A DNA stretch of 42,060 nucleotides, taken from UHGV virus genome UHGV-0384735; one strand, written 5' to 3'. This document shows positions 1 to 42,060 of this stretch, piece after piece. Both the position numbers and the translations under genes were made by a program. Within the stretch, counting starts at the first letter, position 1. Every line of letters begins with the position of its first letter. The notes below the pieces were generated by a model. That model had not been told where the DNA came from. It ran no database searches and was given only the letters and a program-made list of their open reading frames with translations. This DNA is from a virus.

Positions 1-1
1 G

Positions 2-193
2 CTGGGGGGTGTTACCGAGAGCGGGGATGAGTGGGGAGCTAAGGTGGGAGGAACCCAGGGGGCTTTTTCCGGGATGATGAATGCTTATTCCCTTTCCGGT
101 TCCCTGGGGGGGATGGTGCCGGGGAGCATGCAGTCTTCCAACAGGTTGAGGGATTCCCTGCTGGCTAATTTCATGGGTTTTGGAAAGAGATGA
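2..193 (+). CDS. C-terminal fragment of a Gly/Ser/Met-rich virion protein. It would be the continuation of the ORF running off the window end if the genome is circular.
   Basis: Frame 2 is open from base 2 to the TGA at 191-193; the other two forward frames stop early. The translation is LGGVTESGDEWGAKVGGTQGAFSGMMNAYSLSGSLGGMVPGSMQSSNRLRDSLLANFMGFGKR. The stop overlaps the next ATG (ATGA at 190). Confidence 0.35.
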   Translation: MGGVTESGDEWGAKVGGTQGAFSGMMNAYSLSGSLGGMVPGSMQSSNRLRDSLLANFMGFGKR

Positions 194-531
194 GCGTTTC
201 TCCCATGCAGCAGGCTTTTTTTCTGATGGAAGCCCAGCGCCCAGGCTGGTTCCGGGAGACCGTTTCCCTGGCGGACGCGGGAGGAGGGATCGTGTGGTGC
301 TGCCCTTCGTTGTTTTTTGCGGGGGTGCCGGATCCGGAGTCTCCCAGGACATTGATTGTTCTTTTTGCCCACGGCCGCATGGAGGCCGTCAGGGAGCTGG
401 CTTGTCTGGTGCAGGGGCGTTTTGACCGGGCAAGGTGGCAGCGCTGCATCCGCGGGCGCGAGGACTGGAAGGAGATTTCCATCACCAGGTTTTTAAGTTT
501 TAACCGTTTCAAGATGAAAGAAGATGAGTGA
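190..531 (+). CDS. Hypothetical small protein in the internal virion protein operon
   Basis: 113-aa ORF. It is translationally coupled on both sides (ATGA at 190, ATGAGTGA at 524). Confidence 0.5.
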   Translation: MSVSPMQQAFFLMEAQRPGWFRETVSLADAGGGIVWCCPSLFFAGVPDPESPRTLIVLFAHGRMEAVRELACLVQGRFDRARWQRCIRGREDWKEISITRFLSFNRFKMKEDE

Positions 532-2482
532 TTTACAGCAACCCATGTACGGAGGAGCCCGGATGAATGCGGCTTCCTCCACCCCTGCCCCGGTCCAGAT
601 GCCGGATGTTTCTTCCAAGCCCGTTCAGAGGGCGCTGCAGAATGCCCAGGAGTTTGTGTCTGATGTTGCCCACCAGTACCAGCGCATGAAGGATTTCGGC
701 GAGCAGACGCGGCTGGAAGGCCGGATGAATGATTTGGCCAGCGAGTTTGAGCAGGAGATGACCCGGAGATTGGGGTTTGCCCGCGGTCATGAGCTGTCTT
801 TTTACGATCGTGACGGGAGGCTGAAAGAGAGCGCCCTGAATACGTTTGTACGGAATTACGAAGGGAAGTTCCGCGGATTGAAGGGGAGTTTTGTTTCCCA
901 GGAGGAGGCCGCCAGGTTCGGAGCCAGACAGCAGGATGTGATGCGCCGACTCCAGGGGCGGGCTTCCGAGCTGGTTCTTAAGGGACAGATTCAGGAGTCC
1001 AGACAGGCTTTTGAAGAGGGGTTGAAGGGGGATTTGCTGCGGAGGGATTACCAGGGAGCCACCCGTAGGCGCATTCAGGCTTACGAGGCCGGCATTATTT
1101 CTGAGAATGGAATGAACAACGGTATTCTGGAAGATACACGGAACGGCCTTTTGGACGAATACGAGCAGGATATGCTGATTAACCCCAGTGTTGCTTTTAC
1201 GAAGCTTGGGGACGGCTATTTTGATGCTCTGGGCGCAGGAGATGTTTTAAAGCTGAAGGAGAAGACCAGAAGGTTTTTACGTTCCGCGAATCGCTCCGAA
1301 GGTGAAGATGGAGCGCCCGGTTACAGAAAGGGTTCTCTTTGGCCGAAAGCTTCCCTCCGTTACGGAGCCACGGAGCAGGAGTACGACTGGGTGGAGCATT
1401 ATAACCGGACCGGCAGTTACAGGAAATACGCCCCTTCCATTAAGTTTGCCTTCCGGGAGGATTTACGGAATCTGCCCCCCGCCAATTCCGGCGAAGAAAG
1501 AACAAGGTACGTCAATGACATGTTGAAGAAGTGGGGGCAGTATGGACAGGTTCTTGGAGATGAAAGGAAGTTGCGCCTGTTTGTGGAAGACCGGATTGAC
1601 GCCATGGGGAGCCCCAATACGAACCGGAATAATATAGAGGCCGTTTTGAAGGCCATGCCGGATCATGTATATATCCCTTATTTTTCTTACCAGGTAGCTA
1701 ATGCTTACAAGAGTGGTGACCAGGAGCAGATTAAGAAGGAAGAGAATACGCGGGATGAGGTGGAGGCAGATATTTTGTATAAGACGGAACTTTCCATGAC
1801 AGAGTGGAGACAGGCTCATCCTAATGCCACACTTGCCCAAGATCTTGCGCAGATCCATAAATTCACCGCTTTTCATGCCGGGAACAGGTTTGCCTATCGG
1901 CCTATTACCGAAGAAGACAAAAAAAGATCTGACGAGAGCCGCATGAAGAAGGCGCTGGAGTCCATGCCTTTGTATTCTTTTGAGCAACAGGAAGAGTTGA
2001 ACGTGTCTCCAGAAGAGAGGGAGGCCCAGCAGAAGAAGGCGGCACAATATATTAAGGGCCAAAGACCTTATTTGCCTTCCCCTCTTGAGAACCACCCTGT
2101 TTCTTTTGTCCGGCATGGTACGTCCGGAGCGTATGTTTCCAAGCAGGCTTATGAGGCTATCAAGGCTAAGTTTGGGAATAGGCCTTTTGCCCGCATTTCT
2201 CTGGGACGCAACGGAGCTTTTCTAAAGGTTCCCGTGGTCGGGGTTTATGAGGGGACCCCGCGGGGCGTTGAGGTTTCAGGACCGCTTTATGAACGCATGG
2301 CGTTAAGGTTTCCCGGTGAACAGGCCAGCGGGAATGTCAGCATTTACGACGGGAAGGATGAACCGGAAGCGCCGAAAGATGGATACGGACCAGGCCTGCT
2401 GCCTCCTTTGCCGGGTGGGGACGATACTTACACGCAGGTGAACGATATTGGCGATTCCGCTCTTTTACCTCTTAATCAATAG
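524..2482 (+). CDS. Putative internal virion (ejection/core) protein, 652 aa
   Basis: Long ORF immediately upstream of the giant virion protein, in the position of the T7 gp14/gp15 region after tubular protein A. No recognisable catalytic motif. Confidence 0.5.
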   Translation: MSDLQQPMYGGARMNAASSTPAPVQMPDVSSKPVQRALQNAQEFVSDVAHQYQRMKDFGEQTRLEGRMNDLASEFEQEMTRRLGFARGHELSFYDRDGRLKESALNTFVRNYEGKFRGLKGSFVSQEEAARFGARQQDVMRRLQGRASELVLKGQIQESRQAFEEGLKGDLLRRDYQGATRRRIQAYEAGIISENGMNNGILEDTRNGLLDEYEQDMLINPSVAFTKLGDGYFDALGAGDVLKLKEKTRRFLRSANRSEGEDGAPGYRKGSLWPKASLRYGATEQEYDWVEHYNRTGSYRKYAPSIKFAFREDLRNLPPANSGEERTRYVNDMLKKWGQYGQVLGDERKLRLFVEDRIDAMGSPNTNRNNIEAVLKAMPDHVYIPYFSYQVANAYKSGDQEQIKKEENTRDEVEADILYKTELSMTEWRQAHPNATLAQDLAQIHKFTAFHAGNRFAYRPITEEDKKRSDESRMKKALESMPLYSFEQQEELNVSPEEREAQQKKAAQYIKGQRPYLPSPLENHPVSFVRHGTSGAYVSKQAYEAIKAKFGNRPFARISLGRNGAFLKVPVVGVYEGTPRGVEVSGPLYERMALRFPGEQASGNVSIYDGKDEPEAPKDGYGPGLLPPLPGGDDTYTQVNDIGDSALLPLNQ

Positions 2483-2499
2483 TTTTAGCACAATAATAT

Positions 2500-5400
2500 A
2501 TGTTTGCACAGGATGTTTTTGAAAGGTTGGGGCTGTCCCAAGATACGGATTTATTGAACGATCTCCAGAAAGAGGCGTTGTTAGAGCCAACGGAAGCGGC
2601 GCAGAGTCCCTATATGGATGACCCGGCATATGCCGGTTTTGAGACTTTGCGCGGTTTGTTTGGTTCCAACCATGGAGATAATCCCTCCATGTATTGGCTG
2701 GCACAGGGAGAAGAGATGCCTGAATTTGCCACCGTGGCGGACGCACAGGCTGCCGTCTGGAAGGATTTCCAGAAAAAGGCCCGTGCTTATCAGGCAGAGC
2801 AGGAGCGACAGCAACAGGCACGGGAGGCATTGGCTGCTACGATTGATCCCTTCATTGACCGGTACGTGCGCGGGGACGCTGTGGTTCCCTCCCCTGAACA
2901 AGTAATGATGATGCAGGAGGCAGGCATTTCCTGGGAGAGTGTCAGACGAGCCCGAAGAGGGATGGAACTTGTCCGGGAATATGACGCGCAGGGCACCCTG
3001 TACGACGACAGGATCATCAATAATCTGGCGGAACAGGTGGGAGATGATGAGTTGGCACGGCGCATTGTGCTGAATATGTTTTATAATGACGCCAGGAAGT
3101 ACGCCAAGGATAAGCACGGTGACGAGTGGACCGGGATTGACTGGATAGATAAGGCAGCCCAGGGGGTAACGGGGATGGTACGCACCGGGGGCGTGAAGGG
3201 ATGGCGGACAGGTCAGAAGGCCTGGCGGAATTTACAGGTAATGGGAGAGGTGGATGCCGTTACGAATGCAGCTAAGCGTCTGCCGGAGTTGATTGCTTCC
3301 GGAATGGATGTGGATGAAGCACGCGCTCAGATTGAGAAGGATGCCACTTTTCTTGAGATACGACGCCGCTGGGCTGCCGATCTGGTTCAAACCATGGAAG
3401 CCGGGGAGAAGGAATATTTGGAAGGTGAGGACCGCCATTTGGTTGGCCGCATTGGTTCGCAGCTTGGTTCCATTATCGGAGATACGGCTCCCTGGTTCAT
3501 TCCTGCCATTGGTCCTGCTATCGGAGCTTCCTCCGCCATGCAATCCCGCAGAGATGAGGGGGTGAGCATTGGGTTAACTATGGAGGAAACGGAGAAGAGG
3601 GCCATGATGTTCGGCCAGGCAGATGCTCTGGAAGAGATGATTGCTTTTTCCCCCATCGGGCGGTTGACGCCCGGATATAAGTGGTTGAAGAAGGCGCTTG
3701 GCGGTGGGAAGGCCGCCGGGAAGCTGGCCCCGTGGCGGGCTCGATGGATGGCGAGTCCGAAGGCCCAGTACGCTATTCAAGGGCTTTCCGGCGCTGCGGA
3801 AGAGGCCATTCTTGAGCCTACAGCCGGGTATTTGATGCGTACTGTACAGAGCATGAATCTGACGGACGAACGCGGAAAACAGACTTTCCGTCAGTATTTG
3901 GACGATATGGGGCAGATGATGCACGGAGAACAGGGGCTTGCCCTGCTGGCATTTACGTTTGGGATGTCCGGCTTTAATTATCCTCAAATCAAAAAGGCAG
4001 CCCAGGAGTTCGGTCTTTCTCTGCAACATTACAAGGAACTGGGAGGCACGGCCCAGGGGTATCTGGAGGCCAGGGAGGAAAAGACCGCCGAAGGTTTTTT
4101 GAATAAGGCCCTTGCCAATTTGCATGATTCCTGGATGGAGGATCCGCAGGCTTCCCAGGAGCGGGCGAGCGCGGCTGCCGGAGAACGCCTTTCCGGGGAA
4201 CGCATTGAGTCTTTGAGGGAGCTGGACGCGTGGCGGGCTGCCGAGGATGCCGGCATGGTGCCGCGGGTGGAGCCGGCGGAACAGGAGGGGATGTTCCGGG
4301 TGTATGCTCCAGCGCGCAGCACGAAAGCGCCGCGGGAGGATGCTTCCGTCTCCAGAGAGGGGCAGGAAGAGAACGCCCCTTCTTACACGCTGATGGACGG
4401 CGAGCAGATGACGGCTTATTTACAGGCGTTTGTGAGCGAGCAGGTGGAGAGTGACATCCTCTACACGCAGCATTTGCTGGCCGGGGACGTGACGGTGAGC
4501 CAGGCCCTGGCCCAGGGGCGTTTTGACGCGGCGGAGGTGATTACGCGCACAGTGACGGATGAACAGACAGGGGCCGAACGGGTGGTGATTGCCCCGGAGA
4601 CGCTGGGGCAGATGAAGGCCCGCGCGGATATGGCGATGGCCGCTATCCGCGCCCTGGAGGCGGAGGGTGTGAGTTATGAGGATGCCGCCGCCCGCATGGA
4701 TGCCTCGTTGAGCGAGCATATTCCGCTGGGAACTCTTGTGAAGACATGGGAGGAAGCCCAGGAACGCATCAGGACGGAACAGGCCCGCACCCCAGAGTTC
4801 AAGGTTCCGGCCATGGATGCCCCGTTTTCCAACGCTTATGTGACGAAGGTCCGCCGGGGAGATACGTTCCGCCGGGTGTTGAGGTATGCCCGCGGGAATG
4901 CGACGGTGGAGGATTTGATGGAGGAAACGATGGAACAGGCTGTCATCTCCTGGCAGGCGGAGCAGGGTTTGACCTGGGGCGAGTTCGGCGCGATGCTCCA
5001 GGAGGCGCAGAAGTCCATCAATGATTTGTTCCCGGAGGCGCGGGGGGAGGAGATGCAGTTTATTCACCTGGACGCCGGGAAGCCGGTGACGGGTCATGAC
5101 GCGATTGAGGCTTTTTCCAAGATCGGGCGTTCCCGCTGGCTGGCGGACGCGATGAATCATCCTTCCCTGCCCTCCTGGCTGCGGAAGCTGCTGAATCATC
5201 TGGTGAAGTTCCTGGGGGCTTTCAAGGCGCGCGTGGAGCTGGGCGAGATGGTGCGCCAGGCGGAGGAACAGGGCGTGTTTACCCTGCCGGTTAGGCAGGC
5301 TCTGGCGGTGATGCTGGATGCGGGGAATGCCCTGTACCGGGACCAGCAGGGGGATTTGATTGCCCTGACTATGGAACGGGCCAAGGCGCAGGCGGACCTG

Positions 5401-8400
5401 GATGCCGCCCTGGGCCGCGGTGTCGCCACGGAACAGGAGACGCTGGAAGAGCAGCTTGCCGAACGCAATGCCGCTGATGAACCGGGGCCCGTGGACCGGG
5501 CGGAAGAAGAGGCCGACGACGCGAACGCCCAGCAGGCGCGGCGCGAACGCACGGAGGCGGAGGTAGAGATGCTGGGGGAACGGGATGATGACGGCGTGTT
5601 TAACGGAGGGGTGAGCATTCGTATTGAGGACGGGGTGCGCCAGGGTTTTATTGACAAGGACCGGCTGACGCTTTGCCCGGATGTTCCCCAGTTCAAGCAA
5701 GGGGCCGATGAAAAGACGGGGGTGGTGAACCGGATTGTGGGGGCCTGGCAGCGCAACGCCGCGCCGATTTCCGTGTGGCGCCGGACTGATGGTTCCCTGC
5801 AGGTGATTTCCGGCAGGCACCGCCTAGACGCCTGCACGGATGCGGATATTAATTGCACGGTGTATGATGAGGCAGACGGGTTTGATTTGGATTGGGCGCA
5901 GACGCATGACGTGGAGAACAATATCCGGGACGGCCAGGCGAGCGCGTTTGAGATTGCCCGCTACGTTCGGGATTCCTCCCTGTCCATGGCGGAGGCCGTG
6001 GAGCGCGGGATTGCCAGGAAGGGAGCCTCCCTGAAAGGGGTGGAGCTGGGGCTTTATGCCAGCCAGGAGCTTTTGGATGCGCTGGGCAACGGGCTGGTTT
6101 CCCCGGATGACGCCTACCGCGTGGCCCTGGCGTTCCGCAATGATGCCGAGGTGCAGCGTTCCGGGCTGGCCGTGCTGCTGGACGGCGGGAGCTGGCAGGA
6201 GGCTTATAATACCATGGCGGCCAAGGCGAACCTGGAAGCGATTGCCCGCCAGAATGCGGCCAACGGCATGGATATGGGCATGGACCTGTTTGGGAATACG
6301 GATAATGAAGAGCTTTACAAGCGCATCGGGAAGTACGCGGCGGAGAAGTACCGCGAGCTCGGCAAGGAGCTGACGGCGATTAACGGCGCTTCCCGGAATC
6401 CGAAGGTGGCCCGGAAGTATGGCGTGAATGTGAATGACGCGGCGGCGGTGCAGCAGGTGGTGAAGCGGTTGCAGGAGGAACGTTCCCGCTGGAAGAATTT
6501 TGCCGTGCATCCCGATTTGCTCAAGGAGGCCAATGACGCCGTGATGGTGGAGCTGGGGTTGAAGACGCAGGCACAGGTGGATCAGGAGAATGGCGTGCTT
6601 CCTTTAGAGGCTCCAGAACAGGAGGCGGATTCCGACGATGCGGGGATGTTGCTGCTTTCCCAGGATGTGAACCGGATGCTGGAGGATTTTATAAAACGGG
6701 AGGAGGTTCATTTTTCCCTGGCCGGGGAGAATGAAGCATTGCTGGCTCCCAATGGAGAGCCATCCCATCTGACGCCGCAACAATACCGACAAGTAAGGAC
6801 GCCAGAGTTTAAGCGGTGGTTTGGGGATTGGGAGAAGGTAGCCCGGTTCAAGGCAGCCGTGGAGAAGATTATGTCTATGGAGCCGGTGGCGGCCATTTCC
6901 GGCCAAGAGTTCCAGAAGGACGGCATCCCCCTGACCGAAAAGGTGACGAAGTTCTGGAAGGAGCGTTTTAACGGAGTAGCCATTTCTCCCGAACTTGGAG
7001 AGGTAAGGCTTGATCTTGAAGGCGTGAAGTCTTCCATTGGACACGGCATCGGTTCATTGAAGTCCGCGGCTTTTGCCTGCGTAGAAGACGTGATCCGGAA
7101 CGGCGTTGTGTTTGACCGTCAGAAGAATTGGAAAGAACGCGGTTACGATACAGCGGTGATTGCCGCTCCCGTCACGATTAAGGGCGTGGAGTATGTTTGC
7201 GAGGTTGTTGTTGAGCAACGTACCAACAGACAGGGATTTTACCTGCATGAGGTGGAGATAAAGAAGAAGCTCGAAGACGTGTTCAAGACCTCCACTGAAG
7301 GAGGCACGCCCCAAGCTTCCAGAAGTATATTAGCCCTGCGAGCCGAAGATGTCAAGAGGGAGGAAGAGGGCATGTCCAAGGTGGTGGACGAGAACGGAGA
7401 GCCACTGGTGGTGTATCATGGTTCCCCGCATGTTTTTACCGTGTTTGACGTGGAGCGTTCCGGAGAGAATTTTAACCGGAGCCGGGAGGATGGAGGGTTG
7501 TTGTTTTTTTCTTCCCTGCCGGAGACGGCGGAAGATGTGCTTCATGATTTAGAGGGCCGTTTTCCGGGGACCGGGTTGGAGAGTGCGCGGCTGTACGCGT
7601 GTTTTATGAGGTTGAGGCGTCCGTTTACGCTGGATCTTGGCGATGCTTCACAGCGCCCGTTTTCCGGTGAGGGTGTGCCGGAGAGCGTGAAGGGTTCCCC
7701 GATGGCGTGGTATTTGTTTCCTCACGAGTTGAGGAGAGGGTTTGATGAGGGGAATGCTCATGGCGCAGGTTATGACGGTATTGTTTTGAAGGGCAGGAAT
7801 GCTTATGACGGGAGTCCGGAGGTGTGGGGGATGGCTACGGATTCCCGGCAGGTGAAGAGCGCTGCCGATAACCGCGGGACGTTTGATTCAGAGAATCCGG
7901 ATATTACGTTTTCTATTATTGGGGAGAAGGCAGAGTCCTTCCAGGAGTACCACAATAACGGCCTGTCCTACACGGATCCGGCGGACGGGAAGCGGAAGGC
8001 GATTATTGATTCCCGCGGGGTGCGGTTGAGGAAGGAGCACGTCAGCGTGAGCGAGGGGGGGCATGTGAATGTTTCCCTGGCCGCGGCCCTGGATTTCCCG
8101 GAGTTGTTCCGGGCTTACCCGGAGCTGCAGAAGCTGAGGGTGGATTTTTACCGGGACAGCAGGAGCGGCACGGGAGGGTTTACCGATCCGCAGGAGCATT
8201 ATATTGCCGTGAATGTGGCACGGGGCGGGAAGAACGCGGATGCCGGCATGGTGCTGGATACGATTCTGCACGAGGTACAGCATGTGATTCAGGGGTATGA
8301 GGGGTTTGCCCAGGGGGCCGGTCGCATGAGCCGGGATCAGGCGCTTGCTTATCTGGGCGAGAGCATGATCCAGCTGGCGGGCCGGGACGACGCCTGGGCG

Positions 8401-11400
8401 AAGGAGGCCCTGCCGCGCCTGGAACGGATGAGGCAGGAACTGGAGGCCGGGACGTTGCAGCCAGCGTTTGTGTATGTTTTTTCCCACGGGGAGCAGGAGG
8501 CGCGGCTTGCCGGGAGGTTTGAGAAGAATAGCGAGGGCGTGGTGATGAGCGGCCTGAACGGGTTCCGCCTGCTGGACGCTCCGCAGTTTTCGATTCCGCT
8601 GACGGGGAATATTACGGAGCTTGGCGGCATTACGTTCGGGGCCGGGAGGTTTGGCCGGATGGCCGACAGGGTTTTGGCTCCGAACGGGGATTGGCTTTAC
8701 GATGAGATGGTGTTCAGGATGCGGGCCGCCGCGCAGCGGTCCGTGAATAAGCTGAACCTGTATGAGACCGGAGACCGGGAGCGCGGCCTTGAGCTGCTGG
8801 CGGAGGCGCAGGAACTGATTGCCACGGTGGAGCGGTTTCTTCCCCATACGTACGGGTTCGGGTTGGAACCTTACAAAATCTGGCTGAATGTGTTTTCCCT
8901 GCTTTACGGGAATAGCGGGAAGATGGCGCCGGATGAGGCGCTTTCCAGCGCGTTGAGCGCGATTCCCATGGAGAAGTGGCCGGAGATTATGGCGGGAAGT
9001 GTGATGAAGCATTTCTGGGGGTATGTAAAACAGCATGAGACGCTGGGTCCCGTGTGGGAGGGTAAGATGAAGGAGTTTGAGGAAGAGGCGAAATTTACCG
9101 AAGCCGGGGAGAAGGCCGCGGAATTGGATAAGCGCCGGTGGGAGTTTTTTATAGCGAATGGCGCGGAGTTCCTGGAGAAGTACGGGCAGGTGAAGGTGTA
9201 CCGCCTGATTAGCAAGTTCATGGCCCGCGTGGTGGAACAGATTGACCGTTACCGGAAGGACCGGACGCTGGGGCGCATCCGCCGCGTGGCTGCGTCCGTG
9301 GCTCCGCGGACGAATCCGAAGGGAAAGCCGCTGCGCGGGAAGATGGACGCGGAGAGTTACCGGAGGCTGGAGAGGTGCTTGCGCCTGCTGGAGATGACCG
9401 AGAGCCAGTACGATGAGTTTTTCCAGAAGAATTTTCCGGAGGATGCCGAAGAGGGGAAGAGGTGGGAGGATCTGGCCCCGGATGCGCTGGTGCTGGTGAC
9501 GCTGCCCGACGCGGAAGGGAGGCTGGAAGAGGTGGCCGTAACGCAGCGGGAGTTTGAGGTTTACGCCTGTTATGAACGGATGGACGTGAATACCGCGGAG
9601 AAGTGCGGCGCGACCCTTGGAGAATTGATTGCCACGACCCGCCATGCCTGGGAGAACGCAGCGGAGAAGAAGAAGATGGAGGTTGCCGCCATGGCCGCCC
9701 CACTGCTGCAGGCCACCGGGAATTTGGATGATAACAGGATGGCAACGTTCCGCCGGAAAGCGAGGCTGCGGGCTTTGCCGAAGAAGCCCCTTTCCCTGTT
9801 TGATTATCTGATGAATTTTAATCAGTATATGCAGGCGCTTTCTTCCGTGGGGCCGTTTGCCGGGATTGCCCGCCAGTTTGAGGAACGGGCGGCGCGGTTT
9901 AATGTGCAGCGGCAGGCGAGCGAGAAGGAGATGCTGCGTTTTGTGCACAATACCGTAGCGGAGATTGCGGGGTCCGCGGACCGGTATGATATTGCCGAGT
10001 GGATTTATGAGGGGCGCATGAAGCAGGATACGGGGATTTCCGTTGTGGAGCGGGAACCGGATTGGAACAGGAAGGCCAACGCCCTGTACCGGGAACGCCT
10101 TCTTCATTTGCTGCGCCGGAAGGTGAAGTCTCACGGGCTGGAAGCGGTGCAGCTTTATTTGAGGGAGTTTAAGCTTTCCGAGGATTTGAAGAAGGAGGTG
10201 AACGCCCTGTTCGGGCACCGCCGCAAGGAGATTTCCGCCAAGCAGGCGAAGAAGGCATTGGAGCACATGGAGCGCGTGTTTACGCAGAAGGAGTGGGAGC
10301 GGTACGGGGACCAGAAGGTTTTTGTGAGGGAGCGGGCGGAGATGCTGCGTTCCAGGACGAAGTATGCCAAGGAGGGGTATCAGCCGAAGAGTTTCCGGCT
10401 GGATGGCCTGTCCCGGATGGAGGCGGCGTATCTGGTGCTGTTGTCCGAGCAAGCGGATTATACCGAGGCCCTGGCGGAACGCGGGTTTGACGCGGAGGTG
10501 ATGGACCGGCTGCGCGGGTTTGCCGGGGATGAGGTGATGCGGTTTGCGTATGCTTTACGGGAGAAGCTGAATGAGCGAAGCGGACAGGTGCAGGAGATGA
10601 CCGAGAGGCGCTACGGCACGCCGTTTCCGCTGACGGAGAATTATTTCCGGGCGTTTTTCGATGTGACGATGGAGGCGATTGATAAGTCGATTGCCGATGC
10701 GGCGTCTTACGGGGAAGCGGCCACGGGCGGGAAGTTCGGGTTGATTCACGCCCGCCGGAAGCATCAGGCTCACCTGGATTTGGAGATGGATGTTTGCACG
10801 GCGTTTATGGCGGCCATGACCGAGCAGGATCTTTACCTGTACGGCTCCGAGATCAGCCGTGATTTGCGGGCTTTGCTGAATTTCAAGGGCGAGGACGGCG
10901 AGGCGGGCCGGAGCCTGGAGGTGCTGCTGGGGCGGGATGCCGTGGGCAAGCTGATGGCCTGGGCGGATGCGTTTGACCGCGCCGGGGCGGAGAGTATTCG
11001 CGGGCACCTGGATATGAACCGCCTGATGAACCGGCTTTCCGGCGCGGCGGCGCGGGTGCTGCTGGCCGGGCGCGTGGGGACGCTGACCAAGCAGGTGACG
11101 ACGGTGATTAACGCGATGTATGCTTCCGACGAGATTGGCCTTGACGAGTGGCTGGGGGCCGTCCGCCGGTATCACGCCGGGAAGCTGGTGAAGCCTGTAC
11201 GCGAGATAGAGGCCCTGCCGGAGCTGGACAGCCGCGACAAGACGCGGTTCAGCGCCACGCTGGCTGCCATGGGGGCCGATGAGGCCGGGCGCCGGGTGTC
11301 CCGCCTGGAACGCTGGAACCGGGAGGGGATGGATTTGCTGGAACGGGTGGATATGAAGGGGAATGCGATTTCCGCGGCTATTTTGTACGATGCGGTTTAC

Positions 11401-12168
11401 CGGAAGATGAAGCGTGAGACGCCGGACGCTGCGGAGGCCGAGCTTGACGCGGCCGCCATGGCGGAGGTGCGGCGCTCCCTGTCCCGCAAGGGTCAACCGA
11501 TGACGCAGTTGCAGAAGTCCCTGGCCGCGCAGCACCGGACCTGGATGCAGGCGGGGATGTTGTTCCTGGGCGGCGAGTCGATCAATACGATGGGCAATGT
11601 GTTTTCCCTGGCCCGCAGCGGGCAATGGGGGAAGGCCGGGTTGATGTGGGTTTCTCACGGGGTGGTGCTGGCCCTTCTGAATGGGCTGCTTAATTTCATG
11701 ACCGATGACGAGAAGCGCCGCCGGAAGCGGGAGTGGTGGCACGCCCTGTTTGATGTGGTGATGGGGCCCGTGATGGGGCTCCCTGTCGTGAGCGGGCTGG
11801 CTGGCGAGGGGGTGAGGCAGCTTGCGAAGCTGTGCGGGTATCATGCTTTTATGCCGGGGAATAATTTGCTGGTGCCTTTTTCCAATGCGGCGGATATCGG
11901 GAAGGCGTTTTCCAACGCCTGGAAGGTGTTTGACGGCAAGGAACGGCCTTGGGAGGATGACGCCCTTTCTTTCCACGAGCTTTTACGTACTGCGGCGGCG
12001 GGGACGGTGGCGTTTTCTCCGCGGACGACCAAGGGGGGCGCCGCTGCGGTAGGGGCTGCCCTGACGATGGCAGCGTTGCTGAATGTGACAGAGTTTGCCC
12101 TTAAAACAGTCCGCAGCGTTCAGGAGAACGGAGCGGATTGGGATAAGTGGGTTGGGAACCGGAAGTAG
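2500..12168 (+). CDS. Giant (3222 aa) polyvalent internal virion protein, a gp16-like ejection protein with ParB-like, zincin and C-terminal TM modules
   Basis: Single uninterrupted 9.67-kb ORF. S-G-R-H-R-L-D-A (ParB/Srx-like) at 5812-5835. L-H-E-V-Q-H (zincin HExxH) at 8266-8283. FKRWFGDW at 6808-6831 and KVVDENGEPLVVYHGSPHVF at 7381-7440, which I recall as motifs of phage/ICE polyvalent proteins. Hydrophobic TM-like helices near the C-terminus (about 11540-11830). All long antisense ORFs here are GC-driven shadows. Confidence 0.85.
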   Translation: MFAQDVFERLGLSQDTDLLNDLQKEALLEPTEAAQSPYMDDPAYAGFETLRGLFGSNHGDNPSMYWLAQGEEMPEFATVADAQAAVWKDFQKKARAYQAEQERQQQAREALAATIDPFIDRYVRGDAVVPSPEQVMMMQEAGISWESVRRARRGMELVREYDAQGTLYDDRIINNLAEQVGDDELARRIVLNMFYNDARKYAKDKHGDEWTGIDWIDKAAQGVTGMVRTGGVKGWRTGQKAWRNLQVMGEVDAVTNAAKRLPELIASGMDVDEARAQIEKDATFLEIRRRWAADLVQTMEAGEKEYLEGEDRHLVGRIGSQLGSIIGDTAPWFIPAIGPAIGASSAMQSRRDEGVSIGLTMEETEKRAMMFGQADALEEMIAFSPIGRLTPGYKWLKKALGGGKAAGKLAPWRARWMASPKAQYAIQGLSGAAEEAILEPTAGYLMRTVQSMNLTDERGKQTFRQYLDDMGQMMHGEQGLALLAFTFGMSGFNYPQIKKAAQEFGLSLQHYKELGGTAQGYLEAREEKTAEGFLNKALANLHDSWMEDPQASQERASAAAGERLSGERIESLRELDAWRAAEDAGMVPRVEPAEQEGMFRVYAPARSTKAPREDASVSREGQEENAPSYTLMDGEQMTAYLQAFVSEQVESDILYTQHLLAGDVTVSQALAQGRFDAAEVITRTVTDEQTGAERVVIAPETLGQMKARADMAMAAIRALEAEGVSYEDAAARMDASLSEHIPLGTLVKTWEEAQERIRTEQARTPEFKVPAMDAPFSNAYVTKVRRGDTFRRVLRYARGNATVEDLMEETMEQAVISWQAEQGLTWGEFGAMLQEAQKSINDLFPEARGEEMQFIHLDAGKPVTGHDAIEAFSKIGRSRWLADAMNHPSLPSWLRKLLNHLVKFLGAFKARVELGEMVRQAEEQGVFTLPVRQALAVMLDAGNALYRDQQGDLIALTMERAKAQADLDAALGRGVATEQETLEEQLAERNAADEPGPVDRAEEEADDANAQQARRERTEAEVEMLGERDDDGVFNGGVSIRIEDGVRQGFIDKDRLTLCPDVPQFKQGADEKTGVVNRIVGAWQRNAAPISVWRRTDGSLQVISGRHRLDACTDADINCTVYDEADGFDLDWAQTHDVENNIRDGQASAFEIARYVRDSSLSMAEAVERGIARKGASLKGVELGLYASQELLDALGNGLVSPDDAYRVALAFRNDAEVQRSGLAVLLDGGSWQEAYNTMAAKANLEAIARQNAANGMDMGMDLFGNTDNEELYKRIGKYAAEKYRELGKELTAINGASRNPKVARKYGVNVNDAAAVQQVVKRLQEERSRWKNFAVHPDLLKEANDAVMVELGLKTQAQVDQENGVLPLEAPEQEADSDDAGMLLLSQDVNRMLEDFIKREEVHFSLAGENEALLAPNGEPSHLTPQQYRQVRTPEFKRWFGDWEKVARFKAAVEKIMSMEPVAAISGQEFQKDGIPLTEKVTKFWKERFNGVAISPELGEVRLDLEGVKSSIGHGIGSLKSAAFACVEDVIRNGVVFDRQKNWKERGYDTAVIAAPVTIKGVEYVCEVVVEQRTNRQGFYLHEVEIKKKLEDVFKTSTEGGTPQASRSILALRAEDVKREEEGMSKVVDENGEPLVVYHGSPHVFTVFDVERSGENFNRSREDGGLLFFSSLPETAEDVLHDLEGRFPGTGLESARLYACFMRLRRPFTLDLGDASQRPFSGEGVPESVKGSPMAWYLFPHELRRGFDEGNAHGAGYDGIVLKGRNAYDGSPEVWGMATDSRQVKSAADNRGTFDSENPDITFSIIGEKAESFQEYHNNGLSYTDPADGKRKAIIDSRGVRLRKEHVSVSEGGHVNVSLAAALDFPELFRAYPELQKLRVDFYRDSRSGTGGFTDPQEHYIAVNVARGGKNADAGMVLDTILHEVQHVIQGYEGFAQGAGRMSRDQALAYLGESMIQLAGRDDAWAKEALPRLERMRQELEAGTLQPAFVYVFSHGEQEARLAGRFEKNSEGVVMSGLNGFRLLDAPQFSIPLTGNITELGGITFGAGRFGRMADRVLAPNGDWLYDEMVFRMRAAAQRSVNKLNLYETGDRERGLELLAEAQELIATVERFLPHTYGFGLEPYKIWLNVFSLLYGNSGKMAPDEALSSALSAIPMEKWPEIMAGSVMKHFWGYVKQHETLGPVWEGKMKEFEEEAKFTEAGEKAAELDKRRWEFFIANGAEFLEKYGQVKVYRLISKFMARVVEQIDRYRKDRTLGRIRRVAASVAPRTNPKGKPLRGKMDAESYRRLERCLRLLEMTESQYDEFFQKNFPEDAEEGKRWEDLAPDALVLVTLPDAEGRLEEVAVTQREFEVYACYERMDVNTAEKCGATLGELIATTRHAWENAAEKKKMEVAAMAAPLLQATGNLDDNRMATFRRKARLRALPKKPLSLFDYLMNFNQYMQALSSVGPFAGIARQFEERAARFNVQRQASEKEMLRFVHNTVAEIAGSADRYDIAEWIYEGRMKQDTGISVVEREPDWNRKANALYRERLLHLLRRKVKSHGLEAVQLYLREFKLSEDLKKEVNALFGHRRKEISAKQAKKALEHMERVFTQKEWERYGDQKVFVRERAEMLRSRTKYAKEGYQPKSFRLDGLSRMEAAYLVLLSEQADYTEALAERGFDAEVMDRLRGFAGDEVMRFAYALREKLNERSGQVQEMTERRYGTPFPLTENYFRAFFDVTMEAIDKSIADAASYGEAATGGKFGLIHARRKHQAHLDLEMDVCTAFMAAMTEQDLYLYGSEISRDLRALLNFKGEDGEAGRSLEVLLGRDAVGKLMAWADAFDRAGAESIRGHLDMNRLMNRLSGAAARVLLAGRVGTLTKQVTTVINAMYASDEIGLDEWLGAVRRYHAGKLVKPVREIEALPELDSRDKTRFSATLAAMGADEAGRRVSRLERWNREGMDLLERVDMKGNAISAAILYDAVYRKMKRETPDAAEAELDAAAMAEVRRSLSRKGQPMTQLQKSLAAQHRTWMQAGMLFLGGESINTMGNVFSLARSGQWGKAGLMWVSHGVVLALLNGLLNFMTDDEKRRRKREWWHALFDVVMGPVMGLPVVSGLAGEGVRQLAKLCGYHAFMPGNNLLVPFSNAADIGKAFSNAWKVFDGKERPWEDDALSFHELLRTAAAGTVAFSPRTTKGGAAAVGAALTMAALLNVTEFALKTVRSVQENGADWDKWVGNRK

Positions 12169-12201
12169 TTAAAGTATCTTATCCAGTATATACAAGTGCG
12201 A

Positions 12202-12813
12202 CTATTTAAGGATAGTGTCTGCTTTAACAACTTTTTCTTTTGCTTGCTTCTCCAAATTTGGAACTGCTCTAAACATAGAAGCAAGCTCTTTTGCATCTTC
12301 AATTGACATTCTAATTGAAAATTTGCCTGTCCCTGGATCATTAAAAAACAACTGAACATGGGAACTTGTTTTTCCAAGCACATCTATCATAGATTTAGAT
12401 TCATTCAACATGGATATAAAATAAATATCAAACGAATACTTTCTTGGATTTTTTTCTAATGGAGCATAGTAAGAGGCAACAAATTTATTTGTTGCTAATT
12501 CACTATCTTCCACTATATCGGCCCATTTTGCGCATTTTTCTAAACTTTTTGCTATATTGATTGCATCTTTGTTTGAAAAATATTGTGTAACAAATCTAGG
12601 ATAAATATTTTTTTTAATTTTATCTTTTGGAAGTATAAAAATCACCAATCTATGCCATTCATCACTTGAGACATGCAAGTGTATTTTAAAATCACATTCG
12701 TTCAAAAAATGTATATTTAATATTTTGTCACTTTTTACAGAACATTCGGTTCGAGCAAATGAGACTCCCGAAATAAATACCCACACCGCAAATATCACAT
12801 ATAGAATCTTCAT
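12202..12813 (-). CDS. Secreted hypothetical protein (N-terminal signal peptide), AT-rich cargo
   Basis: 203-aa ORF with N-terminus MKILYVIFAVWVFISGVSFA. About 35% GC against roughly 58% for the phage backbone. Overlaps the upstream gene by 4 nt. Confidence 0.5.
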   Translation of the reverse strand: MKILYVIFAVWVFISGVSFARTECSVKSDKILNIHFLNECDFKIHLHVSSDEWHRLVIFILPKDKIKKNIYPRFVTQYFSNKDAINIAKSLEKCAKWADIVEDSELATNKFVASYYAPLEKNPRKYSFDIYFISMLNESKSMIDVLGKTSSHVQLFFNDPGTGKFSIRMSIEDAKELASMFRAVPNLEKQAKEKVVKADTILK

Positions 12814-13109
12814 AGAATGGAATATTTACTAGCTCCTCCACAAATCTTGCAATTCACACCGCTGGGCGTATCGCTGGCTCGCCCTTTGCAAGCCCGGTAG
12901 TACCGGCAGTTTTTGTTATGGGTCTTGCCCGTTGAGCTGATCCAGTACGCTTTTTCTTCCGCTGTTGGCTTGGCCGCTGGTTTCCGGTGGTAGTGGTATT
13001 CCCCTGTTTTGCGGTTGTAGTGACCACCGTTGGCATCCAGGCCGCCAGGGTGCGCGCCTGAGAATGAAGTGAGGGAAATAACAGCCAAAATGAGAGAGAA
13101 TAGTTTCAT
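12810..13109 (-). CDS. Small secreted YHYH-motif protein with a C-terminal Cys module
   Basis: 99 aa. Signal peptide MKLFSLILAVISLTSFSGA, GGHYNRKTGEYHYH motif, and a C-terminus YWISSTGKTHNKNCRYYRAC...NCKICGG. The same module recurs at the C-terminus of the adjacent nuclease. Confidence 0.55.
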   Translation of the reverse strand: MKLFSLILAVISLTSFSGAHPGGLDANGGHYNRKTGEYHYHRKPAAKPTAEEKAYWISSTGKTHNKNCRYYRACKGRASDTPSGVNCKICGGASKYSIL

Positions 13110-13227
13110 GCGAATTCATAATACCATGAAATATAGAGAGTTGTAAATAATTTGCTTAACTCTTTCAAAAGCATTATGAAAGGATTATTTCCAACATTTA
13201 TTTACATTTTTCACCTGTAGTTTATCG

Positions 13228-14121
13228 TTGTTTGTTAGAGGGGGCCGTGGTATCGCCTTTTCCGTGAGGTTGCTGTTTTTCTTTTTAGCCAGCATTTGCA
13301 TTTCTTATGGTGAAAGCTTTAGGGGCTTTGTCATCAATGTGATTAATGGCGATACAATTACTGTTTTGGAGAAGACTCCAGAACAAAAACAAGCTTACAG
13401 AGTTCGTTTGAAGGGAGTTGATGCTCCTGAAAAAGGGCAGTATGGCTACAGCGGGGCTAAATATTTTTTGGAGAAGTTGATATGGGGTGAAATGGTCACG
13501 GTTCAATATTCGGGGCGTGACAAGAACGGAGTTATTTTGGGGCTGGTATTGTATGGGGGGACGTTCGTGAATTATGAAATGGTCAAAGAGGGGTGGGCAT
13601 GGTACGACAAAAAATATTTCGATAGCCGGGAGCTTGAGAGGTTGGAAGCTTCAGCGAAGAAGGAGCAGAAAGGATTATGGGCAGAGGAGAATGCGATTCC
13701 CCCTTGGGAATGGAGAGAAGGAGAGAGGGGTAAGGAGCCTTCCCAGGATAATAAAAGGATAGTTACTTATTGGATCAGCTCAACGGGAAAAACGCACCTT
13801 CCCGGATGTCGGTATTATGGTGTGGGGATGGGAGCGTTTAATAATCTTGGAACGGCAGATTATTGCGGCCTGTGCTGGAAGATGCCCAAGGTGAAAGTCA
13901 GGAAGTCTGAACTGACTTATGATCCTTTTCCTGGGCCAGTAAAGACATCTTCTTCCCCTAGAAGATCATATTCGAGTCCCAGGCATAATTCCATTTATCA
14001 TCATGTGTTTTCTCCAAGCACGAGTACCGATTCCAAAGGACGCATTATTTACACGGGACCGCGTGGAGGAAGGTATTACATTAACAAGAACGGGAATAAG
14101 ACGTATATCAAAAGAAAATAA
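13228..14121 (+). CDS. Secreted thermonuclease (staphylococcal nuclease / SNase fold) with a C-terminal Cys module
   Basis: VINVINGDTITV, VRLKGVDAPE, GLVLYGG..NYEMVKEGWA and EKGLWAE match the SNase catalytic core. The signal peptide is likely from the GTG at 13264 (MRLLFFFLASICISYG); the tool start at 13228 is TTG. C-terminus YWISSTGKTHLPGCRYY...YCGLCWK. AT-rich. Confidence 0.8.
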   Translation: MFVRGGRGIAFSVRLLFFFLASICISYGESFRGFVINVINGDTITVLEKTPEQKQAYRVRLKGVDAPEKGQYGYSGAKYFLEKLIWGEMVTVQYSGRDKNGVILGLVLYGGTFVNYEMVKEGWAWYDKKYFDSRELERLEASAKKEQKGLWAEENAIPPWEWREGERGKEPSQDNKRIVTYWISSTGKTHLPGCRYYGVGMGAFNNLGTADYCGLCWKMPKVKVRKSELTYDPFPGPVKTSSSPRRSYSSPRHNSIYHHVFSPSTSTDSKGRIIYTGPRGGRYYINKNGNKTYIKRK

Positions 14122-14123
14122 AA

Positions 14124-14148
14124 GCCCCTGGCCCGGAGACCAAGGGGC
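14124..14148 (+). terminator. GC hairpin after the nuclease gene. Weak terminator candidate.
   Basis: gcccctgg...ccaaggggc stem (one bulge) directly after the stop at 14121. No clear U-run. Confidence 0.3.
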
Positions 14149-14281
14149 GAAGCATTCTAACGTAAAGAGGCCAAATAATAGCCTCTTTTCTCAGAACAAG
14201 CAACTCCTAAATCATTGTTTCAGTATTATTATGTAAAAATGTATACTGGAATTGTTATTGAGGGGTTGTATCCAACAAAAA

Positions 14282-14307
14282 GGAGCTGCCCCGATAAAGG
14301 CAGCTCC
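14282..14307 (-). terminator. Rho-independent terminator for the minus-strand cI/Gp37-68/TcmP/hicA transcript
   Basis: ggagctgcc-N8-ggcagctcc hairpin. On the minus strand it is followed by a T-run (tttttgttgg). It lies 22 nt downstream of the hicA stop. Confidence 0.6.
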
Positions 14308-14328
14308 TGAATATAATAGGGGGAGGTG

Positions 14329-14574
14329 TTAATCTTCCCAGGTTCCACCTGCAGCTTCAATAGCACGCCGTACCTGCGCTATAAGATAGTGGGGGGCATT
14401 GTCATTATCGTGGCCCGGGATAGTTACCGTCTGTCCATGAGGATGATCGTATACACGATGGGAACCCCGTCCTTGTCCTTGCTGCAGAATGAATCCAGCA
14501 TCTCGTAACCGTCTGATTAAATCTCGTATTCGCATAAGTGATGTTGAAGATACGAGAAGAAAGGAGAGTTTCAA
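14329..14574 (-). CDS. hicA: HicA-family toxin (mRNA interferase), orphan. The likely true start is the ATG at 14535.
   Basis: MRIRDLIRRLRDAGFILQQGQGRGSHRVYDHPHGQTVTIPGHDNDNAPHYLIAQVRRAIEAAGG fits the HicA/YcfA pattern (G-S-H, HP, T-I-P-x-H, L-x-x-I-x-x-A-G). The tool start is TTG. No HicB-like ORF is adjacent. Confidence 0.65.
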   Translation of the reverse strand: MKLSFLLVSSTSLMRIRDLIRRLRDAGFILQQGQGRGSHRVYDHPHGQTVTIPGHDNDNAPHYLIAQVRRAIEAAGGTWED

Positions 14575-14725
14575 TGAACGCTGTCCGAATGGAAAAATCA
14601 GCCTTTTTAACAGTCTGCATTGCTTAGGAGAGATTCACCGTACTCAATTGATTGGATCACAAGAAAATTATTTTTTGGATGTCAGAGGGGTAAAGGATAC
14701 TGAAAAGAGTATCTAAAAGGGTCAC

Positions 14726-15829
14726 TTATGAAAAATATGTGATTTCTCTATCTTGATTTGGCTGAGGTCTTCTAAAAGAGCATTGCAGAATTTTATTGTC
14801 CTTTAGCTTTTTCAATACGGGTTCACAATGTTCTGGGAGCATCCATAAATCACAACATTTATCATAGAGTGCGGATTCTGAAATAGGATGATTCTCTAAA
14901 ATAAAGAGTTTAAATTGTTCCTGAAGATTTTCTATATGAGTTTTTTTAAAAGCAAACAAAAGTTGACTGTCTTTATTTGGCTGATCTTCATGTAGGAAGA
15001 AATTTGCCAACCCTTCTACAGGATCTTCTTTCCAACACAGGCGTAAAAATTGATCTATTCCTCTTCTGCTTCCAGAAAAATAGATTAAGCCGTAAATATT
15101 TGTTTTTTTCTTAAAAGCAAATGATCCGAAAAATAGTTTTTTCTCTAAAGGGGCTTCTCTAAATGCTTTTAATATTTGAGTATGAACATGTCTATAATCT
15201 TTGGGATTTTTGAATTTGTATCCCATATCAGAAAATCGATTTTGAAGTTCTTTAAAACGGTGCAAAGACGAGGAAGCCATAAAAACCATACAATCTGTAT
15301 AGTAGCATTTAGACAAGCTAATAAGCTTCTCCATATCGAAATGAGCCATTCCAAATTGATCAATAAAAAGAATATTTGCAGTATTTGTTTTCCTTATTTC
15401 TTCTATATGATCATTGAAGGAAGTCTCAAAATCTGATGTTTTAAACTCAATTTTTATATGTGGATGGGAAGATAGACTGTCTCCAAAAATGTCTTTGATA
15501 TTTTTCTGGAGGGAGTTAATACTTTTTTCTTTACGGTCAAAAAAATGAAAATATATTGGTTTTCCCCATAGATGTTTGGTTTGAGGTGCCGTTGCCATTT
15601 CCAATATTGTTTTAATGGCAAGAAGAGGGCTACCATAACGTCCTAATGCATCCATTCCTGGTCCTGCAAAAAAGTCATAAATATTTATGGACTTAACAGG
15701 AGAAGTAGGAGGCAAATTTAGGAATACTGCGACAGCACTCTTTAGGTAACTGGCGTATATATTGAGTTTTTGAAGAGTACCTGCATCAAAAGCACGATTG
15801 TGAAATCCTGTATTACTTGACATTAACAA
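14726..15829 (-). CDS. tcmP: Three-Cys-motif partner protein (TcmP-like) with a possible Rossmann/MTase-like FAGPG motif
   Basis: 367 aa, about 33% GC. The start is 4-10 nt after the stop of the upstream Gp37/Gp68 gene (AAGGAG RBS, then the TTG at 15829 or the ATG at 15823). INIYDFFAGPGMDALG resembles SAM-binding motif I. The family assignment is from memory of the TcmP family that co-occurs with Gp37/Gp68 proteins. Confidence 0.6.
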   Translation of the reverse strand: MLMSSNTGFHNRAFDAGTLQKLNIYASYLKSAVAVFLNLPPTSPVKSINIYDFFAGPGMDALGRYGSPLLAIKTILEMATAPQTKHLWGKPIYFHFFDRKEKSINSLQKNIKDIFGDSLSSHPHIKIEFKTSDFETSFNDHIEEIRKTNTANILFIDQFGMAHFDMEKLISLSKCYYTDCMVFMASSSLHRFKELQNRFSDMGYKFKNPKDYRHVHTQILKAFREAPLEKKLFFGSFAFKKKTNIYGLIYFSGSRRGIDQFLRLCWKEDPVEGLANFFLHEDQPNKDSQLLFAFKKTHIENLQEQFKLFILENHPISESALYDKCCDLWMLPEHCEPVLKKLKDNKILQCSFRRPQPNQDREITYFS

Positions 15830-15832
15830 GCA

Positions 15833-16585
15833 TTATACTCCTTTATATACAGGAATGCAACGGAATTCCGGTATGCTTCTATAGTGGGTTCCATCCAGTT
15901 CAGATCCTGTAACTTTTTTATTCCGCCCTCCCCATTGTTTGAAGAAGAAAGGAATGGAGCGTTTTTCCGCCTGGTCTCTGATGCTGCGTACCCATTCCGG
16001 TTTGATTGGGCGGGCGTTGGGTCCGCTTTCGCCTCCAACAATGATCCAGTCAATGAAAGATAGGTTCATGGGACCCAAGTCCTCCAGCAGGGGTTCGCAA
16101 CTGAGGAAGCGAAGTGCGGCCGGCGTTTGACGGAGTGTATCAATTCTGGGGAGACCTTGCTTTTTGTTCTCAACACTTACTCCCCACCAGATATGAGGAT
16201 GCAATTCCATGTTGGGAAAATTCTTCTGAAGAAAGTCTCTCATTCTTTCAGGCCTTTTTGTCAAGACCTGATAAATATGTTGTCTGGCTCGCAACATCAC
16301 CTGAATGACTTGCTTGATAAATTCGTCTGGAACCTTTTCATGGAAAAGGTCACTCATGGAGTTAACGAATATCATTCTAGGCCTTTTCCATTTGATGGGA
16401 ATGTCAAGGTTGTCACGGACTAGTACAACGTCAAATCCTTTTTCAAACGGATGGCCTTTGATGCCTCTCCATCTTTCAGCAAAGGCATAGGCATAGCAAT
16501 TTTTACAACCATCGCTGATTTTCGTGCATCCACGAACGGGGTTCCACGTTGCGTCAGTCCACTCTATTTTACTATTATCGCTCAT
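15833..16585 (-). CDS. Phage Gp37/Gp68-family (DUF5131) three-Cys-motif protein
   Basis: 250 aa. The N-terminus EWTDATWNPVRGCTKISDGCKNCYA carries a C-x6-C-x2-C motif. IVGGESG lies mid-protein. It starts 15 nt after the cI stop on the same strand. Confidence 0.65.
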   Translation of the reverse strand: MSDNSKIEWTDATWNPVRGCTKISDGCKNCYAYAFAERWRGIKGHPFEKGFDVVLVRDNLDIPIKWKRPRMIFVNSMSDLFHEKVPDEFIKQVIQVMLRARQHIYQVLTKRPERMRDFLQKNFPNMELHPHIWWGVSVENKKQGLPRIDTLRQTPAALRFLSCEPLLEDLGPMNLSFIDWIIVGGESGPNARPIKPEWVRSIRDQAEKRSIPFFFKQWGGRNKKVTGSELDGTHYRSIPEFRCIPVYKGV

Positions 16586-16600
16586 AAAATTCTTTTTGGA

Positions 16601-17377
16601 TTAAGCTTTCTCCCACCTATCCAGCGTTTCCACATAGATGCCGGAGATTTTGCCGCCGTCCATGGGTTCTATGTCTCCGAAGTCGGGGTTGATGGGATGG
16701 AGGGTGTATTCCATTTTACCGGTTTCCGGGTTTTTCCTGCGGACCAGTTTTTTGAGCGTCACGCCGCGTTCATCATGGTATTGAACAATGGTTCCGGGTT
16801 TGGGGATGGGGGGGATAGTGTATTTTTTCATGATGACCACGGAGCCGTCCGGGATGGAGGGTTCCATAGAGTGACCGTTGACGCGCAGCAGGTATTCCCC
16901 TTTTTCCAGTTCACGGTATAGCCGGATGTCCTGCGGAATGGTGTCTCCATCCGCCAGGTTGCCGGCTGCAATGTTGCCGATGATTCGTCCCTGAGCCTCC
17001 AAAGGAGGGGTTGTGAATGTTTCTACCGGGGTAAACTGCTGGCTGGGAGCTTCTGCTTTCCTTTTCTGATGTGCCTTGGCTGTGACTTGAAGGATATGGG
17101 AAACCATATCCTCTATAGTTTTTTTTGCTTCATCCGCCATGGCGCGAAGTTGCTTTTCAAAGTCTGGCGGAAGCTCAAACTCAATTTCTTCCTCTCCTGA
17201 CATCAATTTTTCAATGAGGGCGAGTTTGGCGGGAGGAATGGGGCGGTTTGTTGTAATCCAATTATCAACAGTTCTCTTGCTAACCAGAGTTTTTTCAGCA
17301 AGCCACTCACGGTTTTTGCCGATGGTTTTTAACCAGTCTTTGATATCTTTTGCATTGAGCATGTACGCATTTTGCAC
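16601..17377 (-). CDS. cI: CI-like repressor: N-terminal XRE HTH plus C-terminal S24 (LexA-like) autopeptidase
   Basis: The HTH region is LNAKDIKDWLKTIGKNREWLAEKTLVSKRTVDNW. The S24 motifs are VNGHSMEP (Ser) and TLKKLVRRK (Lys). The tool start is a GTG at 17377; an in-frame ATG sits at 17362. The gene is divergent from a Cro-like gene. Confidence 0.85.
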   Translation of the reverse strand: MQNAYMLNAKDIKDWLKTIGKNREWLAEKTLVSKRTVDNWITTNRPIPPAKLALIEKLMSGEEEIEFELPPDFEKQLRAMADEAKKTIEDMVSHILQVTAKAHQKRKAEAPSQQFTPVETFTTPPLEAQGRIIGNIAAGNLADGDTIPQDIRLYRELEKGEYLLRVNGHSMEPSIPDGSVVIMKKYTIPPIPKPGTIVQYHDERGVTLKKLVRRKNPETGKMEYTLHPINPDFGDIEPMDGGKISGIYVETLDRWEKA

Positions 17378-17493
17378 AAAGCGTGCAGATTAGCAATAAA
17401 AAAATAATGCATGCAATCTCAAAAAGCGTGTTTTCGGGTTGACTAAGTCGCACATTTCGTGCTTTATTGAGTTATCAACAGCACGCAAGACGC
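17374..17493. promoter_or_regulatory. cI/cro divergent control region with GCAC-N5-GTGC operator palindromes
   Basis: gcacaaagcgtgc at 17374-17386 and gcacatttcgtgc at 17450-17462 are perfect GCAC-N5-GTGC palindromes. gcacgcaagacgc at 17481-17493 is imperfect. A TTGACT -35-like hexamer at 17439-17444 has operator 2 in its spacer. Confidence 0.55.
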
Positions 17494-17497
17494 GAAT

Positions 17498-17683
17498 ATG
17501 ATCATTGACCTGAAAAAAGAAACGCAAGAAGTGCGGGAGTGGTTCCGGGAGGCGCAGGCCGCTACAGGCTTGAGCGGCCGGGCTCTCGTTATCGGCGCCA
17601 TCATGGATTTCCGCCAGAAGGCAAAAGACCGTAGTCCACAACCTCGGAAAAAGAACTCCGAACCCAAGAAGCCGGCAGCATGA
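17498..17683 (+). CDS. Cro-like small regulator (61 aa)
   Basis: First gene divergent from cI, immediately after the operator cluster. ATG start at 17498. Confidence 0.45.
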   Translation: MIIDLKKETQEVREWFREAQAATGLSGRALVIGAIMDFRQKAKDRSPQPRKKNSEPKKPAA

Positions 17684-17946
17684 AGTACGGTCCCATCGAA
17701 GCAATCCTGGCTACTCCTGCAATGAAAGAAGAGTTGCAACAAAAAGGACGTATAGAAGTGCTCTGCTCCGAAGGGTTTCAAACACTTAGAGCAGGAAAAG
17801 CGCAAACTCCATTCTGGATGGATGGAATCTATGTGCGGGCTATTGCCTGTAATGAGCGAGCTACGGTAGTTCTACTGGAGGAGGAGTGTGTTTCCGTTCC
17901 TTCGGCTGGTAGCGATGTTGGAACAAAAAGTGTTCCCCAACAGTAG
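17680..17946 (+). CDS. Hypothetical early protein
   Basis: 88-aa ORF coupled to the cro-like gene (ATGA at 17680). Confidence 0.35.
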   Translation: MKYGPIEAILATPAMKEELQQKGRIEVLCSEGFQTLRAGKAQTPFWMDGIYVRAIACNERATVVLLEEECVSVPSAGSDVGTKSVPQQ

Positions 17947-18166
17947 ATTTAATTTCAATAGTTTCCAGATGGTTAACAATTTCATGGAACTGTTCATGCG
18001 AAATGTAGATCGGGTAGTCATGGTCGGTAGTGATGATGTAGCAACAGCCCACATATCCTTCAATTGCGATAATATGATCAATATTGACATAACAGAATAC
18101 TCCGGGTTTTCCATCGGAATACCTGCCACCATTAAGACCTTCCTGTAGTTTTATGAATTTAGGCAT
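17861..18166 (-). CDS. Hypothetical protein (AT-rich)
   Basis: 101-aa ORF (MPKFIKLQEGLNGG...) with an ATG start. It overlaps the 3' end of 17680..17946 by about 85 nt, so one of the two calls may be wrong. Confidence 0.3.
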   Translation of the reverse strand: MPKFIKLQEGLNGGRYSDGKPGVFCYVNIDHIIAIEGYVGCCYIITTDHDYPIYISHEQFHEIVNHLETIEIKSTVGEHFLFQHRYQPKERKHTPPPVELP

Positions 18167-18328
18167 AACAGAATAGTAGCCTCACAGCTTTTATCTTCAA
18201 GAATAATGAGCCGGAATGCGCATGAATTTAGGCAATACGAGCACATTCAAAGCCAAGGCGTTACATTGGCAGGCTCTCCATTTTTATTTAAGTAATAACA
18301 ATCAATATTAATCACTAACAAATAACCA

Positions 18329-18478
18329 ATGATGAACTGGACTGAATTTATTGTTGTGACGCTGCTTAACCTGGCAGGCTACCTGTCCGCGTTGATGCTT
18401 GGTATCAGCCTGGGAGAGAAACACATCATTCGCCAGGTGAACAGAACCCTGGATCAGATGAGAAAGGAGCGGGCATGA
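18329..18478 (+). CDS. Small membrane protein (49 aa, one TM)
   Basis: MMNWTEFIVVTLLNLAGYLSALMLGISLGEKHIIRQVNRTLDQMRKERA. Its stop overlaps the next ATG, which has an AAGGAG RBS. Confidence 0.35.
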   Translation: MMNWTEFIVVTLLNLAGYLSALMLGISLGEKHIIRQVNRTLDQMRKERA

Positions 18479-18642
18479 TTATCGAATACGACGACGAAGA
18501 CCGGTGCATCCGGGTGAATGGCGAATACGTCGCTATCCGGGAAGCGGAGGGCCTCAAGGACGAGCTGGAATTAGCGATTGACCAGTGGGAGGTGGATCAC
18601 GCCGAGCAGTGCGATAACCCCGACGGCCACTACGACGACTGA
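18475..18642 (+). CDS. Small acidic hypothetical protein (55 aa)
   Basis: MIIEYDDEDRCIRVNGEYVAIREAEGLKDELELAIDQWEVDHAEQCDNPDGHYDD, with an AAGGAG RBS 5 nt upstream. Confidence 0.35.
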   Translation: MIIEYDDEDRCIRVNGEYVAIREAEGLKDELELAIDQWEVDHAEQCDNPDGHYDD

Positions 18643-18738
18643 ATTATGGAAGAAGCCCTTATCGAAGAATTGAAGCTGCTCGGCTGGCACGAGCTTTAAC
18701 TAATCGCCCGTCCGGGCGGCCATTTTAATTAACCGAAC

Positions 18739-19158
18739 ATGAGCACGAATGAAAAAACGTTGAAGAGTCTGGCGGAGGCCCTGGAAACCATAGCCAGGGT
18801 GCTTAAGGAGGCTGCTTCTTCTCCTGTTCCTTCCTCCCCGGAGGCGGCGGGCGTGGGATTATTGCCTGATTCCGACGAGGCGCAGGCGATTGCCGCCTTC
18901 CGCGGTAAGGTAGTTGTCACTTTGGATGACGTAAGGTTCATGACGGGCTGGGGAAGAGAGCGCATTCTTGCCCTTGTCCAGGATGGCAGCATTCAGGCGT
19001 TGCCCGGAACAGGAAGCGCCGGATGCCCCTATGAGTTCCCTGCCCTGTCTGTATGGCGCTATATCCACCAGCAGGATTATACGCAGAAGCCTCAAGTGAA
19101 TGGAGTGGATATGAATATTCTTCCCCCGCGCAGAAGAAGAAAGGGGGCTGCGGCATGA
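18739..19158 (+). CDS. Hypothetical early protein (139 aa)
   Basis: ORF coupled to the next gene by an ATGA overlap. Confidence 0.4.
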   Translation: MSTNEKTLKSLAEALETIARVLKEAASSPVPSSPEAAGVGLLPDSDEAQAIAAFRGKVVVTLDDVRFMTGWGRERILALVQDGSIQALPGTGSAGCPYEFPALSVWRYIHQQDYTQKPQVNGVDMNILPPRRRRKGAAA

Positions 19159-19370
19159 ATACCTTTTTCAAGTTCTTGGGGGCCTGCTCCTTTGGTCTTT
19201 CCGCTGCGTGCCTGTTCTGGCTGGCGGTGGAGCTGGATAACGCCGAGCTGCAGGCCGGCAAGAGCCCGCATTCCGGGTTTTGCCCGGAGTCTCCCACACC
19301 CATGAAAGCTTTTGACGGTTTGGAAAAACCGTCCCGCTCCACGCGGATCGTGGAAAGCAATAACCAATAG
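19155..19370 (+). CDS. Small hydrophobic N-terminus protein (71 aa)
   Basis: MNTFFKFLGACSFGLSAACLFWLAV... ATG at 19155 overlapping the upstream stop. Confidence 0.35.
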   Translation: MNTFFKFLGACSFGLSAACLFWLAVELDNAELQAGKSPHSGFCPESPTPMKAFDGLEKPSRSTRIVESNNQ

Positions 19371-19378
19371 ATAGCATC

Positions 19379-19774
19379 ATGAGCGAAGTAACTAAACGAC
19401 AAGTGCCCGGAGATGTCTTTTTCGAAGGACTTTCCGAGATTAACGAAGGGGCTCTTTTGGAAGCCCTGGACACCAAGATGACCAGCCTTGTTTCCGCCGT
19501 GCTGGCAACCGGGAATAATGGATCCCTGACTCTTAAGCTGTCCGTGAAGCGCAAAGGCGGCGTGAATCAGGTGGTGATTGAGCCGAAGGTTACGGCCAGC
19601 ATCCCGGATCCGACGATTGCCCCGCGCATTATGTTTGCCGATACCTCCGGCGCCCTGCATACGGACGACCCCGCCCAGGGGAAACTGGACCTGGATGCTC
19701 CTGTGAAGGTGACATTCCCGGCTGCTGCCGATGTTGATGCCGGAGTCCCCGCCAAGGTAGCTAAGCGCGCCTAA
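19379..19774 (+). CDS. Hypothetical protein (131 aa)
   Basis: ORF with an ATG start, sitting in the early operon. Confidence 0.4.
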
Positions 19775-19821
19775 GTTCCCAACAACCACATAACAACATA
19801 AACATTATAGAATTAAATTAT

Positions 19822-20646
19822 ATGGATAACTTGAACGAAGAAACTCTGGCAGCCGTACGCGTGCAGGAAGTGGCGCATGGTCATGCCGCCGTCGTGCCGA
19901 ATGGATATACCCTTTATCATCTGGATTGCCTGGGCAATACGCCCCCTCGCAAGGCCGGCAGTGTTCAGCTGCTGGACCTGGAAACGCTGGCAGATTTCGT
20001 GAAGGCGGAAGATGCCGAAAATGGCGTCAAGAGCGTGATTTACGTGAGCGACAGAGAAGTATGCGCCGTGCTCAATTATTATTCCCCCGATGGTAATGGA
20101 TGGGGGGACCACCAAGCCACCATGCAGCTCAACAAGACGGTGGAGTGGGAGAATTGGACCAAATACGACGGACAGGGCATGAGCCAGAAGGATTTTGTAG
20201 AATTCCTCGAAGAGAACAGCAAGGACGTGATGAAGCCCACCCCGTCTGCAATGCTGACGCTGGCGAGCAAGTTCGACATGCACCGCAAGGTGGAGTTTAA
20301 GTCTGCCTACCGGGCATCCGACGGCGAAACGAAGCTGACTTACAACGAAACGGTGGATTCCAAGAGCGGCGAACTGAATGTGCCCACGGAGTTCACGATT
20401 GCGATTCCGGTTATCCGGGGGGCCGAAGGAGATACCACCTATGAAATCAAAGTTCGCCTTCGCGTCCGGTTGACTGATGGAAAACTGTTCTTCATCTATC
20501 AGCTTATCCGGGCAGATATTCCGGAACGCAATGCTATTAAGGATATTGCCGACAAGCTGGCAAAGGATCTGCCGGAGAACCGGATTCACCGCGGCGCCGT
20601 GTGCCTGTGTACGAAATCCTCCTTCACCGGAGAAATCGACCGATAG
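19822..20646 (+). CDS. DUF2303/YfdQ-like phage protein (274 aa)
   Basis: The size and its position upstream of RecT match YfdQ-family proteins of lambdoid prophages. This is recalled from memory, not a motif-level match. Confidence 0.4.
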
Positions 20647-20696
20647 TGAGTTGGCCGGGGCCAGCGCCAACTGGTCCCCGGCCTGTTATCAATAAC

Positions 20697-21596
20697 ATGA
20701 ATGTGAATACCAATAACATGAATACCCCTACAACAGAATCCCTGACTTTACAAGAGCAAGGACAGCAACTGTCCGTACTGGGAGCGTTTGCCAACAGTGA
20801 ACAGTTCCAGATGGCGAAGCAGGCCGCCGAGATGCTTGCATCTTCCAGCATGGTGCCGACCACCTACCAGAATAACCCCGGTTCTTGCTTCATCGCCCTG
20901 AATACAGCCCTGCGGCTGCGGATGGACCCTTTGATGATCATGCAGAATCTTTACGTGGTTCAGAACCGCCCGTCCTGGTCCGGACAGTTTGCCATTGCTC
21001 TTGTGAATATCTGCCCGAAGTTTTCGGCGACTTGGTTCGAGTACCGTAATGAAGAGGATTTTCAGAAGGGGGTGAGAATGTGTGCCCAGCTGAAAACGGG
21101 GCAGAATGTTTACGGAACCTGGATTACCCCGGAGATGGTGAAGGCCGAAGGATGGGGGAAGAAGTGGCAGACGATGCCAGAACAGATGTACAAGTACCGT
21201 GCTGCGGCTTTTTTCGCCCGGACGAATTGCCCGGAAGCGTTGCTGGGCTTGAGCGTGGAGGGGGAAGCGGAGGACATGGCCGGCAAGAGCCAGCCGGATA
21301 TTAAGCCGCCCCTGTTCAAGTCCAGGGAGATGCCCAAGGATGACGTTGTTGAAGCCGAGAAGGTTGCTGACCCCCCGCGGCAGCTGGGAGACGCGGAGGT
21401 TCCCGGCAAAGGCGACGTAGAAGTTCCCCCGCCCCATATCCGGCTGATGGAGGCTCTTTCCTGTACGGAAGAGCAACTGAACGCAGCCATTGCGAAGGCC
21501 AGCGGCAACAAGGTGAAGAGCTGGCATGAGATGAATGCTGCCCAGATGGAAAAGCTGGCGGCCAATCCTGACAAGCTGCAACCCTTTATCGGATAG
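20697..21596 (+). CDS. recT: RecT-family single-strand annealing protein
   Basis: SCFIALNTALRLRMDPLMIMQNLYVVQNRPSWSGQFAIALV... fits the RecT core. It sits upstream of a PD-(D/E)xK exonuclease. Start is the ATG at 20697; the tool ORF began at 20601. Confidence 0.7.
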   Translation: MNVNTNNMNTPTTESLTLQEQGQQLSVLGAFANSEQFQMAKQAAEMLASSSMVPTTYQNNPGSCFIALNTALRLRMDPLMIMQNLYVVQNRPSWSGQFAIALVNICPKFSATWFEYRNEEDFQKGVRMCAQLKTGQNVYGTWITPEMVKAEGWGKKWQTMPEQMYKYRAAAFFARTNCPEALLGLSVEGEAEDMAGKSQPDIKPPLFKSREMPKDDVVEAEKVADPPRQLGDAEVPGKGDVEVPPPHIRLMEALSCTEEQLNAAIAKASGNKVKSWHEMNAAQMEKLAANPDKLQPFIG

Positions 21597-21611
21597 GAAG
21601 GAGACGACAAC

Positions 21612-22829
21612 ATGACCGATACTGTTGAAGATGTACGTAAAGGGCTGCCCTCCGCGTCCGCGTTTGGACGGCTGGCTTTATGCCCCGGCTCGTTTACGAT
21701 GGAGAAGTCCTGTCCCGACGAGAGTTCCGAGGCTGCCGCAGAAGGCACGCTGTTGCACCGCTATATGGAGTATCTTCTTTTGAAGGATGATGCAGCCGAA
21801 GAAGGAATGGAGTTTTCCTGGCATGATTTTCTGAATAGCCGGGAGTATGAGTCTGCCGAGCTGAATCATGAGCAGGTGGAGCTTTGTGGACGTGCTCTGC
21901 GTCTGCTGAATGGTGTGAAAGAGAAGATCCTGGATTATCCCGATGCTTTTTTTTCTCTTGTATCCACCGAAGAACGCCGTTTCTTGTCCGACTGGATTGA
22001 AGGGGGCGAGTATTCCGGACAGTGGGACGCACTGTTCAGAGTTGGGTCGGATCTTCTGGTACTGGATTGGAAGTTTGGCCGCGTGGCTGTGGATTCCGCC
22101 GAGGCGAACCGTCAGCTTGAAGCCCTGGTTCCGCTGGCGGCTCAAAAAGCCAATGAAGAGGGGATTATTTACAATGGCATTTACGCGGCTATCATCCAGC
22201 CACGGGTGGCTGGTCCGGCATCTGTTACGTTTTACGATGACGAGGCGATTAGCCAGGCCGAACAGGATTCTCTTGCTGTCGCCAGGGCAGCTATGGACCC
22301 GGACGCCCCGCGCTATTGCAGCGAGGCCGCCTGCCGGTATTGCCGGGCCAAGGCGGTGTGCCATGAGGCCGCGTCCATGGTGGAACAGGCTTCCCTGATC
22401 GCTACGGACCGGGATAAGTGGGAGCTGTTTTCCCCTGCCGAGAAGGTTCAGGCTTACCGCCTGGCGAAGACGGCAAAGAAATGGGCGGCGGCTGTGGATT
22501 ACCGGTTTGAACAGGATGTGGCCGCCGGCCTGATTCCCGGTTTTGAGATGGCGCCCGGACGCACCAGTTTCACGGTGACGGATCCTTCCGGGGCGTTTTC
22601 CGCGCTGAATGCCGAGTTCCCGGACGAGGTGACGGCGGAAGCGTTTGCCGGGTGCTGCAAGGTCGGCATCACGGAATTGGACAGACTGTTTCACGCGGCC
22701 CGTAAAGCGGCGGATCCGAAGGCGACCACGAAGGCCAGCCGCGAACGGCTGCGGCAGTTGCTGGCGGAGTATGGCGAATCGAAAACCACGAAGGGATCCG
22801 TGAAGGAAGTGGAAGGAGGTGCGGCATGA
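21612..22829 (+). CDS. PD-(D/E)xK family exonuclease (RecE/Cas4-like) with a C-terminal Cys cluster
   Basis: LVLDWKFGR...QLEAL is a D..K..Q nuclease motif. CSEAACRYCRAKAVC is a Cas4/AddB-like Cys cluster. It is the partner of RecT. Confidence 0.6.
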   Translation: MTDTVEDVRKGLPSASAFGRLALCPGSFTMEKSCPDESSEAAAEGTLLHRYMEYLLLKDDAAEEGMEFSWHDFLNSREYESAELNHEQVELCGRALRLLNGVKEKILDYPDAFFSLVSTEERRFLSDWIEGGEYSGQWDALFRVGSDLLVLDWKFGRVAVDSAEANRQLEALVPLAAQKANEEGIIYNGIYAAIIQPRVAGPASVTFYDDEAISQAEQDSLAVARAAMDPDAPRYCSEAACRYCRAKAVCHEAASMVEQASLIATDRDKWELFSPAEKVQAYRLAKTAKKWAAAVDYRFEQDVAAGLIPGFEMAPGRTSFTVTDPSGAFSALNAEFPDEVTAEAFAGCCKVGITELDRLFHAARKAADPKATTKASRERLRQLLAEYGESKTTKGSVKEVEGGAA

Positions 22830-23218
22830 TGACCACGCTGACCATTACCTTGCCCCACACTCCCCGGTGTTTGTCTCCCAATGCCAAGGCCCCTCTCACG
22901 CAGAGGGGGGCCATTGTAGCCGGGTACAAAAAGACGGCTGCCAAGAGCCGCGCCCGGAATATAGCCTGGGGCAGGACTTGTGAAGCCCTGAATGGCCGGA
23001 GGATGCAACCGACGCATTACCGGGTGGTCTGGTTTTTCAAGGGGCCGAAGCCGGACGCGGATAATTGCCTGGCGCGCTGCAAGGCGTATCTGGATGGAGC
23101 TTGCAAGGCCCTGGGGATTGACGACCGGACGCTGGATTGCGCCGGGATTGAGCGGATTCACGACCTGGGACGCGCCGGACAAGTAGAAATCGTGTTTGAA
23201 AGGAGGGAGAGTGAATGA
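22826..23218 (+). CDS. rusA: RusA-family Holliday junction resolvase
   Basis: KGPKPDADNCLARCKAYLDGACKALGIDD matches the RusA D-x-DN...K...D catalytic signature. 130 aa. Confidence 0.7.
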   Translation: MMTTLTITLPHTPRCLSPNAKAPLTQRGAIVAGYKKTAAKSRARNIAWGRTCEALNGRRMQPTHYRVVWFFKGPKPDADNCLARCKAYLDGACKALGIDDRTLDCAGIERIHDLGRAGQVEIVFERRESE

Positions 23219-23990
23219 GCTACATCTTTTCGCGGGCGCTGGTGGAGGCATACTTGGCAGCGAGCTGCTCGGATTCCGCACCGTTTGCGCCGTCGAACTC
23301 GAACCCTGGTCCGCAAGCGTACTGCTCGCCCGGCAGAATGACGGACTACTCCCGCCTTTCCCGGTTTGGGATGACGTACGCACCTTTGACGGACGACCGT
23401 GGCGCGGCCTTGTTGACGTGGTTTCTGGAGGCTTCCCGTGCCAGGACATTTCAGCCGCAGGAAAAGGCGCCGGCATTGACGGCGCCCGCTCCGGCCTCTG
23501 GCGGGAAATGCACCGAATTATCAATGAAGTACGACCGGAATTCGCATTCCTGGAAAACTCACCTCTGCTTGTGGGAAGAGGACTTGCCAGAATCCTCGGT
23601 GACCTTGCCCGCATCGGGTATGATGCTGCATGGTGTGTGCTGGGAGCTGACGCCGTTGGATTACCCCATCGCCGCGCCAGATTATGGCTTCTTGCCCACG
23701 CCGCGGGCCTGCATAGGCACGCACGGCATAGCTTGGAGCCGCGCGGAACAAGGCAATCACAAATGCAACCTGGAAGATTACCTGGCATATCTCTATATCA
23801 GGAATGGAAGGAAGCGCGTCAGGGGGATGTGCGTGTCGGCGTCTTTCGTCGCCCTGATGATGGGGTGGCCCCAGAAGTGGACGAGCTTAAAGCCCTTGGC
23901 AACGGGCAAGTTCCTGCAGTGGCGGCAACTGCATTCCGGGTTTTACTCGAACGATTCACGAACTACAACCCCCAACTGACGCTTTTTTGA
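23211..23990 (+). CDS. Orphan DNA (cytosine-5)-methyltransferase with a very short TRD
   Basis: Motif I LFAGAGGG, motif IV GGFPCQDIS, motif VI FLENSP, motif VIII PHRRARLWLLA, motif X ALGNGQVP. The GTG start at 23211 follows an AGGAGG RBS; the tool start was a TTG at 23196. No restriction partner is present. Confidence 0.75.
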   Translation: MNELHLFAGAGGGILGSELLGFRTVCAVELEPWSASVLLARQNDGLLPPFPVWDDVRTFDGRPWRGLVDVVSGGFPCQDISAAGKGAGIDGARSGLWREMHRIINEVRPEFAFLENSPLLVGRGLARILGDLARIGYDAAWCVLGADAVGLPHRRARLWLLAHAAGLHRHARHSLEPRGTRQSQMQPGRLPGISLYQEWKEARQGDVRVGVFRRPDDGVAPEVDELKALGNGQVPAVAATAFRVLLERFTNYNPQLTLF

Positions 23991-23991
23991 T

Positions 23992-25035
23992 ATGGAATAC
24001 ATGAACATCCCAACAGCCTTGTTTTCCAGCCCTGAATTCATCGGAGCTGAACCAATCCAGCGCGCTACATGGATTGCCCTGTTGGCGTGGTGCTGCACCC
24101 AAGAGAACGGCGGAATCATTGAGGGGTGCCGCTCCTGGGGCATGCGCCGCTGGATGCAGACCTGCGGGGTGATGGACAAGGAAGTCATGAACGGCGGGGA
24201 ACTTTACCACTTCGACGGAGACAACCTTGTTGTTTTTGGCTACCCCGGAGGCGTACAAGAGCTTCTTGAGCGAAAGCGAGTTATTGCCCGCGAAAATGGC
24301 AAGCTCGGAGGGCGCCCCAAGAAAACCCATGTTGAAACCGACATGGAAACCGAAGAGAAACCTACGTTGGTTTCTGAATTAACCGACGTAGGAACCGAAA
24401 TAGGAACCAATGTAGGGGCCAACATCCAAAACCGGAAGAAAGAAAGAAAGGAAGAAAGGAATATAGGGGGAGAAACTACTACGGTGGACAGTACACCGGG
24501 GGAAGAAGCGCCCGCTGCTCCTGTGCTGCCTGCCCAGTCTTTCCCGAACCGGGAACGCCTGAACGACGTCCGAGGGATGCGCTGCGCCGACAATCACGCG
24601 GATCTGGGGGCTTCTCCTAGTGCCGCCAGGTTCATGGCTGCCTGTTTGGAAATCAACCCTTCATGGTCCCGGACAATGCCAACTGCCATTGAGCAGGCAG
24701 CCGCGCTTGAGGCGTACCGGTCTGCACAGGGCCGGGTAACGCCACGAGACATGGAGATGTTGAGGGATTATTACGCGTCAGGACTGACGGAGGACTGCAA
24801 GAAGAAAGCTTTTTGGCGCCCGGACAGCCGTAAGAAGTTTTGGGAGTGCTTCGGCGACGTTTTGACGCATGCCGATAGGTGGGCGAAGGAAACACGCTGG
24901 AAGCCGGCATCCGCTCGGAAGAAGCCAAAACCCGAAGAACCACGGCAGCCGGAAGGGCCTGTTGTGGATGTCGTGGACGCTGCGGCAGAAATTGCATCTC
25001 TACGGGAGGAAATGGGAATAGGAGGTGACGAATGA
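23992..25035 (+). CDS. Putative replication or replisome-organiser-like protein (function uncertain)
   Basis: 347 aa. N-terminal domain, then a low-complexity K/E/R-rich linker (NRKKERKEERNIGGETTT), then a C-terminal domain. It occupies the replication-gene position between the MTase and a wHTH regulator. Confidence 0.3.
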   Translation: MEYMNIPTALFSSPEFIGAEPIQRATWIALLAWCCTQENGGIIEGCRSWGMRRWMQTCGVMDKEVMNGGELYHFDGDNLVVFGYPGGVQELLERKRVIARENGKLGGRPKKTHVETDMETEEKPTLVSELTDVGTEIGTNVGANIQNRKKERKEERNIGGETTTVDSTPGEEAPAAPVLPAQSFPNRERLNDVRGMRCADNHADLGASPSAARFMAACLEINPSWSRTMPTAIEQAAALEAYRSAQGRVTPRDMEMLRDYYASGLTEDCKKKAFWRPDSRKKFWECFGDVLTHADRWAKETRWKPASARKKPKPEEPRQPEGPVVDVVDAAAEIASLREEMGIGGDE

Positions 25036-25340
25036 AGCAGTCAGAGTTAAAATTGATGTCTATCATGTCCGCAGCCTTTTCACGGCTGAAAATGTCTCCG
25101 GTTCAGATCGCTATTCTTTCCTGTATCGGTCTTAATCCCGGCATTCGGTTTGGAGAAATTGCCAACCGCGTTTCCGTGTCTTCCAGCCGTTTGTGCTTTC
25201 ATCTGAATACCCTTTGCGGTGCAGGAGACGTTTCTACCTCCCAATATGGAGGCAGATTCAAAAAAGGTTATTTCCTCACGGCACAAGGGCGTAAACGCTT
25301 GGAAGACGCTATCACACGAACGATGAAAGATCATGTCTAA
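25032..25340 (+). CDS. Small winged-helix/MarR-like transcriptional regulator. Possible late-gene regulator.
   Basis: 102 aa. SPVQIAILSCIGLNPGIRFGEIANRVSVSSSRLCFHLNTL resembles a wHTH. It is immediately upstream of TerS. Confidence 0.4.
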   Translation: MKQSELKLMSIMSAAFSRLKMSPVQIAILSCIGLNPGIRFGEIANRVSVSSSRLCFHLNTLCGAGDVSTSQYGGRFKKGYFLTAQGRKRLEDAITRTMKDHV

Positions 25341-25929
25341 GAGAGATAAAACATCTATTGCCACAGAGAAGAAGAAGGAGTTTGCGAGGCTCTTGGTTGA
25401 GTCAAAATTGTCCAAGGCGGACGCTTATCGTAAGGCCTACAATCGCAAGGATATGAGTAATGACGCAGCCAGCAAGGCGGCTTCTCGTTTGTCCAAAGAT
25501 GGCGAAGTTTTGCGAATGATTGACGAATTGAACGCCCAGTTGGACAGATCAGCGGTTGCCACCAAGCAGGAATGCCTTGAGTTTCTTACTGCTGTGTTAC
25601 GTACACCAATTGGAGAAGTGGGCGAAGATTCTCCTTTATGCCAAGAGGTTGCCTACACGGATTCAGGGATGCGCAAGAAGATGCCCGGCAAGATTGAGGC
25701 GGTGAGGGAACTTTCCAAGCTGGCCGGTTACAATGAACCGGAACCGGTGGATGTACCAGGGCTTTCAAAGATTGCCGCAGTACTTGCCGGAACGAAACAG
25801 GAGCATCTTGTACATCCTGATAATGGTAAAGCCGCTCCGATTGAGTTTGATAGTGAGGAGGAAGCATCGGAAGACAAGGAACGCCGCCCAGGGTTACTAG
25901 ACGGCGTGGGGAATGAACCGTTGGTTTAA
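25333..25929 (+). CDS. terS: Terminase small subunit
   Basis: KKKEFARLLVESKLSKADAYRKAYN...ASRLSKDGEVLRMI matches the HTH pattern typical of small terminase subunits (Terminase_2-like). Confidence 0.7.
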   Translation: MSKRDKTSIATEKKKEFARLLVESKLSKADAYRKAYNRKDMSNDAASKAASRLSKDGEVLRMIDELNAQLDRSAVATKQECLEFLTAVLRTPIGEVGEDSPLCQEVAYTDSGMRKKMPGKIEAVRELSKLAGYNEPEPVDVPGLSKIAAVLAGTKQEHLVHPDNGKAAPIEFDSEEEASEDKERRPGLLDGVGNEPLV

Positions 25930-26903
25930 AGTTCTATTTCACACGATTCCAGACTTGGGTTGCCCTTTAACTTCATTTCGTTTTGAATAAATTGAATTTT
26001 ATCTTCTGATATTTTTTCAATTTGCTCGTTTTTTTCAAACAATCCTTTATCTAAAAGATATTCTACTACTTTATTATAATTTAACAATCTACCTAAAGAA
26101 TGCAATATTTTCCAATCTTCACCTAAAAAACTGTATTTTAGTATCTCCAAGTGTTCCATTTTTTGTTCAATATTTAAATTTTTATTTTTAATTATAAATA
26201 ATATAAGACTATATGAAGAATCAACCCAAGGTCTTATCATATTAACTTGCAAGACAAGAACATCAAAATTCCAAATTTCATTATTATTTTTAATAATTGC
26301 ATATGCGTCACGCGACATATCCAGTGGATACACAAAGAATTTTTCCCTCTTTTTCCTTTCAATATCAGAAATAACCGATTTTATATGTAATTCCACCCTA
26401 CTTAAATTATCATATAGCATATTAATTGCATCTCTTCCGCTATCTCCGCAAATTTGGATTTCATCTTGAAGTCTTCTGATAATAGGAATCTGGTTGTAGA
26501 AAAAACTCTCAAACTGTTGAATTTTCATCAACTTATTTTGAATTTCAAATTCATTAGCCTGTCTTTCCTGTTCCCTGCATTGAGCCTTCAATTCCCTGCG
26601 TTGCAAACTCAATTCTCTTCTTTGAAGTTGAAGTTCTAAACGCTGCTGATGAAGAGCATAAATGAAACAAATGAAAGCGAATCCGGAAAACAAGGCATTT
26701 AAACCTCCGTACATATCACCACTGATTCCGAAACGAGAGGTTTCTGGAAAATTGATTCCTTCAAACAACCTGTCCGCTATACTAAGACTTCCCCATGTGA
26801 TGAAGGGCCATGCAATGAAAAGTACGGAGACAATGATGAGCAAGCCATACATACAATTCCGCTTTGAAGGTTTCTTTTTCGGAGAAGATTCTTGATCTGC
26901 CAT
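25926..26903 (-). CDS. AT-rich moron encoding a 2TM plus coiled-coil plus about 200-aa C-terminal domain protein. Candidate abortive-infection or superinfection-exclusion factor.
   Basis: 325 aa, about 30% GC. TM1 is GLLIIVSVLFIAWPFITWG and TM2 is GGLNALFSGFAFICFIYAL. Coiled coil LELQLQRRELSLQRRELKAQ. It is antisense to the flanking phage genes and has its own sigma70-like promoter. Confidence 0.6.
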   Translation of the reverse strand: MADQESSPKKKPSKRNCMYGLLIIVSVLFIAWPFITWGSLSIADRLFEGINFPETSRFGISGDMYGGLNALFSGFAFICFIYALHQQRLELQLQRRELSLQRRELKAQCREQERQANEFEIQNKLMKIQQFESFFYNQIPIIRRLQDEIQICGDSGRDAINMLYDNLSRVELHIKSVISDIERKKREKFFVYPLDMSRDAYAIIKNNNEIWNFDVLVLQVNMIRPWVDSSYSLILFIIKNKNLNIEQKMEHLEILKYSFLGEDWKILHSLGRLLNYNKVVEYLLDKGLFEKNEQIEKISEDKIQFIQNEMKLKGNPSLESCEIEL

Positions 26904-26911
26904 AGAGGAAA

Positions 26912-26940
26912 ATATAATCCCTTCATATCCCGATTGTCAA
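26912..26940 (-). promoter_or_regulatory. Sigma70-like promoter of the moron gene: TTGACA, 17 nt spacer, TTATAT. The mRNA is near-leaderless.
   Basis: On the minus strand, ttgaca (the + strand reads tgtcaa at 26935-26940), a 17-nt spacer, then ttatat (the + strand reads atataa at 26912-26917). The -10 ends about 8 nt before the ATG at 26903. Confidence 0.55.
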
Positions 26941-26972
26941 AGTATTTCACCAATCTAACCATACAGATTTAG

Positions 26973-26991
26973 TCAAGTTACGGTTGTATTC
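26973..26991 (+). promoter_or_regulatory. Conserved putative late-promoter motif, copy 1 (TCAAGTTACGGTTGTATTC)
   Basis: The same 19-mer occurs at 34006 and 40945. It ends 32 nt upstream of the ATG of the gp12-like gene. Confidence 0.5.
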
Positions 26992-27022
26992 ATCCTTCGT
27001 TACTTTGTTGTAATGATGGTAC

Positions 27023-29848
27023 ATGATTCGATGCGCTTTCAACGGAGGCGAGCTTTCTCCTACTTCCGCCGTCCGGGCAGACTTGGATAATTTTCACCGC
27101 GGGGCTTCCAGGATTGAGAATCTGGACCTGGGCCAGATGGGCGGCGTTTCCCGGCGCCGCGGGTTCCGGCGCGTGGCTGCCGCTTTAGAGGGTTCCGTGA
27201 TTTTGCCTTATGTTTATTCCACCAATGACCGTTTTCTTGTGGAGGTGTCCCCTTCCCTGCTGCGCGTGTTGTCCGCCGAGGGGGATGTGGTTGCCTCCCT
27301 GCCTTCCGTGTGGAGCCAGGACGATGTTTCCGCTTTGCGCCACAAACAGGTGAACAGCATGTTGTTTCTGGCCTGCCCCACGCATGAGCTGATGGTGCTG
27401 AAACGGGATGACGAGGGCATGTTTTCCCTGGCTCCCTATGAGTTTAAGGCCCGCCCCTGGCGGTATGAGGAGTTCCGGGATTTTCCGGTGCGCCTGACGT
27501 TGGATGAGGGGTGTTACAGGGTGTCTTTCGGGGAGCATGCGTCCGATGCGGATGCGGCGGTTAACGAGGGGGATGTGATGCGCGTCCAGGTGACGGTGCC
27601 CCAGCAGACCGGGTTCAGCACGGGGGCCGTCATCCGCCAGGGCTGGGTGATTGCCAAGGCGTTTACGGCGGCTTCCTCCTATGCCGCGGGCAGGAAGTTG
27701 TGTATTAATGAGGGGAGCTATTGGTCCTGGTGGACGTGCGACAGGGATTTTAACGGGGCGGCGGATTTTGTGGACGGCCTGACGTCTCCGGCGGATTATC
27801 CGGAGCATTTTCATAAGGGTGTGATTTGCCATTCCAATACGATTACCTGCAAGGGGACCTGGACGTTTTATTGTTATAAGGAGTGGTACGGCACGTATGC
27901 CGTGGAGCGGCGTTTCCCGAATGAGGATTGGCAGCTGCTTGGTACGTCCAATTCCCCGGTGGGGGCTGCTTCCAATTTGCAGCTGACCGGGGACGAGGCG
28001 GGGGAGGAGTGTTATTTGCGCCTGATGTTGTATGAGTCCCAGCTTTCCAATGGTTCCGATCCCAGCCAGGGGTTTCCGGCTGATTCCTGCGGGAATAAGC
28101 TGGTGGTGGATGCTTATAAGAAGGATGTGGTGCTGCGGCTGCATTCCCTGTCTACCAGCGACGTGCGCAAGTTGACGCTGCCTTTGGGGAGTGATTTTTG
28201 CGATTTTTTCGAGAAGAAGGGGCTGCCGTTTTTTTCCGCATTGTTGGTTGATGGGGCCAAGGTGGACGGCGGGTTTGAGGTGTCCAGGGAGGGACGGACG
28301 CTGACGGTGAAGCCCGATGGGTTGACGACGGATGATGTCGGCGCCGGGAGTATGGTGCGCCTGGAATGGGAGCAGGCAGAGGTGAGTTTGGACCGGTTTG
28401 CGGAGGGGTCGATTGAGATGTATCGTTTTTTTCTTCCGGCGGGTACAGTCGTGTCGATGCAGGGGTTTGTCTGCGTTTATGCCGGGCAGACGATTCAGCT
28501 GAATTCAACGTTGAATGTGTGTTCTTTTTGCGAGGGCAACGGTGGTTCTTATTCGTTGATGCCTGTGTTTTCCACGATGGAGAAGGCATCTTTTACAGTG
28601 CCGGAGGACGGAGTTTATGTGGTGAGGATGGAGACCTGGCCCGGAGGGTCCGTCAGCCAACGGGCCAGAGCGCAACTGGAGGCGCCTGCCTGCACGGCGT
28701 GGATGGAGGCAGAGGCTGCCGAGGTGACGGCTTCCGCGGAGTATTCTCTTTGGGATAATATTTCCGCGGTTCCGGAGGGGGTTCCCCCGTCCGGGGAGTC
28801 GTTGATGTGGAGTTTCGCGGCGTTCCGGGGGGTGTACGGGTTTCCTTCCCTCGTGGATGTGTTTCAGCAGCGCCTGGTATTGGCCGCTACGCAGGCCCAG
28901 CCGCAGACGGTGTGGTTGAGCAAGACGGATGACCTCAACAGTTTCGAGGTGGGGAAGCAGGATGATTCCGCGCTGGCTTTGACGTTGAGCACCACAACGC
29001 AAAACAGGATTTGCTGGCTGATGGCGCAGAGTTCCCGGCTGCTGCTGGGGACGGCGGACGCGGAGTGGGCGGTGTCCGGCGGCCAGGGGGTGATGACTTA
29101 CTCCAATGCGCGGGCGGACAGCCACGGGTTTGTGGGGTCTTCCGATGTACCAGCCCTGATGGCGACCGATAAGGTGCTGTATGTGGAGAGGGGCGGCGGA
29201 CGGGTGTATCAGTACGGGTATGATTATGAGAGCGACGGGTTCGTGTCCCGCGATTTGACGGTGTTTGCCGATCATGTGCTGGCCGACGGCGGCGGGTGCC
29301 GGGGTGTTGCTTTTGTGCGCAAGCCGGAGCCGCGGGCGGTGTTTGTGCGCCGGGACGGGGTGCTGGCGCTGATGACTTATAATAGCATGCACCAGGTGCA
29401 TGCCTGGCACCGGTACACGACAGATGGGGTGTTCGAAGGGGTAGCCGTTTTGCCCAATGGGGATCAGGCGGATTTGCTGTTTGCCCTGGTGTCGCGGGAG
29501 GATGGACGGTTTATTGAGGTGCTGGCGCCGGGTAATGAGTTTCAGGATCCGGGAGGCAGGGATTTTGTGTCTGTGCTGGAGACTAACGCCCTGATTTCTC
29601 TTGAAGCTGCTGGACGCCGCCAGCATAGCGGCGGAGTGATGTTTTTCTTTGGCTCTGATGCACTGGTGGATGGTGTTGAGGTAAGCATTGACGGAACCCG
29701 TTGGGATGTACTGGACCGTTCCCCGTCTTCGTTTTTAACAAGGGGATGGCATTCTCTAGTTGCTGATGGATGCTGGAATTACGATTCCATGGTGGGCATC
29801 CGCGTTTCCGGCAACCGCGATTTCAATTTATTAGCTATTCAGGCATAA
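27023..29848 (+). CDS. Tail tubular protein B / nozzle (T7 gp12-like), 941 aa
   Basis: N-terminus FNGGELSPTSAVRADLDNFHRGASR is comparable to T7 gp12 (KNLKGGISQQPDILRYPDQGSRQ). The large Trp/Cys-rich protein is preceded by the late-promoter motif. Its stop overlaps the TerL ATG (TAATG). Confidence 0.4.
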   Translation: MIRCAFNGGELSPTSAVRADLDNFHRGASRIENLDLGQMGGVSRRRGFRRVAAALEGSVILPYVYSTNDRFLVEVSPSLLRVLSAEGDVVASLPSVWSQDDVSALRHKQVNSMLFLACPTHELMVLKRDDEGMFSLAPYEFKARPWRYEEFRDFPVRLTLDEGCYRVSFGEHASDADAAVNEGDVMRVQVTVPQQTGFSTGAVIRQGWVIAKAFTAASSYAAGRKLCINEGSYWSWWTCDRDFNGAADFVDGLTSPADYPEHFHKGVICHSNTITCKGTWTFYCYKEWYGTYAVERRFPNEDWQLLGTSNSPVGAASNLQLTGDEAGEECYLRLMLYESQLSNGSDPSQGFPADSCGNKLVVDAYKKDVVLRLHSLSTSDVRKLTLPLGSDFCDFFEKKGLPFFSALLVDGAKVDGGFEVSREGRTLTVKPDGLTTDDVGAGSMVRLEWEQAEVSLDRFAEGSIEMYRFFLPAGTVVSMQGFVCVYAGQTIQLNSTLNVCSFCEGNGGSYSLMPVFSTMEKASFTVPEDGVYVVRMETWPGGSVSQRARAQLEAPACTAWMEAEAAEVTASAEYSLWDNISAVPEGVPPSGESLMWSFAAFRGVYGFPSLVDVFQQRLVLAATQAQPQTVWLSKTDDLNSFEVGKQDDSALALTLSTTTQNRICWLMAQSSRLLLGTADAEWAVSGGQGVMTYSNARADSHGFVGSSDVPALMATDKVLYVERGGGRVYQYGYDYESDGFVSRDLTVFADHVLADGGGCRGVAFVRKPEPRAVFVRRDGVLALMTYNSMHQVHAWHRYTTDGVFEGVAVLPNGDQADLLFALVSREDGRFIEVLAPGNEFQDPGGRDFVSVLETNALISLEAAGRRQHSGGVMFFFGSDALVDGVEVSIDGTRWDVLDRSPSSFLTRGWHSLVADGCWNYDSMVGIRVSGNRDFNLLAIQA

Positions 29849-31479
29849 TGGATAATAATATAGAGATTCTGAAAGAACAGCTTTCCGACCGCGTGTGGAG
29901 GTTAAATCACTTGTACTGGATTATCAATAAAGAGGGCAAGATGCAAAGGTTCCAGTTGAATTGGGCCCAGCGGCGGCTTCATGAGCAGTTATGGTACAGG
30001 AATGACATTCTGAAAGCGCGCCAGCTGGGCATTTCCACGTATGTAGCCATGCTGATGCTGGATATGAGCCTGTTCCGGCCCAATTTCCATTGCGGTATCA
30101 TTGATAAAACTTTGGTGGATGGAACAGGCAAGATTGGCAAAATTGAGTTGGCTTACAGGAGTTTGGACTATGTACCGGATGATCCCACGGAAGAAGACCT
30201 TGCCCTGGCCGAGTTAGGACGCCTCATCAAAGGGGAGATTCAAGCCAGGCCTTCCAAAACGACGGTGTCTTTTTCCAATGGGAGTAAAATTACAGCCGGC
30301 ACATCTCTCCGCGGCGGCACATTTCAGTTTTTGCATGTCTCGGAACTTGGATACGTCGCGGCCCATGCCCCTCTGAGGGCCCGCGAGATTGTGACAGGGG
30401 CCATGAACGCCGTTTCCAAAGACGGCGTGATTGTCCGGGAATCCACCCATGAGGGAGGAAAGTTTGGCCTCAATTACGAGATGACCAAGGCGTCCATGGA
30501 GATGGTCGGCAAACCTCTTTCTTCCCTGGATTGGAAGTTTTTTTTCTTTCCCTGGTGGAAGAATCCGGAGTATTTCCTTGAAGCTGATGATGAGCATGGA
30601 TGCAGTTTCCCGGAGGATTTACAGAAGTATTTCGAGGATTTGAGGTTAAGGTGCGGCATTTCCCTGAATGATGCCCAGAAGCGTTGGTACGCCTCCCAAC
30701 ACAAGACATTTGGAGGATTGGTCCGTCAGGAATATCCTTCCACACCGGAAGAGGCGTTTCAGGCATTGGTGGAGGGATCCATTTATGGTTCTTACATGGA
30801 CGCATTACGTTCCAAGGGCCGACTATGCGCCGAGTTTGAAAAGGATGATCTGGCTCCCTATTATGTGTCCTGGGATATTGGCATGGCTGATTATATGGTT
30901 CTCTGGCTCTGGCAGGTGAGGGGAGACGGCAAGTTTTACGTGATGGATTGCTTGCAGGCCAATGAAAAGCCCTTGGAGTGGTATATCAATTTCATCCGCA
31001 CGAAGTGGGAAGTGATGTTTGGCCCCATTTACAAACATCTGGTTCCCCACGACGCAGGGAGGAGAGATCCCCACGGGATTACCTTTGACGTGTATTTGAG
31101 GCGAGCAGGGTTCAATGTGTCCGTAGTGCCGCGCATTTCCGATGTGTGGAATGGTATTTTTGCGGTACGGCGCCTCCTGAATCATTGCATTTTTCATGAA
31201 CGATGCTCCCGGCCCCTGAAAATTGACGGAGTGGAATATATGTCTGGCGTAAATGCCCTGGAGAATTATCAGAAGGCCCCGGCAGGAGCACATGGTGTTG
31301 AACGGGATACCCCCCTGCATAATAGGTGTTCTCACGCCGCGGACGCATTCAGGACATTTGCGGAAGCTTATGAAAATGGACTTGTTGGAGCAGTTGGAGC
31401 TGTTGCCATGCCTGCCCAAGCGGTAGAATCACGCCAGACACGAGGACTTGCCATAGGCGCGGATGCACTCTTTTTCTAA
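29848..31479 (+). CDS. terL: Terminase large subunit
   Basis: ILKARQLGISTY is a Walker A variant like T4 gp17 (SRQLGKT). C-terminal nuclease-like region (VMDCLQ...HDAGRRDPHGIT). 543 aa from the ATG at 29848; the tool ORF began at 29770. Confidence 0.7.
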   Translation: MDNNIEILKEQLSDRVWRLNHLYWIINKEGKMQRFQLNWAQRRLHEQLWYRNDILKARQLGISTYVAMLMLDMSLFRPNFHCGIIDKTLVDGTGKIGKIELAYRSLDYVPDDPTEEDLALAELGRLIKGEIQARPSKTTVSFSNGSKITAGTSLRGGTFQFLHVSELGYVAAHAPLRAREIVTGAMNAVSKDGVIVRESTHEGGKFGLNYEMTKASMEMVGKPLSSLDWKFFFFPWWKNPEYFLEADDEHGCSFPEDLQKYFEDLRLRCGISLNDAQKRWYASQHKTFGGLVRQEYPSTPEEAFQALVEGSIYGSYMDALRSKGRLCAEFEKDDLAPYYVSWDIGMADYMVLWLWQVRGDGKFYVMDCLQANEKPLEWYINFIRTKWEVMFGPIYKHLVPHDAGRRDPHGITFDVYLRRAGFNVSVVPRISDVWNGIFAVRRLLNHCIFHERCSRPLKIDGVEYMSGVNALENYQKAPAGAHGVERDTPLHNRCSHAADAFRTFAEAYENGLVGAVGAVAMPAQAVESRQTRGLAIGADALFF

Positions 31480-31492
31480 ACTCCACCGAAAA

Positions 31493-31514
31493 GCCACACG
31501 TCAGCCACACGCCA
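31493..31514 (+). repeat. Tandem GCCACACG(T/C)CA repeats, a candidate integrase arm-type site (P arm)
   Basis: gccacacgtca then gccacacgcca, 14 nt after the TerL stop and about 100 nt left of the att core. A mirror pair sits at 31726-31748. Confidence 0.45.
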
Positions 31515-31616
31515 CAAGCATTAAATAGATATAATTTAGATGTACGACCAATTTCAAAAATATTGAAATTACAATGATATGGTAAAATACTTTAGTCTGC
31601 CTTAATGATAAAATCT

Positions 31617-31663
31617 GCATGGGGTGCAGGGGGTCGCAGGTTCGAATCCTGTCAACCCGACCA
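31617..31663 (+). tRNA. Partial tRNA (3' T-arm, acceptor strand and CCA only). This is the attP core.
   Basis: gcagg-TTCGAAT-cctgt T-arm, then caacccg acceptor 3' strand, discriminator A and CCA, ending at 31663. No D-arm or anticodon arm lies upstream, where the sequence is an AT-rich tract. It is adjacent to the integrase. Confidence 0.6.
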
Positions 31664-31668
31664 TTTTT

Positions 31669-31708
31669 AACCGCTGTAAGATGAAACGCTTACAGCGGTT
31701 TTTGTTTT
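31669..31708 (+). terminator. Rho-independent terminator
   Basis: aaccgctgtaag-atgaaac-gcttacagcggtt hairpin followed by tttttgtttt. Confidence 0.7.
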
Positions 31709-31725
31709 CCCCTGTTTTTAGATTA

Positions 31726-31748
31726 GCCACACGTCAGGCCACACGTCA
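31726..31748 (+). repeat. Tandem GCCACACGTCA repeats, a candidate integrase arm-type site (P' arm)
   Basis: gccacacgtca then ggccacacgtca, between the att core and the int start. Confidence 0.45.
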
Positions 31749-31763
31749 AAATGAAAAAATGTT

Positions 31764-32870
31764 GTGTTGGGGTCACAGGAATGGCAAGAGATGGGTATGC
31801 GTCAATACTTCGAGCCTACCGATTACGCCCACTTGTACCGGGAAAAGAATTCTGGCATTTACTATGCTCGTGTGGATTCCAGACAAGGTGGCCGAAAAAC
31901 GATAAGACGTTCACTTAAAACAAAGGATATAAATGAGGCTATTGCCAAAATGGCTGCCTTTTTGCAGGAGATGGGGACAAATACCCCGACTATCGGAAAC
32001 ATCTCTTGGTATGTAGCAGTAGATACCTACATTGCCCAGCAAAAGATGAGGCCCAATCTTAAACCTAGGGCCCTTGAATCTGCTCTGCTTTTCGCGGAGC
32101 ATGCTCGCAAGCTGGTTGAACAAGATGTGGCAGCGGAAGCCATCACGGCCAATATGTGCCGGTTATGGTGGACCAAAAAAGCACAGAGTTGTTCGCCAAG
32201 AACGGCCAATGGAGCTCTTGGTGCAGTTCGAAAAATATTTGCTATGCTCAGGGATTCCGGGTACGTAGTTTCAGACCCTACCGCAAAACTGGAGAGATTG
32301 AGTCTGAAACCGACGGAATTTTTCATCCCGGGAAAAGAAGAATTTGTTCGTATTGTAGAAGAAATCAGGCGTGCTCCTTTACTGCGAAAGTACCGGGAAA
32401 AGAGCCTTGATTCCCCTGCAGCAGATATGGTGGCTTTTTTGGCCTACTCTGGTCTGCGGATTGAAGAAGCCCGACGCTTGGTATGGGGCGATATTGGAAA
32501 AGACTCCATATCCGTCCCGGCAATTAAACATGCAGTCAAAAGACGGATATTGTATATTAACCCAGCTCTACGGGATGTGATTGAGCGGATGAAAAAAACA
32601 AACAATAACTTGACCGCAACATCTCCTGTGTTCGTTATTGAAAACCCAAGGAAAGCTCTTACAAATGCCTGTGTCCGCCTGGGGTTGCCCCATGTCCGGG
32701 TGCATGATCTGCGCCATTTTTTCGCCACGACGTGTATTGAGCAGGGAGTAGATATTCCGACCGTGGCCAAGTGGCTGGGGCACCAGGACGGTGGAGCTCT
32801 CGCCATGCGGGTGTATGGTCATTTGCGCGACGAGCACAGCAAGGAACAGGCTTCCAGGCTGCGCTTTTGA
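31764..32870 (+). CDS. int: Tyrosine recombinase / integrase
   Basis: C-terminal catalytic region RVHDLRHFFATTCIEQGVDIPTVAKWLGHQDGGALAMRVYGHL (R...H-x-x-R...Y). The tool start is a GTG at 31764; an in-frame ATG lies at 31791 (MGMRQYFEP). Confidence 0.85.
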   Translation: MLGSQEWQEMGMRQYFEPTDYAHLYREKNSGIYYARVDSRQGGRKTIRRSLKTKDINEAIAKMAAFLQEMGTNTPTIGNISWYVAVDTYIAQQKMRPNLKPRALESALLFAEHARKLVEQDVAAEAITANMCRLWWTKKAQSCSPRTANGALGAVRKIFAMLRDSGYVVSDPTAKLERLSLKPTEFFIPGKEEFVRIVEEIRRAPLLRKYREKSLDSPAADMVAFLAYSGLRIEEARRLVWGDIGKDSISVPAIKHAVKRRILYINPALRDVIERMKKTNNNLTATSPVFVIENPRKALTNACVRLGLPHVRVHDLRHFFATTCIEQGVDIPTVAKWLGHQDGGALAMRVYGHLRDEHSKEQASRLRF

Positions 32871-32875
32871 TTGTT

Positions 32876-32917
32876 TTGTTCAAGTCGTGGGCGTTTTTGT
32901 TCAAGTCGTGATTGTAT
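32876..32917 (+). promoter_or_regulatory. Variant late-promoter motif upstream of the capsid gene: tandem TTGTTCAAGTCGTG repeats, the second in the TCAAGT-N5-TTGTAT arrangement
   Basis: ttgttcaagtcgtgg at 32876-32890 and ttgttcaagtcgtg at 32897-32910, followed by attgtat, which gives TCAAGT-cgtga-TTGTAT at 32901-32917. This is 34 nt upstream of the capsid ATG. Confidence 0.4.
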
Positions 32918-32950
32918 GTTTCCAGTCACGTTCCGTGCAATGACAGGGGC

Positions 32951-33943
32951 ATGGAGTTTAATCTTTCTATTGCAGATATACTCCGCACGAAGTATTCAAC
33001 AATTTTCGAGCGTGAGATTCAACAGGTTACGTCTATTCTTGAGCCGTATTGTTCCGTTCTCCCCGGTCGCGGGAAAGATATGGAGATTCCCTATGTGGGT
33101 AAGACGGAGTTCAAGGAGATCGGCAACAGATTCGTAGAGGCCAGCCCGCACGAGCTTTCCATGGGGAAGCGTGTAATTAAACCTCAACGTTATGCGGACT
33201 CTCTTCACAAGGATGATATTGACAACATCCTATTGAACGACCTTGAACTCAGTATCAGCGATTTTATCGCGGAAATGAAGAAGGCCGGCAAGAGGCTGCT
33301 TGATCAGGTTTTGCTTGGGGTGGTTCCCGATACGGATAATCCCGGAAAGTTCCGCATCCGTACAACTTCGGATAGTGTTTGCGGGGGAATGCTTGCACCT
33401 AATTACACGGGCAATTCAGGCGCCACGTTGACCAATCTTGATCCAAGCCTGGTTGTTCCTGCTGATTTCAAGATGGATGGAACGAAGAATCCTGCCGGGT
33501 TCCTGCTGGACCAGATTGTTGAAGCCAAGCGCATGCTGGAAGAGAATTACGCATGGGACGAGGCTTCCGGCGACACTCTTTGTCTGGCGATTTCCTCAAC
33601 GATGAAGGCGCAGATGATCATGTGGGAGGAGCAGAAGAATAAGAATTACGGTTTTTCCGTGCTGGAACATGGCAAGGTGAATCCAATGCTGAATGTCCGA
33701 TTCCTGGTCACGAATATGCTTCCGTTTGATGAGGACGGCAATCGTATTTGTCCGATGTGGGTCAAGAGCCGCCTGGTTCTTTCTCCGTGGGATCAGATGA
33801 AGTTTTCTATCGTGCGACCGGACAAGTATCAGAACCTTTCTGTTGTTCGAGCAGATGCCGCTTGCATGTATGGGGCTTCCAGGAAAGACGAAAAATCTTT
33901 CGTGCAGATTCTTTGTAAGGAGAAGGCGACGGCTGGAGCTTAA
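32951..33943 (+). CDS. Major capsid protein (T7 gp10-like, HK97 fold)
   Basis: About 330 aa from MEFNLS. The C-terminus KFSIVRPDKYQNLSVVRADAACMYGASRKD resembles the C-terminal strand region of T7 gp10A. The size matches gp10A, and the gene is preceded by the late motif. Confidence 0.55.
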   Translation: MEFNLSIADILRTKYSTIFEREIQQVTSILEPYCSVLPGRGKDMEIPYVGKTEFKEIGNRFVEASPHELSMGKRVIKPQRYADSLHKDDIDNILLNDLELSISDFIAEMKKAGKRLLDQVLLGVVPDTDNPGKFRIRTTSDSVCGGMLAPNYTGNSGATLTNLDPSLVVPADFKMDGTKNPAGFLLDQIVEAKRMLEENYAWDEASGDTLCLAISSTMKAQMIMWEEQKNKNYGFSVLEHGKVNPMLNVRFLVTNMLPFDEDGNRICPMWVKSRLVLSPWDQMKFSIVRPDKYQNLSVVRADAACMYGASRKDEKSFVQILCKEKATAGA

Positions 33944-33975
33944 TTATCTTTCCAGGGTATTCGTTGTTGTTTGTT

Positions 33976-34010
33976 CCGCTCCCTGTTTCGGCAGGGAGCG
34001 GATTTTTTTG
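33976..34010 (+). terminator. Rho-independent terminator after the capsid gene
   Basis: ccgctccctg-tttcggc-agggagcgg hairpin followed by atttttttg. Confidence 0.7.
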
Positions 34011-34024
34011 CTTGTTCAAGTTAC
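34006..34024 (+). promoter_or_regulatory. Conserved putative late-promoter motif, copy 2
   Basis: TCAAGTTACGGTTGTATTC directly after the terminator and 42 nt upstream of the tail-fibre ATG, which has an AGGGAGG RBS. Confidence 0.5.
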
Positions 34025-34065
34025 GGTTGTATTCGTGCGGCAAAAATGTGTGCTAAGAGGGAGGC

Positions 34066-36123
34066 ATGTTAGATTTCCTGGGCGTCACGGAACATTTTTC
34101 CTGCATGGAGAATACTCCGTTTTCCTTCCCTGCCCTGTTTCGGGATATGGCAGGGGAAGCCGTTTCTCTGGACGGCGTGATTTTTTCAGGGAGCATTGTA
34201 TCCGCCAATCAGGAGATGGTAGAGATTTCCATTGAGAAGGGGGAGTCTTCTAATGAGGTGATTTTTTCATTCCCCGCCTTGCCAGAAGGAAGATGGTCTT
34301 ACAATGTCCTGGTTCAGGCAGATGATGGTTCCCAAAGAATTTTGTTTTCCGGGTATATTTCCGTACTCGGTGTTTCTCGTGTCGCACAGTTGGCAGGCGG
34401 TCCGCCAATGAAGAACCGGACGCTGCTTGTCGCTATGCCTGGGGAAGCGACAATGCGTCTCCGTATGGAGTGGATGGCTACTACTGCTGCACAGGCTTTT
34501 GCCTATCATGCGCTCCAGGCTTCCAAGAATGCTCATGCGGACGCAGAAACGGCGAGCCAGGCGGCCAAGACGGCAACGGACGCGGTAGCCACCGCTGCAG
34601 GACGGGCCGAAGAGGCGGAAGGCTATGCAGGGTCTGCCTGGGCCTCCAAAAATGCTGCCGCCGATTCTGCAGCCGCAGCCGACACATCCGCAACCAACGC
34701 GGACCGTGACGCCAAGAGTGCCCATGACGCTAAAACGGCTGTGGAGTCGCTGGCCGCCACCTGGCCGGAAACGGTCAGCAACGGGGAGAAGAAGATTGTT
34801 GATGCCGGGAATGAGGCTGTTACTGCCATACAGGACAAGCAAGCCGATTCTGTTCTTGCCGTGGGACGTGCCTCACAGACCGCGCAGCAGAATATAGCCG
34901 GCGCACGAACGGATGCCGTTGCCGCCGTGCAAACGGCGCAGGAGAGAGCGGTGGGGGCGATTACGCCCCTTGTCCAGCGCGCCGAAACCGCTAAAGAGGC
35001 TATAGATCAGGCGGAGGGACGCATCAATACGGCCGCGACTAATGCCGCGACATCCGCCACGGAGTCGGCTAACTCCGCGACGGCGGCCCAGCAGGCTCTG
35101 GCGGCCATACCTCAAGTAGATGATGCAGGCAACATGACGATTCCCGGAGGTCTGACGGCGGCGGGGACCGTCAACGCCAACGGCGGCGTCAACATCCCTC
35201 TTGCCGTGGGGGCACCGACCGATACGTCAGCGGTCAACTGTCTTTATGCTATGGGTCTGGCAGGAGCCGTACAGGCGTTGATTCAGCCAATATACCTTAA
35301 TTCCAGTTCGATCACAGTCGCGGGTTCCATTTCTAAATCTTCCAACGGTACTCTTGCCGGGTTGACGCAGCGTTTTTCGGTGGGCGCAGCTTCTGCCGGG
35401 TCCAATGCGTACGGGTCAGCGGTTATTCCCCTGATAGGGCCTAACGGTCAATTTAATTACAGTTCCGTGTGCGGATTTTCCCTTGCGGTCAACGCGACAG
35501 CCTTCGCTAAATTTACTTTTGGCATAGGCCGCGGCTCAAAAACCAACAGAACCGGGTTGACGATGGATTCTTATTCTATGATTCCGGGGAACGAGCTGGC
35601 CGTCAACCATGGGGAAATCATCGATGTTACCATCAATACGCCTTACGATACTGTCCGCAAGGGGTATGAAATCAGAGTAAGGGAAATCTTTTATGTATCG
35701 TCCGTTGGACACTGGCAGGTGAAGACGACAACCGTATTTCTTCCGGTAGGCCATAATGAGCTGATGCCAAACGGGCTGAACAGGCTTATTTACATGCAGA
35801 GCGGGCAGCCGAGTACAGCAGTGCGGGAGGAAAAGGCGGCTCTTTATATGGAGCTGGGAGGCGGCAGTACCAATACCCTGTTCAAGATAGCTTCTCTCCG
35901 CGGCTTCATCGCTTTCGAGGCAGGAACAGGCGTAAGCGCCCTGATTATCGACGCGCGCAATGAGAAAACATATGCCCTTTCAGCCGACGCGGGCACAGGC
36001 ACCAGGCACCTTTATGCCAATGGATTGACCAATCCAACCTATCACGCATTGGAAGCAATGGCCGTCAATGCTATTGAAGCCGAAGAAACGGCAGATTTTG
36101 TGGACATTAACATACCTCTCTAA
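34066..36123 (+). CDS. Tail fibre protein (Ala-rich coiled-coil shaft plus C-terminal receptor-binding region)
   Basis: 685 aa. It has a long A/T/Q-rich heptad-like region (AAQAFAYHALQASKNAHADAETASQAAKTATDAV...) typical of phage fibre shafts. Confidence 0.6.
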   Translation: MLDFLGVTEHFSCMENTPFSFPALFRDMAGEAVSLDGVIFSGSIVSANQEMVEISIEKGESSNEVIFSFPALPEGRWSYNVLVQADDGSQRILFSGYISVLGVSRVAQLAGGPPMKNRTLLVAMPGEATMRLRMEWMATTAAQAFAYHALQASKNAHADAETASQAAKTATDAVATAAGRAEEAEGYAGSAWASKNAAADSAAAADTSATNADRDAKSAHDAKTAVESLAATWPETVSNGEKKIVDAGNEAVTAIQDKQADSVLAVGRASQTAQQNIAGARTDAVAAVQTAQERAVGAITPLVQRAETAKEAIDQAEGRINTAATNAATSATESANSATAAQQALAAIPQVDDAGNMTIPGGLTAAGTVNANGGVNIPLAVGAPTDTSAVNCLYAMGLAGAVQALIQPIYLNSSSITVAGSISKSSNGTLAGLTQRFSVGAASAGSNAYGSAVIPLIGPNGQFNYSSVCGFSLAVNATAFAKFTFGIGRGSKTNRTGLTMDSYSMIPGNELAVNHGEIIDVTINTPYDTVRKGYEIRVREIFYVSSVGHWQVKTTTVFLPVGHNELMPNGLNRLIYMQSGQPSTAVREEKAALYMELGGGSTNTLFKIASLRGFIAFEAGTGVSALIIDARNEKTYALSADAGTGTRHLYANGLTNPTYHALEAMAVNAIEAEETADFVDINIPL

Positions 36124-36125
36124 TC

Positions 36126-36530
36126 ATGAATAATGCAGAGATACAGATTCAGTTTCCCCAGCCGGGACAGTGGGATGAATTTACCCTGACGCCCATTTAT
36201 CAGGACGCGGACGGTTACACCCGGACAGACCGCTACACAGCGGACGAAATTCCGGCGAACCAGACCCCGGCCATGGCCGCCGTCGTTGCCGCTCTGGTGG
36301 AACTGGGCGAGGACTGGCAAGCCGTCCAGGTATGGGCAAGGCTGGGAAAAGATGTCCTGACCCTTGCGGAGGATGGTGCCTATACAATGATTGATGCGGT
36401 GTCTTTGACCGTTGAGGCCGTCCATGCGGAGACCAAAGGCCGCAGGATTTTTACAGTCTCGGACTACCCGGCTTTTATCATCACGGACCCCGCCGCCGTG
36501 GAGTTTTTCAAGCATTTCACTACTAAATAA
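36126..36530 (+). CDS. Hypothetical protein. Possible tail-fibre assembly or chaperone by position.
   Basis: 134-aa ORF 3 nt after the tail-fibre stop. Confidence 0.3.
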   Translation: MNNAEIQIQFPQPGQWDEFTLTPIYQDADGYTRTDRYTADEIPANQTPAMAAVVAALVELGEDWQAVQVWARLGKDVLTLAEDGAYTMIDAVSLTVEAVHAETKGRRIFTVSDYPAFIITDPAAVEFFKHFTTK

Positions 36531-36531
36531 T

Positions 36532-36822
36532 ATGAGCACGAATAAAGAAAAAGTGAGTTGGCTGACTGGTCTCCTGACCGGTTGGGGTATCAAAGAGAGT
36601 TGGGCAAAAGTCATCGCCGGAGCTGTGATTGGGGCCCTGGTTGCTGCGGGGATTCTGACGCAACCCGGCTGCGGCCATTCCGTGGACGTGACGCCGGAAA
36701 AGACGGTGGTATGCAAAGACGGCTCCTGCCTGGTGCTGGAACCGGGGCATATTTCCTATTCCCAGGCCCAGCCTGTTACGGACGTTCCGCCCGTTGTTCA
36801 GATCGTACCTTCCAAGAAATAA
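36532..36822 (+). CDS. Small membrane protein of the lysis cassette (holin-like, one TM)
   Basis: MSTNKEKVSWLTGLLTGWGIKESWAKVIAGAVIGALVAAGILTQPGCGHS..., 96 aa, upstream of the endolysin. Confidence 0.35.
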   Translation: MSTNKEKVSWLTGLLTGWGIKESWAKVIAGAVIGALVAAGILTQPGCGHSVDVTPEKTVVCKDGSCLVLEPGHISYSQAQPVTDVPPVVQIVPSKK

Positions 36823-36826
36823 GGCC

Positions 36827-37054
36827 ATGTGCAAACCCCTCAAGGAATATCTGGGAGTGATCCGCGATTATACGCGTGAGATCGTCACTTTCGGCGGTTT
36901 TGTGATAGCCGTGTTCATCTACCTGGATTTCCGCGAGGTGGTGAAGGAACAGGCTGCCAACGCGGCCCATACGGCGGAGATCCTGCGGACGATGGATACC
37001 CGTCTCCAGCATTTGGAGAATTACCACCAGCAACAGCTTAAACAGCGAGATTAA
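36827..37054 (+). CDS. TM plus coiled-coil protein (i-spanin-like or antiholin-like)
   Basis: 76 aa from the ATG at 36827. TM segment IVTFGGFVIAVFIYL, then a coiled-coil C-terminus (RLQHLENYHQQQLKQRD). Confidence 0.35.
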   Translation: MCKPLKEYLGVIRDYTREIVTFGGFVIAVFIYLDFREVVKEQAANAAHTAEILRTMDTRLQHLENYHQQQLKQRD

Positions 37055-37112
37055 TTCCAACTGTAAAGTTTTTCTTACAAGTTCCCTTTAGTTAATAATC
37101 AATAGTTTCCGC

Positions 37113-37301
37113 ATGCCTACCCTGTACATACTCATTGTGGACGAACCCGGAAAGGAGCAGTGGATGAAAATTTTTCTTACCGAAAGAGACGCCGCTTTTT
37201 TCCTGGCTCAATTCAATGAGTGGCATTTGCATGCCAAGTGTCATTGCTACACCGTGGAAGGCAAGCGGCTTGTGCAACTTATCGACAATCTGAACGAATG
37301 A
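37113..37301 (+). CDS. Hypothetical 62-aa protein
   Basis: ORF whose stop overlaps the endolysin start (ATGA at 37298). Confidence 0.3.
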   Translation: MPTLYILIVDEPGKEQWMKIFLTERDAAFFLAQFNEWHLHAKCHCYTVEGKRLVQLIDNLNE

Positions 37302-37879
37302 ATCCTACAGAAAGAAAGATGGCCGCAGCCATCCTCCGCTTTGAAGACAGCCGCGTTACCGGGCCGGATTCCCTGCGCGTTTCCCGCCTTCCTGCCGCCG
37401 ACAAGGGCGGCAAGTGGGAGATTTGCGGCATTTGCGACGGTATTGAACCGGCCGTGTTTAACAGATTGAAGGCCCTGCTGGATGCCGGAAGGCGTGAAGA
37501 GGCCTGGGAAGGTTGTCTCCAGTATGTCCTGGATAATACCGCCGCCGTGCGCTCCTGGCTGGGTTCCGACGCTTTTCCGGCCACGGAGTTTATGTTGCGG
37601 GACCATTTTTTCAATTCCGGGAGCAGGAATACCGGGAAGATCCTACAACGTGCATTGAACATCCACGGCGCCGGGCTTGTGGTGGACGGGATTGTCGGCC
37701 CCAGGACCCGGCAGGAACTACAGGACCAGCTGGCCGCCACGGGTGAAGCGGTGTTCCTTATCGCCCTGCAGGAGAAGCGTCAGGCGTTTTACCGCTCATG
37801 CAAGCAGTTTTCCGTGTTCGGGAAGGGTTGGCTGAACCGCTGCGACGATGCGTTCAGCGTGGCGCAGAAGCTTGTTTAG
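37298..37879 (+). CDS. Endolysin: GH108-like lysozyme domain plus a peptidoglycan-binding (PG_binding_3-like) domain
   Basis: AAILRFEDSRVTGPDS...DKGGKWEICGI is comparable to the GH108 ILxxEGGyxxDPxDxGGxTxyGI region. The C-terminus LQRALNIHGAGLVVDGIVGPRTRQEL...GWLNRCDD matches a peptidoglycan-binding repeat. Confidence 0.65.
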   Translation: MNPTERKMAAAILRFEDSRVTGPDSLRVSRLPAADKGGKWEICGICDGIEPAVFNRLKALLDAGRREEAWEGCLQYVLDNTAAVRSWLGSDAFPATEFMLRDHFFNSGSRNTGKILQRALNIHGAGLVVDGIVGPRTRQELQDQLAATGEAVFLIALQEKRQAFYRSCKQFSVFGKGWLNRCDDAFSVAQKLV

Positions 37880-37898
37880 TTGTTTTCCATTAGTTGTT

Positions 37899-38189
37899 AT
37901 GAGTTCAAATCCATTAAAAGCTGTCGGAGGGGCCCTGGCAAATATCGCCACGTTCGGGGGATATGGAGCCAATAAGGCGGCCAAGAAGCAGGCAAGCGCC
38001 GCCAACGCTATGGCCGATGCCATGGCGAATGCCCCGGAGCAGAAGGTTATTACTACGGAAACCAAGGATGTTTCCCAAGCGGAGGATGCGGTGAATTCGT
38101 CTGCCCGCCGCCGCTTGAAGCTTAGTAATACGACGAACCGGAGTAATCCTCTTTCTTCCCTGGCTGGCCTGAGGAAGACGCTGGGTTGA
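37899..38189 (+). CDS. Hypothetical Ala/Lys-rich small protein (96 aa)
   Basis: ORF from the ATG at 37899, between the endolysin and the portal. Confidence 0.3.
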   Translation: MSSNPLKAVGGALANIATFGGYGANKAAKKQASAANAMADAMANAPEQKVITTETKDVSQAEDAVNSSARRRLKLSNTTNRSNPLSSLAGLRKTLG

Positions 38190-38207
38190 TTTTTACACAG
38201 GAGATTC

Positions 38208-39875
38208 ATGGAAAATGTTAAAGATTTATTGAGGACGGCAGACGCCCTGTTCACGGAGATGAATAAGAATTCCGGGGATTGGGATGAGTTGCGCCGTCGC
38301 ATCATGCCGAGAATGGAGGGGAAGGCCCGCCAGCAGGAACAGGCTAATGAGATGACGGCTGCGTCCAGTTTTTCTCCGGTGGCGCATAAGTCCCTTTTGA
38401 ATTTGGCGTCCGCTCATCTTCTTTTTATTACTCCCATGGATCAGAAGTGGTTTTCCCTGCGGCCACAGGAGGAAAGGGATGATTACACCGATGAGGATGA
38501 TTGGTACAGCAAAGCGACGGAGGCCGTCTACCGTGCACTGGCGGATTCCAATTTCTATGCGGCGGCCCACGAGGTTTACCTGGACCGTTGCCTGACGGGT
38601 ACAGGCTGCATGTTTGCAGATGTTTCCCGTGACGGGTCACTGGTGTTCAAACACGTCCCTACCGGGACTTATGCGATTGCCGAGGGAGCCCACGGGGAGG
38701 TGAATACGCTGGTGCGGACGTTGAAGTTTACTGCCCAGCAGGCCGTGGAGATGTTTAAGCTGGGTAATCTGCCTGTCAAGATTCAGGAGGCGTATAAGAA
38801 TGCGGAGAGGCGGTACACCGAGATGTTTGAGTTTGTTCACCTTGTACTGCCCAACAGCCGGTCGCAGTTCGGTTCCGACATGGTAAGGCCTGGCCGCCGC
38901 AAGTGGTTGGACGTGTATATTGCCAAGGAGGCGGAGAAGATTGTTTTCCACGGCGGCTTTTACGAGTTTCCTTTTCTGGTGACGCGCTTTTTGAAGGGCG
39001 GCGTTTCTTCTTACGGCGAGGCTCCGGGCAAGGCTGTGCTGCCGGAGATCAAGGCTACCCTGCTGATGGATCGGGTGATGGATGTGGCCGGCAGCCGGGC
39101 GGCCATTCCCAGCGTTATCGTGTCGGCTAAGATGGCAAAGGAGGTTGATTTGCGGGCCGGAGGCAAGACGGTTGTTCCGGATGAGCTTATTGGTTCACAG
39201 TTACCGAGAGAATGGGCGAACGTGGGGGATGTGAGGTTTATGCTGGAGCGGCAAGATAAGAAGGAGAAGTTGATCAGGGAGGCGTTTTTCAATGATATTC
39301 TCCAGGTGGTTTCAAGCGTGGACCGCGAGATGACGGCTACGGAGGTGAATGCCCGCGAGTCGGAACGCATTATTTGCTTTTTTTCTTCTTTTATTCAGTT
39401 TTCGCAGGATTTTCAGACGATGATGAATCGCATTGTCTGCCTGATGTTCCGCAATACGCAGGGGGCCGTGCTTCCGGGCGACGCGCCCGATGAGTTTTTT
39501 GTCCGTTCCGCCGATGGGGGGAAGTTTGAGTTGCGGACTCCCCGCACCCGTTATCTGGGCAAGATTGCCCAGGCATTTGACCGTTTGCAGAGGTACGGCC
39601 TTGAGGGGGTGTTGAATGGGTTGGCGAAGTATATCCAGGTTTCGGGCGATACCCGCATTGCCAAGCGCATGAAGGCATGGGAGGTGTTGCGGTTTATGTG
39701 GGACAGTTCCGGCGCCCCGTCCAAGTGCATTGTGTCCGCGTCCGAGAATAGCAAGATGGTTGAGGAGGAGAAGGCGCAGGAGGATCAGATGCGTCAGGCC
39801 GCCCTTGCGGAGCAATTGGCCAGAGCCGGCAAGGATAGCGCCGCGGCGTCCGCACAGTTTAATACGGATTCATGA
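38208..39875 (+). CDS. Portal / head-to-tail connector protein (T7 gp8-like)
   Basis: 555 aa, the same size as gp8. EIKATLLMDRVMDVAGSRAAIPSVIVSAKMAKEVDLRAGG...DREMTATEVNARESE parallels gp8 (...SMISSKVIGLVNPAGITQP...GERVTAEEIRYVASE). Acidic/Ala-rich C-terminal tail. AGGAG RBS. Confidence 0.65.
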   Translation: MENVKDLLRTADALFTEMNKNSGDWDELRRRIMPRMEGKARQQEQANEMTAASSFSPVAHKSLLNLASAHLLFITPMDQKWFSLRPQEERDDYTDEDDWYSKATEAVYRALADSNFYAAAHEVYLDRCLTGTGCMFADVSRDGSLVFKHVPTGTYAIAEGAHGEVNTLVRTLKFTAQQAVEMFKLGNLPVKIQEAYKNAERRYTEMFEFVHLVLPNSRSQFGSDMVRPGRRKWLDVYIAKEAEKIVFHGGFYEFPFLVTRFLKGGVSSYGEAPGKAVLPEIKATLLMDRVMDVAGSRAAIPSVIVSAKMAKEVDLRAGGKTVVPDELIGSQLPREWANVGDVRFMLERQDKKEKLIREAFFNDILQVVSSVDREMTATEVNARESERIICFFSSFIQFSQDFQTMMNRIVCLMFRNTQGAVLPGDAPDEFFVRSADGGKFELRTPRTRYLGKIAQAFDRLQRYGLEGVLNGLAKYIQVSGDTRIAKRMKAWEVLRFMWDSSGAPSKCIVSASENSKMVEEEKAQEDQMRQAALAEQLARAGKDSAAASAQFNTDS

Positions 39876-40132
39876 TGAATATGTTTGAAGATAAGCCGAC
39901 ACCGGAACAGGTTGAGTTTCTCAAGAGGCTCAACCGGAGGCGAGCCGCGCTGAAGGAGGCTTTTACTCCGGAGGTGCTGGATATTTTAGAGAAGGAGTTC
40001 CAGACGAATTTGCCCTGCTTTCAAGGGAAGGCTGGTTCCTACGACCCCCTTGACGCGATGCGCCGAGACGCCCAGCGGGAAATGCTCCTGTGGGTGAAAT
40101 ACGAGATCGAACAATATAACCCTGATTTATGA
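39872..40132 (+). CDS. Hypothetical 86-aa protein
   Basis: Translationally coupled (ATGA) between the portal and the scaffold-like gene. Confidence 0.35.
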   Translation: MMNMFEDKPTPEQVEFLKRLNRRRAALKEAFTPEVLDILEKEFQTNLPCFQGKAGSYDPLDAMRRDAQREMLLWVKYEIEQYNPDL

Positions 40133-40872
40133 TATACAATAGATTATTCCACAATAGGTTCCTGAGGGAAGAGGCCATTCCCGGCAGCGAAGGTGAAGGC
40201 CCCGGCGGCGGAGCGCCGCCCCCGGCAAGTCCCGTGGACAGTCCGCCTCCCGCGAATCCTCCAGTCCCGTCCAATCCCTACGATTTTTCAGGGGGTGCGG
40301 AACAGCCCGATCCGGATCCCGGCAGTCCTCCCCCGCTTTCTCCGCAGGAGGAGACCGAGTATGAGATTGATTTTGGAGAGGGGTTTGTGGAGAATGATGC
40401 CCTGCGAGATATGTTGAAGGGTCATGCCAGGGCGGCAGGGCTGCCGGCCGATGCCGCCGGGAAGTTTCTTTCCGAGGTGGCCGCCAGCATCCGCGCGGAC
40501 GAGGAGGCTGCTTTTAAGGAGGCTGACGAGGCGTTGAAGGACGAATGGGGAGCGGAGTATGAGACGAATGTTTCTGCCGCCAAGGCGTTTGCCCGGAAGC
40601 TTTCCGTGGAGTCCGGCGTTTCTATGGAGAAGATGGCTGTGTTTGCGAGTCCGGACGGGTTCCGCGTTCTGCACGCCATTTCCCGGCTGACAGGCGAGGG
40701 AGGCTTGAAGGGCGGCGGCCAGATTCCGGCGAAGACGGATCCTGCCGACGAGGCTCAAGCTATTTTGTCCGACCCCAATCACCGTTATTATAAGGCGATC
40801 GCCGATCCTTCGCATCCACAGTGGCGGGAGGCTACCGATTATTATAATAAGCTGGTGGGGATTTCCGGTTAG
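40129..40872 (+). CDS. Putative capsid assembly/scaffolding protein
   Basis: 247 aa, acidic, with a Pro-rich N-terminus and a helical C-terminus. It follows the portal as gp9 does in T7. Confidence 0.35.
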   Translation: MIYNRLFHNRFLREEAIPGSEGEGPGGGAPPPASPVDSPPPANPPVPSNPYDFSGGAEQPDPDPGSPPPLSPQEETEYEIDFGEGFVENDALRDMLKGHARAAGLPADAAGKFLSEVAASIRADEEAAFKEADEALKDEWGAEYETNVSAAKAFARKLSVESGVSMEKMAVFASPDGFRVLHAISRLTGEGGLKGGGQIPAKTDPADEAQAILSDPNHRYYKAIADPSHPQWREATDYYNKLVGISG

Positions 40873-40900
40873 TTTTTTTTGCGTTGACTATTGGTTCGGA

Positions 40901-40939
40901 GGGGTGTCCTGCTGTGCGGGGCACCCTTTCTTTTTTTTA
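40901..40939 (+). terminator. Probable rho-independent terminator
   Basis: GC hairpin (gggtg...caccc) followed by tttcttttttttat. Confidence 0.5.
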
Positions 40940-40944
40940 TTTGT

Positions 40945-40963
40945 TCAAGTTACGGTTGTATTC
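40945..40963 (+). promoter_or_regulatory. Conserved putative late-promoter motif, copy 3
   Basis: TCAAGTTACGGTTGTATTC 21 nt upstream of the tubular protein A ATG (40984), immediately after the terminator. Confidence 0.5.
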
Positions 40964-40983
40964 ATCAGGCCTGGGGATGTGGC

Positions 40984-41553
40984 ATGATGCCTCAAATGGA
41001 TAAGGTGACCGTTTTTAACCAGGCTTTGGCCCAGTTTGGGGACCGGGAGTATGTGAAGGGTTCCCCAGCCGGTCGCACCGTTGATTTGTGGTGGCCTACC
41101 GTGTTGCGGGAAGCGCTGTTGTTCGGGGCATGGACCTGGGCAACCAAACGTGTTGAGATGGATCGCTCCGTTATGAGGCATCCGATTCCGGATGATTGCC
41201 TGCGCGTGCTGTATGTGGGGGCGGATTTGTTCCGCATTGAGGGGCGTGATTTGGTGGTTGAGCGTTACGGAAAACGCGCCGCCGGGACCGATAAGCTGGT
41301 GGTGGATTATCTTTCCGACGAGGTGGCCCGTTCCGAAGTGCTGCCGGATCACAGTCCGTTTTTTATCAAGGGCGTTGTGTTTCTTCTGGCGGGCAGGTGC
41401 GCTTTGAAGCTGGCTTCTTCTCCCCAGCTTGCGGCCGCTTTGGAGGCACAGGGGGAGGCGTTTTTAAGCAAGGCCCTTTATTGGGACACCTGCCAGCATT
41501 CTTCCAACGACCAGGATCCTTTAACAGAGATTTTAAGCAGTTCCATTTTCTGA
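40984..41553 (+). CDS. Tail tubular protein A (T7 gp11-like)
   Basis: MMPQMDKVTVFNQALAQFGDREYVKGSPAGRTVDLWWPTVLREALLFGAWTW parallels the T7 gp11 N-terminus (VNDILASIGEPPVSTLEGD...RRILNKINRQIQSRGWTF). About 190 aa, the same size as gp11. Confidence 0.55.
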   Translation: MMPQMDKVTVFNQALAQFGDREYVKGSPAGRTVDLWWPTVLREALLFGAWTWATKRVEMDRSVMRHPIPDDCLRVLYVGADLFRIEGRDLVVERYGKRAAGTDKLVVDYLSDEVARSEVLPDHSPFFIKGVVFLLAGRCALKLASSPQLAAALEAQGEAFLSKALYWDTCQHSSNDQDPLTEILSSSIF

Positions 41554-41557
41554 TGTT

Positions 41558-42060
41558 ATGAGTTCCGATTTCGGGGTTTCCCAGCAGTATAAGTATCAGG
41601 GGCAGGCGGCTTTGAGCAACGGGCGCGCCACGCAGGCGGCTTATGAGAAGAAGGCCCGCGCCCTGGAGGCGGAGGCGGTTTCCGATTCCCACCTGGCCGC
41701 CCGCAATATGAAGCGGATGCGCCAGAATCAGAATGCCGCCATGGGGTCTGTACGGGCACAGCGCGGCGGATCCGGTTTTACTTCCGAGGGTTCCGGCAGC
41801 CAGGCGGAGGTGGCGGTGGCGGATGTGTGGGAGAGCGCCATTGGGGACGCGGCCCTTTCCAACGCTGTTTCCGATGCCAATAAGCGGTTTGCCGCGGAGT
41901 CCGCCCGATACCAGGGGGATCTGGCCATGATGGCGGCACGCAGCGAGGCGGACCAGTATAAGATGCTTTCACAGAATGCCCTTGGTTCTGCCATGATCCA
42001 GACGGCCCTGACGGTGGCGGGGGGTGTCATGGGGGCGGCAGGAATGTCCGGTGGCGGGTT
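41558..42060 (+). CDS. Internal virion/ejection protein, 5' part. The gene runs off the window end.
   Basis: ATG at 41558 (MSSDFGVSQQYKYQGQAALSNGRATQAAYEKKARALEAEAV...) with no stop before 42060. It is Gly/Ala-rich. It ends 2 nt into a codon, and with base 1 it joins frame 2 of the window start. Confidence 0.45.
   Translation, partial: MSSDFGVSQQYKYQGQAALSNGRATQAAYEKKARALEAEAVSDSHLAARNMKRMRQNQNAAMGSVRAQRGGSGFTSEGSGSQAEVAVADVWESAIGDAALSNAVSDANKRFAAESARYQGDLAMMAARSEADQYKMLSQNALGSAMIQTALTVAGGVMGAAGMSGGG

Follow-up and report, generated by a model that had tools for sequence, protein, structure and literature searches.

A giant polyvalent protein with a predicted ADP-ribosyltransferase, encoded by the last late gene of a temperate Akkermansia muciniphila phage

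The stretch of DNA analysed here (the window, 42,060 nt) is a complete phage genome in circularly permuted form, since a 178-kb gut contig is 100% identical to it, without gaps, over the junction between the end of the window and its start. The phage is a temperate, podovirus-like prophage of Akkermansia muciniphila, and a single gene takes up 9669 of its 42060 nucleotides, or 23% of the genome. The initial annotation had given this ORF as 3222 aa at 2500–12168 and about 23% of the genome, and these figures are exact. Table 1 lists the features of the gene and of the ORFs around it.

The genes run in the order portal (T7-type, PF12236), two ORFs of 86 and 247 aa, a tail protein (phrog_394), three ORFs of 231, 108 and 652 aa and the giant gene, beyond which lies a divergent lysogeny module. 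The 652-aa ORF found no matches in our searches, and in every prophage copy that was looked at it lies co-linear with the giant gene. The products of 652, 220, 231 and 685 aa encoded nearby gave no match in PDB sequence searches, the 941-aa ORF alone being identified. The giant gene had been described as following the tubular proteins, which holds in a loose sense only; the phrog_394 tail protein and three ORFs do precede it, whereas the nozzle ORF lies far away. In a syntenic comparison with T7 gp16, the giant gene stands past the tail protein and 3' of three ORFs that carry no identification, with the nozzle gene elsewhere. It can also be seen that the giant gene is co-oriented with the virion genes and shares their GC content of ~60%, as opposed to 38–42% in the low-GC lysogeny/accessory block that adjoins it.

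Table 1. Features of the giant gene and of other ORFs discussed in the text. Nucleotide positions are those of the window and residue numbers those of the giant protein.
Feature	Position (nt)	Strand	Residues (aa)	Description
Tail nozzle, 941-aa ORF	27023–29848			matches PDB 8ck1_A 'Tail Nozzle', E 1.9e-49
Tail protein (phrog_394)	40984–41553	+		upstream of ejection-like ORFs
Gly-rich 231-aa ORF	41558–42060 joined to 1–193	+		after phrog_394 tail protein
108-aa ORF	205–531	+		after 231-aa ORF
652-aa late ORF	524–2482	+		ends 17 nt before giant gene; candidate ejection or tail protein
Giant ORF	2500–12168	+	1–3222	ATG start; 3222 aa, 359.8 kDa, pI 5.35; last gene of late/structural region
N-terminal arm	2500–5589	+	1–1030	acidic (pI 4.8), many helix-forming residues, fast-diverging
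ParB/Srx-fold module	5590–6579	+	1031–1360	ParB N-terminal domain, then helical region
VISGRHRLDA	5803–5832	+	1102–1111	aligns with ParB box II (GERRxRA)
ENNIRD	5914–5931	+	1139–1144	aligns with ParB box III (ENLQRE)
FKRWFGDW linker motif	6808–6831	+	1437–1444	opens LPD3-ART cassette
LPD3 (Large polyvalent protein-associated domain 3)	6934–7233	+	1479–1578	Pfam PF18798, E 6.9e-8, 33.1 bits (threshold 27)
ART-PolyVal, predicted ADP-ribosyltransferase	7387–7884	+	1630–1795	Pfam PF18760, E 7e-14, 53.2 bits (threshold 31.2)
Zincin-like module	7885–9129	+	1796–2210	DPADGK (1826–1831), HExxH and GEQEA invariant in 15/15 relatives
HExxH	8269–8283	+	H1924, E1925, H1928	invariant; sole HExxH in giant protein
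GEQEA	8488–8502	+	1997–2001	E1998 and E2000 invariant
Basic C-terminal module	9130–12165	+	2211–3222	pI 9.1–9.6; conserved
Four hydrophobic segments	11551–12102	+	3018–3038, 3046–3066, 3082–3100, 3179–3201	possible membrane-inserting helices

An identical full-length protein is present on hundreds of independent contigs from gut metagenomes and genomes; these copies fall into more than 100 protein clusters, on contigs from 10 kb to 2.9 Mb (2.88 Mb at most), and wherever a source is named it is A. muciniphila. The homologue search with the full protein, which was used for prevalence and naming, returned nothing but near-identical copies among the matches listed, and the alignments described below were built from the search of 50% representatives, the source of the diverse relatives. 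The full-length protein had no match among PDB sequences or in NCBIfam. All four motifs of the initial annotation are present, two of them displaced by 3–9 nt. Motifs alone prove little, since ~7% of shuffles of the giant protein contain an isolated HExxH or G[RK]H[RK]. This chance rate would favour regarding the ORF as an artefact, that is an assembly fusion or a run-on frame in which motifs arose by chance. The probability of such an origin is next to nil, and it is already refuted by the hundreds of independent contigs carrying the full-length protein, by co-linear relatives of 30–68% identity and by Pfam domains scoring above threshold. What lends the motifs weight is their invariance in diverged relatives, 15 for the zincin-like module and 22 for the ParB-fold module.

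The assignment of a ParB/Srx-like region holds at the level of the fold, and the signature motif is present, displaced from the earlier 5812–5835 by 9 nt at its start and 3 nt at its end. The module has the fold of the ParB N-terminal domain, and part of the helical region that follows is HTH-like and aligns to ParB-family chains. Both the GxxR arginine box (box II) and a box III were found, the GRHR sequence being intermediate between the GERR of CTPases and the DGHHR of nucleases. Among the relatives G1105 never varies, R1106, H1107 and R1108 are kept in 90% or more, and in box III N1141 is invariant and E1139 nearly so. The Pfam ParB_N and DdrB-type ParB models did not match the giant protein even at E ≤ 10; ParB_N was matched below threshold by 4 of the 22 relatives (best E 5.7e-4). 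A Pfam scan of ten overlapping segments of the giant protein, also at E ≤ 10, found neither a ParB nor an MPTase-PolyVal model, its sole relevant match being a weak one to DUF6782.

The FKRWFGDW motif, exactly where it had been reported, opens a cassette in which LPD3 and ART-PolyVal both exceed their Pfam gathering thresholds (Table 1), bearing out the classification as a large polyvalent protein of the phage type. In the same part of the protein phrog_30335 matches residues 1394–1447. Across the 150 best representatives F[KR]xWFG occurs 138 times in 104 sequences, and in 55 cases the next xxYHG[ST] is 151–260 aa further downstream, in 26 cases no more than 40 aa. KVVDENGEPLVVYHGSPHVF was found at residues 1627–1646 (nt 7378–7437), 3 nt away from the 7381–7440 initially given. 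The KVVDENGEPLVVYHG module had been put forward as a hallmark of large polyvalent proteins of phages and conjugative elements. It is indeed a polyvalent-protein hallmark, whose ADP-ribosyltransferase nature had been missed; the link with conjugative elements found no backing, variants of the giant protein's modules being essentially absent by tblastn from 72,556 plasmids. YHG (H1640) and YDG (D1759) are conserved in 40 aligned ART domains, and the alignment places the H and the D of the H-Y-D triad, the strand-2 tyrosine having no confident position. Judged from its sequence, ADP-ribosyltransferase is the best-supported enzymatic activity predicted for the giant protein, and the protein's name at NCBI already says so.

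For the zincin-like module, the earlier coordinates of LHEVQH (residues 1923–1928, nt 8266–8283) proved exact, and a zincin is likely; the reading as an ArdC-like protease did not survive, since the profile of the module matched no solved PDB chain at E ≤ 10 and the Pfam MPTase-PolyVal and ArdC models did not match it. The 15 relatives used for this module are at 32–52% identity, and their Pfam matches, all below threshold, were to the DUF6782 putative metallopeptidase (9 of 15, best E 2.4e-5), SprT-like (three) and Peptidase_M91 (two). Every weak match common to several of the relatives is to a zincin family. A structure model of the module has strands followed by the HExxH helix, a topology that would fit a zincin, with the metal motifs on helices 121–140 and 203–210. 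An HExxH on a helix and a downstream glutamate are thus both present in the model, in which the choice of glutamate as ligand is a prediction. We conclude that residues 1796–2210 are likely to form a putative zinc protease.

The N-terminal arm and the C-terminal module together account for ~2000 residues that have no known homologue, and both are rich in helix-forming residues. The arm had no match in Pfam, PHROG or NCBIfam and none by tblastn in phages. It is common to 4–5 of the 150 best representatives, and in most family members the N-terminal region is of similar length (~1000–1300 aa) and 17–25% identical. The C-terminal module is 30–46% identical to the six relatives in its alignment, and its motifs GRIRRV, PFPxxENYFRAFFD (nt 10621–10662), KSQP, LFLGGESINT and TDDE are conserved across 14 relatives; it had no PDB or Pfam match by profile and no phage match by tblastn. 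Hydrophobic helices had been noted near the C-terminus at about 11540–11830, and the segments that we found overlap this stretch and reach further. Three of them have Kyte-Doolittle values of 1.59–1.69 (residues 3046–3066, 3082–3100 and 3179–3201), the one at ~3018–3038 being milder. They are kept across the family and are borderline for transmembrane helices (1.6–1.7), with conserved polar residues among them. A sub-threshold match to LydA-holin covers residues 3055–3095 (E 1.6e-4, 22 bits against 28.4).

A total of 8077 cluster representatives match the giant protein at E ≤ 1e-3, many of them 2000–7000 aa long, and 16 of the best 150 have the whole backbone, with a cassette of 36–800 aa. The alignments showed that the order of this backbone is N-terminal arm, ParB module, variable cassette slot, zincin and basic C-terminus of ~1000 aa. 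In the relatives the slot holds MuF_C, a putative methyltransferase-like block, an extra small HExxH (zincin-like) unit, PBECR3 or nothing. A scan of species genomes placed the backbone almost exclusively in Akkermansia/Akkermansiaceae.

Phage-type polyvalent proteins are a class described by Iyer, Burroughs, Anand, de Souza and Aravind (2017, J Bacteriol, PMC5512222), and the giant protein is a further member of this class rather than a new kind of system. It combines ART-PolyVal, LPD3, a ParB fold and a zincin-like domain, that is at least two unrelated effector-type domains in one polypeptide; hallmark PolyVal/LPD models score above their gathering thresholds, and the gene is the last of the portal-to-tail region of a phage. 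ART-PolyVal, LPD3, ParB-superfamily and zincin-like peptidase domains are four of the hub domains of the class. Where it differs is in its Akkermansia backbone, of which ~2700 conserved residues (arm, ParB variant, zincin variant and C-terminus) lie outside every Pfam polyvalent-protein model.

Among individual proteins, gp60 of Pseudomonas phage H66 (3787 aa) belongs to the IVP-D family of internal virion proteins, which host domains destined for the host cytoplasm (Hardies et al., 2016, PMC4819975), and is annotated as 'verified by mass spectrometry as part of the virion'. Like the giant protein, this F116-group IVP-D exceeds 3000 aa and is encoded by the gene that closes the structural operon in a temperate podovirus, and the two have in common the zincin (hhalign probability 98%, E 1.7e-13, to gp60 residues 2147–2334) and LPD3 (E 7.7e-17). 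The likeness is limited to these domains, gp60 having a SAM-methylase site in place of ART and ParB. The structural proteins of the window are unrelated to H66_0044–0059 (the H66 portal left out), so membership of the F116 structural group is not shown. An apparent likeness between PFPLTENYFRAF and the 'PLxRFG' motif in H66 gp60 was set aside as coincidence (hhalign 0.1%). The ParB-fold module is shared, in profile terms, with the giant proteins of Shewanella phage X14 (Bocovirus) and Vibrio phages 1.211.A and 1.183.O (E 1e-97 to 1e-99, ~30% identity), which adjoin ejection and tailspike genes. These giants have an N6-adenine methylase and LPD38, but no ART, no zincin module and no C-terminus of the Akkermansia type. 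No relationship was seen by hhalign between the profile of the C-terminal 1000 aa and the C-terminus of the X14 giant, T7 gp14, gp15 and gp16, or H66 gp60.

T7 gp16 (IVP-D), N4 gp50 vRNAP and phi24B gp47 are large virion-internal proteins expelled into the cell, as we infer for the giant protein, and the ejection proteins of N4, H66 and phi24B also deliver enzymatic cargo; phi24B gp47, a polyvalent protein of 2811 aa, was detected by virion proteomics (bioRxiv 10.64898/2026.04.10.717836). In contrast to T7 gp16, N4 gp50 and phi24B gp47, with which it has no detectable homology, the giant protein is without SLT/lysozyme, RNA polymerase, LPD1, LPD5 and LPD38 domains. Pfam searches found no SLT, lysozyme or peptidoglycan-hydrolase domain in it, and alignments of its N-terminal, zincin and C-terminal regions gave hhalign probabilities of at most 0.6% against T7 gp14, gp15 and gp16, in profile-to-single-sequence comparisons of limited sensitivity. 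P1 DdrB, of the head-packaged Dar system, similarly has a ParB-like domain upstream of a metallopeptidase in one polypeptide (Iyer et al., 2017, PMC5512222), and profiles of the giant protein showed no similarity to P1 DdrB, DarB or DarA. T4 Alt offers a parallel as an ADP-ribosyltransferase that is carried in the head and injected, the packaging being predicted in our case; Iyer et al. (2017) place Alt in the R-S-E clade of ARTs and describe ART-PolyVal as an H-Y-D type.

On balance we think it probable that the giant protein is a phage-type polyvalent protein that is packaged, ejected with the DNA and self-processed, and whose ART modifies host proteins. Packaging in the virion and ejection are what would naturally be expected of it, because its gene is the last of the late/structural region. 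The protein would be synthesised late, a few copies of it entering the capsid, and on infection it would be expelled before or with the DNA, like T7 gp16, N4 vRNAP, H66 gp60 and phi24B gp47. Its helical arms and C-terminal hydrophobic helices may help to build or anchor a conduit across the envelope. The zincin would cleave the polypeptide in cis and free the cytoplasmic modules, in keeping with earlier proposals that ARTs are packaged and that a metallopeptidase does the processing (Iyer et al., 2017, PMC5512222; PMC9503650), and the ART, like T4 Alt, would modify host proteins with NAD+ as substrate, favouring establishment of the phage. The ParB-fold domain may bind nucleotide and DNA, with nicking or clamping both possible.

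A quite different fate is conceivable, in which the protein stays outside the virion, either as a late- or lysogen-expressed cytoplasmic multi-enzyme protein that modifies host or progeny components in the producing cell, or as a superinfection-exclusion or toxin-like factor. Consistent with this, the gene adjoins the low-GC lysogeny/accessory block, the protein has no recognisable packaging signal or capsid-targeting motif, and ART domains occur in toxins too (Iyer et al., 2017, PMC5512222). We nevertheless think it unlikely, because the gene is co-oriented with the virion genes at a gap of 17 nt and has their GC (~60% against 38–42%), H66 gp60 and phi24B gp47, which are homologous to the protein in part, belong to the virion, and the cassette of relatives can be MuF_C, a head-associated domain. 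That the protein is a structural ejectosome or internal-core component, its enzyme-like motifs being degenerate, non-catalytic relics, would fit the ~2000 of 3222 residues (arm and C-terminal module) that have no enzymatic signature and are helix-rich like internal virion proteins, as well as the uncertain strand-2 tyrosine of the ART triad and the departure of GRHR from the GERR of CTPase ParBs. HExxH with GEQEA, YHG with YDG and GRHR with ExN are, however, invariant or nearly so at 30–50% identity, which is unexpected for relics, and this makes such a loss of function very improbable.

The initial annotation itself had proposed an injected anti-restriction or anti-defence effector, in which an ArdC-like protease and a ParB-like nuclease/NTPase are fused to a T7 gp16-like core protein. 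The ParB fold and the probable zincin are there, the same pairing is known from P1 DdrB (Iyer et al., 2017), and the fast turnover of the cassette among relatives suggests an arms race. The fusion partner found no support, as the protein has no SLT/lysozyme domain and scores below 1% by hhalign against T7 gp14, gp15 and gp16; the comparison with T7 gp16 and P1 DarB that had been suggested gave no profile similarity to either. Action on restriction or defence factors is pure conjecture, with DdrB, DarB and DarA all dissimilar in profile; a search with the profile of the zincin found no solved chain at E ≤ 10, the cassette is an ART, whereas anti-restriction polyvalent proteins typically have a methylase-helicase dyad, and the role favoured for the metallopeptidase by Iyer et al. 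(2017, PMC5512222) is self-processing. We therefore consider this version of an anti-defence effector distinctly unlikely and favour the packaged, self-processed protein with a host-modifying ART.

A. muciniphila is a health-associated gut commensal in which this prophage is common, the identical protein being found on hundreds of contigs, and a 360-kDa ART-carrying protein that probably enters with the DNA would give a direct handle on host takeover or lysogenisation. The giant protein would likewise be a tractable model for asking whether polyvalent proteins are packaged, injected and self-processed, an idea that has seen little testing, and the conserved backbone with its exchangeable slot constitutes a natural experiment on effector turnover. 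Prophage induction by mitomycin C has been carried out in A. muciniphila strain YL44 (PMC8008629). We would add a speculative proposal, with a small chance of being right, that the ~2700-aa backbone, made up of the acidic arm, a ParB-type nucleotide switch, the zincin and the basic C-terminus with membrane helices, is an undescribed podovirus ejection-protein family specific to Akkermansia phages. The ParB domain might then clamp or nick the incoming genome under the control of NTP, for protection or DNA pulling, and the slot between ParB and zincin might let phages swap the effectors that they inject (ART, MuF_C, methyltransferase-like block, RNase) as host and phage compete in an arms race. 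In the scan of species genomes the C-terminal module was present at 30 genome loci, 29 in Akkermansia/Akkermansiaceae and one in a metagenome bin labelled Muribaculaceae.

The giant gene is a single open reading frame that takes up 23% of the phage genome, has a strongly positive GC skew (0.19-0.28) and encodes a protein with a computed mass of 359.8 kDa and pI of 5.35. An artefact was ruled out by copies on other contigs: at least 120 matches were listed in a 90%-cluster search, all identical or 99% identical, on contigs of 10 kb to 2.88 Mb whose source names, where given, are Akkermansia muciniphila or Akkermansia sp. The table shows that all four motifs named in the initial annotation are present, but VISGRHRLDA had been placed 9 nt off at its start and 3 nt off at its end, and the motif of residues 1627-1646 3 nt off. 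A lone HExxH or G[RK]H[RK] also occurs in about 7% of shuffles of the protein sequence, and the motifs gain meaning only because they are conserved in relatives.

Features of the giant protein and of the phage genome that encodes it
Feature	Nucleotides	Strand	Residues	Remarks
Giant ORF	2500-12168	+		single ORF, ATG start, 3222 codons
ParB/Srx-fold module			1031-1360	
VISGRHRLDA	5803-5832	+	1102-1111	
FKRWFGDW	6808-6831	+	1437-1444	
LPD3			1479-1578	Pfam, E 6.9e-8, above gathering threshold
KVVDENGEPLVVYHGSPHVF	7378-7437	+	1627-1646	
ART-PolyVal			1630-1795	Pfam, E 7e-14, above gathering threshold
Zincin module			1796-2210	
LHEVQH	8266-8283	+	1923-1928	sole HExxH of the protein
Hydrophobic segments			3018-3038, 3046-3066, 3082-3100, 3179-3201	
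SNase-domain ORF	13228-14121			in low-GC block
Tail nozzle, 941-aa ORF	27023-29848			PDB 8ck1_A 'Tail Nozzle', E 1.9e-49; also phrog_376
Large terminase (TerL)	29770-31479			
Tyrosine integrase	31764-32870			phrog_1, E 3e-47; Pfam Phage_integrase
Major capsid protein	32912-33943			
Endolysin	37220-37879			
T7-type portal	38208-39875			PF12236
Tail protein (189 aa)				phrog_394

When residues 1030-2229 were searched against 1.84 billion 50%-cluster representatives, 8077 matches were found at E<=1e-3 and 699 at E<=1e-30, many of them 2000-7000 aa long. Sixteen of the best 150 of the 8077 share the whole backbone, in the order N-terminal arm (about 1000-1300 aa in most), ParB module, an insert of 36-800 aa, zincin module and a C-terminus of about 1000 aa that reaches the protein end. 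The insert differs among relatives: some have LPD3 with an ADP-ribosyltransferase (ART), like the window protein, others MuF_C, a further small HExxH (zincin-like) unit, or a block of about 420 aa that no model matched and whose DIGGG motif resembles methyltransferase motif I; PBECR3 was matched in one family member. Across 14 full-length relatives Pfam recognised only such cassette-type domains, and the backbone gave no Pfam match. The initial annotation was right in its general idea of a polyvalent, probably internal virion protein with ParB-like and zincin modules, a class published in 2017 (Iyer et al., 2017, PMC5512222). Public databases already name the protein after its ART domain ('ADP-ribosyltransferase-containing protein' at NCBI and UniRef; 'PolyVal ADP-Ribosyltransferase [Caudoviricetes sp.]' in nr). 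New are an Akkermansia-associated family whose conserved backbone, about 2700 aa long, lies outside all domain libraries, a ParB-fold variant invisible to Pfam, and a defined slot where effector cassettes are swapped.

The ParB module of the window protein gave no match in a Pfam scan. In an alignment of 22 relatives (26-67% identity), G1105 is invariant and R1106, H1107 and R1108 are kept in at least 90%. The six best PDB matches of the resulting profile are exclusively ParB-fold proteins (Noc, E 0.006; ParB; SbnI), with GRHR opposite box II (GERR) and E-x-N-I-R-D opposite box III (ENLQRE), which supports the ParB/Srx assignment at the level of fold. In the zincin module, DPADGK, HExxH and GEQEA are invariant in 15 of 15 relatives (32-52% identity), whose weak Pfam matches are led by zincin families (DUF6782 in nine, best E 2.4e-5; SprT-like in three; M91 in two); eight other families appear in one or two members each at E 0.056 or weaker. 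The module is probably a zincin, as proposed; its profile matched no solved chain, which leaves the label 'ArdC-like' unfounded.

An ADP-ribosyltransferase had been missed altogether. The Pfam match to ART-PolyVal means that what had been taken for a 'VVYHG module' is the start of this domain, and YHG (H1640) and YDG (D1759) are conserved across 40 aligned homologous ART domains. ADP-ribosylation is the best-supported activity predicted for the giant protein. FKRWFGDW is a linker motif, with 138 occurrences of this type in 104 of the 150 best cluster representatives. The ART follows it directly in 26 cases; in 55, as is true of the window protein, LPD3 intervenes and the distance is about 200 aa.

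Charge sets the two arms apart: the N-terminal 1030 aa are acidic (pI 4.8), whereas a basic pI of 9.1-9.6 was computed for the C-terminal 1012 aa. Neither arm had a match in Pfam, PHROG, NCBIfam, PDB or phage tblastn, and the C-terminal arm carries the strongly conserved motifs PFPxxENYFRAFFD, KSQP, LFLGGESINT and TDDE. The LydA holin family (PF16083) gives a match below threshold (E 1.6e-4, 22 bits where 28.4 are required) at residues 3055-3095 (nt 11662-11784), which spans two of the C-terminal hydrophobic segments and hints at a holin-like transmembrane hairpin. Among genomes scanned at one per species, the C-terminal module turned up at 30 loci (identity down to 23%, ORFs of about 2300-3750 aa), 29 of them in Akkermansia or Akkermansiaceae from human, sheep, deer, rabbit, buffalo and python and one in a Muribaculaceae-labelled metagenome bin; provisionally, given a pattern-limited scan, the module appears limited to Akkermansia/Akkermansiaceae. 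The module variants described here were essentially absent from 72,556 plasmids (tblastn). One relative, P0148, has 6081 aa, covers about 38% of its 48,123-bp contig and combines a ParB module and several ART/LPD3 units with the same C-terminal module. Another, of 3322 aa, is encoded by the last prophage gene in an Akkermansia sp. MAG (JAZSRB010000016.1) and adjoins host Band_7 and alaS, so that the prophage ends directly after it.

The window is a temperate, podovirus-like Akkermansia phage. One gut contig of 178 kb runs through the joint between the window's end and its start, matching it at 100% identity and without a gap over 29.7 kb; this shows the window to be a circularly permuted complete genome of about 42 kb. 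The copies examined all share one gene order: portal, ORFs of 86 and 247 aa, tail (189 aa), ORFs of 231, 108 and 652 aa, and the giant gene, which starts 17 nt past the 652-aa ORF and is the last late gene, followed by a divergently transcribed low-GC block with an S24 repressor. The proposed position 'after the tubular proteins' fits no more than loosely, as the nozzle gene lies at the opposite end of the late region, 5' of TerL, overlapping its listed start by about 79 nt. The 231-aa Gly-rich ORF (41558-42060 joined to 1-193), split by the window ends, has a hydrophobic Gly-zipper-like stretch and no match in a PDB sequence search; it may be a small ejection protein. The integrase gene lies between the terminase and capsid genes in the same orientation as both, so integration should split the late region.

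A T7 gp16-like core had also been suggested, along with a comparison to P1 DarB. An SLT domain is absent, and neither T7 gp14, gp15 and gp16 nor P1 DdrB, DarB and DarA show similarity to the protein. The proposed action on restriction or defence factors gained no support from any result. Single modules do recur in giants outside Akkermansia. Its ParB module is shared with Shewanella phage X14 and Vibrio phages 1.211.A and 1.183.O, whose giants (2715-2740 aa) also carry a methylase and LPD38 and are encoded beside tailspike genes, and its zincin and LPD3 modules with Pseudomonas F116-like phages. H66 gp60 (3787 aa), a Pseudomonas phage giant annotated as a mass spectrometry-verified part of the virion, has the zincin module (hhalign 98%, E 1.7e-13) and LPD3 (E 7.7e-17) in common with the giant protein, and both are encoded last among the structural genes in temperate podoviruses. 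Together with the giants of Stx phages, H66 gp60 has been placed in an extended T7 IVP-D family, internal virion proteins being noted as hosts of 'domains destined for the cytoplasm' (Hardies et al., 2016, PMC4819975), and the 2811-aa polyvalent phi24B gp47 was detected by virion proteomics and proposed as an ejection protein (bioRxiv 10.64898/2026.04.10.717836). Beyond the observed architecture, conservation and late-operon position, we infer on these three grounds that the giant protein is packaged and injected. Elsewhere among podoviruses, experiments have confirmed giant ejection proteins that carry enzymes.

In the most likely working model, the giant protein would be made late, encapsidated and expelled with the phage DNA, its helical arms and C-terminal hydrophobic helices contributing to an envelope-spanning conduit. 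The zincin would then cut the chain, and the ART and the ParB-fold domain, the latter as nuclease, NTPase or DNA clamp, would act in the host cytoplasm. A metallopeptidase has been proposed to process polyvalent proteins into functional units, and packaged ARTs to act on host proteins, as T4 Alt (Iyer et al., 2017, PMC5512222). Its host makes the protein interesting, and it would serve well for testing the idea that such proteins are packaged, injected and processed.

The low-GC block directly 3' of the giant gene (12200-17400; 38-42% GC against about 60% in the giant gene) also holds a DUF5131 ORF, the S24-peptidase repressor and several unknown minus-strand ORFs, and resembles an accessory/lysogeny module with a separate origin. 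Likeness to sequenced Akkermansia phages is confined to the replication/recombination module (18475-24969), which is 90-93% identical to DTMo-2021a and Chambord; the rest of the window's first 25 kb, giant gene included, has no match to either, a pattern that indicates modular mosaicism among Akkermansia phages.

Follow-up and report, generated by a model that had tools for sequence, protein, structure and literature searches.

A conserved upstream element at four putative late promoters of a temperate Akkermansia phage

The virus genome UHGV-0384735, analysed here as one window of 42,060 nucleotides, is that of a temperate, podovirus-like Akkermansia phage. It carries a repeated motif, TCAAGT-N5-TTGTAT, that is very likely an element of late promoters, and the specificity of these promoters is, with good probability, encoded by the phage itself. 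From the comparisons described below, it is moderately likely that the motif is the activator-binding upstream element of four late promoters, which would be used by the host RNA polymerase, activated in class II fashion by a small winged-helix (wHTH) protein of the phage, and would give rise to leaderless mRNAs. For the position of the start site at the ATG, for activation rather than repression, and for the identity of the binding protein, this reading is what we infer.

In the proposed mechanism, a phage-specific element of about 20 bp (TCAAGT-N5-TTGTAT-TC) would lie at approximately -50 to -32. It would be followed by a spacer of 18–19 bp that is free in sequence, by a sigma-70-type -10 hexamer at -12 to -7, often with TG at -15/-14, and by a G-rich discriminator with a terminal C, after which the A of the start codon would be +1. 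With the start-codon A at this position, each late unit would therefore open with a gene carried on a leaderless mRNA or on one with a 1-nt leader. As a usable -35 is missing, the host RNA polymerase with its housekeeping sigma factor would need help, most likely from a 102-aa MarR-like wHTH protein made from the early/middle operon. This protein would act as class II activators do, by binding to the element, whose centre is near -41. At the capsid promoter a second site near -62, two helical turns upstream, would presumably serve a higher output. Promoters and terminators would split the virion genes among four units: the first with a nozzle-like tail protein and TerL, the second with the capsid gene alone, the third with a 685-aa gene and the lysis, portal and scaffold genes that follow, and the fourth with the tail tube and a giant internal protein.

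A repeated element upstream of virion genes

Three exact copies of the 19-mer TCAAGTTACGGTTGTATTC are present on the + strand (Table 1). Its chance expectation is about 0.01, even with three mismatches allowed, and none of 100 shuffles gave three copies. The pattern TCAAGT-N5-TTGTAT is found in four copies in the window against approximately 0.10 expected, the fourth being the variant TCAAGTcgtgaTTGTAT at 32901–32917. The repeat is real and non-random. All four copies are in the gene sense and lie 5′ of virion genes. By inspection, only 6 of the 19 positions agree between the 19-mer and its reverse complement; the element is not palindromic. An earlier note on this DNA, made from the letters and their reading frames, had placed exact copies at 26973, 34006 and 40945; the first and the last are there, while the second begins at 34016. 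It had also noticed a spacing-preserving variant with an extra tandem half-site, which corresponds to the copy at 32901 and a partial copy 21 nt upstream; within this arrangement, TTGTTCAAGTCGTG is present in duplicate (32876–32889 and 32897–32910).

Table 1. Features of the putative late promoters, their terminators and the candidate regulator (window coordinates; positions relative to the predicted start site)
Feature	Position	Strand	Remarks
Candidate specificity factor, 102-aa MarR-like winged-helix protein	25032..25340	+	Penultimate gene of the rightward early/middle operon, directly before terS
Putative late promoter 1, upstream element, exact 19-mer	26973..26991	+	About -50 to -32 of ATG 27023 (phrog_376 tail/nozzle-like gene, TerL next)
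Putative late promoter 1, -10-like hexamer TAATGA	27011..27016	+	-12 to -7 of ATG 27023
Putative late promoter 2, distal partial copy TTGTTCAAGTCGTGggcg	32876..32893	+	Begins 21 nt 5′ of proximal copy, centre about -62
Putative late promoter 2, proximal element TCAAGTCGTGATTGTATGT	32901..32919	+	Before major capsid gene, ATG 32951
Putative late promoter 2, -10-like hexamer AATGAC	32939..32944	+	TG at -15/-14 precedes
Intrinsic terminator closing capsid unit	33975..34002	+	12-bp stem, 8 GC pairs, T run
Putative late promoter 3, upstream element, exact 19-mer	34016..34034	+	Before 685-aa gene, ATG 34066
Putative late promoter 3, -10-like hexamer TAAGAG	34054..34059	+	TG at -15/-14 precedes
Intrinsic terminator closing unit 3	40898..40930	+	15-bp stem, 9 GC pairs, T run
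Putative late promoter 4, upstream element, exact 19-mer	40945..40963	+	Before phrog_394 tail gene
Putative late promoter 4, -10-like hexamer CATGAT	40983..40988	+	TG precedes; start predicted at A40995 or A40996

The virion genes behind the copies encode the phrog_376 tail protein (27023), the major capsid protein (32951), a 685-aa protein (34066) and the phrog_394 tail protein. No HMM match backs the label 'tail fibre' for the 685-aa gene. The unit of promoter 3 extends through lysis, portal and scaffold-like genes, and that of promoter 4 crosses the window ends into the gene at 524–2482 and a 3222-aa gene. Terminators had been claimed directly before three copies; this holds for copies 3 and 4, the only ones that follow strong intrinsic terminators. 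Copy 1 is situated within a divergent promoter region and copy 2 directly after the stop codon of the integrase gene.

The location of the motif between terminators and start codons could also suit a role at the RNA level, for instance in processing, in antitermination or as an operator for translation. Such a role is hardly credible: the four promoter regions have neither a common RNA fold nor unusual stability (z -0.96 to +1.0), no match to them was found in Rfam, and the lineage variants described below show no compensatory pattern. Moreover, two copies lie behind strong terminators and would therefore rarely be transcribed from upstream.

In the species collection searched, comprising 185,579 genomes, the 18-mer was found in one Akkermansia MAG prophage, plus three chance-like matches in unrelated genomes. 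The earlier note had tied the fate of the promoter reading to the frequency of the motif in non-phage host DNA; the exact motif was not found in host genomes beyond that one prophage, which supports this reading. The motif was not found in the Akkermansia phages Chantilly and Moulinsart either, which share only the lysis cassette with the window phage.

Promoter geometry in the window and its relatives

The distance from the end of the 19-mer to the ATG is fixed at 31 nt in copies 1–3 and is 32 nt in copy 4 (ATG 40996), replacing the range of 21–42 nt given earlier. Counted from the first nucleotide of the motif, the ATG is at position 51 in the former and 52 in the latter. A gap of 30–32 nt is found at 16 of the 17 sites tabulated across the lineages L215, L223, L279, L224, L289, L225 and L239; the exception is the capsid site of L223, where only a partial copy is in register. 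When the 17 sites are aligned on the ATG, the mean match to TATAAT is highest at offset -12 (3.35 of 6, versus at most 2.24 at the 24 other offsets). There is an A at -11 in 15 and a C at -1 in 14 of these sites. In the window, a -10-like hexamer is present at -12 to -7 of the ATG in all four copies, 21 bp from TTGTAT, with the motif spanning approximately -50 to -32, and some sites have TG at -15/-14. The window hexamers are weak, as TAATGA, AATGAC and TAAGAG have no T at -7; a G at this position is common across lineages. Orthologous sites in relatives have TATAAG, TATGAT or TATACT exactly at -12 to -7 despite unrelated spacers; for promoter 3, these are TATAAG in L224 and L289 and TATGAT in L223. 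Within the lineage of the window, neither the 19-mer nor the -10 region changes, and spacer positions 24–33 vary. This is seen at promoter 1, where the 19-mer and the 31-nt spacing recur in L211, L215, L293 and L295 with differing spacers and 'gtaatgatRgtRcATG' is kept across relatives.

From this pattern, the motif most likely forms one half of a composite promoter, the upstream one, and not a whole promoter. The sigma-70 promoter scan called none of the four motif sites, and a reading of the motif as a -35/-10 pair fails at every register tried by hand; the earlier note had likewise judged it too short and mis-spaced for a canonical pair. A sigma-54 reading (-24/-12; GG-N10-GC, TGGCAC-N5-TTGCW) would share the 6-N5-6 layout, but it fails because CA/AA takes the place of GG and GT that of GC. 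A promoter for a T7-like single-subunit RNA polymerase was also considered and rejected: the large ORFs hold no RNA polymerase domain, and the block ends 31 nt before the ATG with a -10-like element in between.

More generally, the motif might be a self-contained promoter for a phage-specified sigma-like factor or RNA polymerase, with a start a few nt past TTGTATTC, a 5′ UTR of approximately 20–25 nt and the G-rich run as ribosome-binding site. This is unlikely, even though the conserved block of about 19–23 bp has a length similar to that of single-subunit RNA polymerase promoters, the motif misfits a -35/-10 pair and G-rich runs precede the ATGs. The G runs end 1–3 nt from the ATG, too near for a Shine–Dalgarno sequence, they are not kept at orthologous sites, and few genes of the window phage have Shine–Dalgarno sequences at all. 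The feature kept in a constant position is instead a TATAAT-like hexamer with A at -11. A self-contained promoter leaves the exact 31-nt spacing to the ATG and the free spacer unexplained, and no sigma factor or RNA polymerase domain was detected in the ORFs scanned against PHROGs, Pfam and NCBIfam. Compared with a phage RNA polymerase or a new sigma factor, host RNA polymerase with its housekeeping sigma factor and an activator appears to be the better fit, because a sigma-70-type -10 lies at a fixed distance and the ATG would be at +1.

A leaderless geometry of the four late promoters is probable on these grounds, and the arrangement at all 17 sites agrees with it. The neighbouring leftward promoter (26940–26911), which scores 11 of 12 in the sigma-70 scan, would itself be leaderless, with TATATT, 7 nt and then ATG 26903. 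In A. muciniphila, about 10% of transcription start sites were found to be leaderless by Cappable-seq (PMC4782308). For promoter 4, position 2 of the phrog_394 profile aligns to residue 36 of the ORF at 40891, which is ATG 40996. An alternative in-frame ATG is present at 40984, and 6 nt before it lies a GGGGA run. At copy 3, the run AAGAGGGAGG is a possible Shine–Dalgarno sequence if transcription began upstream.

Relatives whose capsid proteins are 39–50% identical to that of the window have the same geometry with different 20-mers, e.g., TTAACTCYRTGTTCAT and TTCACTCCAGCTTCAT. These distant relatives were reached by an alignment query, whereas a single capsid protein query reached only those at least 98% identical. 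Four or five phage lineages share the promoter geometry, each with its own motif sequence: TTAACTCYRTGTTCATRYC in L224, L286 and L289, TTCACTCCAGCTTMAT in L225, and TCAAGTTKCGGTTGTT in L223. Each of these elements repeats before the same genes, always in the orientation of the gene, and approximately 10 kb of early region contain no copy of any of them. The capsid promoter of relatives has TCAAGTCGTGGTTGTAT, TCAAGTCGCGGTTGTAT or TCAAGTTGCGGTTGTAT, each 31 nt from the ATG. At the capsid promoter, four lineages have tandem copies with an offset of exactly 21 nt; the window, L224, L289 and L225 show this offset, and in L223 it is 22 nt. In L239 (capsid 39% identical) the -10/ATG geometry is present, but this locus adds little because its upstream element has no second copy within 21 kb. 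Together with the comparative geometry, the lineage-specific motifs support the proposal of the earlier note that these are late promoters needing a phage-specified factor. Two other approaches were uninformative: a degenerate GTTCAAGTNNNNNTTGTAT scan of IMG/VR gave mostly unrelated chance matches, and simply listing the k-mer repeats of divergent loci gave too much noise.

The relatives also bear on the idea that the motif is a non-transcriptional DNA site, for instance a packaging signal, an arm site for the integrase, or a recombination or module-boundary sequence. The breakpoints of mosaic relatives coincide exactly with the 5′ border of the motif, in one contig the copy-3 leader is joined to the nozzle gene, and copy 2 adjoins the integrase gene. 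Such a site is nevertheless very improbable. It would not account for a fixed distance to four different start codons, for the -10-like hexamer or for the strictly gene-sense orientation. In addition, the architecture is kept with other sequences, including in L224, which has no integrase at the place where the window has one by copy 2. That conserved promoters recombine is to be expected as a by-product and is not a primary function.

The candidate regulator

The chance that the wHTH protein encoded immediately 5′ of terS is the factor reading the motif is put at somewhat better than even. Its fold is predicted to be MarR-like: in Pfam it matches HTH_24 with 22.5 bits (cut-off 21.9) and MarR with 20.5 bits, which is below the cut-off of 24.6. 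The AlphaFold2 model has a pLDDT of 80.7. Nearly all of the top 50 Foldseek matches to this model belong to the MarR family (probability 1.00, TM approximately 0.6–0.77), and the top PDB matches are all MarR proteins. A PDB profile search likewise matched a MarR protein (E 2.7e-5). At 102 aa, the protein is shorter than typical MarR proteins. It matched no PHROG family, and its Pfam matches are to wHTH families only.

The earlier note had already named this gene as candidate, which is strengthened by its synteny in every lineage, always immediately 5′ of terS, and by the way helix and motif track each other. Homologues that are 74–92% identical keep both the helix VSS[ST]RLCFHL and the same 19-mer. 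The homologue in L224 and L289 is 30–33% identical, has the helix LSEQHVCRI and is paired with a different motif; in the same phage pairs, TerS, the 347-aa protein and the capsid are 39–50% identical. This co-variation of recognition helix and motif comprises two clearly different regulator lineages only. Other candidates were rejected. The 347-aa protein (23992–25035) has no detected DNA-binding domain or solved relative, and its N-terminal domain is swapped in L211 with the motif unchanged. Nothing in the window corresponds to the HTH_17 proteins of L224 and L289.

MarR proteins act more often as repressors, and their dimers usually bind palindromes or pseudopalindromes. The non-palindromic element and this repressor habit point against the reading of the wHTH protein as an activator. 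Correspondingly, the motif could be an operator at which a MarR-like or other phage protein represses active extended -10 promoters, delaying or silencing the late genes. The fold match of the wHTH protein suits this, and TG at -15/-14 in some sites could permit initiation independent of a -35. Repression is nonetheless quite unlikely. Being located beside terS, far inside the lytic early/middle operon, the wHTH gene is badly placed for expression in a lysogen. With weak -10 hexamers and a missing -35, low intrinsic promoter activity is expected, and a second site two helical turns 5′ of the capsid gene, the most highly needed one, suits activation better.

Comparison with known systems

The putative late promoters of the window are best interpreted as class II promoters that need an activator. 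In the CRP/FNR paradigm, class II activator sites lie at approximately -41.5, and tandem sites at -41.5/-61.5 define 'class III'. Similarly, the window element is centred near -41 over the place of the -35, with the -10 kept and the -35 missing, and the capsid promoter, with the strongest demand, has its second site two helical turns upstream. In contrast to CRP/FNR sites, the element is asymmetric without an inverted repeat, the candidate is a minimal MarR-like wHTH protein, and the promoters are predicted to be leaderless.

The late promoters of phage Mu (lys, I, P and mom) are activated by protein C, and the activation modes of CAP have been summarised in the same source (PMC4461284). As in Mu, there are few late promoters with a poor or absent -35, and a site overlapping or just 5′ of the -35 would serve one phage activator from the middle operon, here the candidate. 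However, C and Mor belong to a different protein family, to which no Pfam or PHROG match was found in the window, and Mu late mRNAs have leaders, whereas those of the window are predicted to be leaderless. Activation of the Mor/C type was rejected on the lack of such matches and on the self-complementarity of the 19-mer at only 6 of 19 positions. Mu late sites are dyad-symmetric.

In temperate phages that infect Gram-positive bacteria, RinA, ArpU, LtrC and Alt are late activators encoded just 5′ of terS; they switch on the packaging, morphogenesis and lysis genes, usually as one long late operon beginning at terS. The window likewise has a gene for a small DNA-binding protein immediately 5′ of terS. 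Only this position is in common, as there is no sequence relationship (the wHTH protein matches no PHROG family), terS of the window is not behind the motif, and there are four separate promoters. In the sigma appropriation of phage T4, middle promoters have a MotA box centred at -30 and need the co-factor AsiA. A phage-specific box in place of the -35 with the host sigma-70 -10 kept is a shared trait; unlike in T4, the window element is 10 bp further upstream, and no homologues of MotA or AsiA were detected in the window.

To our knowledge, how the phages of Akkermansia, a medically interesting gut bacterium with few genetic tools, regulate their genes has not been described, and a literature search gave no description of the promoters of this prophage. 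If confirmed, the promoters would be the first defined late-promoter architecture of a Verrucomicrobia phage and a clear case of leaderless mRNA heading every late transcription unit. Inducible expression in Akkermansia could then also make use of a compact regulator–promoter pair, of which at least two or three natural variants exist that are apparently orthogonal. A bolder version is tentative: the whole late programme might run on leaderless mRNAs from -35-less promoters, with a minimal MarR-like protein replacing -35 recognition, and sister lineages might have mutually orthogonal protein/DNA pairs (TCAAGT-N5-TTGTAT, TTAACT-N4-GTTCAT and TTCACT-N4-CTTCAT). Orthogonal pairs, if true, would form a natural set of activator–promoter switches for Verrucomicrobia, and a leaderless programme would tie late-gene timing to leaderless (70S-type) translation initiation. 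For annotation, promoter-defined ATGs would correct gene calls that are extended upstream. Gene callers start several genes too far upstream, for example a 358-aa form of the capsid, the capsid of L289 and the 723-aa gene of L223.

The late-gene motif and its genomic setting

The window holds three exact copies of the 19-mer TCAAGTTACGGTTGTATTC, always on the plus strand, at 26973, 34016 and 40945; shuffles give an expectation of 0.01 matches, even with three mismatches allowed. The earlier note had the first and last of these positions right and placed the middle one at 34006. The spacing-preserving variant that it described is borne out at 32901, where the pattern TCAAGT-N5-TTGTAT (0.10 expected) has its fourth copy, TCAAGTcgtgaTTGTAT, with TTGTTCAAGTCGTG repeated 21 nt upstream. 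Numbered along the window, copies 1–4 precede the nozzle-like, capsid, 685-aa and phrog_394 genes. Three copies had been said to follow terminators; within the window, strong intrinsic terminators precede only copy 3 (33975–34002) and copy 4 (40898–40930). In two related phages (L215 and L295), the nozzle-gene copy does come after a terminator.

By HMM annotation, the window (53% G+C) is a temperate, podovirus-like phage, the capsid protein of which was found annotated in A. muciniphila genomes. Its lysis cassette (~36050–37885) shares 87% DNA identity with Chantilly (ON453895), a siphovirus-like phage of Akkermansia, and 77% with Moulinsart. As the genomes of these phages are otherwise unrelated to the window, the likeness points to module exchange among Akkermansia phages. 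The integrase gene is located inside the virion-gene block, with TerL on one side and the capsid gene on the other. In the integrated relatives examined (L211, L215, L223), host genes adjoin TerL at one end and int at the other, so that, judging from gene order, attP must lie at ~31480–31763; integration must cut the late region in two, setting the nozzle/TerL unit apart from the remainder.

Annotated features of the window and -10-like hexamers of the putative late promoters (positions count back from the start-codon A, +1)
Feature	Position	Strand	Remarks
CI-like S24 repressor	16601–17377	minus	HMM annotation
Early/middle operon		rightward	DUF2303, RecT, exonuclease, RusA, 347-aa protein, wHTH, TerS; HMM annotation
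wHTH, 102 aa	25032–25340		within early/middle operon
TerS	25333–25929		within early/middle operon
phrog_8999 gene, 325 aa	25926–26903	minus	leftward, between terS and late genes
Tail/nozzle-like protein	27023–29848		HMM annotation; copy 1, TAATGA at -12..-7
TerL	29770–31479		HMM annotation
Terminator after TerL	31669–31700
Integrase	31764–32870		HMM annotation
Major capsid	32951–33943		HMM annotation; copy 2, AATGAC at -12..-7
685-aa protein	34066–36123		copy 3, TAAGAG at -12..-7
Lysis genes			between 685-aa protein and portal in gene order
Portal	38208–39875		HMM annotation
Scaffold- or protease-like protein	40129–40872		HMM annotation
phrog_394 tail protein	from 40996		HMM annotation; copy 4, CATGAT, one nt closer than in copies 1–3
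652-aa and 3222-aa polyvalent proteins			gene order runs on across window ends

The 3222-aa virion-module protein (2500–12168), with its ADP-ribosyltransferase (ART-PolyVal) and LPD3 polyvalent-protein domains, is presumably an internal, ejected protein. The ORF at 13228–14121 has a staphylococcal-nuclease domain and, at its C terminus, a 'PBCV-specific basic adaptor' domain (Pfam E 4.9e-7). Adjoining the CI-like repressor, a gene pair on the minus strand (14726–16585) may form a module for accessory functions or defence; one product is a TcmP-type 'three-Cys-motif partner' protein (TIGR04474 E 3.5e-30, plus a weak GMT-wHTH match), the other a DUF5131 protein (E 3e-99).

Anatomy and conservation of the putative promoters

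With the T of TCAAGT as motif position 1, the ATG stands at position 51 for copies 1–3 (27023, 32951, 34066) and an in-frame ATG at position 52 for copy 4 (40996). The latter, rather than 40984, is the likely start of the tail gene, since the phrog_394 profile begins to align exactly there (residue 36 of ORF 40891). A second, weaker element lies between motif and ATG, at -12 to -7; TG at -15/-14 and C at -1 are each present in three of the four window sites. The absence of a canonical sigma70 -35/-10 pair, as proposed earlier, agrees with a sigma-70 scan of the window, which makes calls at none of the four sites. The scan does call a leftward promoter at 26940–26911 (TTGACA, 18 nt, TATATT; 11/12 matches). 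Only 7 nt separate its -10 from the ATG at 26903, so that a canonical promoter of the same phage would be leaderless too, and the phrog_8999 gene looks leaderless. In L215, L293 and L295 the slot of this gene holds other genes or none, so that it resembles a site for moron or cargo genes. In mouse-gut A. muciniphila, ~10% of the start sites were reported as leaderless by Cappable-seq, and the -35/-10 signals as sigma-70-like (PMC4782308).

In IMG/VR, 76 stretches contain the exact 19-mer; all of them belong to near-identical phages and have it at the same three places. In this lineage the 19-mer and 'gtaatgatggtRcATG' are invariant and spacer positions 24–33 vary. Variation in the capsid copy is confined to N5, which is CGTGG in most relatives and CGCGG or TGCGG in others; CGTGA is a singleton of the window. 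Between relatives, the upstream flank switches abruptly and exactly at the motif 5′ edge (IMG/VR loci L001–L076; window 26973), and in one contig the ATG is the precise joint between the copy-3 motif with its leader and the nozzle gene. With such breaks and fusion, the motif-to-ATG unit behaves as a cassette, and the conserved promoters seem to be recombination patches. The constant spacing between the motif and four start codons, together with lineages that lack an integrase at that place, argues against a recombination, integration or packaging site. An RNA element is likewise argued against, as neither a shared fold nor an Rfam match was found.

Divergent lineages and the candidate regulator

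Distant phages were found via homologues of the capsid protein and of wHTH, a MarR-like winged-helix protein. In three of them (L224, L286, L289; capsid 48–50% identical), TTAACTCYRTGTTCATRYC precedes the nozzle gene and the 685-aa homologue, and two copies precede the capsid gene, with a gap of 31–32 nt to the ATG and TATAAG, CAGGGT and AATGGT or GATGGT at -12 to -7. L225 (capsid 49%) has two copies of TTCACTCCAGCTTMAT ahead of the capsid gene and another past the capsid terminator, with a gap of 30 nt and TATACT at -12 to -7 of the next gene. L223 (capsid 86%) carries TCAAGTTKCGGTTGTT, followed by an unrelated G-rich spacer and TATGAT-gacggc-ATG or TATAAG-gggtgc-ATG. L239 (capsid 39%) keeps GATAAG-ttcggc-ATG; its upstream element was found only once. 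Averaged over 17 sites, agreement with TATAAT is highest at offset -12 (3.35/6, against at most 2.24 at all others); 15 sites have A at -11, 14 have G at -2 and 14 have C at -1. The bases G-G-C at -3 to -1 are strongly conserved (27023, 32951, 34066 and the relatives' 17 sites) across lineages with differing motifs; leaderless translation could need this context, the discriminator could favour it, or it could stem from start-site selection (Y at -1, R at +1). In the window, L224, L289 and L225, the tandem copies that precede the capsid gene have an offset of exactly 21 nt, i.e., two helical turns. Every motif match is gene-sense and in the late region. Automatic gene calling places the starts of two genes, capsid and the 685-aa homologue, on the far side of the promoter (P0016; L289 15021; L223 11016), giving a 358-aa instead of a 330-aa capsid protein and a 723-aa call in L223; the promoter geometry likely gives the true starts.

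The wHTH gene is directly 5′ of terS in every lineage. Homologues with 74–92% identity keep the predicted recognition helix VSS[ST]RLCFHL[NQ]TL, and the same 19-mer is present. The L224/L289 homologue is only 30–33% identical, with the helix LSEQHVCRI[IL][KR]YL and a different motif; between the same phages, conservation is higher for TerS (39%), the 347-aa protein (48%) and capsid (48–50%). An AlphaFold2 model (pLDDT 80.7) and a PDB profile search both match wHTH to the MarR family. Its own family is tiny (17 clusters among 5.8 billion proteins), without a match among PHROG families. The 347-aa neighbour is a poorer candidate: a DNA-binding signature was not found, and in L211 its N-terminal domain is replaced and the motif unchanged.

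Among 185,579 species-representative genomes, only five stretches contain the 18-mer, two in one Akkermansia MAG prophage and three in unrelated genomes that look like chance; the motif is absent from Chantilly and Moulinsart. The specificity determinant should be phage-encoded, because the element is consistent within each lineage and particular to it. A phage sigma factor or RNA polymerase reading a self-contained promoter is disfavoured: HMM annotation found neither domain in any ORF scanned, the -10-like element has a fixed place and the G runs are unconserved. Given the -10-like hexamers, the housekeeping holoenzyme of the host is the likelier reader.

Proposed mechanism and known systems

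We infer the start site, activation as the direction of regulation and the identity of the binding protein. Made from the early/middle operon, wHTH would bind the element centred near -41, and at the capsid promoter a second site near -62, and would recruit or stabilise host RNA polymerase at promoters with a -10 but no -35. Transcription would begin at, or adjoining, the start-codon A, and terminators after TerL, the capsid gene and the scaffold-like gene would insulate the units. That the motif is a repressor's operator is argued against by the position of the wHTH gene and by the weak core promoters.

The system is rated as phage-activator-dependent late promoters, a kind already known. Functionally, it resembles class II and tandem activator-dependent promoters, the C-dependent late promoters of phage Mu and the late activators that Gram-positive phages encode beside terS. 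wHTH falls outside the protein families of these systems, and the site is asymmetric. A literature search found no published description of this promoter system. Noteworthy are the uniformly leaderless architecture of the predicted late promoters, the protein/site pairs, which differ by lineage and appear to be orthogonal, and the host phylum, in which hardly any phage regulation has been characterised. As a sub-mechanism, TTGTAT (TTCAT in other lineages) could be an out-of-phase -35-like hexamer, 21 bp from the -10, in which case the factor would have to realign the two elements; such realignment has been described for Mu C at Pmom (PMC4461284).
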